DNA of 63,643 nucleotides, the filler included, from Calcarisporiella thermophila CBS 279.70 (Eukaryota; Fungi; Calcarisporiellomycota), in the NCBI RefSeq assembly GCF_041956535.1. It is 13 parts of 11 records of this genome, joined end to end, with 100 filler letters (N's around TTAATTAATTAA, not from the genome) between each part and the next. Parts side by side here need not be neighbours in the genome. Positions count along the whole stretch, not along the records: positions 1 to 3,650 come from NW_027192238.1; positions 3,751 to 7,356 come from NW_027192261.1; positions 7,457 to 24,049 come from NW_027192214.1; positions 24,150 to 28,302 come from NW_027192204.1; positions 28,403 to 35,729 come from NW_027192214.1; positions 35,830 to 38,891 come from NW_027192238.1; positions 38,992 to 45,244 come from NW_027192199.1; positions 45,345 to 47,022 come from NW_027192234.1; 5 more parts are not named here. One strand, written 5' to 3'. Numbering within the stretch: the stretch's first letter is position 1; each line of letters begins with the position of its first letter. This document shows, in pieces, positions 1 through 63,643 of the stretch. Position numbers and translations under genes: made by a program. Under the pieces are notes generated by a model. It searched no databases, was not told the DNA's origin, and saw only the letters and a program-made list of their open reading frames with translations.

Positions 1-348
1 AGGTTCACTGGAAGGAGCGTATATGTTGATTAGGGTTATGGAGTAGGGTAACGAGGGGGCCCGAGCTACACAGCTTATCACTCGTCCGTCAGACTCAATC
101 CTGACCTCAGAAAGGGTAGCATCTGGGATCGTGGACAGTATTGCGGTGTGATAAGACCATATTGCAGGGCGACCCCATTCTCGATTCCATGCGTTTGTAG
201 TGTCGTCTTGTTTCTCATCGATTGGGAAGTGGGTTTCTTGTAAGAAGATGAAGTCGGGTTTAGCAATTAGCTTGATCCAGTTGAATAATGTACGTCTTTT
301 AGTGGGGTTAGCGATTCCCCTAGTGTTTAAGGATAAAAAAGTTGGCAT
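1..348 (-). CDS. LINE (L1/Tx1-like) ORF2 N-terminus, APE endonuclease domain; runs off the window start
   Basis: Manual translation from ATG at 348 gives MPTFLSLNTRGIANP...DFIFLQETHF...TLINIYAPSSEP, containing the APE motifs SxNxRG, LQETH and NIYAP. Not in the ORF track because no stop lies in the window. Confidence 0.9.
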   Translation of the reverse strand, partial: MPTFLSLNTRGIANPTKRRTLFNWIKLIAKPDFIFLQETHFPIDEKQDDTTNAWNREWGRPAIWSYHTAILSTIPDATLSEVRIESDGRVISCVARAPSLPYSITLINIYAPSSEP

Positions 349-398
349 TGGGTTAGGTTTGTTTGCTTTTATGGGTTGCGGTTTGTTTTTAGGATTGA

Positions 399-1560
399 TT
401 AGGCCGAGTCATCGTGCATAGTATCCGTGTCGCCATGGGTTGTCCCAAGGTCGCCGTGCGTTGTCTTAGGATCGTCCAGGTCTGTTTCCGGGCTGTATTG
501 GTTATCCTCTTGGTGGGTATTATTTAAGTGTTCATATTGGGTCGGCTGCGTTTCTTTGAGTTCGCTCTCTTTGAGTATGTCTTGTTGGACTTGATTGTAT
601 TCACTGTTAGTTGATTGAGTAGTGGGGGAGGGAAGGAAGTCCCTGAGCTGACGCTTCAACGGGCGAGGCGTACTGGCGCTTGTTGAGGGGTTCTCTTGCT
701 CAGGTTGTGTTTGGTCCTTCTTTCCTGCCTTGCTACGTTTTCCTTTTCGGCGGGTCACTAGCGTGAAGCCGTCGGCATCTGTTTGTGATTTGTCAGTGCT
801 ACTCGCGCCGAAGACCAAGGGATTGCCGTTGTTAGTGGGTGGGTTTTTTGTTGGGCCGTAGTAGTGCTAATGCTGTCAAAAACGAAAGTCTTGGGGGCCT
901 GGGGCCGTTTCCTCTCTTTCAGGAGGCAGGTTCGACTATCATGGCCCTCGCTGGAGCAGAGTCGACACAAGGGAGGACAGTCTGGCCAAGTTAGGATAAC
1001 TTTGTCTCCGTTTATGTCTATGGCACGGTTGAGTTTTTTAATTACCTCGTCCCGCCTTCCTGTCACGTTGAGCGTCATGAACAAGGTTGGGCGGATTACC
1101 GTGGGGAAACTGGGGTGTTTTCCGAACTCCCAGTGTAGCACCGGGGCGAAGTTTTCCTCTACCCAAGCTTTGTAGCTTTCTGCGTCTTGGGCATGATTAT
1201 ATGAGAGTCGAATGTCGTCCATTCTGATGGTTAACGCAGCAGAGCTCAGGTCAAAGCTACGGTGTATAGGGACACACCTTTTGTTTACGACCAAGCCTTC
1301 GCTAATGATCTTGTCGGTGTCCACGTGCTCCTTGAATTGGATTGCGAACTCGATCATATCTCGGCGGAGGTTGTCGTTGATGGCGTTGATGATGTCAACA
1401 AAACTTTCTTTAATCGCGGAAGTCGCTTGATTGTGGTCGGCGATTCCGGTGATATTAAAGATTAACGCTCCTTTCAGTTTGTAGGAGCGTTTGATTGGGG
1501 GTCGTGTTGAAGACTGGTTTGTCCAGTGCGTTTCTTGGCGACATTGGCGTAAGAGATCAT
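399..1560 (-). pseudogene. LINE ORF1 (gag-like, CCHC zinc knuckle), two apparent frameshifts
   Basis: Starts MISYANVAKK at 1560; ORF 758-1606 carries CRLCSSEGHDSRTC (CX2CX4HX4C); ORF 399-818 has the DGFTLVTRRK basic motif; lies directly upstream of the APE ORF2. Confidence 0.8.
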
Positions 1561-1589
1561 TTTTTTTCTTGAATGTATATCTATGTGGC

Positions 1590-1924
1590 TTTTTTTTTTT
1601 GATCAATCAATGGAAACTTTTATTTAATTTCCATATATTACATGAAGTTAATGTCAATGGACTTAACGAGATATAGGTCTTTGATCGATAGACTTTCAAT
1701 CGATATGCGTGTATCGTAGTTGTCGTGAATAGCATGTACGTGAAACCGATGTAATCTTTTGTACTTATCGTAAGGGCGATCTTTTCAATAATCAAGACTC
1801 AGCTTCTGATCAAGTGGATAGCAGCCACAAACTAAGAGTAAGTGCTGGTGGGGGAAGTGGGATTCGAACCCACGCCATTCGCATCGGCATCCCAGGGATA
1901 GTCCACTACACTAACCCTTCCCCC
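1590..1924 (-). mobile_element. tRNA-derived SINE family 1, full-length copy
   Basis: A box, B box (GGTTCGAATCC) and poly(A) tail; TSD TATATCTATGTG(G/A)CT at 1576-1590 and 1925-1939; near-identical copies elsewhere in the window. Confidence 0.93.
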
Positions 1925-1982
1925 TATATCTATGTGACTGCCTCTGTGGCTTCCCCGTATAAAAACCAATTATCTCGTAACA
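1925..1982 (-). mobile_element. 5' end of gypsy LTR family A, interrupted by the SINE and LINE
   Basis: Reverse complement matches the start of the LTR at 44320 (TGTTACGAGATAATTGG...). Confidence 0.85.
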
Positions 1983-2004
1983 GAGCACACGAAACATCAG
2001 GGAA

Positions 2005-2076
2005 GCCGTTGTAGTATAATGGTTAGTACATCACGTTGTGGCCGTGATGATCCCGGTTCGATTCCGGGCAACGGCA
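2005..2076 (+). tRNA. tRNA-His(GTG)
   Basis: Cloverleaf with acceptor GCCGTTG/CAACGGC, anticodon arm TCACG-TTGTGGC-CGTGA and T loop TTCGATT. Confidence 0.95.
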
Positions 2077-2299
2077 TTCAAAATATTTTATCCCTTCGAA
2101 ATTTAATCAATAACAATTTTTTTTATATCCACTTGTATTGGATTTCTCAAGTTATTTTTTGATACAAAATTTAAGTAGTTATTCGATACTACTCGCTTAT
2201 TGCTATACTATCGGTAGCCTTTGAGCTCCAAGAAAAACCCTGCAAATTCTCTAGGGCGTGATCCCATTGCCAGAACCGAATCCGTAACAATGATTTGGC

Positions 2300-2983
2300 T
2301 CCGGAATTTTTTCAATATTAGCAAATTTTACTATATTTCAATGGTAATTGACACATAATTTCTATTTTGGTGGTTCAAGAGAATTGATCCTTTCTTGCGA
2401 TTAGCATTGCTTCCTCGAAATTGAAAGCTAACTCTTGGCTATAATCGATCTGGATTAGCGAGTTCTTTCCCCATTTCTGCTTGAATCTTACTTCACCATT
2501 TTTTCTCTGTGCCTGTATCTACTGTCCTTTCATTGTTATGAGAAGATCTGATAAGAAGGCACACTTGAATGTGATATCCGTACGTTCTAGGTTCTCCATG
2601 ATAATTTCAACCCTTGCCTTGTGTATGCTCCAAACCATGATGTCATGTAGTAGCATAGAGACTTGTCAATTTTTGAGTTGTGTCCTCTTAGACCCCGAAG
2701 AGATTTCCATACCTCTGGATGTTTGTACAGGGCTTATCTATTAAATAGCTTTCAATAGTTTTCAGTTCTCTAACATTCAAAGAAAGCGTGTTCTATGATC
2801 TCTACCTCTCCTCGTCGGCATCTCTTGCAATTGGGGCAGGATATATGTTTATTTTTTCAATAAAGGTCCTTTATTGAAAAGTACCCTATCCTGTTAAAAA
2901 GGCAGGGTAGCTTCTACCTCTAAATCACCCAGGAAATGCTCCTGCCCCAAGGCCAGGAGATATCATCATGAGCCCAATTAAAA
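2300..2983 (-). mobile_element. Degenerate LINE 3' fragments (ORF2 C-terminal remnant plus a poly(A)-tailed stub at ~2852-2983); boundaries approximate
   Basis: Minus-strand translation LLHDIMVWSIHKARVE resembles the other LINE C-termini here; 2385-2485 resembles 3155-3235 and 21085-21165; the stub tail resembles 39168-39209. Confidence 0.6.
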
Positions 2984-2997
2984 TATATAGATAACGC

Positions 2998-3239
2998 TTT
3001 TTTTTTTCCTCTAAGGACGCAAGAACTTGCGTCCTGTGGTTTATTTAAACTATATTATACATGTAAGAGACGCTTCTGAACAAGAATATTAAGTACAAGG
3101 AAACCAGGGATATAACTTAAAGAGTTCTGTGCTCGGAAGGGTCAAGTTAGGTATTCTTTGCTTCCTCGAGATCGAAAGCTACTCCTTGTTTATCATTGAT
3201 CCGGATTAGTGAGTTCTTTCCCCATTTCTGCTTGAAAAT
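2998..3239 (-). mobile_element. 5'-truncated LINE 3' end
   Basis: Poly(T)-CCTCTAAGGACGC... is homologous to 20932-21170; flanked by imperfect TATATnnATAACGC repeats. Confidence 0.75.
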
Positions 3240-3254
3240 TTATATGAATAACGC

Positions 3255-3563
3255 TTTTTTTTAAGAAGGATCTTTATTGAAAAGTTTTCTATACAAGTTA
3301 AATGCTGGGTTGTACAGCCCCCAATTTTTGCATGGAATTTCTGTTTTCTGATGTCTCAATATCTAAATAAGAAGTATATATGGTAGAGTTTCATTGAAGC
3401 ATTTTACTGCATTTCGGAGAAGTTGTAATGAAGTAGCTTTTAGCTCGATTCCTAGGGTATGTCCCGATCACATCTCTAGTGCCGATGCTGTCACCGGGAA
3501 TCGAACCCCGCACACAATGATTAAGATTCAGGGCTCTTAACCACTGTGCCATCCAAGGTCGGC
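3255..3563 (-). mobile_element. Candidate second SINE family (tRNA-like head, possibly Lys-derived; LINE-type tail)
   Basis: A box TGGCACAGTGG, B box GGTTCGATTCCC, unpaired acceptor stem, tail CAATAAAGATCC...poly(A), TSD TTATAT(G/T)AATAACGC at 3240-3254 and 3564-3578. Single copy in the window. Confidence 0.65.
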
Positions 3564-3650
3564 TTATATTAATAACGCAAAAAAAAGTGACTGCTAATTG
3601 TATTTATCTTATAAAAATTAATTTTATTACAACATTTTGTTACGGGCGAA

Positions 3651-3750
3651 NNNNNNNNNNNNNNNNNNNNNNNNNNNNNNNNNNNNNNNNNNNNTTAATT
3701 AATTAANNNNNNNNNNNNNNNNNNNNNNNNNNNNNNNNNNNNNNNNNNNN
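3651..3750. other. Artificial contig spacer N-TTAATTAATTAA-N (also 7357-7456, 24050-24149, 28303-28402, 35730-35829, 38892-38991, 45245-45344, 47023-47122, 51290-51389, 54010-54109, 57841-57940, 61704-61803)
   Basis: The same 100-bp N-padded six-frame-stop linker occurs 12 times. Confidence 0.98.
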
Positions 3751-4801
3751 AGAGCGCGGTTGTGGAAGCGGCCCCAATCCATGTCTTTCTCCTGGCCGGC
3801 AGTGCCCTCCAGCAAGCACACTTGAATTCATATATAGGATTCGCACATCATACCAACAGATTTAATTGACTCAAATTTGAATAAAGCTGATTTCACCATT
3901 GATTCCATAGGTTTTCAAAAGTGGTTGGTTATGATTGCTTTTTAATTTCGAGATAGACGGTTTTGCTTCCCACATAATAATCTTTTTGTTAAGAGAAAAT
4001 CCTCATGAGGTTTTAAAATAGCACAGTCGAGAAAACGTATATTTTGCCTCCATTCATAAGATGGTACATAATGCATATTCTGGCCGAAATTTTGTCAAAA
4101 AGTTAATTATCTGCTGAATAATTATTAATAACCTCAAGTTGATCAAAGGTTTGTTTTCGCTATTATTTTTTTCTATATAGATCATCATTTGTATTCGTTA
4201 AATTTCTTTGGGCATTCTTCAATGCAGGGTTCTAAGCGCTTTCTTCTTTCGTTCTGATTTCCAGCTGGGTGAGAGCCATTTGCAAATTTAATTTGGATGG
4301 AATATATTTACAGTATGGTGATTTGACAACTTAATTGATTAGGGAGATACGGTGTAAAGCTTATAATTTATTATTTCTCTAAGGTTTGGTAGTAGGACCC
4401 TTCTACGACATGAAATAGAGGCTTACAAATGCTTAACATTTAATTTATTTAGCTTTGTGCAAAAATTAGCGCTTCCTTTGTTACAAATATCCTTTTCTTT
4501 TCTACGCAGAATTTCTCACATGCATGTTATTTTCGTGGCACTAATTGCGAAGCTAAACATCTGGTATTGGATGATAACAATACCGAGAAATAATGTTTAA
4601 ATCTAAAGTAAGAGTGAATGAAAATAAGACAAATGTTACATTTTATTGCCAGAGTAGCTACTATAGTATTATACGTATGCCTCGGAATATCTTTAGGTCT
4701 GCTCCGATGGCTCTTCCTCATTACAAATCATTTTTATCTCAAGCATCCATTGATTCTATAAATACGACCACTTTCATAAGACCCGACCATCAGGAATTAC
4801 A

Positions 4802-5131
4802 ATGCAACTTAAAACCCTTGTGTTCTTAGCTGTTGTAGCAAACTGCTACGCTGGGTATGCTTCCGTGTGTTGGGACCGTCGCAGTTGCTGCATTGACTAC
4901 CAAGTGACTAAAGATTGCTGTGCAGCCGTGAAGCATGTTGCTTATTTCAACGAGAGGAATCACAATTGCCTTGCCGGCAATCCCATAACCAGAAACAGTG
5001 TCGACATCGGTGCAATGGTGCGCTGTTGTGAATCCCGCAACCGCGGCAGCCACGGTCATAACAGCAGGATAGGCGAGTGGGGAGGCGCAATACCATCATG
5101 CAAGTGTGTTCACCAAGAACCTAAGAATTGA
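4802..5131 (+). CDS. Small secreted cysteine-rich protein (effector-like), 109 aa
   Basis: Hydrophobic signal peptide MQLKTLVFLAVVANCYA; 10 Cys in the mature part including three CC pairs; TATAAAT at ~4757. Confidence 0.75.
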   Translation: MQLKTLVFLAVVANCYAGYASVCWDRRSCCIDYQVTKDCCAAVKHVAYFNERNHNCLAGNPITRNSVDIGAMVRCCESRNRGSHGHNSRIGEWGGAIPSCKCVHQEPKN

Positions 5132-5867
5132 ACGGTATCAGTACAAGCACCTTTCATGAAGCCAATCCGCCATCAGTAGGATATCGACTTTTTTCCTAAT
5201 AACTGTGTTGCCAACTCCTATAAAATTATTAATGTACCTACTTAGGCTATTAAGCTTTGCTCTAAATCTGAGTCTTTAAACATTACATGAAATCAAAGGG
5301 AGACAAAAGAGATCTCAATATACTATCTCCACATTGAATACTATCCCAGGGAATTTAATATGAAGACTGTCAGATTACCTATGCATTATCAGGATATACC
5401 AAATTTAAATGCCTTAATTACTAGAGTTTTAGGTCCAATATTTAATAGTATTTACTTTATTGTCTGGATTTTCACATCATAGAAGATCGTATGAATACAA
5501 TTATTTGGCAATAGAAATAGGTTATTAGTATCTATTACTATTATCATCAAAAAAAAAAATTAAACAGCGTATCACCTTGAATTTCTGTCTTGTAGCAAAT
5601 TTCTTTATAATCTCTCGCATATATAGTTAGCAATGTCAGTATATACCACAATCACTTTGTATCATATATTTATTAATTAGGGGATATCAATGATAGGGAC
5701 CAATGAATATTTGATAAATCTGGATGCTTTACACTAAATTTCAACTGCCAAAAAACTCGCCTATCACTCAATCGTCTTATAAAACTTTATTTATCATTAA
5801 CCGAAATTAACACCTTGCAATAGATAAAGAAAATTATACTCAAGCATAAATATACACAAAGAATTTC

Positions 5868-6758
5868 CTAAGCGTCATCGCGCAAAACCTTGATGACTGC
5901 TCCAACTTCTTCATCTCCGTATCCCGCAGCCAATGCTTTTTTGAATATTCCCTGGATGAATGTTGGAACCTCCGAGTTAATCTTTGCTTCTTGAGCCTGC
6001 TTTTTAATAAGGTCAATCGATGCTGAGCTAATTTTAACCGAGCTCTGTGGCTTGGAATAGTCTGCTTCTTGGATCACATTGCTCTCGTGTTTGACCATCT
6101 CCCCGATAATCGGAGCAAGGTTGGCGATCATGGCACCCAAGGCGTCCACTCTGATACCCTCAGATTCAAAGATACGAGCACCATGTAAGAAGCCAAACAT
6201 CGAGCCCCAAAGATAGGAAAGGAATCCTAGATCCCAAGTGGAAGCTGCACCAATTGCTTCACCCATGAATTGTAAATTTCCGGCAAGGACCTTGAGGAGC
6301 GGCTCAGCCTTTTTAAATATAAATTCGTTGCCTGATACGAAAATGGGTGTGTCTGGCCTCCCAATCTGTACTGGAGTTGCTAGGATAGCGCCGTCGAGAT
6401 AGTCGGCACCATGCCCACGCACCCAAGCTTCAGCATCGCGCGCATCCTGAGGTGTACCAGTGCTTAGTTCTACTAGCAATCGGCCTTTAAGAGTTGGAAT
6501 GACCTCGCTACTGTCGAGAAGGCTACGCGTTGCTTTATAGTCCGTGACGCAAATGATCGAGATCGGGCTCGAACTAATAGCCGCAGCAACGCTGGGAGCC
6601 AGGATACCTCCTTCACGAACTACCGGCTCAGCTTTCGAACTCGATCTATTCCACACAGTGACGCGATAACCAGAACGAAGCAGAGTCTGGGCAAGCACTA
6701 CGCCCATGTCTCCTAAACCGATTATCGAGACTGCTTCGAAATTTTTGTTAGCCGCCAT
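5868..6758 (-). CDS. NAD(P)-dependent oxidoreductase, imine reductase / beta-hydroxyacid dehydrogenase family
   Basis: Motifs IGLGDMG, VTVWNRS, LSTGTP and YLDGAI; intronless; first ATG at 6758. Confidence 0.88.
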   Translation of the reverse strand: MAANKNFEAVSIIGLGDMGVVLAQTLLRSGYRVTVWNRSSSKAEPVVREGGILAPSVAAAISSSPISIICVTDYKATRSLLDSSEVIPTLKGRLLVELSTGTPQDARDAEAWVRGHGADYLDGAILATPVQIGRPDTPIFVSGNEFIFKKAEPLLKVLAGNLQFMGEAIGAASTWDLGFLSYLWGSMFGFLHGARIFESEGIRVDALGAMIANLAPIIGEMVKHESNVIQEADYSKPQSSVKISSASIDLIKKQAQEAKINSEVPTFIQGIFKKALAAGYGDEEVGAVIKVLRDDA

Positions 6759-7532
6759 AGGAATTGGAAATGTCAAGCCTTTGAGAAATGTCTATTGTTT
6801 TGATGCGATTGTAGTTGTAGGCTAGCAGTGGAGCTATTCTTTCATATTTATATTAAAGACCCAAATGAAAAATTACTAGATTAGGAGGGACCACAGAGGA
6901 TACAATGAGCATCAGCGAATTTCATCATCTCTGAAATTCTGGGTTTCATTAGAAAAATTTTCGAATATAATAATTAGTAAGGACTTACTAATGCTTTACT
7001 AAGGCGCACAATTTGAGTTCCGCCACAAATATGGAATCTATGGAATGAGTTATCAGCCACTCGCCTTCCTTTTACTCTAAATTATGCACAAAATCCGGAT
7101 ACACAAGTGGCTTAAACAAAGGTGCTGAATAGTTGTCTAATATCTGACTCATATCCAGCAAATTGATGATTCTGTCATCCGTGAAATAGACGTAGTTGAC
7201 ACTAGATGAGAAATAGGTATCAATATGTCTTGATAGTTCTAGGGATGTGCTCAGCTGAATTTTACAATTAAACAGGGTTCGAGAATAAGTCTCTATTGAG
7301 TTCCTTCGTTCGCCCTCGATTACGATTAGTAATGCATATTTTCATTCTGAAACTGTNNNNNNNNNNNNNNNNNNNNNNNNNNNNNNNNNNNNNNNNNNNN
7401 TTAATTAATTAANNNNNNNNNNNNNNNNNNNNNNNNNNNNNNNNNNNNNNNNNNNNCCCTCCCCCCCCCTTAATAAACCAGTAATTATCTTAACTATCCT
7501 CCCATGTACTACACAGATTCTAACAAGTTTAT

Positions 7533-7812
7533 TGTCGTGTGCTAGAGAAGGGATATGCTGTAAGCTAGGATAAATAGGCGAATAGTAGCGGTTTCACGGA
7601 CAATAGTTTGTTACTATTTAATATTCCGTAGCGAGACTTTGGTTCAGCCTTCGGATTATATTTTCTGTGACTTACTTTACGTAATTTAAGTGTATAAATA
7701 GTCTTTAGATCTTAAGTGTTGTAAGGACAAGAAGTAACAAGAGTATTATTAGTTTCTTTATATTTTCAATCTCTTTTCAAATATCTCCTTAAACTATCTT
7801 GAGCACACGAAA
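7533..7812. mobile_element. Solo LTR family C (280 bp), 19 bp upstream of tRNA-Thr
   Basis: Termini TGTCGTGTGCT...AGCACACGAAA (imperfect inverted repeat), 4-bp TSD TTAT on both sides, internal TATAAATA. Confidence 0.75.
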
Positions 7813-7831
7813 TTATGACAGTGGTGTAATT

Positions 7832-7904
7832 GGTCACTTGGCTCAGTTGGCAGAGCGTCTGCCTAGTAAGCAGAAGGTCATGAGTTCGATTCTCATAGTG
7901 ACCA
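7832..7904 (+). tRNA. tRNA-Thr(AGT)
   Basis: Cloverleaf with acceptor GGTCACT/AGTGACC and anticodon arm TCTGC-CTAGTAA-GCAGA; identical to 28537-28609. Confidence 0.95.
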
Positions 7905-8673
7905 TCCCCAATGATGAAAAAATATTTTATTTATACTGCGAGATATACTTTTGTTGCAGGCGTCCAATAAAATGAACTTGGATACGTTTAACAGATATAT
8001 CTTAAACAACGGTAGAGCTAGCAATTCGAATGTACATAATACAGCTTTTATATTGAAGTTAATATGCAGCAAATTGGAGAATAATTTAGCCTACTCTCCC
8101 TTCGATATGATTTTGCATTTAACTAGTACAAATATATTGCGAGATAAATAAATTTGTTCAATCAAATAATCCAGTAGAATGAACCACTCAAATGAATATG
8201 AATAGAAAATGTATAAATATAAATATAGATTCTCAAGTTCTTCAAGCGGTGTAGATCGTCTTATGTAGGAGATTTCTATATTTCAGAAGAGCAACGCAAA
8301 TAGGATTAGAATCTGAAGGTTTCGAGGAAAGCTTGTTCTATTGGTTTAGTAAAACACCGTTAATTTTTGATTCGGATTTCAAACGACGCGACCGCTAGAG
8401 TGTTAGGGTATTTCGTTTTCTGAATTTTGTTTTGTGCTTTGTTTTTTTATTTTTTTTCAGCGCAATGCCCGCGTGATTAATTCTTTTTTCTTCGCGTACC
8501 CCTTTTAATCATTATTGAATTCTGGTCAATTCGCGTCTAATTATCAAGCATAATCTTTCCATACCGTAAATCTCAGCTGATTTGGACTCTTTTCCTTGCC
8601 AACTTTTTAAATCTACGCGGGGTCTTTTGCAATTTAATTGAATTCTTATTTCACGGATTGATCTTTCGCGTAA

Positions 8674-9592
8674 ATGAGAATGTCAACTACACGATCCTCA
8701 ACCACGCGACACCAATTCGCTCATGAAGATGCCACCAACGTATACTATTTACTTTTTTTCCTATATACTCAAGATCTCAATAGCAATTTCTGACGCGTTC
8801 TACTTTTTCGAATAGACCTTACGCCGTTTGAGGATTCGTCTTGCATTTGCAAAATATAAATCACAAAATGGTTTAGAACGCTATGGCCTTGACGATTTGG
8901 AGAGAATGCATCCGATGAGTGGCTCCGTTCCTAAAACACCTCGCCAACTTTCTGCAATAAGAAAAGGGAATCAATGGCAACCTAGGATTCCCTCCAAACT
9001 TTCCACGCCCATCCAGCAGCTTCCACATCGGGAAAAACAGGCTATACCTAGTGATGAGGATGCAGCGCGCTTGATGCTTTTACTCCGTCATTCACCCAGC
9101 CCACATGTCTCTTATCAACAAGGTTCCATGACTTCTGATCCTTTCAAAACCCCTGGGCAGACTGACCATGGTAAAAGAGAAACTATAGCCTATCGTACTC
9201 AACAACAACGCACAAAATCGCAGCAGCAGTCGACACCCCTGACTTCTCCTCTTCAACAGCGTATATCGTATCCCCCTCATATGGGACAGTTGCGAAGAAA
9301 CGACTCAAGTCAATATCTACTCTCTCCTCCTCGGTTGGATGAGGCCTATACTCTCAGCAGCTTTTCCAAACTATACACACCGCCTCCCTCTGCCTCCCGG
9401 CCTACATCTAGTGTTCCAGCAGCTGCGCAAGGTTCTCCTACAAAGAATGGCAACACGAACATTCGTGAATTAGCTATATCCTCTCCGCCAACACCCCCCA
9501 CCAAGCACCCAGCATTGATGACAATGGATAGCGGAATCGGTGGAGAAGAGGAGGGAAGACGGCCGATGGCCATTGGAAATTTACTTGCGTAA
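8674..9592 (+). CDS. Whi5/Nrm1-like G1/S transcriptional repressor; one intron (8740-8815)
   Basis: LRIRLAFAKYKSQNGLE..LDDLE matches the Whi5-family GTB motif; many SP/TP sites; in-frame GT-AG intron. Confidence 0.7.
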
Positions 9593-10035
9593 ATACTATT
9601 ATTGTGTGTAAAGAATCTCTATTTCTCTGTCTATACATGTTTCATATATTTATTCTTTTTGTCCCAGAGTATTATTTATTGATACTTGTTTTTTCTTCTC
9701 CCCTACTTCTTTCTATATCTGTCTCTTTCTCTTTCTGTTTATGTAGCTAGTTTTATGTTCAATATATTGATTAAATACTTACAATATATACATTTCTTCT
9801 TCCTATTCTTTATCTTCTTTTATATTTCATTTCTTGGGATTCTTCTCGATTGGGGGAATGCTTATTAACAGAGTATGGAGGATTATGTTATCTTTGAAAT
9901 GAGCCATTAGAGTTCAGTTCAATCCGTAATTGCTTTAGTAAGCACGGGCCATTTTATTCTGTGATCAGTGACGTTGAAACGTTACTTGCCTCGTAGTTTT
10001 TTCTGCTGTTCGTAATAAATCCCGTAAAAGTAAAT

Positions 10036-10623
10036 ATGTCGCTTCGATCCCTTCGCGTTCCCAATCCCTCCGCCTTCCATGAGATTATCCAATCCAACAT
10101 TGCACAGCTGAATGAAGGGAAACGCTTATTTGTTCTGTTTTTTGGTAATTTCTTGCTTCTACCTCGACCAATCCAGAGTCGAATGGTTGAAAAAGTCCTC
10201 CTTTCACTAACATCTATCTTTGTGTCAATTTTCTAGGGACCGAAGACCCTCAGACAGGAGAATCCTGGTGCCCCGATTGTGTAATTGGTGAGATCTCCTT
10301 TTTTTTTGCATGTTTGCTGTGCTGTTTTATCTCTAGCATCATCTCTGATGATATTTCGATCCGCACTTTTAGCCGAACCCGCGATCCGCAGCTCTCTCTC
10401 CAAATCTACCAAGGCTCAGGGTAAAGACACTCTTCTTATCGAGTGCCCTGTCGGCCCACGCTCCGAATGGAAAAACAATCCCACTCATCCCTATCGCGTC
10501 GACTCCGCAACTAAAGTGACTGGAGTGCCCACGTTAATCCGATGGACTCAGAATGGTGCTGGGGATCGACTGGTGGAAGAGGAATGCGCTGATGCAGCCC
10601 GGTTGGCCACATTCTTTAGTTAG
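10036..10623 (+). CDS. Thioredoxin-like protein, TXNDC17/TRP14 family; two introns
   Basis: Spliced SWCPDC active site; VGPRSEWK...HPYR and GVPTLIRW motifs. Confidence 0.88.
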
Positions 10624-10782
10624 AAGGGAGAGAGATCAATAAAAGACAGGCGGAAGGCCTGAGCTATGCAAAATGTTGAAATGTATTATTGGAGAAAAAT
10701 GCTCAAAAAGCAGTTCATAAATAATACCAGAGTTCAAGACAAATATAAAACAAATATTACGAAATTAATAAGCAACACACTC

Positions 10783-12927
<2,145 letters not shown>

Positions 12928-13333
12928 TATAAATTATGTATATATATATATATACATATATACTCGTCGTGGATAAACTTCGCAAGAAATGGAGATAGTG
13001 TTTCATTCGCCTTTATCAAGTATGAAGTTTTAGCCAAACACCATTCCAAAAAAGAATAGCTATATTCACAGATGTCTTTTGTCACCACATCAAAGGACAT
13101 CAATATGATGTTAACAGATTAACTAAAGATCGCCTCACAAGGGTGTTCTTTTTGCTATAAAAGAAAAATTTGCACTGCGCCTCATAAACCAATTTTGCCA
13201 CCAAAAATGAAAGAAAAAACTTCAACTTTAAAAAGCATAACTACTTTCAACCCAAGAGTGTCCAAGAAAAAAAGTACCCAAACAAATAAACGATATCCTG
13301 AGCGACAAAAAGCTCATAACTTCCATTGAAGAC

Positions 13334-14472
13334 CTATTCCTCATCTTCCTCTTTGTTTTCTCCCTTTAACACATCTTCCAGCTCGTTTAGAAGCATCTGC
13401 GGCAAAATAAATGCACCCTTATGTATCCGTGCATTATAATATTTACACAGCCTTTTTTCTTCCTGTTTAGACCATCGTCGCACTGGTCTGGCGAAATCTT
13501 TGCCACTGCGAGTGGACATAACAACAAATCCTATCTCTCCGCTTGGATAACTAGGAACCGCACAACGAGCATATGCAACCGATTCAAAAACACTCCCAAC
13601 CCTCTCAACCAGCTCCTTTACAGCCCCAACAGATATCCACATGGTCTCTGCGAGAGAACATGCCACGCCATCATCCCCCCTTAAAGCACCCTTCATAAGG
13701 TGGAAGAACTCGGCGGAATACAGGGCCTCAGCGGGGCCAATGGGATCAGATGAGTCGGATATGATGACATCAAACGAATTTGGATTCTCACGAAGAAACG
13801 CGATCCCATCACCTATGTGGATTCGAACCTTTGGGTGAGCAAAAGCCACCGACATACTCGGCAAATACTGCTTGGAAACACGGATAACTGCCTAAGCAAT
13901 ATGAGTGCAATTAGCGTCGCTGTATTTTAAGAATGGCTTTTCAAATAAGAGCATGGTGGTTGAAATGAGGTTTACCTCGTCGATCTCGCACTGCACTACT
14001 TCTTCAACGCATTCATGCTTCACTACCTCTCTAATCACTCCTCCATCTCCCCCTCCTATTACAAGAACCTGACACAGTATGTCTATTAATACGAATGATT
14101 CCCGCTAATTCGAGCTCCAGTTGAAATCATTAACCTACCCGCTTTGGACAAGCGTGAGAGTGAAGTGGCAAATGTGCAATAATCTCCTGATAAGAGAATT
14201 CATCACGCTCAACACACTGGACTATATTATCAAGAACAAGGGCATTACCGTGATGAGAAGTCTCGATAACGAGGATTTCTTGATATTTTGTTTGCTCTAG
14301 ATGCAGGATGCGCTTGACCCTGAATGCGTTGGCTGTTATGAAAAAAGGATCACGAGCTTTGTTAAAAGGGCCAGCCATTCGAGGGGGCGGGCACATTACC
14401 TTGGCCAGGCCACATGTCGTTTGCCTCGAAAAACCAGCCATCACGAATGGAAGCATGGGATAAAGAAGTCAT
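13334..14472 (-). CDS. SPE3: Spermidine synthase; multi-exon
   Basis: [38 protein letters not shown] and [15 protein letters not shown] motifs. Confidence 0.9.
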
Positions 14473-14730
14473 AGGGGGTGGCTGTGATGACTTTTATAAA
14501 TGCCGGATGCAATAGTGCCGTGAAGTAAGGGTTAGATTGGAAAATAGAGTTTCACGCGAACGAAATAGTAAATAAGCGGGTTTCAGAAATCTGACAAACC
14601 TAAATACTTTCCAAGAATAAAAGTGGGGTCAATGTGTGTCGCACAATTTGTTTGAAAAGTGAGAAGGACAGCGACGGGCTCTTGCTCCCATTCTTCCCCT
14701 CATTTGCTCCTGCTGACCAAGTTGCTCACT

Positions 14731-17254
14731 ATGTCCGAAACCCTTAATACTCTCCTCAGCGAACTGGAAAGCACCGTAAGCGAACTAACTAAAGTATAGC
14801 CTCCCCCTCTGCTCCAGTCGGCAGCGCCCCATTTAACATAATTCATTCCGTAGTGCTTAGAGCAAAACATTCCGCCCTCCCTCAAGCCTCAGTACAAACT
14901 ACAAGAGCCTGCTCAGATGCCTCTCACACCAAACCAAACCCCTGTATTGCTCGGAAACTCTTTCGACGCGTTGCAAGAGGAGCTGGACCAGCTGCGCTTA
15001 GCTTTGCAACCTAATTCAGCCCCCTCGCAAGACATGCCCACAAACGATGAGGAGAAGGAAATGGACTCGCAATCTCGGAATGGACCTAGAGATGCCGATC
15101 CTTGGCCCTATGGGGTGGAAAACATCGAAGACAGTCGCGCACGCGACGCGTTTGACGCAAAACAAGGCGTATTGGAAGGAGAGAAAACAAACGAGGAGGA
15201 GGAAGAGGACGAGCGCCCTTTAGGCACTCTAATTAGCCAAGAGATGGAAAATGCAACCTACATCAACGAAATCCCCGTGCCATCGGGTGGGGCTTCCCTG
15301 CATAATTTCCAGCGTCTTGTAAAGACAGTTCACGAGCAATACAAATCAGTAAAGAGTCCTGCTCGGCAACAAGAACATGAAAAGTCAACTGAAAAACTGC
15401 ACGGGGATCGGCCAGCCTACACGCACTCGGAAAAGATTAAAGCCGCTCTGCACAAGATGCAAGAAGCGAATATAGTGAAAGTAATACTCAACAGGCATAC
15501 GATTTACCATTCATAAATAGAATGCTCATCCGAGTCAATTTTTCTATTAGACGCCCATCCGTATCTATATAAATGATACCAATACGTTCAAAACAATTCA
15601 AGCCACCTCGCTTATGACAATAGGCATGATCTTGCGGTCTTTCTTCCAGCGCGGGGTTATTGACCCCTCGGAAGAATGGGCAGTGTTCGAAGAAGCAAAT
15701 GACTGGGGAATGGAGCGTGCTGTACGCGAATGGGAAATAGTGACAGATATAGTTGGCACATGGGATATCGAGAGCACCAATAGGCTGGTTGTAGTGCGCT
15801 ATCCTTATCGTGACACATTGACGGTTTCGGTAATCCAAAATTTTGTAAATCGTATATGTCTGCGATGTGTATTGAGCATGTCTGATCTGCTTAGAGCGTG
15901 TTGGGAAATAGCTATCCTCAGCTCTTTGGGTGGCTGTATGTAGAAATCAGGAAGGGCAAGTGGCAAAAACGATTTGTACATTGGCGTGAGGATTGTTTGT
16001 ATTACAGCAAAGATAACAAGGTAGAATGCGGTTTTGCGCTGAGAATGCCTGAAATTGCAGAATCATAAGATATTTAACTGTTGAGTTATTTCAGGGAGCG
16101 AACGAGACATTTTTATGCAGTATCAAGACCTATGACGTGTATACAGTAAAGCAGCCAGTGCGTAAGGCACCGACCAAGTTCTTATTTGCTCTCAAATCGC
16201 AGGAACGCTCGCGCCATTTCGAAAACTCTGATGACTATCTTCACATGCTCTGTGCCGAGCACATGGAAAAGATGAAGGATTGGGTGTTGAGTATTCGTGT
16301 AGCAAAGGTAAGGAGATTTGACATCAGCATCAAGGAATGGACTCCTTCAAACGTGTGATATATGAATATTTCCTGGATTAGAATCATTTGATGTATGAAA
16401 CGTATCCCGACCGGGTTAAAGATCCCCTCAAGCCAATTCCACGGCCGCCGATCTCTGCAGATTTCTTGAATATTCCACCCTTACCACCTCCCAAAAACAA
16501 CGCTTCTGAGAGCTTCTCCTACCCAACTGAAAGCTCAGGGGGCAATATAAAATCGCATGATGAGCAGGTCCGAAGCAGAGCTGCAGTTTCAGTTAACACC
16601 GGTGGGCGACCAGCCAAAAAGAACCTTCCACAACCTCTGGTTACTTTGAACCAAGACCCACCCTTAACCCCAAGGTCGCCTAATCCTTTGTCGCCAGCGC
16701 TTGCAAGTGGAAGCGGAGGCAAACTCCTGAGCTTTGAAGACGAACTTACCTTCGCTCAAGGCTCACTGCTTGCCAACCGTGAGGAATTGGACTCTACTCC
16801 ACGTCCTGAGCAACCCCCATCAAATATCTCCTCATCAATGCGAAAAAGCGCATCCTCTTCTTTTGAAAATGTGAACGGAGGGAGAGGAGGAACGCTTGTC
16901 CAGTTGGATGAGAAGCTGAGATTCCAGCAAGGCTCGCTTCTTGCGACAACGTCTTCTGCTGGATACTTGGTTGCTACTCCAGCCGCAACAACTACATTAA
17001 TGGCACCTACCTCAATGTCGAATACATCTTTTGCGGCTTCACAGCATCATCATAAGCAATACCAGCAACAAGCTGACCAATCTAGCAAAACTCTACTGCA
17101 GCTGAATGAATCCGAACCTTTTACGCAAGGCTCGTTACTCGCAAAGCGACTTCCTGCTCCTCCTGCAATCGATATCTCAAATAAAAACCTGCCGTCAACA
17201 GTAGATGAAGACATCTTTAAAGAAGGTTCGCTTCTTGCAAAGAATAGGACATAA
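14731..17254 (+). CDS. RA- and PH-domain-containing adaptor-like protein; multi-exon, start uncertain
   Basis: WAVFE...ERAVREWE (RA-like), KGKWQKRFV and MKDWVLSIR (PH-like); Pro/Ser-rich tail with repeated FxQGSLLA. Confidence 0.65.
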
Positions 17255-18164
17255 CACTGAGTATATTTTTCCAAAGTATATATGTATACTTGATAACATA
17301 TTAGTAGGGTGACTATTCTCGGTATCTGTTAAAGAGCTATAGCTGTTCATTATTTTTCAGTTTGCTAAATTTTTGTAGCACTTTCTATGTGTGTTAGTCT
17401 TATGTTCATACCCTTTTTCTCTTTTTGTGGCTCTTGCTTTTACATAATTCGCTCTATTATTTCCTCCACCAGTTAGTACATATTCATACTCGCCCTAATT
17501 ATAACCTATTGTATCATTCAAAAATAACATCTGAAGCTCTATTTTATGGTTTATTCTATAATTTAGAGGTTCTTGGTGACGAGGTATAAATTTTCCAAAG
17601 GACAAAATATAACGACCATTGATATCATTTTGAATTCGCGTTTTTTAAAAATATACTTTCGAGCTAATTGTAACCAATTCTGGCATAGTCTGTAAATCCA
17701 TAAAGGACCATATGGTTACGGAATTATCAAATGAATTTTTGCACCCAAAAAATAATCTAACGAGATTGAATTCCAGCACCTTGGAGATATATTTTATTGT
17801 ATTTGCTTTCTCTTATTCAAATGATGACTTCCAATCTAACCCTTCTTACCGTTTGAGATATTGGGATGAAATGGGCCGTAGACGGCGGTTTCGCCGGTCT
17901 TTGATTGTCGTATTCCGTGAAATTAATTCTAACATTTTAAGAATCATTTATTCCTAAGTTTCATTTGCCCCACAATCTATACTAGCATATTGCGCTTTAG
18001 TTTGATGGTGAGAGTATTGAAAAATAAATACATTAAACATAAATCAAAAACTTAAATGCATATCATCCAGAAAGAGATTTGGATTTAACAACCACCAAGT
18101 CAAATTTTCCTTAATTATGTCGCTGGTTCCATTTGACAAATTAGCAAAACAAAAAAAAGTATAT

Positions 18165-18656
18165 ACTTGGATGCAACCTCTGGCCAGGATTGAGGCACCA
18201 ATATGTTCGGCTCTAGAGAGCCGTTGCGCCGGAAGTGACGTCCTTGTCGGGTGGAGTATTCTACGACAGGCCTGCCGGCCAGGTGGAAGTGATAAAGTGG
18301 GAAACGGGGTGAGGGTGTTGTTGCGGTATATCAGTACACTCCGTGACCTTTGCAACTAAGCTCGGGGGTAAGTTGAGGTAACGGAGCTCCCATCCAAGAG
18401 AACGGCTGCAGTATCGGCGGTGGCACGCGTTCCTTAGCTTTTCAGTAGGGAGCGCAGAGTATTTACGCTCCAATTCCGATTGCCTTCCAATATTCCTGTC
18501 AAATAAAGCTTGATTATGGAGCGATCTGCACTCGATTTGTCCTCCCCAGCGTACGAAAGTTAGTATCTCATTGAGGAGGTATGGCGGTGTTGGGGGTTTT
18601 GGCTCCTCCATTTGTCGGCCCTCGTCTGTGATTAACGGGCACTTGTAGAGAGGTGG
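18165..18656 (-). mobile_element. LINE ORF2 C-terminal fragment
   Basis: High nucleotide identity to 38365-38819; followed by scaffold gap 18657-19489. Confidence 0.85.
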
Positions 18657-19489
18657 NNNNNNNNNNNNNNNNNNNNNNNNNNNNNNNNNNNNNNNNNNNN
18701 NNNNNNNNNNNNNNNNNNNNNNNNNNNNNNNNNNNNNNNNNNNNNNNNNNNNNNNNNNNNNNNNNNNNNNNNNNNNNNNNNNNNNNNNNNNNNNNNNNNN
18801 NNNNNNNNNNNNNNNNNNNNNNNNNNNNNNNNNNNNNNNNNNNNNNNNNNNNNNNNNNNNNNNNNNNNNNNNNNNNNNNNNNNNNNNNNNNNNNNNNNNN
18901 NNNNNNNNNNNNNNNNNNNNNNNNNNNNNNNNNNNNNNNNNNNNNNNNNNNNNNNNNNNNNNNNNNNNNNNNNNNNNNNNNNNNNNNNNNNNNNNNNNNN
19001 NNNNNNNNNNNNNNNNNNNNNNNNNNNNNNNNNNNNNNNNNNNNNNNNNNNNNNNNNNNNNNNNNNNNNNNNNNNNNNNNNNNNNNNNNNNNNNNNNNNN
19101 NNNNNNNNNNNNNNNNNNNNNNNNNNNNNNNNNNNNNNNNNNNNNNNNNNNNNNNNNNNNNNNNNNNNNNNNNNNNNNNNNNNNNNNNNNNNNNNNNNNN
19201 NNNNNNNNNNNNNNNNNNNNNNNNNNNNNNNNNNNNNNNNNNNNNNNNNNNNNNNNNNNNNNNNNNNNNNNNNNNNNNNNNNNNNNNNNNNNNNNNNNNN
19301 NNNNNNNNNNNNNNNNNNNNNNNNNNNNNNNNNNNNNNNNNNNNNNNNNNNNNNNNNNNNNNNNNNNNNNNNNNNNNNNNNNNNNNNNNNNNNNNNNNNN
19401 NNNNNNNNNNNNNNNNNNNNNNNNNNNNNNNNNNNNNNNNNNNNNNNNNNNNNNNNNNNNNNNNNNNNNNNNNNNNNNNNNNNNNNNNN

Positions 19490-19810
19490 ATCAATGGAAA
19501 CTTTTATTTAATTTCCATATATTACATGAAGTTAATGTCAATGGACTTAACATAACAAGATATAGGTCCTTGATCGATAGACTTTCAATCGATATGCATG
19601 TATCGCAGTTGTCGTGAATAGCATGTACGTGAAACCGATGTAATCTTTTGTACTTATCGTAAGGGCGGTCTTTTCAATAATCAAGACTCAGCTTTTCAAT
19701 AATCAAGACTCAGCTTCTGATCAAGTGGATAGCAGTCACAAACTAAGAGTAAGTGCTGGTGGGGGAAGTGGGATTCGAACCCACGCCGTTCTCATCGGCA
19801 TCCCTTCCCC
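19490..19810 (-). mobile_element. SINE family 1 copy with internal head deletion and 22-bp tandem duplication
   Basis: Aligns to 1590-1924; lacks the A-box segment; CTTTTCAATAATCAAGACTCAG is duplicated. Confidence 0.9.
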
Positions 19811-19873
19811 CCTGAATCCCAGAGTGACTGCTTACGTGACTTCTCTGTACCAAAAACCAATATCCTCGTAACA
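19811..19873 (-). mobile_element. 5' end of gypsy LTR family B
   Basis: Reverse complement matches 45131 and 62841 (TGTTACGAGGATATTGG...). Confidence 0.85.
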
Positions 19874-19885
19874 ACATAATCAAAT

Positions 19886-19959
19886 GTTTTCGTGGTGTAG
19901 TTGGTTATCACGTCTGTCTAACACACAGACGGTCTCCGGTTCGAATCCGGACGAAAACA
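19886..19959 (+). tRNA. tRNA-Val(AAC)
   Basis: Acceptor GTTTTCG/CGAAAAC, anticodon arm TCTGT-CTAACAC-ACAGA, T-run terminator follows. Confidence 0.95.
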
Positions 19960-20931
19960 ATTTTTCCTTCTTGCAAATATAATGTCACGTTATGTATATT
20001 TAAATCAATAATTAAAGTTAAGCAGATTTGTCTCAGTACAAAAATCAATTTTCTCGTAACTTTTTTTGTAATAAATTAAGTTGGATAAATAGGGATACTA
20101 GGGAGAACATAGGTAAAACTATAATTTATTCAAAAACAAGCTGACTGTATATGAAGGCTCTCATTGGAATGTTCTTTTTATACTATAAGATATAATAAGA
20201 TATAATAACCATTTAACCTGTTGACTAATAAAGATAATAAATATGAGTTTATAACTAGTTCTTAATTTTTCTTTTTTTTTTACGAAGAATCTTTATTGAA
20301 TCAGTATCTGATTCTGTTAAAAAAGGTAGGATAGCTTTTACGTCAAAAGTACCAAGGTAATGCTCCTGGCCTACCTTGAAGGATCTTGAAGTTGGAGATG
20401 GAAAAGGGGAGAAAATATTATATAGGAGTAAGAGAAAGAAAGAAGAGATGAAAACGAAAGAGCTGGGAAGAAGAGAAACAGAAATGAAAGTAAAAAGGAA
20501 AGGGAAAGGAATGGGTGTGAGAGGGAGGGATATAAAAGTTGTGTGCAAAAGTTTTAGGACAAGTTGTTTATGTACATGGAATAATCAAAAAAAAAAAAAT
20601 AAAAGCGAAAAGAGAGATAAAGGAAATAATTTTGATGTATAGCCTTCAGTTTTGAAATTCTTTGTCTTAATTTTTTTCTTTTACTAAGAAAATGAATTTC
20701 AAAACTAGTACTCGATATTCATAAACTAATCCACCTCCTCGCCAGCTAACGACTTATTCTCTTCTTATATAACAAAAACTAAACTAAATAGAACAAGCTG
20801 ATTAAACAAAATGATCAAACAAAAAAAAAACAGAACAAGCTTGAATAAAATTATCAAAACAGTAGTAATTGCCTAAAAGATATCAAATAAACACAGAATT
20901 AATTGTGAATGAAGCTAAAGAAGAAAAGAAG

Positions 20932-21700
20932 TTTTTTTTTCCTCTAAGGACGCGAGATCTTGCGTCCTGTGGTTTATTTAAACTATATTACATGTGAAAT
21001 AGTCTTCTGAACAAGATTATTAGATAAAAGAACACAAGGGATAAAGCTTGAAGACTTCCGTGCATGAAAGGGTCAGATTATGTATTCTTTGCTTCCTCGA
21101 GATCGAAAGCTACTTCTTGGCTATCATCGATCCGGATTAGCGAGCTTTTTTCCTATTTCTGCCTGAAATTTTTCTTCAGCATTGTTCCTCTGTGCTTGTA
21201 TCCATTGTCCTTTGCTTGGATCCTAAGATCCTTGCTGTGATTAACTTATGTTGAAGGATACGCCATTGATGGATCCATTGCTTTGGTTCGCTTGGGCGAC
21301 TGGGCCAGCTCTTCCAGGCTCTTCTCCACGCTCCCTCACCCGAGGTGATATGCACCCATTCTCTGATTATCACTATTTGATCTGGTGATATCTGGCATAG
21401 TCTGCCGAACTTGATGAAAAAAAGCTTGATATTGACACCAGCTATATTCAGAATATGAATGGGGAATTTTCTCGAGTCTGTGAAGGACGGCATCCTATTG
21501 GAGAGAGCTTCTCGAAGATATAGGGCCAGGATCAACTGACCTAGTCACCACATTGTGTCGAGCTTGATATAGTGCTTATAGAATCATTCCTGATTTTTGA
21601 CGTGGATGAATCTCACCACGTAGCCCAGTAGATCTGGTTCGTAGAAAAGCCTATATCTGTTGATGTTCTGGTGGTATATGAATTAGTTGCCTAGGACAGA
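20932..21700 (-). mobile_element. 5'-truncated LINE (ORF2 C-terminus plus tail); 5' boundary approximate
   Basis: Poly(T) end; ORF 21176-21535 reads AWKSWPSRPSEPK..WRILQHKLIT, as in the zf-RVT-proximal region of the other copies. Confidence 0.75.
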
Positions 21701-21712
21701 GAGCATAAGATG

Positions 21713-22160
21713 TTTTTTTTATAAAGCTACGAATCTTTATTGAAAAGTATCCTCATGAAGTTAATCGTTGAAGATGAATCAAAGGTCATATGCCTTTGTG
21801 CAGATTATAGCCAATTGCTGGCAGAAGTTATAGAACAAATAAGAAACAGCAATTGGAGAGAAAAGCAGACACGACAGGTACGGCAAGCGAGGGACATTAA
21901 TGAGTGACAGTAATAATGGGAAGACCAGACAAGACAAGGCTGAGGCAATACTAGTGGAGGAGCCAGGCACGACAGGACGAAGAAAGTGATTGTAGAAAAC
22001 CGGACTGGAAAAGACAGAAGCAATACTAATGGAAAGCATAAGCACGACAAGCAAGACACGTAATTAGTGGAAAGTCCAGACACATTTTTTATGCTTGTAG
22101 GGTTACGAAATTTGAACCCGTACCATCTCGATGGCACCTGGGAGCGCTTACCACTAAGCT
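21713..22160 (-). mobile_element. Poly(A)-tailed retroposon 3' end; 5' boundary approximate
   Basis: Poly(T)...GAATCTTTATTGAAAAGTATCC; homologous to 36919-37185 and, inverted, to 61930-62190. Confidence 0.65.
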
Positions 22161-22190
22161 ACTCCACCCCCCGTCCAGAGGTTGGTGAAC

Positions 22191-23675
22191 TTTTTTTTTT
22201 GAACAATCAATGGAGACTTTTATTAGTTTCCGTAGCTTACAAGAGTTTAATGATTACAATGAAATAAGAAAGGGGGGAATAAAGGGGTGGGGCTATATTT
22301 AGGTGGCAAGGTGGAAGTTAGATTTTGACGATTTATGTTAGCCCAGAAAGGGAGAGAAGAGAAGAAGGCAAAGAAACGCAAGGGGGTAAGAACATAGAGA
22401 AGGTGATAAACGTGGTGTAAGTGAATAAAGGGTAAATTAGATGTATATAGTGAATGGGTATTTGGTGAAAGGTATGAAGTAAAGAGGAGGGGAGGAGGGA
22501 GAGAACGGATTGGGAGAGAGGAAGGGTTGCTTCGTCACTCCAGTTTTAGTCTTGCTCTATCTGAACTTTCTATTACCGCTCCCTGACTGCACTACCTTCT
22601 TCGGAATAACTCTATCTCTCGTCTTTTTCGTGCCTTTATCAGTTCACCTCCGATAGCCTCCTCGATGTCCATTTTGGCACGGACGATGATTGTCTCGGGT
22701 GGTGCTCGAGTGCATTCGAAATGGTAGGCGATTCGATCCCGATGAATTTGCCATAGCACCGAATCGAAGATGATTTGAGCCGCGTGTCTTACTGTCCTCG
22801 GGGCTTCTGGTAGGTCGCCAAGTACGAGGTTCCTGGAGCTCAGCACCTGAGTGTTTAGGGGGCCTGAGATGGTGTTGATACACCTCTCCGCCCAATGCTA
22901 CACTGACGTGAGTTCGGGACATTCGAAGAAGGTATGACGGATGGTATCCCTCGGAGCGTTACAGCGGGTACATTTCGGGTCATGACCGGAGAATGTCGAG
23001 TTTGTAATTACACGCTCTATGAGAATTCGCCAGCGTAGTGTGCGGTGTTTTGGGAGGGTTGGCCGTTTTTGAATGGAGGTCCAGACCTTTTCCCATTCCT
23101 TTGCCGTGGATGCAACCTCTGGCCAGGATTGGGGCGTCAGCGTTTCTGGTTCCGGAGAGCCATTTCGCTGGAAGTGCCTTCCCTGTCGAGTGGAGTATTC
23201 CGGGACGGGCGCGCCAGCCAGGTGACAAAGGTGAAGTGGGAAGCGAGGAGGCGGATGTTGTCGAGGTATGACAGAACATTTCGTGATTTTCTCTACTAGG
23301 TCGGGGGACAGGATAAGGTATCCGTGTTCCCATTCTAAGGAAAAATCGTTATAGCGACGTTTGCACGCTCTTTTTAGCCTTTCCGTGGGTTGCGCAGGGT
23401 ATCTACGCTCCATTTCCAATTGTATCGGCATGTTCCGCTCCAAAAAGGCTTGTCGCCGGAGTGATCTACATTCTATTCTTCCTCCATTGATAAGGAAGGT
23501 TAGAATATCGTTTAGTAGATACGGCGGTGTTGGCGGTTTCGGCTCCTCAAATTGTCGACCTTGTTTCGTAATTAAAGGGCATTTGTACAAGGGTAAAGAC
23601 AGTACATCTGGAGTTGACCAGTTGGGTGACGCGACCGGGCCGCCTTCGAGAGTGCGCCACGCTTGATACGTATCC
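22191..23675 (-). mobile_element. 5'-truncated L1/Tx1-like LINE (zf-RVT region, 3' UTR, poly(A))
   Basis: CTRC...DTIRHTFFECP zinc motif; in-frame stop at 22898; 3' tail homologous to the SINE1 tail. Confidence 0.9.
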
Positions 23676-23691
23676 TCCCTCTCTACTCCGT

Positions 23692-24027
23692 TTTTTTTTG
23701 GGATTTATAGATCTTTATTGAAAAGTATCCTTTTAAGTTAGTATAGTGTCTTGTCAGGAGAAATACATGTAAGTAGTGGTTGATCGTATGAATACCATCC
23801 TATTTTTCAAGGACGGTATTATACAAGAGAGGAAAAGAATATGGACTAATATAGAAAGAAAAAAAAAGGAAAACTAGAATGCGGGTGGTAGGGTATTCGG
23901 CAAGGTCGTATTGGAGCTAAGTGTTTCGGTTGAAGGATATTTCGTCTCCTTGGATTTGTATCCAACTTCCCTTACACCAAAGCTCTTGGAAATCTTCTTT
24001 CTTATCCTTTCTGGACGCTGACCACCA
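23692..24027 (-). mobile_element. Short 5'-truncated retroposon with TSD
   Basis: Poly(T) tail; 16-bp TSD TCCCTCTCTACTCCGT at 23676-23691 and 24028-24043. Confidence 0.8.
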
Positions 24028-24502
24028 TCCCTCTCTACTCCGTCCCCCANNNNNNNNNNNNNNNNNNNNNNNNNNNNNNNNNNNNNNNNNNNNTTAATTA
24101 ATTAANNNNNNNNNNNNNNNNNNNNNNNNNNNNNNNNNNNNNNNNNNNNCTGTTACAAGGATCTAGTTCTGATAAAAACGTTTCCAACGAGTATCTGATA
24201 TCCTCGGTAAACTGGTAAGCAGGGCATCCATTCTGTTCAATACACTTCACCGAATCCGTGTTCAAAATAGAATCCTTCAATAAGTTGGAGTCGAGGGTTG
24301 TAAACATTGCACTTCGATTCATTGGGCGATCTGAAGTTGGAAGCGAGCGAGCTTGGACTGATTCTTCAGACGCACCAAAAGATATAAATTCACGCACCTA
24401 TTATTTATAGATAAACAAAAAAAATTAATGCTTTAGTTTTGCTCAATTGGTGCAGCATATTAGGGTTAGGATATTAAATTACTGTATAATAAATGTAGGA
24501 AA

Positions 24503-25408
24503 TTATCTGCAAAATAAGAGTTTATATAATACAGTATATTGTACAGTAAGACGGACTTTTGTGCTTACATTGATCTTTTTGGAAGGTAGAGCAATTTCAG
24601 TTTTGCTCTTTAGGGATGAGTCGATTCTTCGCAATTTGGCTAGCTTTCTGGGTGGATTTTCATGAGTTGGGTCAGAGGGTAAAATAGAGTCACCTATCTT
24701 ATCTACATCCTTTTTGGCCGTTGACTCCACCGGTTCAAAACGAGCAAGATCAGGCAGCGAATTGATTTTTCCAGCACAAATAGCTTTGCACATAAGTTTC
24801 CGGAACTCTTTCGCGGTGAATGTAAGTTTGGTAGGATCTAGTCCAATGGCTAGAGCAACGACTATCATACATGAAAGCGGACCGCAGTCATAGGTGGTGG
24901 TCTGCTTTATGCACGGTTCGGAGACTGAATTATAAGTCCATCCTGAATCCATCCTCCATCCCATCGCTTCTTTAAGGAAATCAGCGTAAAGAGTGTAGTC
25001 CTGGTCATCCGATGCTGTATATATCGTGCAGTAAAAACGTCCTGTTTTGGTCGCCTGGTCAAAATAGTAAACATTCCAATGCTCGTTGTGTCCAAGTTTA
25101 TTATTAAGAAACACTGCACGCTTGTACCGTGAACTGGAACGGGTCTTTTCCGCCTCTGGGGAGATACAATTTTGGCGAGATGAACGTGAACGTAAAATAA
25201 GAAATTGACGCAAGATAGGCATGCCAATATAGAGGTCGGTTGCGAGTTCGGCAGTATCCAAGTACTCATTAAAAAGCCGCAAAAAATAATTGATTATCTC
25301 GTCATTGAGCCAATACGGCCCTTCAAGGAGCTGGATGCATTCGAGGGCTGCCCATTGTGGTGGGTCATAGCTGAAATCAATTTGTGCATTGTTTCTAGTG
25401 ACGAACAA
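24503..25408 (-). CDS. Ulp1-like (peptidase C48) domain exon, probably part of a larger multi-exon gene spanning ~24150-26601
   Basis: WLNDEIINYF, EHW and KQTTTYDCG motifs. Confidence 0.75.
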   Translation of the reverse strand: MFVTRNNAQIDFSYDPPQWAALECIQLLEGPYWLNDEIINYFLRLFNEYLDTAELATDLYIGMPILRQFLILRSRSSRQNCISPEAEKTRSSSRYKRAVFLNNKLGHNEHWNVYYFDQATKTGRFYCTIYTASDDQDYTLYADFLKEAMGWRMDSGWTYNSVSEPCIKQTTTYDCGPLSCMIVVALAIGLDPTKLTFTAKEFRKLMCKAICAGKINSLPDLARFEPVESTAKKDVDKIGDSILPSDPTHENPPRKLAKLRRIDSSLKSKTEIALPSKKINVSTKVRLTVQYTVLYKLLFCR

Positions 25409-26917
25409 AAGAATGAATTAGAATTAAGCAGCATGTAACAATAGCATTACAGCCTAGTGCAAACTTTCTAGAGAATAAATTGATTCTTTACCTTTTTTCT
25501 AAACCGTTAGGTTCTGTAAGGATTGCTTTTTGAGGCTCAGGAGATGGGGAAGAATGCAATCGCGTAATAGGGCCATCTGAATGAGGAAATTGAGAGCTTG
25601 ATGTAGATGAATCGTGCAATAAAACTGGGGATTTATAAAGCCCACAAGCTATGGAGTTGGAATCACTTTTATCTTGAGAGAAATTGCAGAAAAAAGAATT
25701 GCGAAAATGATAAGTGGTTGGAGCTAAATAATGCTTTTCAAGTTAGTGTCGTTTTTTAACACTCACTGGAAATACCCTGAGGAGAAACAGGATGTGGGCA
25801 CGAAGTTCTGGAAAATTCATCTTGATTGATATCTATTAGATCTTCAGAATAGTATGGGTGTTGAGTAGAGTCACCGTCATTAATCTGAATGGAAGCAGAT
25901 GGTGATGGAGACAGCTGCTCGACAAAACTACTAAGCAATTCACACCCATGCGCCTACGAAATCAATATAAGAAAATGCCACCTTTGTCATCGTTCATTTC
26001 GGCTGACTTCACTTACGAGCTGGGTGGTATTGGAGTCCACCGTTATATTAGCAGATTCGGTTAACAAGGCCACATCATCTGTTCTCGAAACTAGTTCGCT
26101 CAACTGTAGTATGTGAGAAGAGGAATCCACTTAAGCTTGACAATAATTCCTGAAAGCATCCCATCTCCATATGAGTTACCTCTTTAATTTGCTCAGGACA
26201 AGAACTTTGCTGAACCAGTTTATGTGTGGCTGGGCCGAAATAATCGGTCTTCCAATAAAGATAGAGAGATGCAGTGATGATGCACTTTAGCCATACTATA
26301 CCAAGTCTGCACTTACAATAAAAGTTGGAGCCTTCTTCTCGACAGCTTCGGGAGGCATTTGATGGTGTTCCTGAGAACTCTTTTTCAGGCGCTCCTTCCT
26401 ACGTAGGTAATATTTATGGTTTAATTTCCTCTTTCGCTCGCGCCATATTCTCGCCTTCTCCGGGTCCTCCATTGTCTCCTTGTAATATTTCCGCTGACGC
26501 TCAGCGTGCGCTTTTTTTTCACGTTCGGTACGTTCACAGGTGTCCTCAAGTGGGCGTTTATTTTTGGAAACATGCAAGATGGTAGAGTCATGCATCTTCA
26601 TGAGTGTTCAGCAATAAGAGTGAAATAAATGTTAAACGCAACGAAAAGCGAATAAGAGGAGAAGAAGAAAGGAGAGACGACTGTTTCAACAAAGGATCCA
26701 AGGAAGCGAGTGAAGGTTCATAATTTTCAACCTGCTTCTGTTGATGCATTTGTTTTCAATTTAACCCTATAGAGAAAGATGTATCAAGCTAAGTTATCAG
26801 AGAACATGGAGAGAGGGGGGAAATGTGGAGCCAAATGCGCAGTGATAACACTTCATACTGTATGTACAGTATATGGGATTGGAATCAGTAATAGAATTTG
26901 TATTGAAATCCCCCAGA

Positions 26918-27186
26918 TGGTACAGTTTTTGGCACTGTTAGATATCCGATTTCTTGTTGAATTCAAGAAGTGAGGAACAATAAAACAAAACAAAGTGAGT
27001 TTAAATAGAATCTCGGTAGGATCGAAATGAAACATTAGTACACCAATAAATACTGTAAGCTCGTGATCAATAAGTATATAAAAGGAAGAAATGATTAAAT
27101 ACTGTAAATAAATAATACAGTATATCGAACTCTAGGTAAGAAAATATTAACAAGTAATGTTATAGTAAATATTCAATCCCGTTACA
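26918..27186. mobile_element. Solo LTR family D
   Basis: TG...CA termini, 5-bp TSD CCAGA, homologous to 49454-49975 and 50066-50308. Confidence 0.85.
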
Positions 27187-27756
27187 CCAGATCACTGACC
27201 GATACTGTAAGTGCTCTTTCCTTAGATCTTCGACATGATCCTATAATATGTTTACAGTATTGATCTATATATTGACACTGTAGTATGCTGCCAAACCAAT
27301 TTATTCCATGATGCGAAATAATCACGAGTACTAAATCGCATAGTACTGAAGTTGATTATAAAATCAAACTTGATAAGATTTCTTTAACATAGTTGTATAT
27401 TTTGCCACTAGTAGTGATACATAAACAATGAATTCCAAGAAAACAAATCCAAGCTATAGCCAGGGTTTCGCTAAGGGATCGTGAATAGTATAGTAGTTAA
27501 TAATCCATATATTTTCTTATGTCCAGATGAGGCCCTAGTTAACATCCGGATTCTCGTTATAATTAAATATTTTGCGTATAAAAACTTAAAATAAATCTTC
27601 GATATTGTAAAATTGCTTTTTTACATCTCTTTTATGAATTTTGAACATACAGCAAGCGTTGGTTAAACCGTACTCGTATCTATTGCATATCGGGAGATAA
27701 ATTAGACAGAACATCAACTATAGTACTATTCAAGCATGTTACTATGCGTATTGTAT

Positions 27757-28077
27757 TGTAGCGAGATGTATCACCCAAGCTATACTACTCTAAACCATGA
27801 CATTGACACCTAAGCTTTCCCCATCTGTTTCGATGAGTAGTAATATATATTTTTATCTTTTTATTATTTTTACCATTTCACTTTAGAATATACCTCTTGG
27901 TTTTAACAACACCATATTGTTTTCCTCGACTCTTTAATCCCTTTGTTTTATTTATAGCTTCTCACCAATTTGCTATATTAATTAAGGTGAGGACACTTGA
28001 TAAATATAGCATATTGGTCTTTTAGGTAGACTCAATCAATGATGATTATTATTGCTAATGATTAAAGAACTGCTACT
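27757..28077 (+). mobile_element. Degenerate solo LTR related to 54110-54472
   Basis: TGTAGCG start, shared CTCACCAATTTGCTATATTA...TTAAGGTGAGGACA core, imperfect TSD T(G/A)TAT. Confidence 0.65.
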
Positions 28078-28402
28078 TATATGTAACACTTGTTTTATTT
28101 TATTTATTTTTGATTCTACTATTCCCTTCACTGTGAATGTAGAACTGGTCAGTATAAGCCTGGATTACTTTGAGAATGAAAAAACCAGCACTACAATACG
28201 CCATATTCTTTCTGTATGAAAGACACAAATGTCTCGTGCGAGGAGATCCGGAATTCATCGAGTGGCCGACCCCTGATGCTCGCTTAGAAAAAGATTTTAC
28301 TTNNNNNNNNNNNNNNNNNNNNNNNNNNNNNNNNNNNNNNNNNNNNTTAATTAATTAANNNNNNNNNNNNNNNNNNNNNNNNNNNNNNNNNNNNNNNNNN
28401 NN

Positions 28403-28456
28403 AGATCAAGTGGACAGCAGCCACAAACTAAGAGTAAGTGCTGGTGGGGGACCCCC
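28403..28456 (-). mobile_element. SINE family 1, 5' part with collapsed tRNA head (at contig edge)
   Basis: GATCAAGTGGACAGCAGCCACAAACTAAGAGTAAGTGCTGGTGGGGGA is joined directly to CCCCC. Confidence 0.85.
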
Positions 28457-28536
28457 GACTAGTTCTTAAAAGACGGAGCTTGAATATCTTTGGGATAATT
28501 TGATATATGATTCGTCTTAAGGCACGTGACTAAGTT

Positions 28537-28609
28537 GGTCACTTGGCTCAGTTGGCAGAGCGTCTGCCTAGTAAGCAGAAGGTCATGAGTTCGATTCTCA
28601 TAGTGACCA
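28537..28609 (+). tRNA. tRNA-Thr(AGT)
   Basis: Identical to 7832-7904; TTTTT terminator follows. Confidence 0.95.
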
Positions 28610-28876
28610 TTTTTGTGGACTTATTATAGTACAATATTTATATTCTTTATTTTTATTTCATAATTTGATGATATTTTTCCAAATCCAAGTAACATTTTCA
28701 TTCATTATTCTCCGACAATCATTTTGTTTTTAAATAATTTTTTAAAATATCTCATGTCAAATTAAGTGATGATATGAAAGAGTTCTTTTTAAGATATTTA
28801 CCACACACAAGGAAAAAAAAATTCATTGCATTAGGGCTAGCTATCGATAAGGATAAGTAAAAAGCATAATTATTAA

Positions 28877-29916
28877 TCATGTCGCCTTGCGATATAAAAT
28901 ATCATAATGGCCTATAGAAATAGCAGAGTTTAGAAAACATGCTTCTATCTTAGTGTTTAAATGTTCCTATTACCTGGTCTGTACAGGAGCTTTAGCGAAG
29001 GCAACCCTAATGCGTCATTGCTATCAGGAGTAAATTCGTGAAAATTAACTTCACCATCATGTCCGTCCAAGTAAACCACATCAACTGGCGTGCGTAAAGC
29101 ATTGCATAGAGCAATAATATGGATTTCATCACTCTCGCGTCCCATACTCTCAACGTGCATTTGACAAAATTGGTCCATAGATATACCAAAATCAAGAAAC
29201 GGTTCGTATAGAATGGCATTCAATCGCAGATATGCGGAGGTAATAAATCTCAAGTGCATTACAATAGAGTTGGATACCTCGTCAGACTGAAATGTGGCAA
29301 GAAGAGTTTCTGAGTCATGGCTAGCAATATTATTGAGGACATTAAGTGCGGTATCGTAAAAATCTTCGTAGGCGAGTGCATCAAAACCAGCAGATTTTAA
29401 TAATTGAGATGTTGACTGCATTAAAACAATAGCACGATCAAGCAATGAAGCGTCACGAGAGAGCAGGATTGCCTCATACCAAGAGAAAGCAAAGGCTTTA
29501 GAAAAAATATATTAATGAAATGCCACCCAATTGCCTCGTACAGCTTACTAACCTCTAAAAAAGCAATTTCCTAATAAACTAAATTAATTTTTTAAATATT
29601 AAACATTGAATACTAAATGTAACTAACCATCTCCACGACATCGTCTTATCCGATCGTAATTCTGAGTTAGTTGAGTAATTTTTCTTTTAAATGCTGAACT
29701 CCCTTGTGCATATTCCTCATATAGTTTATCAAGTGGATCAGGAAGGCTAACGAGCGGATTCTTTGATGCCTCTGTGTCTCGGAGGTTGGCTTCAAAAGCC
29801 AAGATTTCCTCATCTGAAGGACGTACAAATTTTTCTTCCTCTACTTGCTTTTCTACCTGCGATATTTGAGTATTCTGTTCAGGATTCTGCGAAGTTCCTT
29901 GCTGTGATTCACTCAT
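28877..29916 (-). CDS. Otubain (OTUB1-like deubiquitinase, peptidase C65); multi-exon
   Basis: Spliced IRRCRGDGNCFFRAF and LLYRPGHYDILY catalytic motifs. Confidence 0.92.
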
Positions 29917-30002
29917 TTTATTCCCCTTTATGAAATAATTGTAAGGGCAAAAAATAAATTTCTATATCTAACGATATTAGTGGCAATCGACATCCAAATT
30001 AA

Positions 30003-32367
30003 ATGGCGCAGTTCATAACTTACAATACAGATAGGTCAGACTATTCATTGTGCGCCATAGATCATTTGAAAATAAAATGGATAGAGGGTATGCTCCTTCG
30101 CCATCCTACGATGATGCACGAACGCCATCTTCATCAAACTCATCCAGGAAGAAGATTTCTGCAGCAGATGCTTTTGAAATCGCCAAATCACATCATGCCT
30201 CGTTTCGTCAATTTTTGTCTGACCGCCTTGGGAAAGGTTAATAACAGATTGCTTAATCATTTCTTTTTTTTTCCCTCGCATACTTAACGCATATGTTATT
30301 GAAACAGAGTTTCCATCTAATCCCCGATCAACTGCTCGCGATAAACTAACCCGTTTGACGCGACAGCAGTTCCAAGAGTTGTCAACTGATGTATTTGACG
30401 AATTAATGAGACGTAACATGAATGATAAAAATAGTATGTTTTCTTGATATTATTAAAAAAAAGCATTAACATTCATGTTTTATTATCAATCTTCTAGCAC
30501 CATTTCTTCCTGTACGAGACGATTTCCACCCCAAACGCAATCAAGCGAGGCAAAAACTCGCCACCCTTCCCAAAAATCGTTTTAAGGATCTGGCAAGTGA
30601 TGTATTTTATGAGCTTGAGAGACGATTTCCTGAATTAAAGGAGGCACGGGTAGGACCAAATGCGTCCCTGAAGTGAAACCATTTAGATTTCTTACTAATT
30701 CTTTGTTACAACATCTAAAGGAGACACCCCTGCGGGCAAACATCCCTGACGACGACTCGAATAATTTTAGGAATGAATCTCCTTATACACCTCAACCCTC
30801 CCAATCAAGCAATATTGTACCGGTGAAAGGCATGATTACTGTTGAGAAAGTTGAGGTAAACGATCGCCCCCCTTCAACTGACTCCCGAATAAGTGGTGGA
30901 TACTCGCGCACTCGCTCCGCTGCAGAGGACACAACTATGATGAGTAATGTGTCTAGGAGTAATGTAATGAGCAACACCACAGGCATGACCAGTATGTCTA
31001 ATGAGAGCAGGGGCGGAAGTGGGATGAATTTTGCATCACTTGATAGTCTCATGTCAGATCTGGGCAATATGATAAATGCAAATACAAAAAAGATGGAGGC
31101 AGATGGATACTCATACGAACAGGATCGATATAATAACAATCGAGGGGTAGGTTTTATGATTTGTTAGTGTAAGTGAATAACGATTAACAATAGGATTTAA
31201 TATTGAATTTTTAACTTTTTTAGACTACATCAAGTAAGCCAAGCATCTCTAGCAGAGATACAATGGTAGTTTATCTAGAAATATAGTCACATACCCATGA
31301 TAAATATCTCTGATCACTTCATCACTATAGAACTCTACTACCGATGATCGTATGAAATCCGATTACGAACTTCGTATATCAGCTATGAGAAAACGTATTG
31401 CAATACTAGAATCTGAGCTAATGGTGAGTTAACTTATAATGAAGTGCATTTACTACACTCCTGATCTCCTAATTCATTTTCGACGATTGTCAGTCAAAAA
31501 CTGGCCGGAAGTCGCAGGGTACTTGGCTCCAGCAACTTGAGGATCAGCTGCGTCACCAGAAAAAAGTGAATCAGCAACAGGCTGCTAAAATTTCGCAAAT
31601 GCAATCTGAATATGACGAACTTCTGGAAAAGTATCATCGTCAGCTTGAGGTTGCAGACGATATTCGACAAGAAGTTACCGCTCTGCTTGAAGAGATTAAA
31701 GAGCTGACCCGACAAAATGATGAACTAACTGCCGCAAGAGAGCGCGATACAGAGGTAATTTCACAGTTATCTCGAGAGGTATCAAATAGGCGCGCATCCT
31801 ATGAAAGAAAAGGCGGATTGAGGAATGGAGGAAATGGAGTGAGAGAATTGGACCGACAACAGACAGATATAGTTAAAATGAGCGAAGTGAATCCCTCTAG
31901 CGGAGGAGTTATCGATGAAAGAGTATTAGTGCAATACCAAAAGGCGATTGATAACCTTTTACACGCGGGACGGTAGGCATACTATCATTGCTATTTTCTT
32001 AAATTCCTCCTCACAATAACATTTAATGAATACTATTTGGAATAGATCTGATCTTACTTCGAATGTACTAATGTCGATGAAATCAGTGGTTGTCGCCTGT
32101 AAGGCAATAACAGAAGATGTTGAAAGTCACCAACCTGCATCAGAAGATGAAGATGAGACGCTTGAAAACCTAAAATCCCAGCTATCCGCTGATTTGACTC
32201 GGCTTGTAGGCGCTGCCAAGAATCATGCCGTTGGAATGGGCATCTCGCCTGTCAGTTTACTTGACGCAGCTGCGAGAGACCTTACAGATGCTGTGGTCAG
32301 TCTCGTGCGCATAGTAGGGGTGAAACCTGATATGAGAGGAGATATGAGAGAAAGCGAGTTAATGTAA
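30003..32367 (+). CDS. SPA2: Polarisome scaffold, Spa2/GIT family; multi-exon
   Basis: Two Spa2-homology repeats (ARDKLTRLTRQQFQELSTDVFDELMRR; RNQARQKLATL...LASDVFYELERR), a coiled coil and a GIT1_C-like end (SPVSLLDAAA). Confidence 0.88.
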
Positions 32368-33987
32368 CTCAGCACACTAACCCCTTTTTTGTACGCTTCT
32401 TATTTCATCCTTTTTTCTATTTTTCAATGGTAATGCATTTTGGATCTCTTATCTACCTGTTGTTCAAATACTTTTCTATATTTTATTTCATTACTTAGTA
32501 TGTGAGAGTATACTATGATTATTATGTTAATTAAGAGAGTTAGTCTCACTTCTTGTTTCTTATCCCTTACTTTGTATATATAATAACTACTAACTCCTCT
32601 TGTTTTTTATGCAAATAAAAGAATAATTTAAATTTTTTCTTTAGTAAAATTTTGTTCATTTGCTAGTATGAAAGGGCAACATGTAAAAAAGTTCAAACAA
32701 TATGCACAGCAGAAGAGCTACTCTTTTCCAATCGAGGTTGCCGTTCTAGCGATCTTATCCTGCATTACCCCTACCACGACTAAAAATATAAGTGGGTTAT
32801 TAATATTCCAATTTAATGTAAGAGAATTCACCCTTAAATATACCTCTTAAATTGCTTTGCTTCGTATTAATGACTTGTTGTAGTTTTTCTAAATTCCCTC
32901 GCAAAAACTCGACTTTATTCTTATAAAACTCTACGGCATCCTTAGTTTGCTAAACGAAAAATAGTTTATATTAATCGTACTGAGAAAGGCGTACACAATG
33001 GATTACTTACTTTTTCAACAAAATATCCCGTTCCAATGTCTACAATTACTTTTTCCACATCAGCGATGGCGCCAGGGACGTAAAGTGAACTAGTAAGCGG
33101 TACAAGAATGGGCCTCTCTAATATACATGGAATTTAGAATTATTTTTGATAGTTTAAAAGGGTGAATCAATCTATACCCGCATCGGATTGGCTTAACATC
33201 TTAACACTTTCCCCACAATCGACGAATTTAGCCTGTGCTGAGCGTAATTGTGCGTATGAGTTCGTAAGATGGGAGAGTTCCTGGTAATTATGTTTGAGAT
33301 AACGCGAATTTATTCATTATAATCTAGAATCTAATACCTCTTCTAGTTGAGTTTTAATTTGTTGAAGTTGAGGCAGTGGAAGTTCGCTTACATCGACGGT
33401 TTGAGGTTCTTTGGAAGACATATTATCTGATTGAAGCGATCGTATTATAAAGGTATGATCAAATACGCACTAATATTTTTAAACGTGTTTTTGTGGCTTA
33501 TCGAAGAATTCTAATGTATAATTGTCATTTTAGTGATTCTATATCCAGATTGAGGATAAAATAAATTAGATAGAGCTATAAATATTAGCAATCTATATGG
33601 ATGCGCCCATTTGTCATTCAAAGATCCATGGAATCATTTCAAAAATTTTTCATTCAAACAAACAAAAAAAGAGATTTTCCAAATTTATTTGCAAGAGAAA
33701 TGAGGAAATATAAATACAATAAAACAAATCACTAATCGTATGATACACTTCGGTTGAGTTAAACGATTCTCTCTACGTTAATTTGACATAAGGAAATGCT
33801 TGCATCTCTTAAATTCAATGTTTAATTGTTTAGTATTGATTTTAAATATGTATATAGGAGTGTAATTGTAAGTTGAGCTGGGTTTAAAAAGCTATTTTCT
33901 GAATTAAAATCTGCGTCATCACTTTTCCAATTATTAAAGGATTTTGTTTGTGATCATTTTTATTGTGGATCACTCTGATCATTACCA

Positions 33988-35500
33988 ATGTCTTTGGCAA
34001 TGGAAAAGAAGATTGTGCACTCAGAATTTAAGGATCTCGTTCCGCTGAGAGCACGTAAAGATTATAATGATGATGATGACGACCTGATGGACAGGCCTAG
34101 CGAGGAAGAAGTCCGGGCATGCACCGAAAGAACAAGAGCAGCTTTGGAAAAGATCACTCAAGGTAATATTTTTTTTTCTCAATTGATTAGATCATGCCTT
34201 TTAATACAATGTAATTTTATTGCTTTAATTAGGCAAAATTGCTGCCTCACAACCTAAGAATGTAAAAAAGGAAAGCAAAGAGCCAACTTATATACGGTAC
34301 ACTCCGCAACAGCAAGGCGCCAGTTTCAACTCTGGAGCTAAACAGCGCATAATCCGAATGGTTGAAATGCAATCAGATCCATTAGAGCCACCACAATTTA
34401 AACACAAGAAAATTCCGCGTGGCCCCCCCTCTCCTCCTGCACCTGTACTTCACTCGCCCCCACGCAAAATTTCTGCTAAAGAGCAGCAAGAATGGGTGAT
34501 CCCCCCTTGTATCTCAAACTGGAAGAACGCAAAAGGCTATACCATTCCTCTCGACAAGCGATTGGCTGCAGACGGACGTGGTTTGCAGGAAGTAAGCTTT
34601 CATTTTAACTTTTACAATGATCAATAATCTCACCTTCAGTTTTCTTTTAGGTGCAAATCAATGATAAATTCGCCAATTTTGCTGAAGCACTTTTTGCGGC
34701 CGACCGTCATGCACGTGAAGAAGTTCGACAACGTAATTTGATGCAACAAAAACTGGCGCAAAAGGAGAAAGCAGCGAAAGAGGAGCATCTCCGTATGTTG
34801 GCACAAAAAGCGCGTGAAGAAAGGTAAAATACTCCTCGTTTTTCTGATTTAAAATTTTTGCATTAATTCATATTGTTTAATTTTATATAGAGCGGGTATT
34901 TCTAGATCAGCTGAAGATCGATCAGACGAAGATGAGGATGACGCTTCAGTTCGTGAGCGTGAGGAACTCCGAAGAGAACGACAACGTCAACGTGAGAGAG
35001 AATTGCGCATGTCAAAAATGGGGTCCGAAACACGCGCCAAAGTGCTCGCACGTGAGCAAGGTCGTGATATTTCTGAAAAGATTGCTCTCGGGACTGCCAA
35101 GCCTACAGTTAGTCGAGACACGATGTATGATGCACGCCTTTTCAATCAATCGAGTGGATTGGGCTCTGGATTTAAAGATGATGAAGCATATGACGTCTAC
35201 GATAAGCCTCTCTTTTCGGGTGGAAGTAACAGTCTCTACCGATTCCGCAAGACAGAGGACGAGGAAGGTGGAACTGAAGAAGATATTCAACGACAGATGG
35301 GTAACGACCGATTTGGACTTGGTGGCTCCACACGAAGTTTCCAGGGTGCAGATCGAAGTCAACCTCGAGAAGGACCAGTTCAGTTCGAAAAAGAAGAGGC
35401 CGATCCGTTTGGAATTGATCAGCTTTTAGATAGTGTGCGAAAAGGGAAGCGAGGACTAGAAGAGGCTGGAGAATCAAGTAACAAACGATCAAGAGATTGA
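33988..35500 (+). CDS. PRP45: Pre-mRNA splicing factor Prp45/SNW1 (SKIP); three introns
   Basis: PPSPPAPVLHSPPRK, ISNWKNAKGYTIPLDKRL, RDISEKIALG and GPVQFEKE motifs. Confidence 0.93.
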
Positions 35501-35829
35501 TACTTTTACCAATAATGCTGTTAGGTTATTATTTTATTCGATTTATTGATTTTATCTTCCATTGCTTTCGTATTTTGTGTGTAAATAAAGAGTCGAGACT
35601 AAGAAAGACCAATTGCAATATTAATTTAGGAAAGGGACTATATCAATACTGTTTAATTATATAACTATACATTATAAAAAAAAAATGGAACTGATAGAGT
35701 ACCTTTGAAAGGTTAAAAGAGAATAAAAANNNNNNNNNNNNNNNNNNNNNNNNNNNNNNNNNNNNNNNNNNNNTTAATTAATTAANNNNNNNNNNNNNNN
35801 NNNNNNNNNNNNNNNNNNNNNNNNNNNNN

Positions 35830-36084
35830 AGGAGGGTACGGTGTTCTGGCAGTAGAGTGTTTTCAATGTGGCCTAGGAGTTCTTCTTGGTCCGCCGAGGA
35901 TGTTGGGCCGGCGGAGTATAGTTCTGTGTAGAAGCGGTTTGTTAGTATGGCCATTTCACTTGGGTCCTCAGTATTTACTCCGTCTGGCTTTTTGAGTGCC
36001 GTCATCGCGTTGACGGCTCGTCGACCCGCGATTCGGCGGTGGAAGTAGGCTGAGGATTTTTCCCCCGCGTCGGTCCACGTTATT
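35830..36084 (-). mobile_element. LINE ORF2 fragment (linker between endonuclease and RT), 5'-truncated at a TSD
   Basis: WTDAGEKSSAYFHR...FYTELYS, typical of L1/Tx1 ORF2. Confidence 0.85.
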
Positions 36085-36300
36085 CTGGGTAGTATATCTG
36101 TTTTTTTTTTGATCAAACTGGGTAGTATATCTTTTTTTTTTGGGATCTGGGTAGTATATCTGATTTTTTGATCAAAGTGGACAGCGATCACGAAATAATA
36201 GTGATGCTGGTGGGGGAAGTGGGATTCGAACCCACGCCTTTTCATTCGGCATCCCTGGGATAGTCCACTACACCATCCCTTCCCCCTGGGTAGTATATCT
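36085..36300. repeat. Four copies of CTGGGTAGTATATCT (stacked TSDs)
   Basis: Copies at 36085, 36118, 36147 and 36286, each pair separated by a poly(T)-headed insert. Confidence 0.92.
36164..36285 (-). mobile_element. Short (~120 bp) SINE variant: tRNA head plus short tail
   Basis: Same head as SINE1 but ends at TTGATC-poly(A) right after the first ~40-nt tail segment; flanked by the TSD. Confidence 0.85.
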
Positions 36301-36369
36301 GAACCAAAAAATGTGACTGAAAAATTAGTAGTTAAATAACATTAAAAACGAAAAATTTTGTGCGAGATT

Positions 36370-36452
36370 CCGGCTATAGCTCAGCTGGTAGAGCGGAAGA
36401 CTGTAGTGTCTCAGCAATCTTTAGGTCCCTGGTTCGAATCCGGGTGGCCGGA
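36370..36452 (+). tRNA. tRNA-Tyr(GTA) with 10-nt intron (36407-36416)
   Basis: Acceptor CCGGCTA/TGGCCGG; anticodon arm GAAGA-CTGTAG[intron]A-TCTTT; canonical 37/38 intron position. Confidence 0.93.
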
Positions 36453-37185
36453 ACATATTTTGAACTAATCTTTTAACCAACATGTAAATATTTGCTATAT
36501 GTAAACTTTGAAAATTATAATATAAAGCTTTTGAATAGTCTCTACATTTTTTTCATTAAAATTGAGGTTCAGGATCAAATTGCTCAACTGGAATTTTGTG
36601 AATGAAAATTTTTGTGACAATTATAGGAAATCTTATGAAAGTTGGTTAATATAGTTATAATCGGTTATTTAAGGTGAAGCTTTGGCTTTACCAGTATACG
36701 ATATCCCATAAATAAAAAAAAAAGAAGGAATTAAAGAAAAAGTATACTAAATGCCTGAAACCATCAGGTGTTTTGTAAGAAATATAGGTAGAAAAGAAGA
36801 AAGAAAAGGAAGCGGAATAGAGTATATAAAGAAGAGAGTGTGTCACTGCATTATCTGCCTTTTTTCTTGTTAGGAAAATCTTTTTTAAAAGTATCCTTTT
36901 ACTGCATAACCCACTAGATTTTTTTTTTAAATACGGATCTTTATTGTAATGTATCCTAATGATATTAGTTGACGAAGGTGAATCAAAGATAGTATGCCTA
37001 TGTGTAGGTTATAGCCAATTACTTAGGCAGATGTTACAGGATAAGTAAGAAGCTGTAATAGTAGAGAGTTCAGACACGACAAGTTAGAGTGATAGTAGAG
37101 AACTCAAATCGGACAAGACAAAGACAATACAAGTGGAGAGGTCAGATACGAAAAGACAGAATGCGAGTGATTTTACATCCAATAC

Positions 37186-38886
37186 TGTTACGGGCAAAAG
37201 GAGTTTTGTGTGGAGGGGTATCCGGATCTTGATAGAAATAAGAGATTTATCTTAATAATTCAGGGAATTGGTGTTGAACATTAAAATAAACCAAAGGATT
37301 TAAATAGAATTGTGATCAAAGGAGAATAATTCTCACTGGTGTTCAAAGATGAGATAGATAAGACAACAAAGTATCAATCAACATCAACAAGATAGCCATG
37401 AGGGAGTATAAGGGTAACCACGAGGGCGGCGAGTAACCATGAGGGGTCGGCAACGTAGCGGTAATCAATTCTATTGGCTGCTCTACTTGAAAGATATCGC
37501 GCTTTCTGAACGTCTTTTTTTTTGATCAATGTTGAGTCTTTATTGTTTGTAAAGACTCTAAAGTACAATGGTTACATTAATAGAAGCAATAAAGTGAAGA
37601 GGTAACTAATGATGAAGCTTAAGGGGATAATTTAGAACGAATTGAAATGGTGGTCATGCCGGATTTCGGCGCAAAAGGTAGAGGAGTGGTGAGATTCAAC
37701 TAGCTGTGTATACCAAAGAATGACGTGAGAGATGGGGTGGAGAGTAAAAAGGAAGTAGAGGGTAGGAAGGAGATAAATTAGGGGTTACTGCATTATCCCA
37801 GTATCAGAGCCGCTCCGATCGTTCCTTCTCTAACCGCGCCCAGTTTGCACCACCTTTTTCGGAACTGTTCAATTTGCTGTTTTTTTTTGTGCTCGTATTA
37901 TTTCGGCTCCTATAGCTTCCTCAATATCTAATCTGGCCCGGTTGATGATTATTTCGGGTGAGACTCGGGTGCTTTCAAAATGGAAGGCAATTCGGTCTCG
38001 GTGGATTTGCCATAACACGGAGTCAAAGACAATTTGGGCTACGTGTCTCGCTGTTCTCGAGGATTCCGTTAGGTCTCCTAAAATGAGGTTGCGAGCAGTC
38101 AGCACCTGAGTATTCTGGGGCCCTGCGATGGTGACGATGCACCTCTCCGCCCATTGCCACACTGGCGTGAGTTCAGGACAATCGAAGAATGTATGGCGAA
38201 TTGTGCCTCTCGAAGCGTTGCATCGGGTGCACTTCGGGTCGTGACCGGGAAATGTCGAGTTAGTGATCACTCGTTCCACAAGAATTCGCCAGCGTAGCGC
38301 ACGGTGCTTTGGGAGAGTGGGGCGTTTGTGAACGAGGGTCCAGATTTTCTTCCAATCCTCGGGCGTAGATCCAGCCTCGGGCCAGGATTGAGGCACCAGT
38401 ATGTTCGGCTCTAAAGAGCCGTTGCGCCTGAAGTGACGTCCATGTCGGGTAGAGTATTCCGCTACGGGCCTGCCGGCCAGGTTGCAATGATAGAGTGGGA
38501 AACAAGGGTGAGAGTGTTGTTGCGGTATATCAGTGCACTCCGTGACCTTTGCAACTAAACTCGGGGGTAGGTTAATATACCCGTAGTCCCTTCTGTGAGA
38601 GTAGCTGCAGTAACGACGGCGACACGCGTTCCTTAGCTTTTCAGTGGGATGCGCAGAGTATCTACGCTCCATTTCCGATTGTCTTCCAATATTCCCGTCA
38701 AATAAAGCCTGAGTATGGAGCGATCTGCACTCGGTTTGTCCTCCCCAGCGTACAAAAGTAAGAATCTCATTGAGCAAGTATGGCGGTGTTGGGGGTTTTG
38801 GCTCCTCCATCTGCCGGCCCGCTTTCTGAATGTCTATGTGACTGCCTCTGTGGCTTCCCCGTACAAGAACCAACTATCTCGTAACA
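37186..38886 (-). mobile_element. Solo LTR (A/B-related) interrupted by a LINE
   Basis: TGTTACG...CGTAACA termini; matches the LTR at 44320 and the 3' end of 62841-63555; flanks ATAC/AAAC. Confidence 0.85.
37516..38819 (-). mobile_element. 5'-truncated L1/Tx1-like LINE with TSD
   Basis: zf-RVT motif CTRC...TIRHTFFDCP, poly(A), TSD CGCTTTCTGAA(C/T)GTCT at 37500-37515 and 38820-38835. Confidence 0.92.
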
Positions 38887-38991
38887 AAACTNNNNNNNNN
38901 NNNNNNNNNNNNNNNNNNNNNNNNNNNNNNNNNNNTTAATTAATTAANNNNNNNNNNNNNNNNNNNNNNNNNNNNNNNNNNNNNNNNNNNN

Positions 38992-39209
38992 CCGCTTTTT
39001 CTAGTACATCCAAGCTACCTCACAATTGATGGAATCGCTTGAGGTCTCTTTCCATTCTGGAGTGATATTCTCTCCTTTGCTTGTCTTGTAGAGCCTCCCG
39101 ATTTTTGTACGGAAGTTCTTGATCTTTGTGCCAGCTAGCACACATTTACCCAGCGGGTCCCTCACTCTTTTTTTTTTTAACAAAGGACCTTTATTGAAAA
39201 GTGTCCTAT
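38992..39209 (-). mobile_element. LINE fragment plus a 42-bp tail-only insertion (39168-39209)
   Basis: CVLAGTKIKNFRTKIGR resembles the other ORF2 C-termini; 18-bp TSD CCAGCGGGTCCCTCACTC at 39150-39167 and 39210-39227. Confidence 0.75.
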
Positions 39210-39219
39210 CCAGCGGGTC

Positions 39220-39548
39220 CCTCACTCCCCGAATCCCAGAGTGACTGCTTACGTGACTTCTCCGTACCAAAAACCAATATCCTCGTAACAATAATGTTAC
39301 AGGCAAAGGGAGATTTCGTGGAGAGCTGTGCGGATTCCTTAATAATAAAAATAAGAGATTGGTGTTTTAATAAAAGACTAATAATAGAACTAGCAATAAT
39401 AATAATAATAATAATATAATGAAACAATAGCTTATCCTCACCTTAATAATAAAAATAAGAGATTGGTAAGGAACAGTAAAACAAAATAGAGGGGTTTAAA
39501 TAGAATTAAGAGATAAAGAAAATAGCTCAACTGGTGTTCAAGGATAAT
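39220..39548 (-). mobile_element. LTR-B 5' end + ATAA + LTR-A 3' half, inverted relative to 44535-45201
   Basis: Reverse-complement match with a few substitutions; the SINE is absent. Confidence 0.85.
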
Positions 39549-42500
39549 TGGTACGGTTCTCCTGTGGAAGACCCAGTGAGTTGGCTTCGGAATTTTGAAC
39601 TCGTTAAAAAGGCCAACGGTTGGTCAGATGAAACCGCTTGTAGCGTTGTTGGCTCTCTGTGTCTGGGAAGTGCAGCCACCTGGTACCAACGTAATGAGTC
39701 CAATATGGATTCTTGGGGCAAGTTTCGTGAAGAGTTCCTGAAATATTATCGGTCAGGTGTGCGGAAGGAGATTTGGAGAACGGCACTACGGACCAAACGT
39801 CAACGAGCAGACGAATCAGTAGATTCGGTTGCGTCCGAAGTTCCAACCCTTCTTGAGAGGCTCGGAATTCATGGAAAGGAAGAGAGAATTCAATACTTCG
39901 TGGATGCTCTACGCCCTGAATTAGCCGCTCAAATTTATCGAACGGAACCACAGACCCTCGAGGCAGCTATTGAGATTGCTCGTCGTGAAGAGTTAATCGA
40001 GTTGCGGAGGAACGGTGGTATTAACGAACAATATCACGGAGGGCAAAGTCTAAATCGTGAGAACTTGGAGATGCAAGGTGGTTACTATCCACATGGGTAC
40101 CCGCCATGGGCAATGCCACCTAACCCTTGGAACATGCCGCCAGGACCGATGCACAGCATGCCGAATGTGTCGGCAGGCCGCCTTAATCCAGTCGAGCCAA
40201 ACAGGTTGGAGAAACGACTAGAAGATTTAACGACAATGGTGGAGTCTCTGGCATTAAACGCGCTTCAATACACTTCTAAAGCCGCTAAGGCGAAGAAAGA
40301 AAGCTCGATCAACAGGCGTGAGAACGATCAAGGCAGACGGTCAGGAAAGAACGTAAAGTGCAGGAGATGCCAAGCCTTTGGACATTATGCGAGCGAGTGT
40401 GAAGCCCCACACCCAGTTCCGCGTCGTCGAGATTCCAAGGAAGAACGTGATAAGGTATCAGTCCCCAAAGCCTCTCCAGTAGTTGGGTCGGATGCTCAGA
40501 CTTCCAATCTACCTGTGAACGCGATGGAATTTATGTTACCAGAAGAGGCCACGGATCTTGATGTGTTGATGGCCGAGCATACGACTACGAGAGTACCAGC
40601 GGAAGAGGTACGAGGAGAAGCTCCTAACCAACAAGTGGGCGGGGGAATGGTGGAATCACCTGCGCTGTCCAGGAGGGAGAATGAAATAGTGAACCCCTCC
40701 GAATTGGATCCAGTCCTGCGCCTGGGAGAAGCGTACTCGATTGCCGAGGATTTGACGACAGTACCGGCAAACATCACGATGGGCCAACTGCTACGCCATT
40801 CTCCTTCAGTACGACAAGAACTTACGAGATTGTTGCACAGGGTCGCTTTTGGAATAAATGCGGTTGACCTGGACGTAGGGTTGGAAGAGGAGGAATGCGA
40901 TATGGACCACTTCACGGCAGCTAGAGGCCAAATCACCATCAATAATCAACCGATCGAGGCCATCTCCGATTCGGGTGCAGCAACAAGCGTTATTACCAAA
41001 GGTCTGTTGCGAAAATTGAAGCTCAGTATTGATCGACCAGTTCACAAGTCGTTATCCACGGTGGGAGGAGGAAAAATACAGACGTTGGGATTGGTAACGA
41101 ATGTACCGATCCAGGTGGAAGGTATCACCGCTCCTGTTGGACTGCTTGTTTTCGATCGAGAGGACGACTGCATAATTCTGGGTAACAACTGGTTCAAGAT
41201 CAACCACGCGTACCCTGACGTCGACCGCGATGAATTAGTAATGCGTAGACCATTCGGGAGGGTAGTGTCACGTTTAGAGTGTATCGACAAGCGACGAACC
41301 TGTGATACGGCCGAATGTTATAGTTTGATGATCGCGGAAGAGCAGCAGGAAAAAGGAAAAGAAGATACAACGTATCTCTCGGCTGACGAACAGGAGAAGC
41401 TGAACGCCTTGTTGGGGGAATATGAGGATATATTCCATGGACTTGGGAGAACTGGAACGGTTGAACACCAGATCGAGACGGGAGATGCCAAGCCCATAAA
41501 GTGCACGCCATACAGAACCACGTGGCAAGACCAACAAATTATCAAGCGAGAGATCGAAGAAATGTTGGAGCAAGGAGTCATTGAACCAGCAATATCCCCT
41601 TGGGCCTTCCCAGTGGTTTTGGTGCGAAAGAAGAACGGGAAGATTCGATTTTGCGTGAATTTCCAAAAGTTGAACGACGTGACGAGCAAAGATACGTATC
41701 CGCTACCGCACATCAACGACATTCTTGACGCCTTACATGGAGCTACGGTGTTTTCGACACTAGATGCGGCCAGTGGATATTGGCAAGTCGCGCTTAAGGA
41801 GGAGGATCGGCCAAAAGCTACGTTTGTAACGAGATATGGTACATATCAATTTCGTGTGATGCCATTTGGTCTATGCAATGCGCCGGCTACCTTCCAACGA
41901 CTTATGGAACACGTTTTGGACGGGATGCTCTGGAAGAATGTAGTTGTCTTCATTGACGACATCAATGTGTATTCCCGGACGTTCGATGAACATGTGGAAC
42001 ACCTTCGTGCAGTATTTCAACGACTTAGAGTGCACAATTTGAAACTAAACCGGGACAAGTGTCGATTCGGGCAGAGGCAACTGAAATATCTGGGACATAC
42101 CATATCAGCAGGAGGTGTAGCTGTGGATGAATCGAAGATGGAGAAGCTGATGTGGATGCCGCGCCCGCAGTCGATAAGGGACGTTAGATGTTTTCTGGGA
42201 CTCGCGAGCTATTACCGACGTTTTATTCCGAAATTCAGTAACATCGCGATGCCGCTGCACCAGTTGACGTCCAAAGATCAGGAGTGGCGATGGAGAGAAG
42301 ATGTTGAAGAACAGGCATACCAAACCTTACGAGCAGCGCTAGTTAAACCACCGGTATTGGCGTATCCTAACCCAGACCTAGACCGGGAATTTCATCTAAT
42401 CACAGACGCAAGTGGTGAAGGATTGGGAGCAATTTTGGAGCAAGAGCAAGATAATGGAGAAAGAAAAGTGATCTCTTATGCCAGCCGAGGGTTACATCGG

Positions 42501-42779
42501 TCCGAGAAGAATTATGCCATAACGGATCTTGAAGCACTAGCCGTGGTGTGGGCTATAGGACATTTCCGGCATTATCTCGCAGGGCGACATTTCTGGCTTC
42601 ACACCGATCACTCGGCCTTGCGATGGGTTTTCCGTTCAGAGAATCCAACAGGAAGGATGGCCAGATGGAGTATTTTTCTCTCCCAGTTCGACTTCACCAC
42701 GAAGCATTGTAGGGGTAATGCCAACCCCGCAGACGGCCTTTCGAGACTTATTCCCGACTCACCCACGATGACGGGATAG
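39534..42779 (+). CDS. Ty3/gypsy gag-pol (capsid, CCHC, protease, RT, RNase H); 5' end replaced by an inverted LTR
   Basis: [44 protein letters not shown] and ADGLSR motifs. Confidence 0.95.
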   Translation: MFKDNWYGSPVEDPVSWLRNFELVKKANGWSDETACSVVGSLCLGSAATWYQRNESNMDSWGKFREEFLKYYRSGVRKEIWRTALRTKRQRADESVDSVASEVPTLLERLGIHGKEERIQYFVDALRPELAAQIYRTEPQTLEAAIEIARREELIELRRNGGINEQYHGGQSLNRENLEMQGGYYPHGYPPWAMPPNPWNMPPGPMHSMPNVSAGRLNPVEPNRLEKRLEDLTTMVESLALNALQYTSKAAKAKKESSINRRENDQGRRSGKNVKCRRCQAFGHYASECEAPHPVPRRRDSKEERDKVSVPKASPVVGSDAQTSNLPVNAMEFMLPEEATDLDVLMAEHTTTRVPAEEVRGEAPNQQVGGGMVESPALSRRENEIVNPSELDPVLRLGEAYSIAEDLTTVPANITMGQLLRHSPSVRQELTRLLHRVAFGINAVDLDVGLEEEECDMDHFTAARGQITINNQPIEAISDSGAATSVITKGLLRKLKLSIDRPVHKSLSTVGGGKIQTLGLVTNVPIQVEGITAPVGLLVFDREDDCIILGNNWFKINHAYPDVDRDELVMRRPFGRVVSRLECIDKRRTCDTAECYSLMIAEEQQEKGKEDTTYLSADEQEKLNALLGEYEDIFHGLGRTGTVEHQIETGDAKPIKCTPYRTTWQDQQIIKREIEEMLEQGVIEPAISPWAFPVVLVRKKNGKIRFCVNFQKLNDVTSKDTYPLPHINDILDALHGATVFSTLDAASGYWQVALKEEDRPKATFVTRYGTYQFRVMPFGLCNAPATFQRLMEHVLDGMLWKNVVVFIDDINVYSRTFDEHVEHLRAVFQRLRVHNLKLNRDKCRFGQRQLKYLGHTISAGGVAVDESKMEKLMWMPRPQSIRDVRCFLGLASYYRRFIPKFSNIAMPLHQLTSKDQEWRWREDVEEQAYQTLRAALVKPPVLAYPNPDLDREFHLITDASGEGLGAILEQEQDNGERKVISYASRGLHRSEKNYAITDLEALAVVWAIGHFRHYLAGRHFWLHTDHSALRWVFRSENPTGRMARWSIFLSQFDFTTKHCRGNANPADGLSRLIPDSPTMTG

Positions 42780-42904
42780 CGGCACTAGCAAGGACGACAC
42801 TTGAGGGACAAGGCCATTATAGACACGGTTTAATCGCTAAGGACAACGGTTCAGGATTTGACGGTTTTGACGATAATTCACTCGATTTACATCTATTTAC
42901 AACT

Positions 42905-44263
42905 ATGGAACAAGCTAAATATTATTCGATATATAACTATTTGAACAGCAAGACATACCCAATAGACGCGAACGATAAAACCAAGCAACAAGTGCGAAGC
43001 TGGGCAAGACCATACGCAATACGAGACGGTCGCCTGGTCAAGAGGAAATATACTGCTATACCAATCGAGTTACTACGCGAGGACAATGCCCGAGACGTCG
43101 TGGAGCGGGTTCACGCAGAAGGACACTTTGGCATCAACAATACGTGGAATAGAGTCCGCATTCGTTACGATGCCCCAAATTTATTCAATCTTGTACGGGA
43201 CGTGGTGACGAGGTGCGATACTTGTCAAAGGAGGCGACGACGAGGACCACGTCAGGCCGAGCTTCACCCAATGCTAATTCCTCCGCAACCTATGGAGATT
43301 ATGGGTATCGACGCTGCAGGGCCGCTACCACAAACTAAGAAGGGAAATCGGTACATTCTAGTAGCAGTAGACATGTTGAGTGGGTGGCCGATTGCAAGAG
43401 CAGTATCAAACATCACGACAGAAACAACTATCGATTTCCTTATCGCGGATGTTGTCTCGATATATGGGTGCCCGAAGCGACTTGTCTCCGATCAAGGTTC
43501 CAATTTTACCGGAGAACTCGTGCAGCAGTTTTTAAGGCGGTTGGAGATCCACCCGACACCAACTTCAGCATACCGACCAGAAGCAAACGGAAAGGTAGAG
43601 CGCATGAACCAGACTCTCAAGGCGACAATCGCGAAGATGTCACGTGGAAGGACTGATTGGGACGACGCACTACCATTGGCACTCATGGCTATTCGAGCAA
43701 AGCGACATGAAGCAACAGGATATAGCCCCTATGAAGTGTTATTCGGTATGCCGATGGTAACGCCAGCCCTTTGGACACCGCGAACAGAAGAAGAGGTTTT
43801 GGGAGGAGATCCCTCGGAGGCAGTTATACCACGCTTGGAAGTAATTAAGTCGACTTTAGGCGAGGTACGAGAGACAGCAGCTCAAAACTTAAGGTCAAGT
43901 CAGCTTAGAGCAGCTGCTAGATATAACAAGCGAGTAAAGAAGGTGACATTTCGACCCGGAGATCAAGTGATGGTTTATGACGAGACACCAGAGTCAACTT
44001 TCCATAATCGCTGGTTTGGACCGTTAACAATAACTCGGAGAGCAGGGTCTGACAGGTATCATTTGAGTCGACAAGGAAGAGAATTAACCATTCCAGTCCA
44101 TGCGGACCGTCTGCAACATTACATTCCTCCAGTATCAAGGCGACCGATTCCTAGTGTCATGGCAGCTACGTCGAAGGATACCACAGAGCCGCTAAGTCAG
44201 TCGAGGAAAACGATTAGGAGTATGTTAGCTCCGAGTGGACGGAAAAGAAGGGAGGACATTTGA
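42905..44263 (+). CDS. Ty3/gypsy integrase (HHCC, DDE, GPY/F-like end, no chromodomain)
   Basis: H..GHFG, CDTCQ, GIDAAGP, SDQGSNF, NGKVERMN and WFGP motifs; lies in a different frame from pol. Confidence 0.95.
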   Translation: MEQAKYYSIYNYLNSKTYPIDANDKTKQQVRSWARPYAIRDGRLVKRKYTAIPIELLREDNARDVVERVHAEGHFGINNTWNRVRIRYDAPNLFNLVRDVVTRCDTCQRRRRRGPRQAELHPMLIPPQPMEIMGIDAAGPLPQTKKGNRYILVAVDMLSGWPIARAVSNITTETTIDFLIADVVSIYGCPKRLVSDQGSNFTGELVQQFLRRLEIHPTPTSAYRPEANGKVERMNQTLKATIAKMSRGRTDWDDALPLALMAIRAKRHEATGYSPYEVLFGMPMVTPALWTPRTEEEVLGGDPSEAVIPRLEVIKSTLGEVRETAAQNLRSSQLRAAARYNKRVKKVTFRPGDQVMVYDETPESTFHNRWFGPLTITRRAGSDRYHLSRQGRELTIPVHADRLQHYIPPVSRRPIPSVMAATSKDTTEPLSQSRKTIRSMLAPSGRKRREDI

Positions 44264-44319
44264 GGAAGGGTAGCGCTGCGAAAAGTCGGTCAGGAGCCTC
44301 GACTTAACCAAGGGGGAGA

Positions 44320-45126
44320 TGTTACGAGATAATTGGTTTTTGTACGGGGAAGTCACAGAGGCAGTCACATAGGCATTCAGGAAGCGCGATATCTTTAAAG
44401 TGGAGCAGCCAATAGAATTGTTTACCGCTACGTTGCCGACCTTTCGTGGTTACTCGCCGCCCTCGTGGTTACTCTTATGCTCCCTCGTGGTTACTTTGTT
44501 GAGGTTGATTGCTATTTTGTTGGTTTATCTTTGTTTATCCTTGAACACCAGTTGAGCTATTTCCTTTATCTCTTAATTCTATTTAAACCTCTCTATTTTG
44601 TTTTACTGTTCCTCACCAATCTCTTATTTTTATTATTAAGGTGAGGATAAGCTATTATTTCATTATATTATTATTATTATTATTATTATTATTAGTCTTT
44701 TATTAAAACACCAATCTCTTATTTTTTTTTTATCAATCAATGGAAACTTTTATTTAATTTCCATATATTACATGAAGTTAATGTCAATGGACTTGACATA
44801 ACGAGATATAGGTCCTTGATCGATAGACTTTCAATCGATATGTGTGTATCGTAGTTGACGTGAATAGCATGTATGTGAAACCAATGTAATCGTTGTACTT
44901 ATCGTAAGGGCGATCTTTTCAATAATCAAGACTCAGCTTCTGATCAAGTGGATAGCAGTCACAAACTAAGAGTAAGTGCTGGTGGGGGAAGTGGGATTCG
45001 AACCCACGCCGTTCTCGTCGGCATACCAGGGATAATCCACTACACTAACCCTCCCCCACCAATCTCTTATTTTTATTATTAAGGAATCCGCACAGCTCTC
45101 CACGAAATCTCCCTTTGCCTGTAACA
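44320..45126 (+). mobile_element. 3' LTR (family A) preceded by PPT, containing a SINE
   Basis: PPT AAGGGGGAGA at 44310-44319; TGTTAC...GTAACA termini. Confidence 0.92.
44722..45056 (-). mobile_element. SINE family 1, full-length copy
   Basis: TSD CACCAATCTCTTA at 44709 and 45057; the empty site is visible in the inverted copy near 39360. Confidence 0.93.
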
Positions 45127-45130
45127 TTAT

Positions 45131-45244
45131 TGTTACGAGGATATTGGTTTTTGGTACGGAGAAGTCACGTAAGCAGTCACTCTGGGATTCGGGGAGTGAG
45201 GTGGCGGTCTTTAATGTAGGCCGGTTCACCCGACGACATCACAT
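45131..45244 (+). mobile_element. LTR family B, 5' part (at contig edge)
   Basis: Matches 62841-62910 joined to 63265 onward; separated from LTR-A by TTAT. Confidence 0.88.
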
Positions 45245-45344
45245 NNNNNNNNNNNNNNNNNNNNNNNNNNNNNNNNNNNNNNNNNNNNTTAATTAATTAA
45301 NNNNNNNNNNNNNNNNNNNNNNNNNNNNNNNNNNNNNNNNNNNN

Positions 45345-47022
45345 GACGTTCCGTGATGTTAACGTACACCACCCAACCAATATTGCAACGTTTAAGGTGA
45401 ACGGTAAAGAATATAGGTTCACACACATCGACGATGCTGGAGGAAAAGCACTGCCAGGCATCTCGACCATATCCGCAATGCAAGCAAAGCGTGTACTCAA
45501 GAAGGGAGAGCAGATGTATGCTATGGTAGTAACCGATACAGGGGAACAAAAACCAGTAGATGCGCAGCCTCCGCCTCCTGAGATACAAGGCTTGTTGAAT
45601 GAATTCAAGGATGTGTTTCCGGAATCATTGCCGGCTGGATTGCCTCCTCAAAGAGCAGTGGATCACCGGATTGAACTCATCCCAGGCACAGAGCCGCCAG
45701 CTAGGGCTCCATACCGAATGAGCCAGCCAGAGCTACAAGAACTGAAACGACAGATTGATGAATTGCTGGAGAAAGAATTCATCAAACCATCCACATCACC
45801 ATATGGAGCACCGGTGATATTTGCGCCAAAACGTGATGGAACGTTACGACTTTGCACCGATTATCGAGCACTTAACAAGGCAACTATCAAGAATCGATAC
45901 CCATTGCCGCGCATTGACGATTTGCTGGATCAACTTCATGGTGCCAAATATTTCACGCGCATAGATCTGAGGCAAGGTTATCATCAGATTCGTGTCGCTT
46001 CCGAGGACACACACAAGACGGCCTTCAGAACGCGCTATGGATCATATGAATATTTGGTTCTTCCTTTTGGACTATGCAACGCACCAGCAACGTTCATGAG
46101 ATTAATGAATGAGACGTTTGCACCTTTTCTGGATAAGTGTGTTCTTGTATATTTGGACGATATTCTAATATACAGCAAGAATTATCAGGAGCATTTGACA
46201 CATATCCGAAAAGTACTAGAGATCCTGCAAAAGAATAAGCTGTATGCTAAACTGCAAAAGTGCGAATTCGCCAAAACGTCGGTGGAATTTTTGGGTCACG
46301 TCATAACGGGAGAGGGGATTGCAACTGACAGTAAAAAGACCGATGCGATCTCGGAGTGGCCTACGCCCAAGTCAGTCACAGAGTTGCGTTCATTCTTGGG
46401 TCTTTGCAACTTCTACCTACGATTTGTCAAAGGGTTCGCCAGAATTGCAGCACCACTGACCAGTGCACTCAGTAACACCACAGATCTCAAGTGGACGCCG
46501 GAGTGTCAACAAGCTTTCAACAAATTAAAAGAGGCATTGACACAGACACCAATATTATCACCACCTGACTATGAGAAAGGTTTTGAGATATACGCAGACG
46601 CGTCAGATTTTGCAGTGGGAGCAGTGTTATGTCAGCAAAATGATGAGGGAGTTCCACGACCTATTGCGTTTATGTCAAAGAAGTTGACACGGACACAACG
46701 TCGATATGAAACACACGATAAGGAATTATTGGCAATCAAAATTGCGTTGGAAATGTGGAGACATTATGTAGAAGGCAGAGAACTAACGATTTACTCTGAT
46801 AACACTAGCCTTGGTACAGTAATGTCTCGCCCCAACCTAACAAAGCGCCAGACAAGGTGGACAGGCCAACTTCAAGCTTTTAATGCAAAGATACAATACA
46901 TCAAAGGCAAGTACAACACAGTAGCAGATGCACTGTCGAGGAGACCAGACCATATAATTGCTGCTATAAGCACAACTCAAATCAGCGATCAGGTACTCAA
47001 CCGTATCAGAAAGGGCTATAGC
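45345..47022 (+). CDS. Ty3/gypsy pol fragment (RT-RNase H), partial at both ends
   Basis: [26 protein letters not shown] and ADALSR motifs. Confidence 0.93.
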
Positions 47023-47122
47023 NNNNNNNNNNNNNNNNNNNNNNNNNNNNNNNNNNNNNNNNNNNNTTAATTAATTAANNNNNNNNNNNNNNNNNNNNNN
47101 NNNNNNNNNNNNNNNNNNNNNN

Positions 47123-47344
47123 AACATGTCAATCTTCGGGATTGCTGGATCCAATTTACGCGCTCACGACGCACGCAAGATAGGTGCAACTCTCGCATTA
47201 AGAGGATTCGACGTAGACACGGTGGTAACACTAGGAAACTGGGCATCGTCATCCACCTTCGACCTCTTCTACAGAAGAGATCGAGCGTTCAATGCAGATA
47301 TCACCAGTGTAATCCTCTCGACCAACCGCGAGAACACACAGTAA
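47123..47344 (+). CDS. Tyrosine recombinase C-terminus of a DIRS/Ngaro-type element (partial)
   Basis: RAHDARK (HxxR) and GNWASSSTFDLFY (W and catalytic Y). Confidence 0.85.
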   Translation, partial: NMSIFGIAGSNLRAHDARKIGATLALRGFDVDTVVTLGNWASSSTFDLFYRRDRAFNADITSVILSTNRENTQ

Positions 47345-47353
47345 GGCCCTCTG

Positions 47354-47669
47354 CATCATCCTGAAGCGTGGACTGCTGACAAAGTCCGCAGTCCACGCTT
47401 CACTTCCCTCCCCTCAAAATTTTCTATTTTTTTTTTTATTATTTTTGAAATAATTTTTTTTTTGTTTGATTTATTTCCCTCCCCTCTTCTTGGAACGGCC
47501 GAGGAAACATCTCCTTGGTCGATTCATATTTATAGCAAAATCACGTTCAGATTATCGTACGATTTTTTTTTTTTTGGTTACGTTTTCTTTATTCTTTGTA
47601 CCAGCTCATTTTATCCAATAAATCGGCCTCATCATCCTGAAGCGTGGACTGCTGACAAAGTCCGCAGTC
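47354..47669 (+). repeat. 40-bp direct repeat after the YR; the first copy is part of a 15-bp-stem hairpin
   Basis: CATCATCCTGAAGCGTGGACTGCTGACAAAGTCCGCAGTC at 47354 and 47630. Confidence 0.85.
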
Positions 47670-47750
47670 TATTTCGAAAAATTACCACTTGAGGAGCCAG
47701 TAAGTCAATTTCACCTATCAAACCACGACCTACAGGCATTAGACAAAGCA

Positions 47751-49453
47751 GTGGAAGAATTCATAAGAGGCGACGTAATAGAAAAGGCAAGTCCAAAGGC
47801 AAACGGCTTTCTATCCAACCTCTTTCCAAAACGAGAAAAAACAAAGATCCGGCCACTCCTAGACCTACGACGGATATATCGATATGTGCAGTACCAACAT
47901 TTCAAGATGGAGGGATTGCCAACCATACGGGACCTGATCCAACCGGGGGACTACCTGATCAAGGTCGATCTGAGCAATGCATACTTAACAATACCGGTCC
48001 ACCCGAAGAGCAGACCGTACCTCTCGTTCAAACATCGAGGGGAGACATACTCGTTCAAGGCAATGCCATTCGGTCTAGCTTCAGCTCCACGAACTTTCTC
48101 AAAGCTAATGAAGGACGTGCTAGAACCATTAAGGAAACAGGGATTTCGCCTAACATATTATCTCGACGACATCTGCTTAATGAATCAATTAGAAGTCCAA
48201 GCAAAGAATCAAGCAAAGCTACTGATAAAACACCATCAAGCTCTCGGTTTCATCATCAACGAAAAGAAATCAGAATTGATGCCGAAGAAGCAACAGATTT
48301 TCCTGGGATTCGAAATCAATACAATGACCATGAAAATCAAACTCCCGAAAGAGAAGGTCGCGCGAATCAGACAAGACATAAGATTCGCGAAGACAAAGCC
48401 GAGGACAGCGAGGCAAATAGCGTCACTGGCAGGCCTTCTAGCATCAAAAGCACCCGCGGTGAGGCCAGCATTCATATTTCAACGACGCTTACAAAGAAAC
48501 CTCGCAAAACACCTTCAGAGAACCAACCAAGGATGGGAGAAGGTGATACCACTCTCAAAGGAAACGATAGAAGACTTGAAGAAGTGGGAAATTTTCTTAG
48601 ACCTTCACAACGGCTTGCAAGTAAGAATCCCACCGCCGGACGAAACAGTGAACATAATGACAGACGCATCAGGTACAGGTTGGGGGATAGTGAGCACACA
48701 CCTGACAACACATGGCCAATGGACAAACCCAGAGAAGAAAGCGTCATCGAACCAGAAAGAACTGCGGGCTATTCTCTTCGCTCTAAAGCTGCACACCAGA
48801 CACTGGGAGAACAAGCACAAAAGAATCAAGACAGACAACAAGACAGCCGTGGCCTACATCCAAAACCAGGGGGGCAGGGTGAGTTTACCTCTACTAGATA
48901 TAGCCACAGGGATATGGGAAATCTGCTTAAGACACAACATTCAGATAACAGCAGAATACCTCCCAGGCAAACAAAACGCAGATGCGGACAGGGAGAGCCG
49001 ACGGAAGACGTCCCAACACGAATGGCAACTCCCGGAAGAAGCATGGAGACTCATCAACAAGAACTGGGGAGAGAGAGTAATAGATCTATTTGCAGCGCGC
49101 AACAACATGAGGCACCCACGATTCTTCAACATGAAGCCAGATCCAGACGCGGAAGCAATCAACGCTGTCACACAAATATGGCCGACCAAAGGAGCCTACG
49201 CCAACCCACCTTGGATTCTACTCCCCAGGGTTCTCAGAGAGATAACGCTAAGGAAACTGGAAGAGATAGTGGTGATAATTCCCAACTGGACGACACAACC
49301 ATGGATAGCACAAGCCCTGAACCTGACAATTCAGCCACCAGTGATCCTCGACCTACAACACCTGGACTCACCAAAAGCACTCCCAAGACACCCAGCACAG
49401 GTAATCGCATGGAAACTATCAGGCATGCGCTCGAAGCACAGGGAGTTCCTGAG
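47751..49453 (+). CDS. DIRS-type pol (RT, RNase H, methyltransferase-like domain); 5'-truncated, no gag seen
   Basis: HFKMEG, DLSNAY, MPFGL..APRTF, YLDD, TDASGTGWG, TDN, IDLFA and YANPPW motifs. Confidence 0.92.
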
Positions 49454-49975
49454 TGTAACAGTTTTTGAGGACTGTTAGTGTTGGAACTGATTAAGAGTAT
49501 ATTAATAAAAGGAAAGAAGACAGATAGAAGGGATAACACAAATAACACACACCAGTAGAGAATTCAAAAGAGAGAAAGCACATCCTATATATATGATAGA
49601 ATAGGAGATGATGACTAATAATGATGATAAGATACTTGCTTATACATATTTGTATAAGTATGAAATAACCGTCGTAACACAACAACTATCCGGACTTAGA
49701 TCATGCCTGGTCGTTCTCCAACAGTTAGATATCCTTATTCTTAAAGAATAGAATTCAATTCAAGATAGAATGAAATTCAGGAAAGAGGTGAGGAACAATA
49801 AACAAAAGGGAGTGATTTTAAATAGAATCTCGGGAGTATCTAAGTGGAACATTAATACACCAATAATAAATTTGTGGTCAATAAGTATATAAAAGGAAAG
49901 GTAATTAAATAGGTAAATAATGTAAATAAGGAAGTATTATAATTAATATTATAGTGTAAATTCGGTCGTGTTACA
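49454..49975. mobile_element. Solo LTR family D containing a nested LTR
   Basis: TGTAACA...TGTTACA termini, TSD CTGAG. Confidence 0.9.
49479..49723. mobile_element. Nested solo LTR with copia-like termini
   Basis: TGTTGGA...TCCAACA termini, TSD GTTAG; absent from the other family D copies. Confidence 0.85.
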
Positions 49976-50065
49976 CTGAGAAAGCAATCAAACTCATTTC
50001 CAAGGCAGAAAGGGCAACTACTGGGAAACATTACACTTCAGCATGGAAAAAATTCACAGCATGGT

Positions 50066-50308
50066 TGTAACAGTTCTAAGACTGTTAATGATTCGGATCC
50101 TTAATTAATAATGAATCCAATTCAAGAGAATGAATAATGAATACAAGAGAGCGGTGAGGAAATAATAGAAAACACATCGAGTATTAAATAAAGATGAATC
50201 TCTGGGAAAAAACCTTAAAAACTCGTTTTCATGAGCATGTGATCAGTACGTATATAAAAGGAAAGGGGTATTAATTGTAAAAGGAGATAGAGGCTTGGTC
50301 GTGTTACA
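50066..50308. mobile_element. Solo LTR family D
   Basis: TGTAACA...TGTTACA termini, TSD ATGGT. Confidence 0.9.
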
Positions 50309-51389
50309 ATGGTGCAAAACGAACTATAGAGATCCGTGCAGGTACGACTTACCTACGGCCTCAATGTTCCTTGCTGAGATGAGTGGGAAATACAAGTATA
50401 CCTCGCTCCAAGTCTACCGGTCAGCGATATCGAAGACGTGGCAGATGCCCCACCCAGAAATAGCACCCATGGCCGACCAAGCAATAGTGAAGAAGATAAT
50501 CAAAGGGGCAAAGGAAGTAGCACCTCGTCCACAGAGAAAACAGCCATTTTGGAACGTCCAGAGGGTAATAGAAAGGTTAGCAAGGATCCAAACTAACAGA
50601 GAAACCCCATTAGCACGTCTGGGGCAGAAAACAGCCCTCCTACTTGCACTAACAACCATCTGGAGGCCAAGATCCGACCTCGCAAGAATACCACCAGACA
50701 GAGTGCAATTCATCACTACGGAAAATGGCACACGAAGGGTGATGCAAATTACCGCCATAAAGCCCAAAGAAGGAATGGAAAAGACCATAAGGCTACAAGC
50801 ACTCCTAGAAGATCCAGAGCTATGTCCCGTGGCAGCAACGCACCTCTATATTACGCGCGCCAGAGAGACTTCAATAGGCTATGATAACTTCCCCACTTTC
50901 TTCATCACGGCACGCAAAACTCCAACCCCGGCAACTGGGGACACGGTGGCAAGATGGATCACAGATATGCTGTCCGAATGCGATATCCTAGCCACAGCTC
51001 ATTCAACCAGAAGCACCTCATCATCTTACGCGTTAGTGCAGGGCACACCGCAGGAATCCATACTCAAAGCGGCTAACTGGACCTCAGCGACCACATTCGA
51101 ACGCTTCTATCACCGCGCGGAGATGGATACCTTCCCTGTGGGAATAACTTTACGACGAAACACCATCCAGGGAGAGAACCTTGGGCACGATGCCTAAAGG
51201 GCATTGGCCGAGCCTGTGAAGGCTAATTCCCTTTGGGCGAGAGCCCAAGGGGAACGAAGCTGGATGCCCATGTAACACGACCGAATTAANNNNNNNNNNN
51301 NNNNNNNNNNNNNNNNNNNNNNNNNNNNNNNNNTTAATTAATTAANNNNNNNNNNNNNNNNNNNNNNNNNNNNNNNNNNNNNNNNNNNN

Positions 51390-51797
51390 CGAGGAAGCGA
51401 TAGGAGCCGAACTAATCCGAGCACGAAAAAACCGGCAAATCGAACAGTTTCGAAGAAGGTGGTGCAAGCTGGGTGCGGTTAGAGAAGGAGCGATCGGAGC
51501 GGCACTGATACTGGGATAACGCAGTAATCCCTACCTTATCCCCTCCCTATCCTCTGCTTCCATCTGTTTACTCCCCACCCCACCTCTCATGTTATCCTTT
51601 GATATCCACAGTTAGTTGAGTTTCACCATTCCCTTACCTAATTGAGCTGAAAGTCGATATGACCAACATATCATTTCGAGCTACGATATCACCCAAAGCT
51701 TTAACTTTGGCTTCCCTTTCACTTTATTGCTTATAATAATGTAACAATTGTATTTTAGAGTCTTCCTATACAATAAAGACTCAGCATTGATCAAAAA
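51390..51797 (+). mobile_element. LINE 3' end, same family as 37516-38819
   Basis: Homologous 3' UTR ending CAATAAAGACTCAGCATTGATCAAAAA. Confidence 0.85.
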
Positions 51798-51799
51798 AT

Positions 51800-52750
51800 A
51801 ATGGATTCAACCCTATCGAATTCACACAGCGAATCCCCCCTGTTGGTAACAAACACAACTTTCCTTTAACAAAATGTTCTATTGCAGGGATTGAGACCAC
51901 CGCCTACACAACCAAAACTGGGAGACTATACAAGCAGGATGCGCCAACCATAATCATCGAGGAATAGAAAGATGTTTCCAATGACGTTGACAGATGGACG
52001 AAGGCATGGGCCAGGTGGAAAAGTCGACCGTCAGAACCCAAGCACAGAACCCTTCGCTGGAGACTTATGAAGCATAAAATGGTTACCGGAATCATCACTA
52101 GCAAATGGATTGGAGATCCAAACACTTGCAAAAGGTGTTCCCTAGGGATCCCTGAAACAATTGCCCATGCCTTTCTAGACTGCCCAGCTATCGCGCAACT
52201 CTGGCAAAGAGTTGATGAGATTAACTGCCGAATAATTGGAATACCGCCGCACGAATCCATGAGAGAAGACAGACTGTTTGGATAAGACAAACAAATAAGT
52301 CAACGCTTCAACGAAGTGGTTGCTCTGAGCCACGACATAGCCCTGTGGATAATATACCGCTCGAGACTTGAATTAGTGATCGAGGATGCCTAACCCAACC
52401 CGATAGGTGTAATCAGATAATTTGACCACGAATTGCAGCAAGGAGTAAAGTGTAAGGATGGCAACGATGCAGGGTTGGAAAGAAGACTTCATCGATAAAT
52501 GGTCAAGAGGAAATTAGTTGAATATCATAGACAAATCCGTGATCTTTACCCAAGTCACCTCTGGACATCAAACCTTAGTCTCAACTACGCCTTGAGAACC
52601 ATGATTGTGAAACGGGACACCCCTTCCTATTTGAGTTGAAAATTGTTTTGTCCACCACATCACTTTGAACTACAATACCACCCCAATTCTTAGCTTTTAT
52701 CTACGAATGTGCAAAATCAGAGGGCTTACCAAGAATTGCGCTCTTAAAAA
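51800..52750 (+). mobile_element. Degenerate LINE ORF2 C-terminus (zf-RVT); boundaries approximate
   Basis: CKRC...ETIAHAFLDCP motif with multiple stops. Confidence 0.75.
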
Positions 52751-52870
52751 TCTTTTTCTGCCTAGTCGTAGAAATAGGGTTTTATTGAAATACTGAATAT
52801 TAGTTTATTTCGGAGTTGAAGATAGAAAAAAAATTATCGTTCCCACAAAAGTAGAAATTTTTAAAAAATT

Positions 52871-52942
52871 TGCCCATTATGGGATTCGAACCCACGATCT
52901 TCTGTTTACAAGACAGACGCCTTACCACTTGGCCAAACGGGC
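52871..52942 (-). tRNA. tRNA-Thr(TGT)
   Basis: Acceptor GCCCGTT/AATGGGC, anticodon arm TCTGT-CTTGTAA-ACAGA. Confidence 0.93.
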
Positions 52943-52953
52943 ACAACATGACT

Positions 52954-53012
52954 TGTTATGAGAAAATTGTTTTTGGTACCAGCAAGTCACTTTGACAGCC
53001 ACTAAGGTGTTC
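52954..53012 (+). mobile_element. Diverged LTR A/B-like 5' end
   Basis: TGTTATGAGAAAATTGTTTTTGGTACC...AAGTCAC...CAGCCAC resembles the LTR-A and LTR-B starts. Confidence 0.65.
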
Positions 53013-53027
53013 GAGAGCCTCTCCTCT

Positions 53028-53365
53028 GGGGGAGGGTTAGTGTAGTGGACTATCCCTGGGATGCCGATGAGAACGGCGTGGGTTCGAATCCCACTTCCCC
53101 CACCAGCACTTACTCTTAGTTTGTGGCTGCTATCCACTTGATCAGAAGCTGAGTCTTGATTATTGAAAAGATCGCCCTTACGATAAGTACAACGATTACA
53201 TTGGTTTCACGTACATGCTATTCACGTCAACTACGATACACGCATATCGATTGAATGTCTATCGATCAAGGACCTATATCTCGTTATGTTAAGTCCGTTG
53301 ACATTAACTTCATGTAATATATGGAAATTAAATAAAAAGTTTCCATTAATTGATCAAAAAAAAAA
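53028..53365 (+). mobile_element. SINE family 1, full-length copy
   Basis: Perfect 15-bp TSD GAGAGCCTCTCCTCT at 53013 and 53366. Confidence 0.95.
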
Positions 53366-53380
53366 GAGAGCCTCTCCTCT

Positions 53381-54009
53381 TCCCTCGGCCGTGCGTATAT
53401 CCAGCAAAGGCAAAAGGTGAGCATCGCTATACTGCCATCGAAACTATTGAGTAAACATCCATCCATCATATTGTGCTGAAAAATACAATGGAGGGAAATG
53501 GTCGATGGATGGAGTTGGATGAAAGACAAAAAGATACAATAGTTGAATTTCGCAGATCATCATTTTATACGTGATGGCTATGAATAAATTGTTGGGATAT
53601 CTTCAGAGAATGGAGACTATCTATTACTCTGTATTGGATTCCTCTTCATTTCATCTCTACTCTCACTCCTCGGTAAAGTCCACATGATCAACTCTCGATT
53701 ATTGTCTCGAATATGGTACGTGGCCACAATTATACGCCCACCTGAATACTTCTTCAAAGAGCTGGACGAAAAAATACGGCAGTTCTTATGGGACGGACGT
53801 GGCCCGCAAATCAGTCTCAAATTGCTAGCAAAATCCCGAGAAGAAGGTGGACTTGGACTCATTCTCCCTCGCCACCAAACAACAGCCCTACTTGCCTCAT
53901 AGATACCAAAGTTCGCAGAGGTACTAAAAAGGCCTAACCAAGACCCAAAAACACCTCTGTGGGCAAGCATTCTGAAGCATAATCTCTTGAGCATGTACGC
54001 TCCATTCGG
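53381..54009 (+). mobile_element. Degenerate LINE ORF2 fragment (post-RT region)
   Basis: GKVHMINSRLLSRIWY...FLW...EGGLGL motif. Confidence 0.8.
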
Positions 54010-54109
54010 NNNNNNNNNNNNNNNNNNNNNNNNNNNNNNNNNNNNNNNNNNNNTTAATTAATTAANNNNNNNNNNNNNNNNNNNNNNNNNNNNNNNNNNN
54101 NNNNNNNNN

Positions 54110-54472
54110 TGTAGCGGGACGAACTATTCAAGTCCTACCTAAACTTTCCTCAACTAATTCGTTCGATAGTAATATTTAATCTTATCTTTTTATCTTATTA
54201 TTTTTATTATTTTTATTATTTTATTTCTATTATTTTGCTTAGACCACTTATCTCCTGATCGCAGTTATTTATCGCCTGATTATCATATCATCCGATTATT
54301 TCTTCGATTATTTAATTCCTTTGTTTTTGTTTATGGTTCCTCACCAATTTGCTATATTATTATTATTAAGGTGAGGACATCTAATGATTTTTGGGATATT
54401 ATTATTATTATTTTGATTAAAGACCAATTTGCTATATTATTATTATTAAGTCTACCAAAAAGGACCGCTACA
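54110..54472 (+). mobile_element. 5' LTR of a gypsy element, followed by a PBS (54475-54492)
   Basis: TGTAGCG...CGCTACA termini; PBS TGGCGAGCGTACCAGG resembles the complement of a tRNA-Arg 3' end. Confidence 0.88.
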
Positions 54473-54519
54473 CTTGGCGAGCGTACCAGGGGGTAGACGA
54501 CAACATAATCTATAGCACA

Positions 54520-57500
54520 ATGTCACATTCTTATGACACACCTTCTAAAAGCCAGCATAGACTGGGCTTGGATATTTCCGATGAGGAATCAGTAGCGAAC
54601 TCAGAGCAGTCGTCGCTATATGACGGATTGAATGATCCACATCTATCTTCCCGAGTTTCAGCACTCGAAAATCGCATGGACGAAATGCACAAAATTCTCA
54701 TGAAGATCGCTGAATCTACAACAGGCAACTATAATACGCCTCCACAACGACAGCCAATTTCGGAGCAACCACGACTCTCACAACCTCTGAGAACACCTCG
54801 TTACTCGGTAGAGTCCGACTCCACCACAGCTAGGGTGGAACGCCCGATGCTTACTCCTAATGACTTTGCCAAGTTCTCTCCACCCAAAGATAACGTGGAA
54901 CACTGGCTACGCCGAATCTCGAGGGTCGCAACAGCCTACAACCTTGGATTCGACTATTTGAAATCAATTATCCCAAGCCTTCTTGAGGGACGTGCCGAAG
55001 CTTGGTACGAAACAGATGGCTACGAGGAACTTCTCCAATGTCAATCCTGGGGAGATATTCAGTCTCTATTCCGAGATCAATTCCGCAATGATTCTTCGGA
55101 ATACGACAATAGGATTGAATTAACGCGACGAATCCTCAGATCTGATGAAGATATCGAGGATTATTATTATCAGAAACGTGAACTCATCACTAGATATTAT
55201 GGCCCAGACGTCAGCAACAAGACAATTATTGGCGAGATCTTAGCTGGTCTTCCGCAGAAGATGTCTAGGCGAGCTCAAGCCAATATGGCCATGTCAGGGA
55301 ACCCAAATCCCAGCCCTTCCGCCCTGCTCAAATATCTCAAGAACATCGACGACGAGCTCAATCCTGGGAAGTACAACAGAGACGGCTCATTGAGGAAAAG
55401 TGGACAGAGGACGGAAAAGAGCGAAAATACTCGCCCAGAAAACAAAAACAGTAACTCCCGAGATCCAGAAATCAAGAAAGGACGACCATTTTGCACAGAA
55501 TGCAAAGGCGCGCACTGGAAAAGGGAATGTCCCAATATTAAGAGTACAGAGAACGATACCCACTCTAGGGACCAAAAGGAGGGTCCGACTAACCAACGGC
55601 CACTCAGTAATTACCGCGATAATCAAGATTATCGCAACACACGGCCCAACCAGAATTATTCCACGGGTACTCGAGACCAAACGCGAATCCCTTATCGCCA
55701 ACAGGGGTCATATTACACCAATGAACCGATGGAACAATCACAACCAGCGAATATTCCTGACAATGTTGAGTCCGAACCATATCCTGAAGACGAAATCGGG
55801 TCCCAGTTTCGAACCGTAGGGACGGTACATGACCTATCCAGGACTCATGAACCACAGTCGGCATCAATCACTGACCCACGATATCCGTTTTGTTCGGCTG
55901 TTCAAAGGGTTGCACCCCCAAACGAAACGGCAAGGACTCACATTGCTAAGCCGATTGTACAAGTAAACCGGAATACCTGTACTGCACTCTTTACGGAAGC
56001 AATTATCAATGGGAAACACACGCAGATATGTATCGATACGGGTTCGTGCTACACCCTAATCCGGCGTGAACTTCTGTTTTCCCTAGTTCCAAATGCACGA
56101 TTGACTCCAACTCAAGTCAAGGGACTTCAGGGACTCGGCGCTATTCAAGCTCCCCTTGGATCGATAGAACTTACAGTCACCTTGAAAGCGGTAAACGATG
56201 ATAGACTGCGGTTCAATCTCCAATTCTTGGTCGTAGAACACGTACCACCCGGCGTAATTATCGGCACAGATTCGTTGGCACCTTACGCCGCCAACATCAG
56301 CTACGAGCCACCAATGATCTCATTCTTATCGAACCCCGGGTTGATGTTCCGTCTTCGTCGAGAAGAAAAGCAGACCAGCATCAACAGTTTTAAGGCGCTT
56401 GTTTCACATTGTCAAGTCATTCGCCCAGGGCATCAGGCTTTAGTTTCGGTGCAATTGACCAACAAACAGGCAAATTTCGACGTTCTCTTGGAACCAGCAT
56501 GTCTGAGGGATGGAGCGGTCGCAGTACGAGCAGCGCATACAGTCGTCAGAGCTGGAAGCCCAACCGTACACATACCGGTCGCCAACGTTGGCCTAGAACC
56601 AATTGCACTTAAAACAGGTGAACTTATCGCTATTGCTCATCCGTTTTCGACTTTCACAGTTGCGTCAATACAGAAAGAAGAAAACGCTGGGACAACTGAC
56701 GTCAAGAGTTATCAGGAGTTTATCGAGGCCCTTTCAGCAGCCCATATCAACCCCGAGCTAACACCAGAGCAACTTGAAGCGGTAAAAGAGATGCTTTGGA
56801 AACACCGCAAGGCCTTCTCGCTCGACGGACGTCTCGGTCACACCAACCTCTTGTCAATGGAGATTCAGACTGAAAAGGCTCAGCCAGTTTCGCTACCTCC
56901 CTACAGAGCTTCCCCACGGGAACGCGAGGCAATTGAGAAAGAGGTCAACGATCTTATCGCGCAAGGAATTGTGGAAGAATCAAACTCACCTTGGGCAGCC
57001 CCAGTTATCCTTGTACCCAAGAAGGATGGAGGCCTACGCTTTTGTGTTGACTTCCGACGCCTCAATGCAGTTACAGTTGCCGATCAATACCCATTACCAC
57101 GCATCGACGATCTATTGTCTCATCTTTCTGGTAAGGCATGGTTTACCTCATTCGACGCTAATAAGGGTTTCCACCAGATTCCCCTTGCGACTGAGGAAGA
57201 TCGCGCTAAGACCGCATTCCGAACGCACATGGGTTTACATCAGTACACTCGGATGCCGTTTGGGGTGAAAAACGGGCCTTCAGTTTTTCAGAGACTCATG
57301 GATCGCCTTCTCGGAAAGTACAAGTGGGAGATCGCAGTGGTATACATCGACGATCTTATAATCTCCAGCAAGACGTTTGAGGAACACCTTGCACATTGCT
57401 CAACCATTCTCTCTCTCATTATTCGCGGTGGTCTCACACTTTCACTGAAGAAGTCATACCTCTTCTTCCCAAAGCTCACTGCACTCGGACACTCAGTTTC

Positions 57501-57840
57501 CGGCCTCGGGATAGCCACGTTAGAGGAAAAAACAAGAGCAGTCGCTGAGTGGGAACAACCAACTTCAGTCAAGGAACTACAACAATTCCTTGGTCTGGCT
57601 GTTTACTATCACAAATTCGTGAAGGACTACGCCACAATTGCTAAGCCCCTGACAAGATTACTCAAAAAGGGCGCAGTTTTTCAGTGGGGGAAGGAACAAG
57701 ATGCAGCATTCAAGTTATTGAAGGAAAGGCTCTGCACGGCACCAATCCTTGCACATCCTGATTTTTCCCGACCTTTTCGACTATACACAGATGCCAGCAC
57801 GATCGGGCTCGGCGCAGTTCTCGCACAAGAACATGAAGAT
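54520..57840 (+). CDS. Ty3/gypsy gag-pol, single frame, 3'-partial
   Basis: CTECKGAHWKREC, IDTGS, MPFG, YIDD and TDAS motifs. Confidence 0.94.
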
Positions 57841-59912
57841 NNNNNNNNNNNNNNNNNNNNNNNNNNNNNNNNNNNNNNNNNNNNTTAATTAATTAANNNN
57901 NNNNNNNNNNNNNNNNNNNNNNNNNNNNNNNNNNNNNNNNAAATTATCTTTATTACAGTGGACGTTCAATTAAATTATACAATGGGCAAATTACATTACA
58001 AGGGTTACGCAAGTAGTAACCAGGGTCAATAGTCAAAATTATACAACTAAACTATCGTATTATTACACATCACGTATCCTGTGAAAAATAGATACTGATA
58101 ACCAGTGGTTCATATAAGTGGTTCATCTCGATTTATTTCTCAATAAGAAAACAGATGAACGCCATAGCATACACCACCGTTTAATCTATCCATTTTAATC
58201 TACATTAGTTCGTTGCCATTTAAATTAGAAAGAGACAGGCGGCAAAAAATTTATCCAGTTAGTTTTATTTTTATTACTCTTACTTTAACTACATGCTGGT
58301 GAAATAGAAATCCCATTTTCTGATAAAACATCAGATGATCATGAAATTGTCCTACAACCATCCAGCATGGGCACATTTAACTATCCTACTCTATTTTCTA
58401 CGCTAGCAAGTATAAAAGTCGAATACTTAATTAAAAAGCATCTTTGGCCACTTTGGCTTAAACCGGTGACAGCTTAAATTGAGCTAAGATTATTATGACT
58501 ACAAGATGATCAAGTCAACGGAGTCTCCCTTCGGTCAGAAGCTGTAAAGCTTAGAGAGATGCTAGGGATTATCTGCAAGGTTAATCGATGTAGCAGGATA
58601 AGGTATGGTTGATAGATATCATCGAATGGTAGAAGAAGCTAAACTATGAATGTGCGGAGTCACGAAAAATCCATTCGATGTCTAGGATATGATTAGAATT
58701 GTATTCAAATATGTAAATCACTGTATGATAGCGTTTATAAAGAATGTCCTTTATTATTGTGAAATAATACCTACTTGTAATTTCAATCATGCTATATCTT
58801 CTATATTATCCTTATATTCTTATTTTTGATTCCTCACCGATTCTCCATGATAATTTGCCCTACCTAACCCGAACTAATATAATCGATGCACTTTTATTCG
58901 CGGTCGCTGGGATTGTTGATCTCAACCGCGACATTCCCAAATGCTTTTTTGCCAGTAATGGGTTCAGCTAAGTCGGGACATCAACCTGCAGATGCGAGTA
59001 CAGTTTGCTACTATTTCAGAATAAAGTCTCGCAGAGATCAAGCTAACGGGTAAATATGGGGACTATTTCCGCTATACAGCTTCCGAACTTAACCTCATCT
59101 CTGAGGGGCAGGCCAAGGAAATTGCGTGTGAACTCAAAGCCACCATCGGATCAAAGGATAGAACAGGAAAATTTAGTGTTATTGCAGTTACAAAAGAGAT
59201 GCCTGTAGCAGTTTGCATTCCAGATCCGGAGTGAAGAAGGAAGTGAAGAAGCCATAAAACCAATAAAAAATATAAGTAGAGTAGTTGCCTCTCTTTCAAC
59301 ACATATCAGAGAGAAGAGGACTAGAACTGTTCGTGTACATTTGGAAGGAGATAACGAGAAACTTTTGGGTGTTTTGCGCTACCACGGAGGGAGCTACAGT
59401 TGGCCCCACAGAATCCCAATACAAAGTAAAACCGCGTCCTGAGTCTAGCAAATGAATAAAAGTGGGTGTTAGCGCTGGAAATCAAAGATGGTAAAGAAAG
59501 CAATAGAGGGCCCATTTTTAGCCTCTTCGTCAGTTGATCCTCCGATCGAAAAATCGAAAGCGGATACCACATGATTGCCACCGATGTTGTCATTATTACT
59601 TGGTTTCTCAGCATATTGTTTGTGAATCGCGGCATGGCTGGCACTCGCCTCTTTGGCGTTATACTGGCCTTGACCGGGGTCTATGCCAATGATCTCCCCA
59701 AAATATTATGGATAAATAACAATTTTCCCGGCCATTCCCCTCCAACCGTCGCAGCTGGGGCCAATAGTAGTTTGGATCTGTAACTGGATTCAGTGTGTCA
59801 AAGTTCAGTGGTAAATCAATGAAATATCAAGAAGGAAAATCTATAGTTGTTGTTATTAAAATTGGCTAAGCAATACATATTTATAAGATAAAAGAATAAT
59901 ACAGTGGCTAAT

Positions 59913-59999
59913 TGTAACAGGGCTCGTAAGGTAGACAAGTGATCTTAATAGAATATAGAGATCGGTGAGGAGCAAAAAGAAACAATAGGTGGTGTTACA
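59913..59999. mobile_element. Possible internally deleted solo LTR remnant
   Basis: TGTAACA...TGTTACA termini and a GGTGAGG core as in family D; no TSD. Confidence 0.4.
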
Positions 60000-62743
60000 A
60001 GAGTATTTCTACTTTTGGGCTTCTCTATAATAGTAGTCATCTTTGTTGTTATCTTGACGATATTTATTATTGTTAGCTTGCTGATCTGTTGTTGTTTTTA
60101 CCTTATTTTCTGAAAGACGAATTTTTAGTTTGATTTTTATGTTCTCATCTTTGAGCTATTTTTTATTCTCTACTTCAATTTAAACACATCCATTTTGTCA
60201 TTGAATTAGCAGTTAGTTCGAGAAAATGCGCGTACCCCGACAGTGAAAAGCTCATCGGGTAATTTGGGCCAGATAGAAGTCATAGTTCCTTGCCCACCAT
60301 GGTTTTCAGTTTGGAGGGTTGCAGCTGTAGCGACATTACAGTTTGAATTGAGTCCAGCTTCAATATCTTCTTTATGAGGTCTCACTCGTTTATGTTTGAG
60401 TAGCAGGCTGAATTGTGTCCATATACCCATAATGTTGTCTTTATGCACAAGTATGTGTTAGAAAATCGAGTGAATGGCCTTTCAAAAATAAATAATCAAA
60501 ATAGCACGACTCCAAAGTTAAATCTCTTTATATAGAATTTATTTTCCCTATGATAACATTTGATATTGGACATGAACTTTTCTCAAAGTTTCACCTCGCT
60601 AAAAAAGGTAAGGAAATGGAGTAGTTTTGCTATGCAAATATCTGGTAAGAAAAGTTTTTAACAATGAAACCAATTTTTTTCACAAGCACTTCGATCTCGA
60701 TATTCGGATATAATCGCCTATAATCTAATCTAAATAAAATTACTATACTGTGTCGATTGTATTATGTTCCAAAACTTTAAAATAAATGCCAAGAGTGGAA
60801 CATTTCATTTTTTGCCTTGAGAAGCAAGAACTCATAATGTAAAATAGTATTGTTAATTTTCACACATATACTACGTATATGAAATCATTGGCAGATTTCT
60901 AGAATAAACAGCTTTTAAGTTTTGTGGTCCATCTCAATACAACCGATACAAGATTGGAGAGACACATAATTCCACATCTACTACCGAGGGAAAGTGACAT
61001 AGAGGGATATAGCTCCGATTGAATTATTCCAATTTCTAAAGAACGATTAATTAAATAAAAAATGATGACGTAGTGTTTATTCACAGATACTATGAATCGA
61101 AACTAACAAATATAGCTGTTACATATGTTACTTTCAGATCTTCTTAATCTCTGTCTACGTAGCGACGTCATCATTTATTGGATATATATACGTACATTTG
61201 AGATTGTAATAAATTAATAAGGAGTTAAATCTTTCTCTCCAACTAAAAACCCCCGTCACAATAGCAACCGTATCAAAAAAGCCACATTGAACAATTTTTA
61301 TTGTTTTAAATTTCGATCAGATTGATTCAAAGTAAAAGTAATTAACAGGAAAGCCAGTCATATTGTAATAGACATAATTAATCGTGCGTGAGATTAATAC
61401 AACATAAATTCATACATATTTTTTTCAACTCCACTGACCATCAGTGCGCTAGGATGGCAAAGATTTGTTGTATAGAATACGCGTACTCTGCACTAGTGAT
61501 TAATCGATGGTAGTTAATGGTCTGCTAGCCAAATAAAATGCAGGCTATACATTCATTGTCTTAGATCATCCTGCACGGTAACAGACAAAAGATAATTAGA
61601 CCCTCTTTAAATAATATGGGAGTTTCCAATCTTGATCAGACATACCGCATTTAGATTTTGAAGAATCAGCGTTTCAGAACTCTCTGCAACAGTATTAATA
61701 TTTNNNNNNNNNNNNNNNNNNNNNNNNNNNNNNNNNNNNNNNNNNNNTTAATTAATTAANNNNNNNNNNNNNNNNNNNNNNNNNNNNNNNNNNNNNNNNN
61801 NNNGAGGATAATTTTCAATAAAGGTCCTTTGTTAAATAAAAACATTATTTTCTATCTCCTATTTTTTTTTTGAGATCTCTAGTGTACCTCGGATACCATC
61901 CATCCTACACAATTGCTTACGCGTAGCAAGCACCCAGAAAACCAAAGGCCCAGATGAGAAACCAACTCTGGAGAATTTCAGTGCAATGGAAAACTTCTCC
62001 ACGATTACTGTCCCTCATTAATGTCCCTTACACATCATATTTCTTGTGTCTGGATTCTCTGCTATTACATTCTTACCTGTCCTGCAATTTCTGCCAGTAA
62101 TTGGCTATAATCTACACAAAGAAGATCTTTGAATCCTCTTTTCAATTAATGTCGATAGGATACTTTACAATAAAGATCCATAATTAAAAAATCCTTATTC
62201 TTTTTTATTTTGATCTACCTCTCTCTTTTCTCCCGATGAAAAAGACTTTGAGCATGTTCACATTTTGTTACTCAAATGTATTAATTTTCTATAAAATATT
62301 TCATTTTTCGTATATGCTAGAGTAAGCCAAGAGCAAAACCTGATATTGGTATTGACGTAGTAAATAGGAAATATTGAAACAATCGGGCAAATCTTTATAA
62401 AATAGGGGGCGAATTAATATATCTGGCTTTGATTGACTATGGTTGCAGGAATCCAATGGAACCCGTGGTACTCAGCATCAGAACTGGATATACCATAAAA
62501 TGCGTGTTTCAGGAGGTAGTATAACATGTTCGACACTCACAACAATTGATAACTGTATACGAGCTTGTGGACATTGATGCCTGAGTTCGTTTCTAGCTCC
62601 TCAACATCAGCATTTTAGATTATTCCCCCAAGATTTTCTCTCCCCTACGAAGAGACTACTGAAGTATACAAAAAGATGATGGGCGGATTAGTTTCCGGAC
62701 AATTAGAGACATTAGTTTTATAAAAAGAGGTTTGCAATAAAAG

Positions 62744-62825
62744 TGACGAGAGTGGGATTCGAACCCACGCCTCCGAAGAGATCACGGCCTTAACGTGACG
62801 CCTTAGACCGCTCGGCCATCTCGCC
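62744..62825 (-). tRNA. tRNA-Leu(AAG)
   Basis: Acceptor GGCGAGA/TCTCGTC, anticodon arm TCACG-TTAAGGC-CGTGA, long variable arm. Confidence 0.95.
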
Positions 62826-62840
62826 TATCACATTTGTTAT

Positions 62841-63555
62841 TGTTACGAGGATATTGGTTTTTGGTACGGAAAAGTCACATAAGCAGTCACTTAGATACTC
62901 GGGAGGTGAGGGGGGAGGGTTAGTGTAGTGGACTATCCCTGGTATGCCGATGAGAACGGCGTGGGTTCGAATCCCACCTCCCCCACCAGCACTTACTCTT
63001 AGTTTGTGACTGCTGTCCACTTGATCAGAAGCTGAGTCTTGATTATTGAAAAGATCGCCCTTACGATAAGTAAAAAGATTACATTGGTTTCACGTACATG
63101 CTATTCACGACAACTACGATACACGCATATCGATTGAACGTCTATCGATCCAGGACCTATATCTCGTTATGTTAAGTCCATTGACATAAACTTCATGTAA
63201 TATATGGAAATTAAATAAAAGTTTCCATTGATTGATCAAAAAAAAAAAATACTCGGGAGGTGAGATGGTGGTCTTTACAGTAAGCCGGTTCACCCGAAGA
63301 CATCACATGACCGAAGTTAAGGTTGCATTGTTGATCTTTTGTTGTTTCTTTGTGATCGTTTGTTTTGGAAAGATGCATTTTTAGTTCATCCTTGGGAACA
63401 TCTATTTCGAGTCATTTTCTTGATTTCCCATCCCTATTTAAACCCATCTATTTTGTCTTGTTGTCCTCACCAATTTCCCTGAATTATAAAGATAAATTCC
63501 TTATTTTATCAAGATCCGGACACCCCTCCACACAAACCTCCTTTCACCCGTAACA
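62841..63555 (+). mobile_element. Solo LTR family B containing a SINE
   Basis: TGTTACG...CGTAACA termini, 4-bp TSD TTAT, 15 bp upstream of tRNA-Leu. Confidence 0.9.
62911..63249 (+). mobile_element. SINE family 1, full-length copy
   Basis: Perfect TSD TACTCGGGAGGTGAG at 62896 and 63250. Confidence 0.95.
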
Positions 63556-63643
63556 TTATGTGGAATTTAGGAAATGTGGAGAAATAGCACCGAAAATCTC
63601 AAACTTGATAGGAACTTGTGATTTCAAATTGGATTCATCAAAA

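Follow-up and report, generated by a model that had tools for sequence, protein, structure and literature searches.

SINE and LINE insertions at a set distance upstream of tRNA genes in the fungus Calcarisporiella thermophila: a candidate Pol III-targeted system

Elements known to choose tRNA genes or other fixed targets

Position-specific integration of non-LTR retrotransposons at tRNA genes is reported, in the papers found, for dictyostelid amoebae only. TRE5-A, TRE5-B, and TRE5-C of Dictyostelium discoideum are L1-type APE-RT-zinc-finger elements that insert head-to-head upstream of tRNA genes of many types, within a narrow window, and TRE5-A.2 is a non-autonomous partner mobilised in trans to the same target (PMC5391098, PMC5911963). 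The elements described here resemble them in all of these respects. TRE5-A insertion is strictly head-to-head and B-box dependent, with 80% of insertions within 47 ± 3 bp, and its ORF1 protein binds TBP in vitro (PMC5391098). NLTR-B of Polysphondylium pallidum is an independent non-LTR lineage whose insertions lie 39-64 bp in front of tRNA genes (PMC5911963, PMC5006619). TRE targeting has been called unique to dictyostelids (PMC5006619), whereas the host here is a fungus.

Ty3/gypsy LTR elements at tRNA genes include Ty3, Tca8/beta, Tyl3/Tyl6/Ylt1, Tj1, and DGLT-A. Their hosts are ascomycete yeasts and amoebae, unlike the present host, which belongs to the Mucoromycota. DGLT-A, which shares a genome with TRE5-A, inserts in either orientation 13-33 bp from tRNA genes, and Tca8 inserts at 6-30 (PMC5911963).

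Other LINEs choose targets by other means. In crocodilians, certain Tx1 families have particular LTR retrotransposons or Mariner-N4 as insertion targets (PMC4494074). Like the elements described here, Tx1-Mar/SINEU, Tx1-8_Crp, and Tx1-4_AMi combine a LINE and SINE with a common target preference, tandem insertions separated by target site duplications (TSDs), and a transposon as target (PMC4494074). Fungal L1-clade elements with positional bias include Grem-LINE1 of Mucor circinelloides (Mucoromycotina), which has the CCHC / APE-RT-zf-RVT layout also seen here, and Zorro3 of Candida albicans (10.1101/706580, PMC7175516). However, Grem-LINE1 is pericentromeric, with "tRNA" absent from the main text of the preprint (10.1101/706580), and Zorro3 targets poly(A) (PMC7175516). 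We found no fungal case of tRNA-gene-targeted non-LTR or SINE insertion in the literature searched.

Position and orientation of SINE1 at tRNA genes

The DNA analysed (63,643 nucleotides; the window) joins 13 small, repeat-broken contigs and is not a random sample of the genome. Seven tRNA genes on six contigs passed Rfam (55.6-73.8 bits), at the coordinates of a preliminary description of this DNA; the remaining seven contigs have none. Two additional "tRNA-???" calls by ARAGORN are SINE heads, not tRNA genes. The tRNA genes, all Rfam calls, are as follows.

2005..2076, plus strand: tRNA-His(GTG), 69.1 bits, also called by ARAGORN
7832..7904, plus strand: tRNA-Thr(AGT), upstream zone without insertion
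19886..19959, plus strand: tRNA-Val(AAC)
28537..28609, plus strand: tRNA-Thr(AGT), here Thr28537
36370..36452, plus strand: tRNA-Tyr(GTA)
52871..52942, minus strand: tRNA-Thr(TGT), here Thr52942
62744..62825, minus strand: tRNA-Leu(AAG)

We identified seven clear copies of a SINE, SINE1, dispersed over the contigs. It has the build of a tRNA-derived SINE: a tRNA-like head with A and B boxes and a cloverleaf fold (complete in the Leu copy), an unrelated body, a LINE-derived tail, a poly(A) end, and TSDs. Five long copies are 95-97% identical. Distances below run from tRNA +1 to the SINE 5' end and count intervening bases only.

1590..1924, minus strand: SINE1 at tRNA-His, inside a gypsy LTR 5' end; 80 nt upstream, 14-bp TSD
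19490..19810, minus strand: SINE1 at tRNA-Val; 75 nt upstream, with a head deletion and an internal duplication of 22 nt; the 3' end runs into an N gap
28403..28456, minus strand: SINE1 head at Thr28537, at the contig edge; 80 nt upstream (85 if 5'-truncated rather than internally deleted)
36164..36286, minus strand: short-subfamily SINE1 at tRNA-Tyr, 123 nt, 83-84% identical to long copies; 83 nt upstream, 16-bp TSD
36086..36163, minus strand: two tiny poly(A)-tail insertions at Tyr with more copies of the same TSD between
53028..53365, plus strand: SINE1 at Thr52942; 85 nt upstream, 15-bp TSD
62911..63249, plus strand: SINE1 at tRNA-Leu, splitting a solo gypsy LTR; 85 nt upstream, 15-bp TSD
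44722..45057, minus strand: SINE1 lacking a tRNA neighbor; it lies antisense within the 3' portion of a gypsy LTR, and an LTR-LTR junction is ~70 nt away

Six of the seven copies therefore adjoin a tRNA gene, and six of the seven tRNA genes, on six different contigs, have a SINE1 5' end 75-85 nt upstream (mean 81.3, SD 3.8 nt), always head-to-head. The preliminary description had reported this spacing, and it held on remeasurement, with Tyr at 83 rather than 84. Both readable LINE ends at tRNA genes are also head-to-head. The binomial probability of at least 6/7 is 2e-17 for a head-to-head zone of 70-90 nt, which was chosen post hoc, and 4e-4 under the laxest model (±500 nt, either orientation, tRNA-bearing contigs only). 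The seventh tRNA gene (7832) has only 13 nt resembling a SINE head, 362 nt upstream, where the contig begins (7457-7469). For the seventh SINE, no tRNA gene was found in the 187 nt up to the contig end.

All 27 non-LTR pieces on the six tRNA-bearing contigs are antisense to the tRNA gene, although 15 of these are downstream of the visible gene and would require additional, unseen tRNA genes past the contig ends. Five of the seven tRNA-less contigs yielded no non-LTR pieces, and contigs 3 and 5 have none in their gene-rich stretches. Position- and orientation-specific insertion within the window is supported.

TSDs are 12-16 bp over nine sites. The His duplication has one mismatch, and the His, Tyr, Thr52942, and Leu duplications all differ in sequence. 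Those at Val and Thr28537 are unreadable because the 3' ends lie in an N gap or at the contig edge. A consensus at the nick was sought in the nine sites, and none was found (maximum base frequency 5/9, P 0.87 and 0.20); this includes a conserved target sequence of the kind that marks sequence-specific Tx1 elements. Duplications of about 15 bp that differ between loci are as first described. At four loci, the first nick lies 66-70 nt before the mature tRNA begins, and at Tyr four insertions share one site and one TSD.

LINE fragments and a tRNA-adjacent Ty3/gypsy element

The LINE pieces come from different copies.

1..1567, minus strand: 5' part of an L1-group LINE at His; frameshifted ORF1 with CCHC knuckle (ATG 1560, end ~399), ORF2 APE start from 348 to 1
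18163..18656, minus strand: piece of LINE family A beyond the Val SINE, with an 833-N gap between them; 5' end not seen
22191..23690, minus strand: LINE family B 3' part, whose tail matches that of SINE1 best
35830..36085, minus strand: 5'-truncated LINE that begins at the Tyr TSD and covers the APE-RT linker (L004 ORF2, E 4e-9)
37515..38820, minus strand: 5'-truncated LINE family A with zf-RVT, 66 nt into an LTR; 14-bp TSD
53672..54009, plus strand: LINE ORF2 post-RT fragment at Thr52942, with its recognisable start at 53672

The APE start at His matches human L1 ORF2p (E 2.5e-4), with Exo_endo_phos below cut-off (E 9e-4). ORF1 has the pattern CX2CX4HX4C and falls with Atlas CCHC/ZCCHC3-like clusters (0.91-0.94). 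zf-RVT is above cut-off in three fragments. The RT domain itself lies outside the window, and the linker and post-RT pieces flank the RT of full-length relatives in alignment. The L1-group traits seen are APE at the ORF2 start, an ORF1 of nucleic-acid-binding type, a poly(A) end, and variable TSDs (14 bp at 38820). NLTR-B differs in having an RNase H domain after RT, whereas the fungal elements end in zf-RVT and lie at a longer distance.

LINE 5' ends had been placed in the SINE zone at three loci, and two of these stand. The His end (1575-1560) is ~80-95 nt from the tRNA gene after subtracting the SINE and one TSD, and the Tyr end (~36085) is at the same site as the Tyr SINE. The third, at ~53010, is not supported: homology starts at 53672, ~375 nt from the tRNA gene minus SINE and TSD. 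The stretch between (53366-53650) had no match elsewhere in the window and failed to align to the LINE proteins tried.

LINE family B is the likely partner of SINE1, judging from their tails, which agree at 49/60 nt (37-38/60 for other tails) and contain a common hairpin. This supports the earlier proposal that an L1-group LINE mobilises the SINE in trans.

Some insertion targets had been recognised as LTR DNA. All prove to belong to a single Ty3/gypsy LTR family and to represent its 5' end.

1925..1982, minus strand: gypsy LTR 5' end at His, 22 nt upstream; 93-96% identical to 38830-38886 and 44320-44372
19811..19873, minus strand: gypsy LTR 5' end at Val, 12 nt upstream
39510..45126, plus strand: Ty3/gypsy element (gag-PR-RT-RH, IN; polypurine tract; 3' LTR from 44320), source family of the tRNA-adjacent LTRs
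52954..53027, plus strand: diverged gypsy LTR 5' end at Thr52942, 11 nt upstream; 0/2000 shuffles reach its score; SINE TSD at its end
62841..63555, plus strand: complete solo gypsy LTR at Leu, 15 nt upstream (TGTTAC...GTAACA, ~361 nt without insert, 4-bp TSD)

What the preliminary description missed is that this LTR belongs to a Ty3-like element that is itself found beside tRNA genes, so that targeting has a second layer. The presence of a Ty3/gypsy LTR beside the same tRNA genes as the SINE and LINE is new here. At four of the seven tRNA genes the family begins 11-22 nt upstream, and therefore two retrotransposon classes use these genes. This start is within the DGLT-A and Tca8 ranges. Like Ty3 and DGLT-A, the element has the gypsy domain order, a TG...CA LTR after a polypurine tract, and insertions near tRNA genes. 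Its 4-bp TSD is readable at one locus only. Unlike DGLT-A, all four tRNA-adjacent LTRs point away from the tRNA gene.

What might set the insertion site

We favor TRE5-like, position-specific SINE and LINE insertion set by the Pol III complex, with a probability of roughly 0.55. By analogy with TRE5-A, a LINE ribonucleoprotein would dock on the Pol III factors of a tRNA gene, and the LINE APE endonuclease would nick just upstream of them. Target-primed reverse transcription would then leave the element 5' end facing the tRNA gene. SINE RNA might be recognised via its LINE-like tail hairpin and taken in trans to the same site, and newer insertions would push older ones outward to give one-directional stacks. 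The gypsy family likely hits the same tRNA genes independently, which would be why SINE and LINE copies often lie inside its LTR. Several observations count against this mechanism. SINE1 44722-45057 points at a tRNA-less LTR-LTR junction, as does a LINE plus tail at 39168-39219, and a search for a B box near this junction found the SINE's own alone. Also, the same LTR 5' end lies 58-80 nt from four of the six SINE sites and from LINE A at 38820.

The distance differs from that of TRE5, whose window is 40-54 (PMC5911963). First nicks at 66-70 nt lie beyond it, and this would suit an endonuclease that, without TFIIIB contact, cuts at a chromatin boundary on the upstream side of an active tRNA gene, either where the nucleosome-depleted zone ends or at the first nucleosome. 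In yeast, the nucleosomes upstream of tRNA genes are strongly ordered, and Ty1 uses them (PMC5911963); several distinct LINE families here share one orientation (A/B versus D/E, ~25-33% protein identity). However, open chromatin alone is expected to allow both orientations, and all 27 pieces have one. Strict orientation and an 11-nt window suggest asymmetric protein contact, and we consider the untethered explanation unlikely.

Because the LTR is itself tRNA-adjacent, a different explanation also stays alive: the LTR element alone would target tRNA genes, and the LINE and SINE would recognise the LTR 5' end by sequence, as Tx1-Mar/SINEU, Tx1-8_Crp, and Tx1-4_AMi set a precedent for (PMC4494074). 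Four SINEs, LINE A (whose LTR has its 5' end at 38886, 5 nt from the contig end), and the two pieces at 39168-39219 are all placed 58-80 nt inside the LTR. Most sites, among them Tyr and the SINE3 site at 3564, are preceded by a CAGTCAC-like motif; at 3564 the flank resembles the LTR (P 0.03). However, nicks scatter over ~18 nt relative to the motif (by-eye count) and lack a consensus. The spacing is kept at Thr28537, where the flank has no LTR similarity (shuffle P 0.34), and at Tyr, where it is a doubtful LTR relic at most (P 0.10). The SINE at 44722 is antisense and in the LTR 3' part, and two LTR 5' ends without a neighboring tRNA gene (44320 and 45131) are unoccupied. At the four LTR loci, the offset within the LTR is 58-74 (SD 7.1, versus 4.8 for tRNA distance) and drops as the tRNA-LTR gap widens (r -0.74, n = 4), although the LTR-versus-tRNA comparison is not significant. 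Crocodilian Tx1 elements follow a target sequence, whereas the constant here is distance from the tRNA gene. LTR recognition appears less probable still than a chromatin boundary.

Least probable is mostly unspecific insertion with near-tRNA copies surviving selection and over-represented in 13 small, joined, repeat-broken contigs. Scaffolds of 2 kb to 1.35 Mb carry at least 13 more gene models derived from LINEs, with their tRNA context unread. However, retention would not set distance to ±5 nt, orientation, or re-use of an identical nick at Tyr, the laxest model still gives P 4e-4, and contigs 3 and 5 are free of non-LTR pieces where they are rich in genes.

Pol III targeting may have a wider form, to which we give even odds. 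Fungi would have their own L1-group LINE lineage that docks on Pol III factors, independent of the Dictyostelium TREs. Here it would ferry tRNA-derived SINEs to a fixed site, placing a putative Pol III gene back-to-back with the host tRNA gene, and a Ty3-like element would complete a two-tier system. Against Pol III targeting, no credible tRNA gene was found upstream of 80 distant metagenome relatives (25-35% identity), a weak negative because many contigs stop at the element.

If Pol III targeting is correct, this early-branching fungus would provide a further convergence with dictyostelid tRNA targeting, and the steering of an APE-type LINE by a host complex could be tested with another ruler length (~80 versus ~47 bp). 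The partner here is a true tRNA-headed SINE, whereas TRE5-A.2 is an ORF2-deleted LINE that retains ORF1. That a SINE could inherit targeting with no ORF1 of its own is relevant to which LINE protein docks in trans. A LINE that seeks safe harbours and carries a 340-nt passenger RNA would also be of interest for RNA-templated gene insertion tools.

Geometry of SINE1 insertion at tRNA genes

The 13 contigs of the window, which are separated by N44-12mer-N44 spacers, hold seven tRNA genes by Rfam. At 13334-13891, a spermidine synthase sequence matches a Calcarisporiella thermophila gene model with 100% identity across 185 aa, and the high-identity matches of LINE fragments are to gene models of this species only; the host is thus this member of the Mucoromycota or one very closely related to it. 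SINE1 is ~335 nt long. Its head folds as a tRNA cloverleaf and has A and B boxes, its body is unique, and its tail carries a hairpin, with poly(A) after it. Of the seven copies in the window, five are long and 95-97% identical, one is a head fragment, and one, of 123 nt and 83-84% identity, belongs to a subfamily. Their positions, with the distance from SINE1 start to tRNA gene, are as follows:

1590-1924, 80 nt upstream of tRNA-His (2005)
19490-19810, 75 nt upstream of tRNA-Val (19886)
28403-28456, 80 nt upstream of tRNA-Thr(AGT) (28537)
36164-36286, 83 nt upstream of tRNA-Tyr (36370)
53028-53365, 85 nt upstream of tRNA-Thr(TGT) (52942)
62911-63249, 85 nt upstream of tRNA-Leu (62744-62825)
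44722-45057, no tRNA found on the same contig

All six SINE1/tRNA pairs, and so six of the seven copies, are head-to-head. The preliminary description had proposed this orientation and a spacing of ~75-85 bp at six tRNAs, and our measurements agree. The probability of at least six of seven is 2e-17 for a 70- to 90-nt zone chosen post hoc, and 4e-4 when either orientation within ±500 nt is allowed and only tRNA contigs are counted. For the remaining gene, tRNA-Thr at 7832, the only trace is 13 nt resembling the SINE head, located 362 nt upstream where the contig starts. Of 12 elements examined, 11 have target site duplications (TSDs), ten of them 12-16 bp long and one ~18 bp; the exception is a copy of a second family, SINE2, for which none was found. 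Measured from the tRNA, the first nicks are 66, 67, 70, and 70 nt upstream. Nine independent nick sites have no consensus (P 0.87 and 0.20); the preliminary description had noted that TSD sequences differ between loci. Geometry, orientation, and TSDs are observed directly, and the SINE/tRNA arrangement is a real feature.

Two other explanations were rejected. Segmental duplication of a tRNA-LTR-SINE unit is ruled out because tRNA types and TSDs differ between loci. Nor are the targets SINE heads miscalled as tRNAs, because they score 55-74 bits in Rfam and T-runs follow within 10 nt in six of seven.

Some details of the heads and flanks were also recorded. The acceptor stem of the SINE1 head at 62911-62990 ends in a CCA-like stretch, as if from a mature tRNA, and the copies at tRNA-Val and at tRNA-Thr 28537 have deletions inside the head hairpin. 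A 12-nt motif is common to 1983-1994 (22 nt upstream of tRNA-His) and ~7801-7812 (31 nt upstream of tRNA-Thr 7832), and it is possibly an upstream Pol III promoter element.

LINE families, the likely SINE1 partner, and stacked insertions

In the LINE 5' part behind the His SINE, ORF1 is frameshifted and encodes a CCHC knuckle (Atlas CCHC/ZCCHC3-like clusters), and the ORF2 start matches the human L1 endonuclease (E 2.5e-4). The 5' end of this LINE, placed at ~1565 before, lay about 80-95 nt from the tRNA gene before the SINE arrived. At the Tyr site, the LINE earlier assigned a 5' end at 36084 is truncated, and it is separated from two tiny tails and a short SINE by copies of one 13- to 16-bp TSD. 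These are four insertions at one site, and the re-use of one nick is seen directly. A third LINE 5' end, claimed at ~53010, did not hold up, as homology to full-length relatives begins only at 53672.

LINE families A and B are 71% identical in DNA, and families D and E are ~25-33% identical to them in protein. C-terminal LINE fragments carry zf-RVT. Two of the nearest Atlas clusters consist mainly of Mucoromycota members, and a word search for longer ORF2 relatives returned none among 1166 candidates. SINE tails mimic the tail of their LINE. Because the SINE1 tail matches that of LINE B best (49/60 nt, where three others reach 37-38/60), family B is, judged by sequence, the likely partner of SINE1. 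The shared tail is an observation; it includes a hairpin whose loop is A-rich and resembles a poly(A) signal.

Together with the two Tyr tails, 25 non-LTR pieces found by BLAST (in ten cases the piece was its own prototype) lie on the six tRNA contigs. Each of these 27 runs antisense to the tRNA, and the sole plus-strand match on these contigs is 27 nt of the palindromic tail hairpin. Because the pieces group into 11 stacks, they cannot be counted as independent. Contigs 2, 4, 8, 9, and 12 yielded no pieces; the contig 11 match is a gypsy RT, and contig 7 has three non-LTR pieces. Two further tRNA-headed families occur in the window:

21713-22172, 36919-37175, and 61994-62191, SINE2, three copies, tails resembling a third tail type (23691-24027)
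3255-3564, SINE3, one copy, tail resembling the same third type

Of the 27 pieces, 15 are on the downstream side of the visible tRNA and start at a distance of ~270-550 nt. On each of contigs 1, 3, and 6, the piece closest to the contig end (3564, 24027, and 38820, respectively) retains its TSD, in contrast to the SINE2 copy located more internally, which lacks one. This suggests that these stacks grew from a tRNA gene beyond the contig end. Alternatively, the downstream pieces may be a downstream class like that of TRE3. SINE3 lies on top of a D-family tail, after which the same TSD recurs; its distance to an LTR 3' end, located where the contig ends, is 74 nt.

Two stretches without a clear match elsewhere in the window, 53366-53650 (upstream of tRNA-Thr 52942) and 7470-7760 (upstream of tRNA-Thr 7832), are possibly further inserted elements. 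The public gene model P0118 (2030-2077, 1046-1513) has antisense tRNA-His as its first coding exon, spliced to LINE ORF1, and is spurious. Many "uncharacterized proteins" of this fungus are LINE fragments.

Proposed Pol III docking and its alternatives

TRE5-A of dictyostelids inserts strictly head-to-head, with 80% of insertions within 47±3 bp, and depends on the B box; its ORF1 protein binds TBP in vitro, and a non-autonomous derivative is mobilized in trans, according to PMC5391098. By analogy, we put the probability that the LINE complex docks directly on Pol III factors at roughly 55%. These factors would position the complex at the tRNA gene, the complex would nick ~66-70 nt upstream, and at the nick it would copy its own or SINE RNA. 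The fungal SINE/LINE system works like TRE5, but we do not class it as TRE5 because its distance to the tRNA gene does not match. A chromatin-edge mechanism is the strongest competitor to docking, and we regard it as unlikely.

Targeting of LTR sequence is somewhat less probable still. It has a precedent in crocodilian Tx1 families, described in PMC4494074 as inserting into LTR elements or Mariner-N4.

The preliminary description noted that several targets are LTR DNA. At His, Val, Thr 52942, and Leu, the stretch of ~60 nt that separates the SINE from the tRNA is the 5' portion of an LTR of the Ty3/gypsy type, with LTR starts 22, 12, 11, and 15 nt from the tRNA, respectively; the Ty3/gypsy element is probably a second one targeted to these genes. 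This sequence also opens the 3' LTR at 44320, directly after a polypurine tract and gag-pol ORFs. The distances from LTR to tRNA fit the range for DGLT-A and Tca8 in Table 1 of PMC5911963. Viral contigs gave one match to the gypsy integrase, at 32%, with a tRNA 4.5 kb off and no demonstrated link. The Leu locus has a complete solo LTR with a 4-bp TSD, and this LTR resumes on the far side of the SINE. Therefore, the LTR is older than the SINE, and the SINE held its distance across foreign DNA.

Position is also favored by tRNA-Thr 28537, where the SINE distance is the same without LTR similarity in the flank (shuffle P 0.34), and by tRNA-Tyr, where such similarity is at most doubtful (P 0.10). 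Furthermore, two LTR starts without an adjoining tRNA, at 44320 and 45131, are unoccupied. In the same direction, the offset within the LTR varies more widely across the four LTR loci, with an SD of 7.1 versus 4.8 for the distance to the tRNA (r -0.74, n=4, not significant). However, seven insertions map 58-80 nt inside this LTR, and a short motif lies upstream of most insertion sites, both of which favor sequence. So does contig 7, where a SINE (45057) and, at 39168-39219, a LINE plus tail both face an LTR-LTR junction at which no tRNA or other B box was found:

39220-39364 and 45057-45201, inverted repeat, 145 bp, 100% identical, spanning LTR end, 4-bp junction, and LTR start

The SINE faces the junction in one copy and the LINE faces it from the opposite side in the other, each at ~70 nt. 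This junction is possibly an assembly collapse, or else a real rearrangement or a site from which the tRNA was later displaced by another gypsy insertion. The gypsy gag at 39548 adjoins an inverted LTR.

Gene models from LINE A/B copies elsewhere in the genome lie on scaffolds of up to 1.35 Mb. In 3 of 21 examined (P0122, P0129, and P0132), LINE A/B sequence is joined to that of another element, a weak sign of stacks genome-wide. Sampling bias is the least probable of these explanations.

Distant relatives and known systems

We kept 80 of 456 confirmed metagenome loci of distant L1/Tx1 relatives. None had a credible upstream tRNA, and a SINE body pattern had no matches in metagenome contigs; neither result counts for or against targeting. 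Five strict ARAGORN calls among the 80 were discarded (four with "introns" of 474-1992 nt, one wrapping the contig ends), Rfam found no tRNA on 17 of the 80, and the best relative, L004, has no tRNA in the ~260 nt before ORF1.

Other features of these loci were noted. At L007, two U1 snRNA genes (6046-6205 and 7563-7726; Rfam) follow the relative, possibly a Tx1 element targeting an snRNA array. B-box motifs lie directly 3' of four Tx1-like elements on the same strand (L019:5619, L020:5927, L021:5434, and L072:2350), which may be inserted into tRNA genes or arrays. L002 and L003 are circularly permuted contigs of one LINE in tandem array, whose 3' region includes a partial 5' half resembling that of a tRNA. 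Within the window, the ORF at 47622-49478 has RT, RNase H, and Dam-type methyltransferase domains, a layout that we take to be that of DIRS/Ngaro tyrosine-recombinase retrotransposons; an unannotated ORF (50235-51197) adjoins it.

PMC5911963, in its text and Table 1, gives non-LTR tRNA targeting for dictyostelids only, and PMC5006619 calls TRE targeting unique to them. The reported biases of fungal L1-clade elements are pericentromeric for Grem-LINE1 (10.1101/706580) and poly(A)/subtelomeric for Zorro (PMC7175516). Helenus, with tRNA-bearing LTRs in fungi, differs in architecture as described in PMC10886601. Among open-access articles, our search found no fungal LINE, nor any SINE, with such targeting. 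What is new from this window is the SINE, together with the co-occurring Ty3-like layer.
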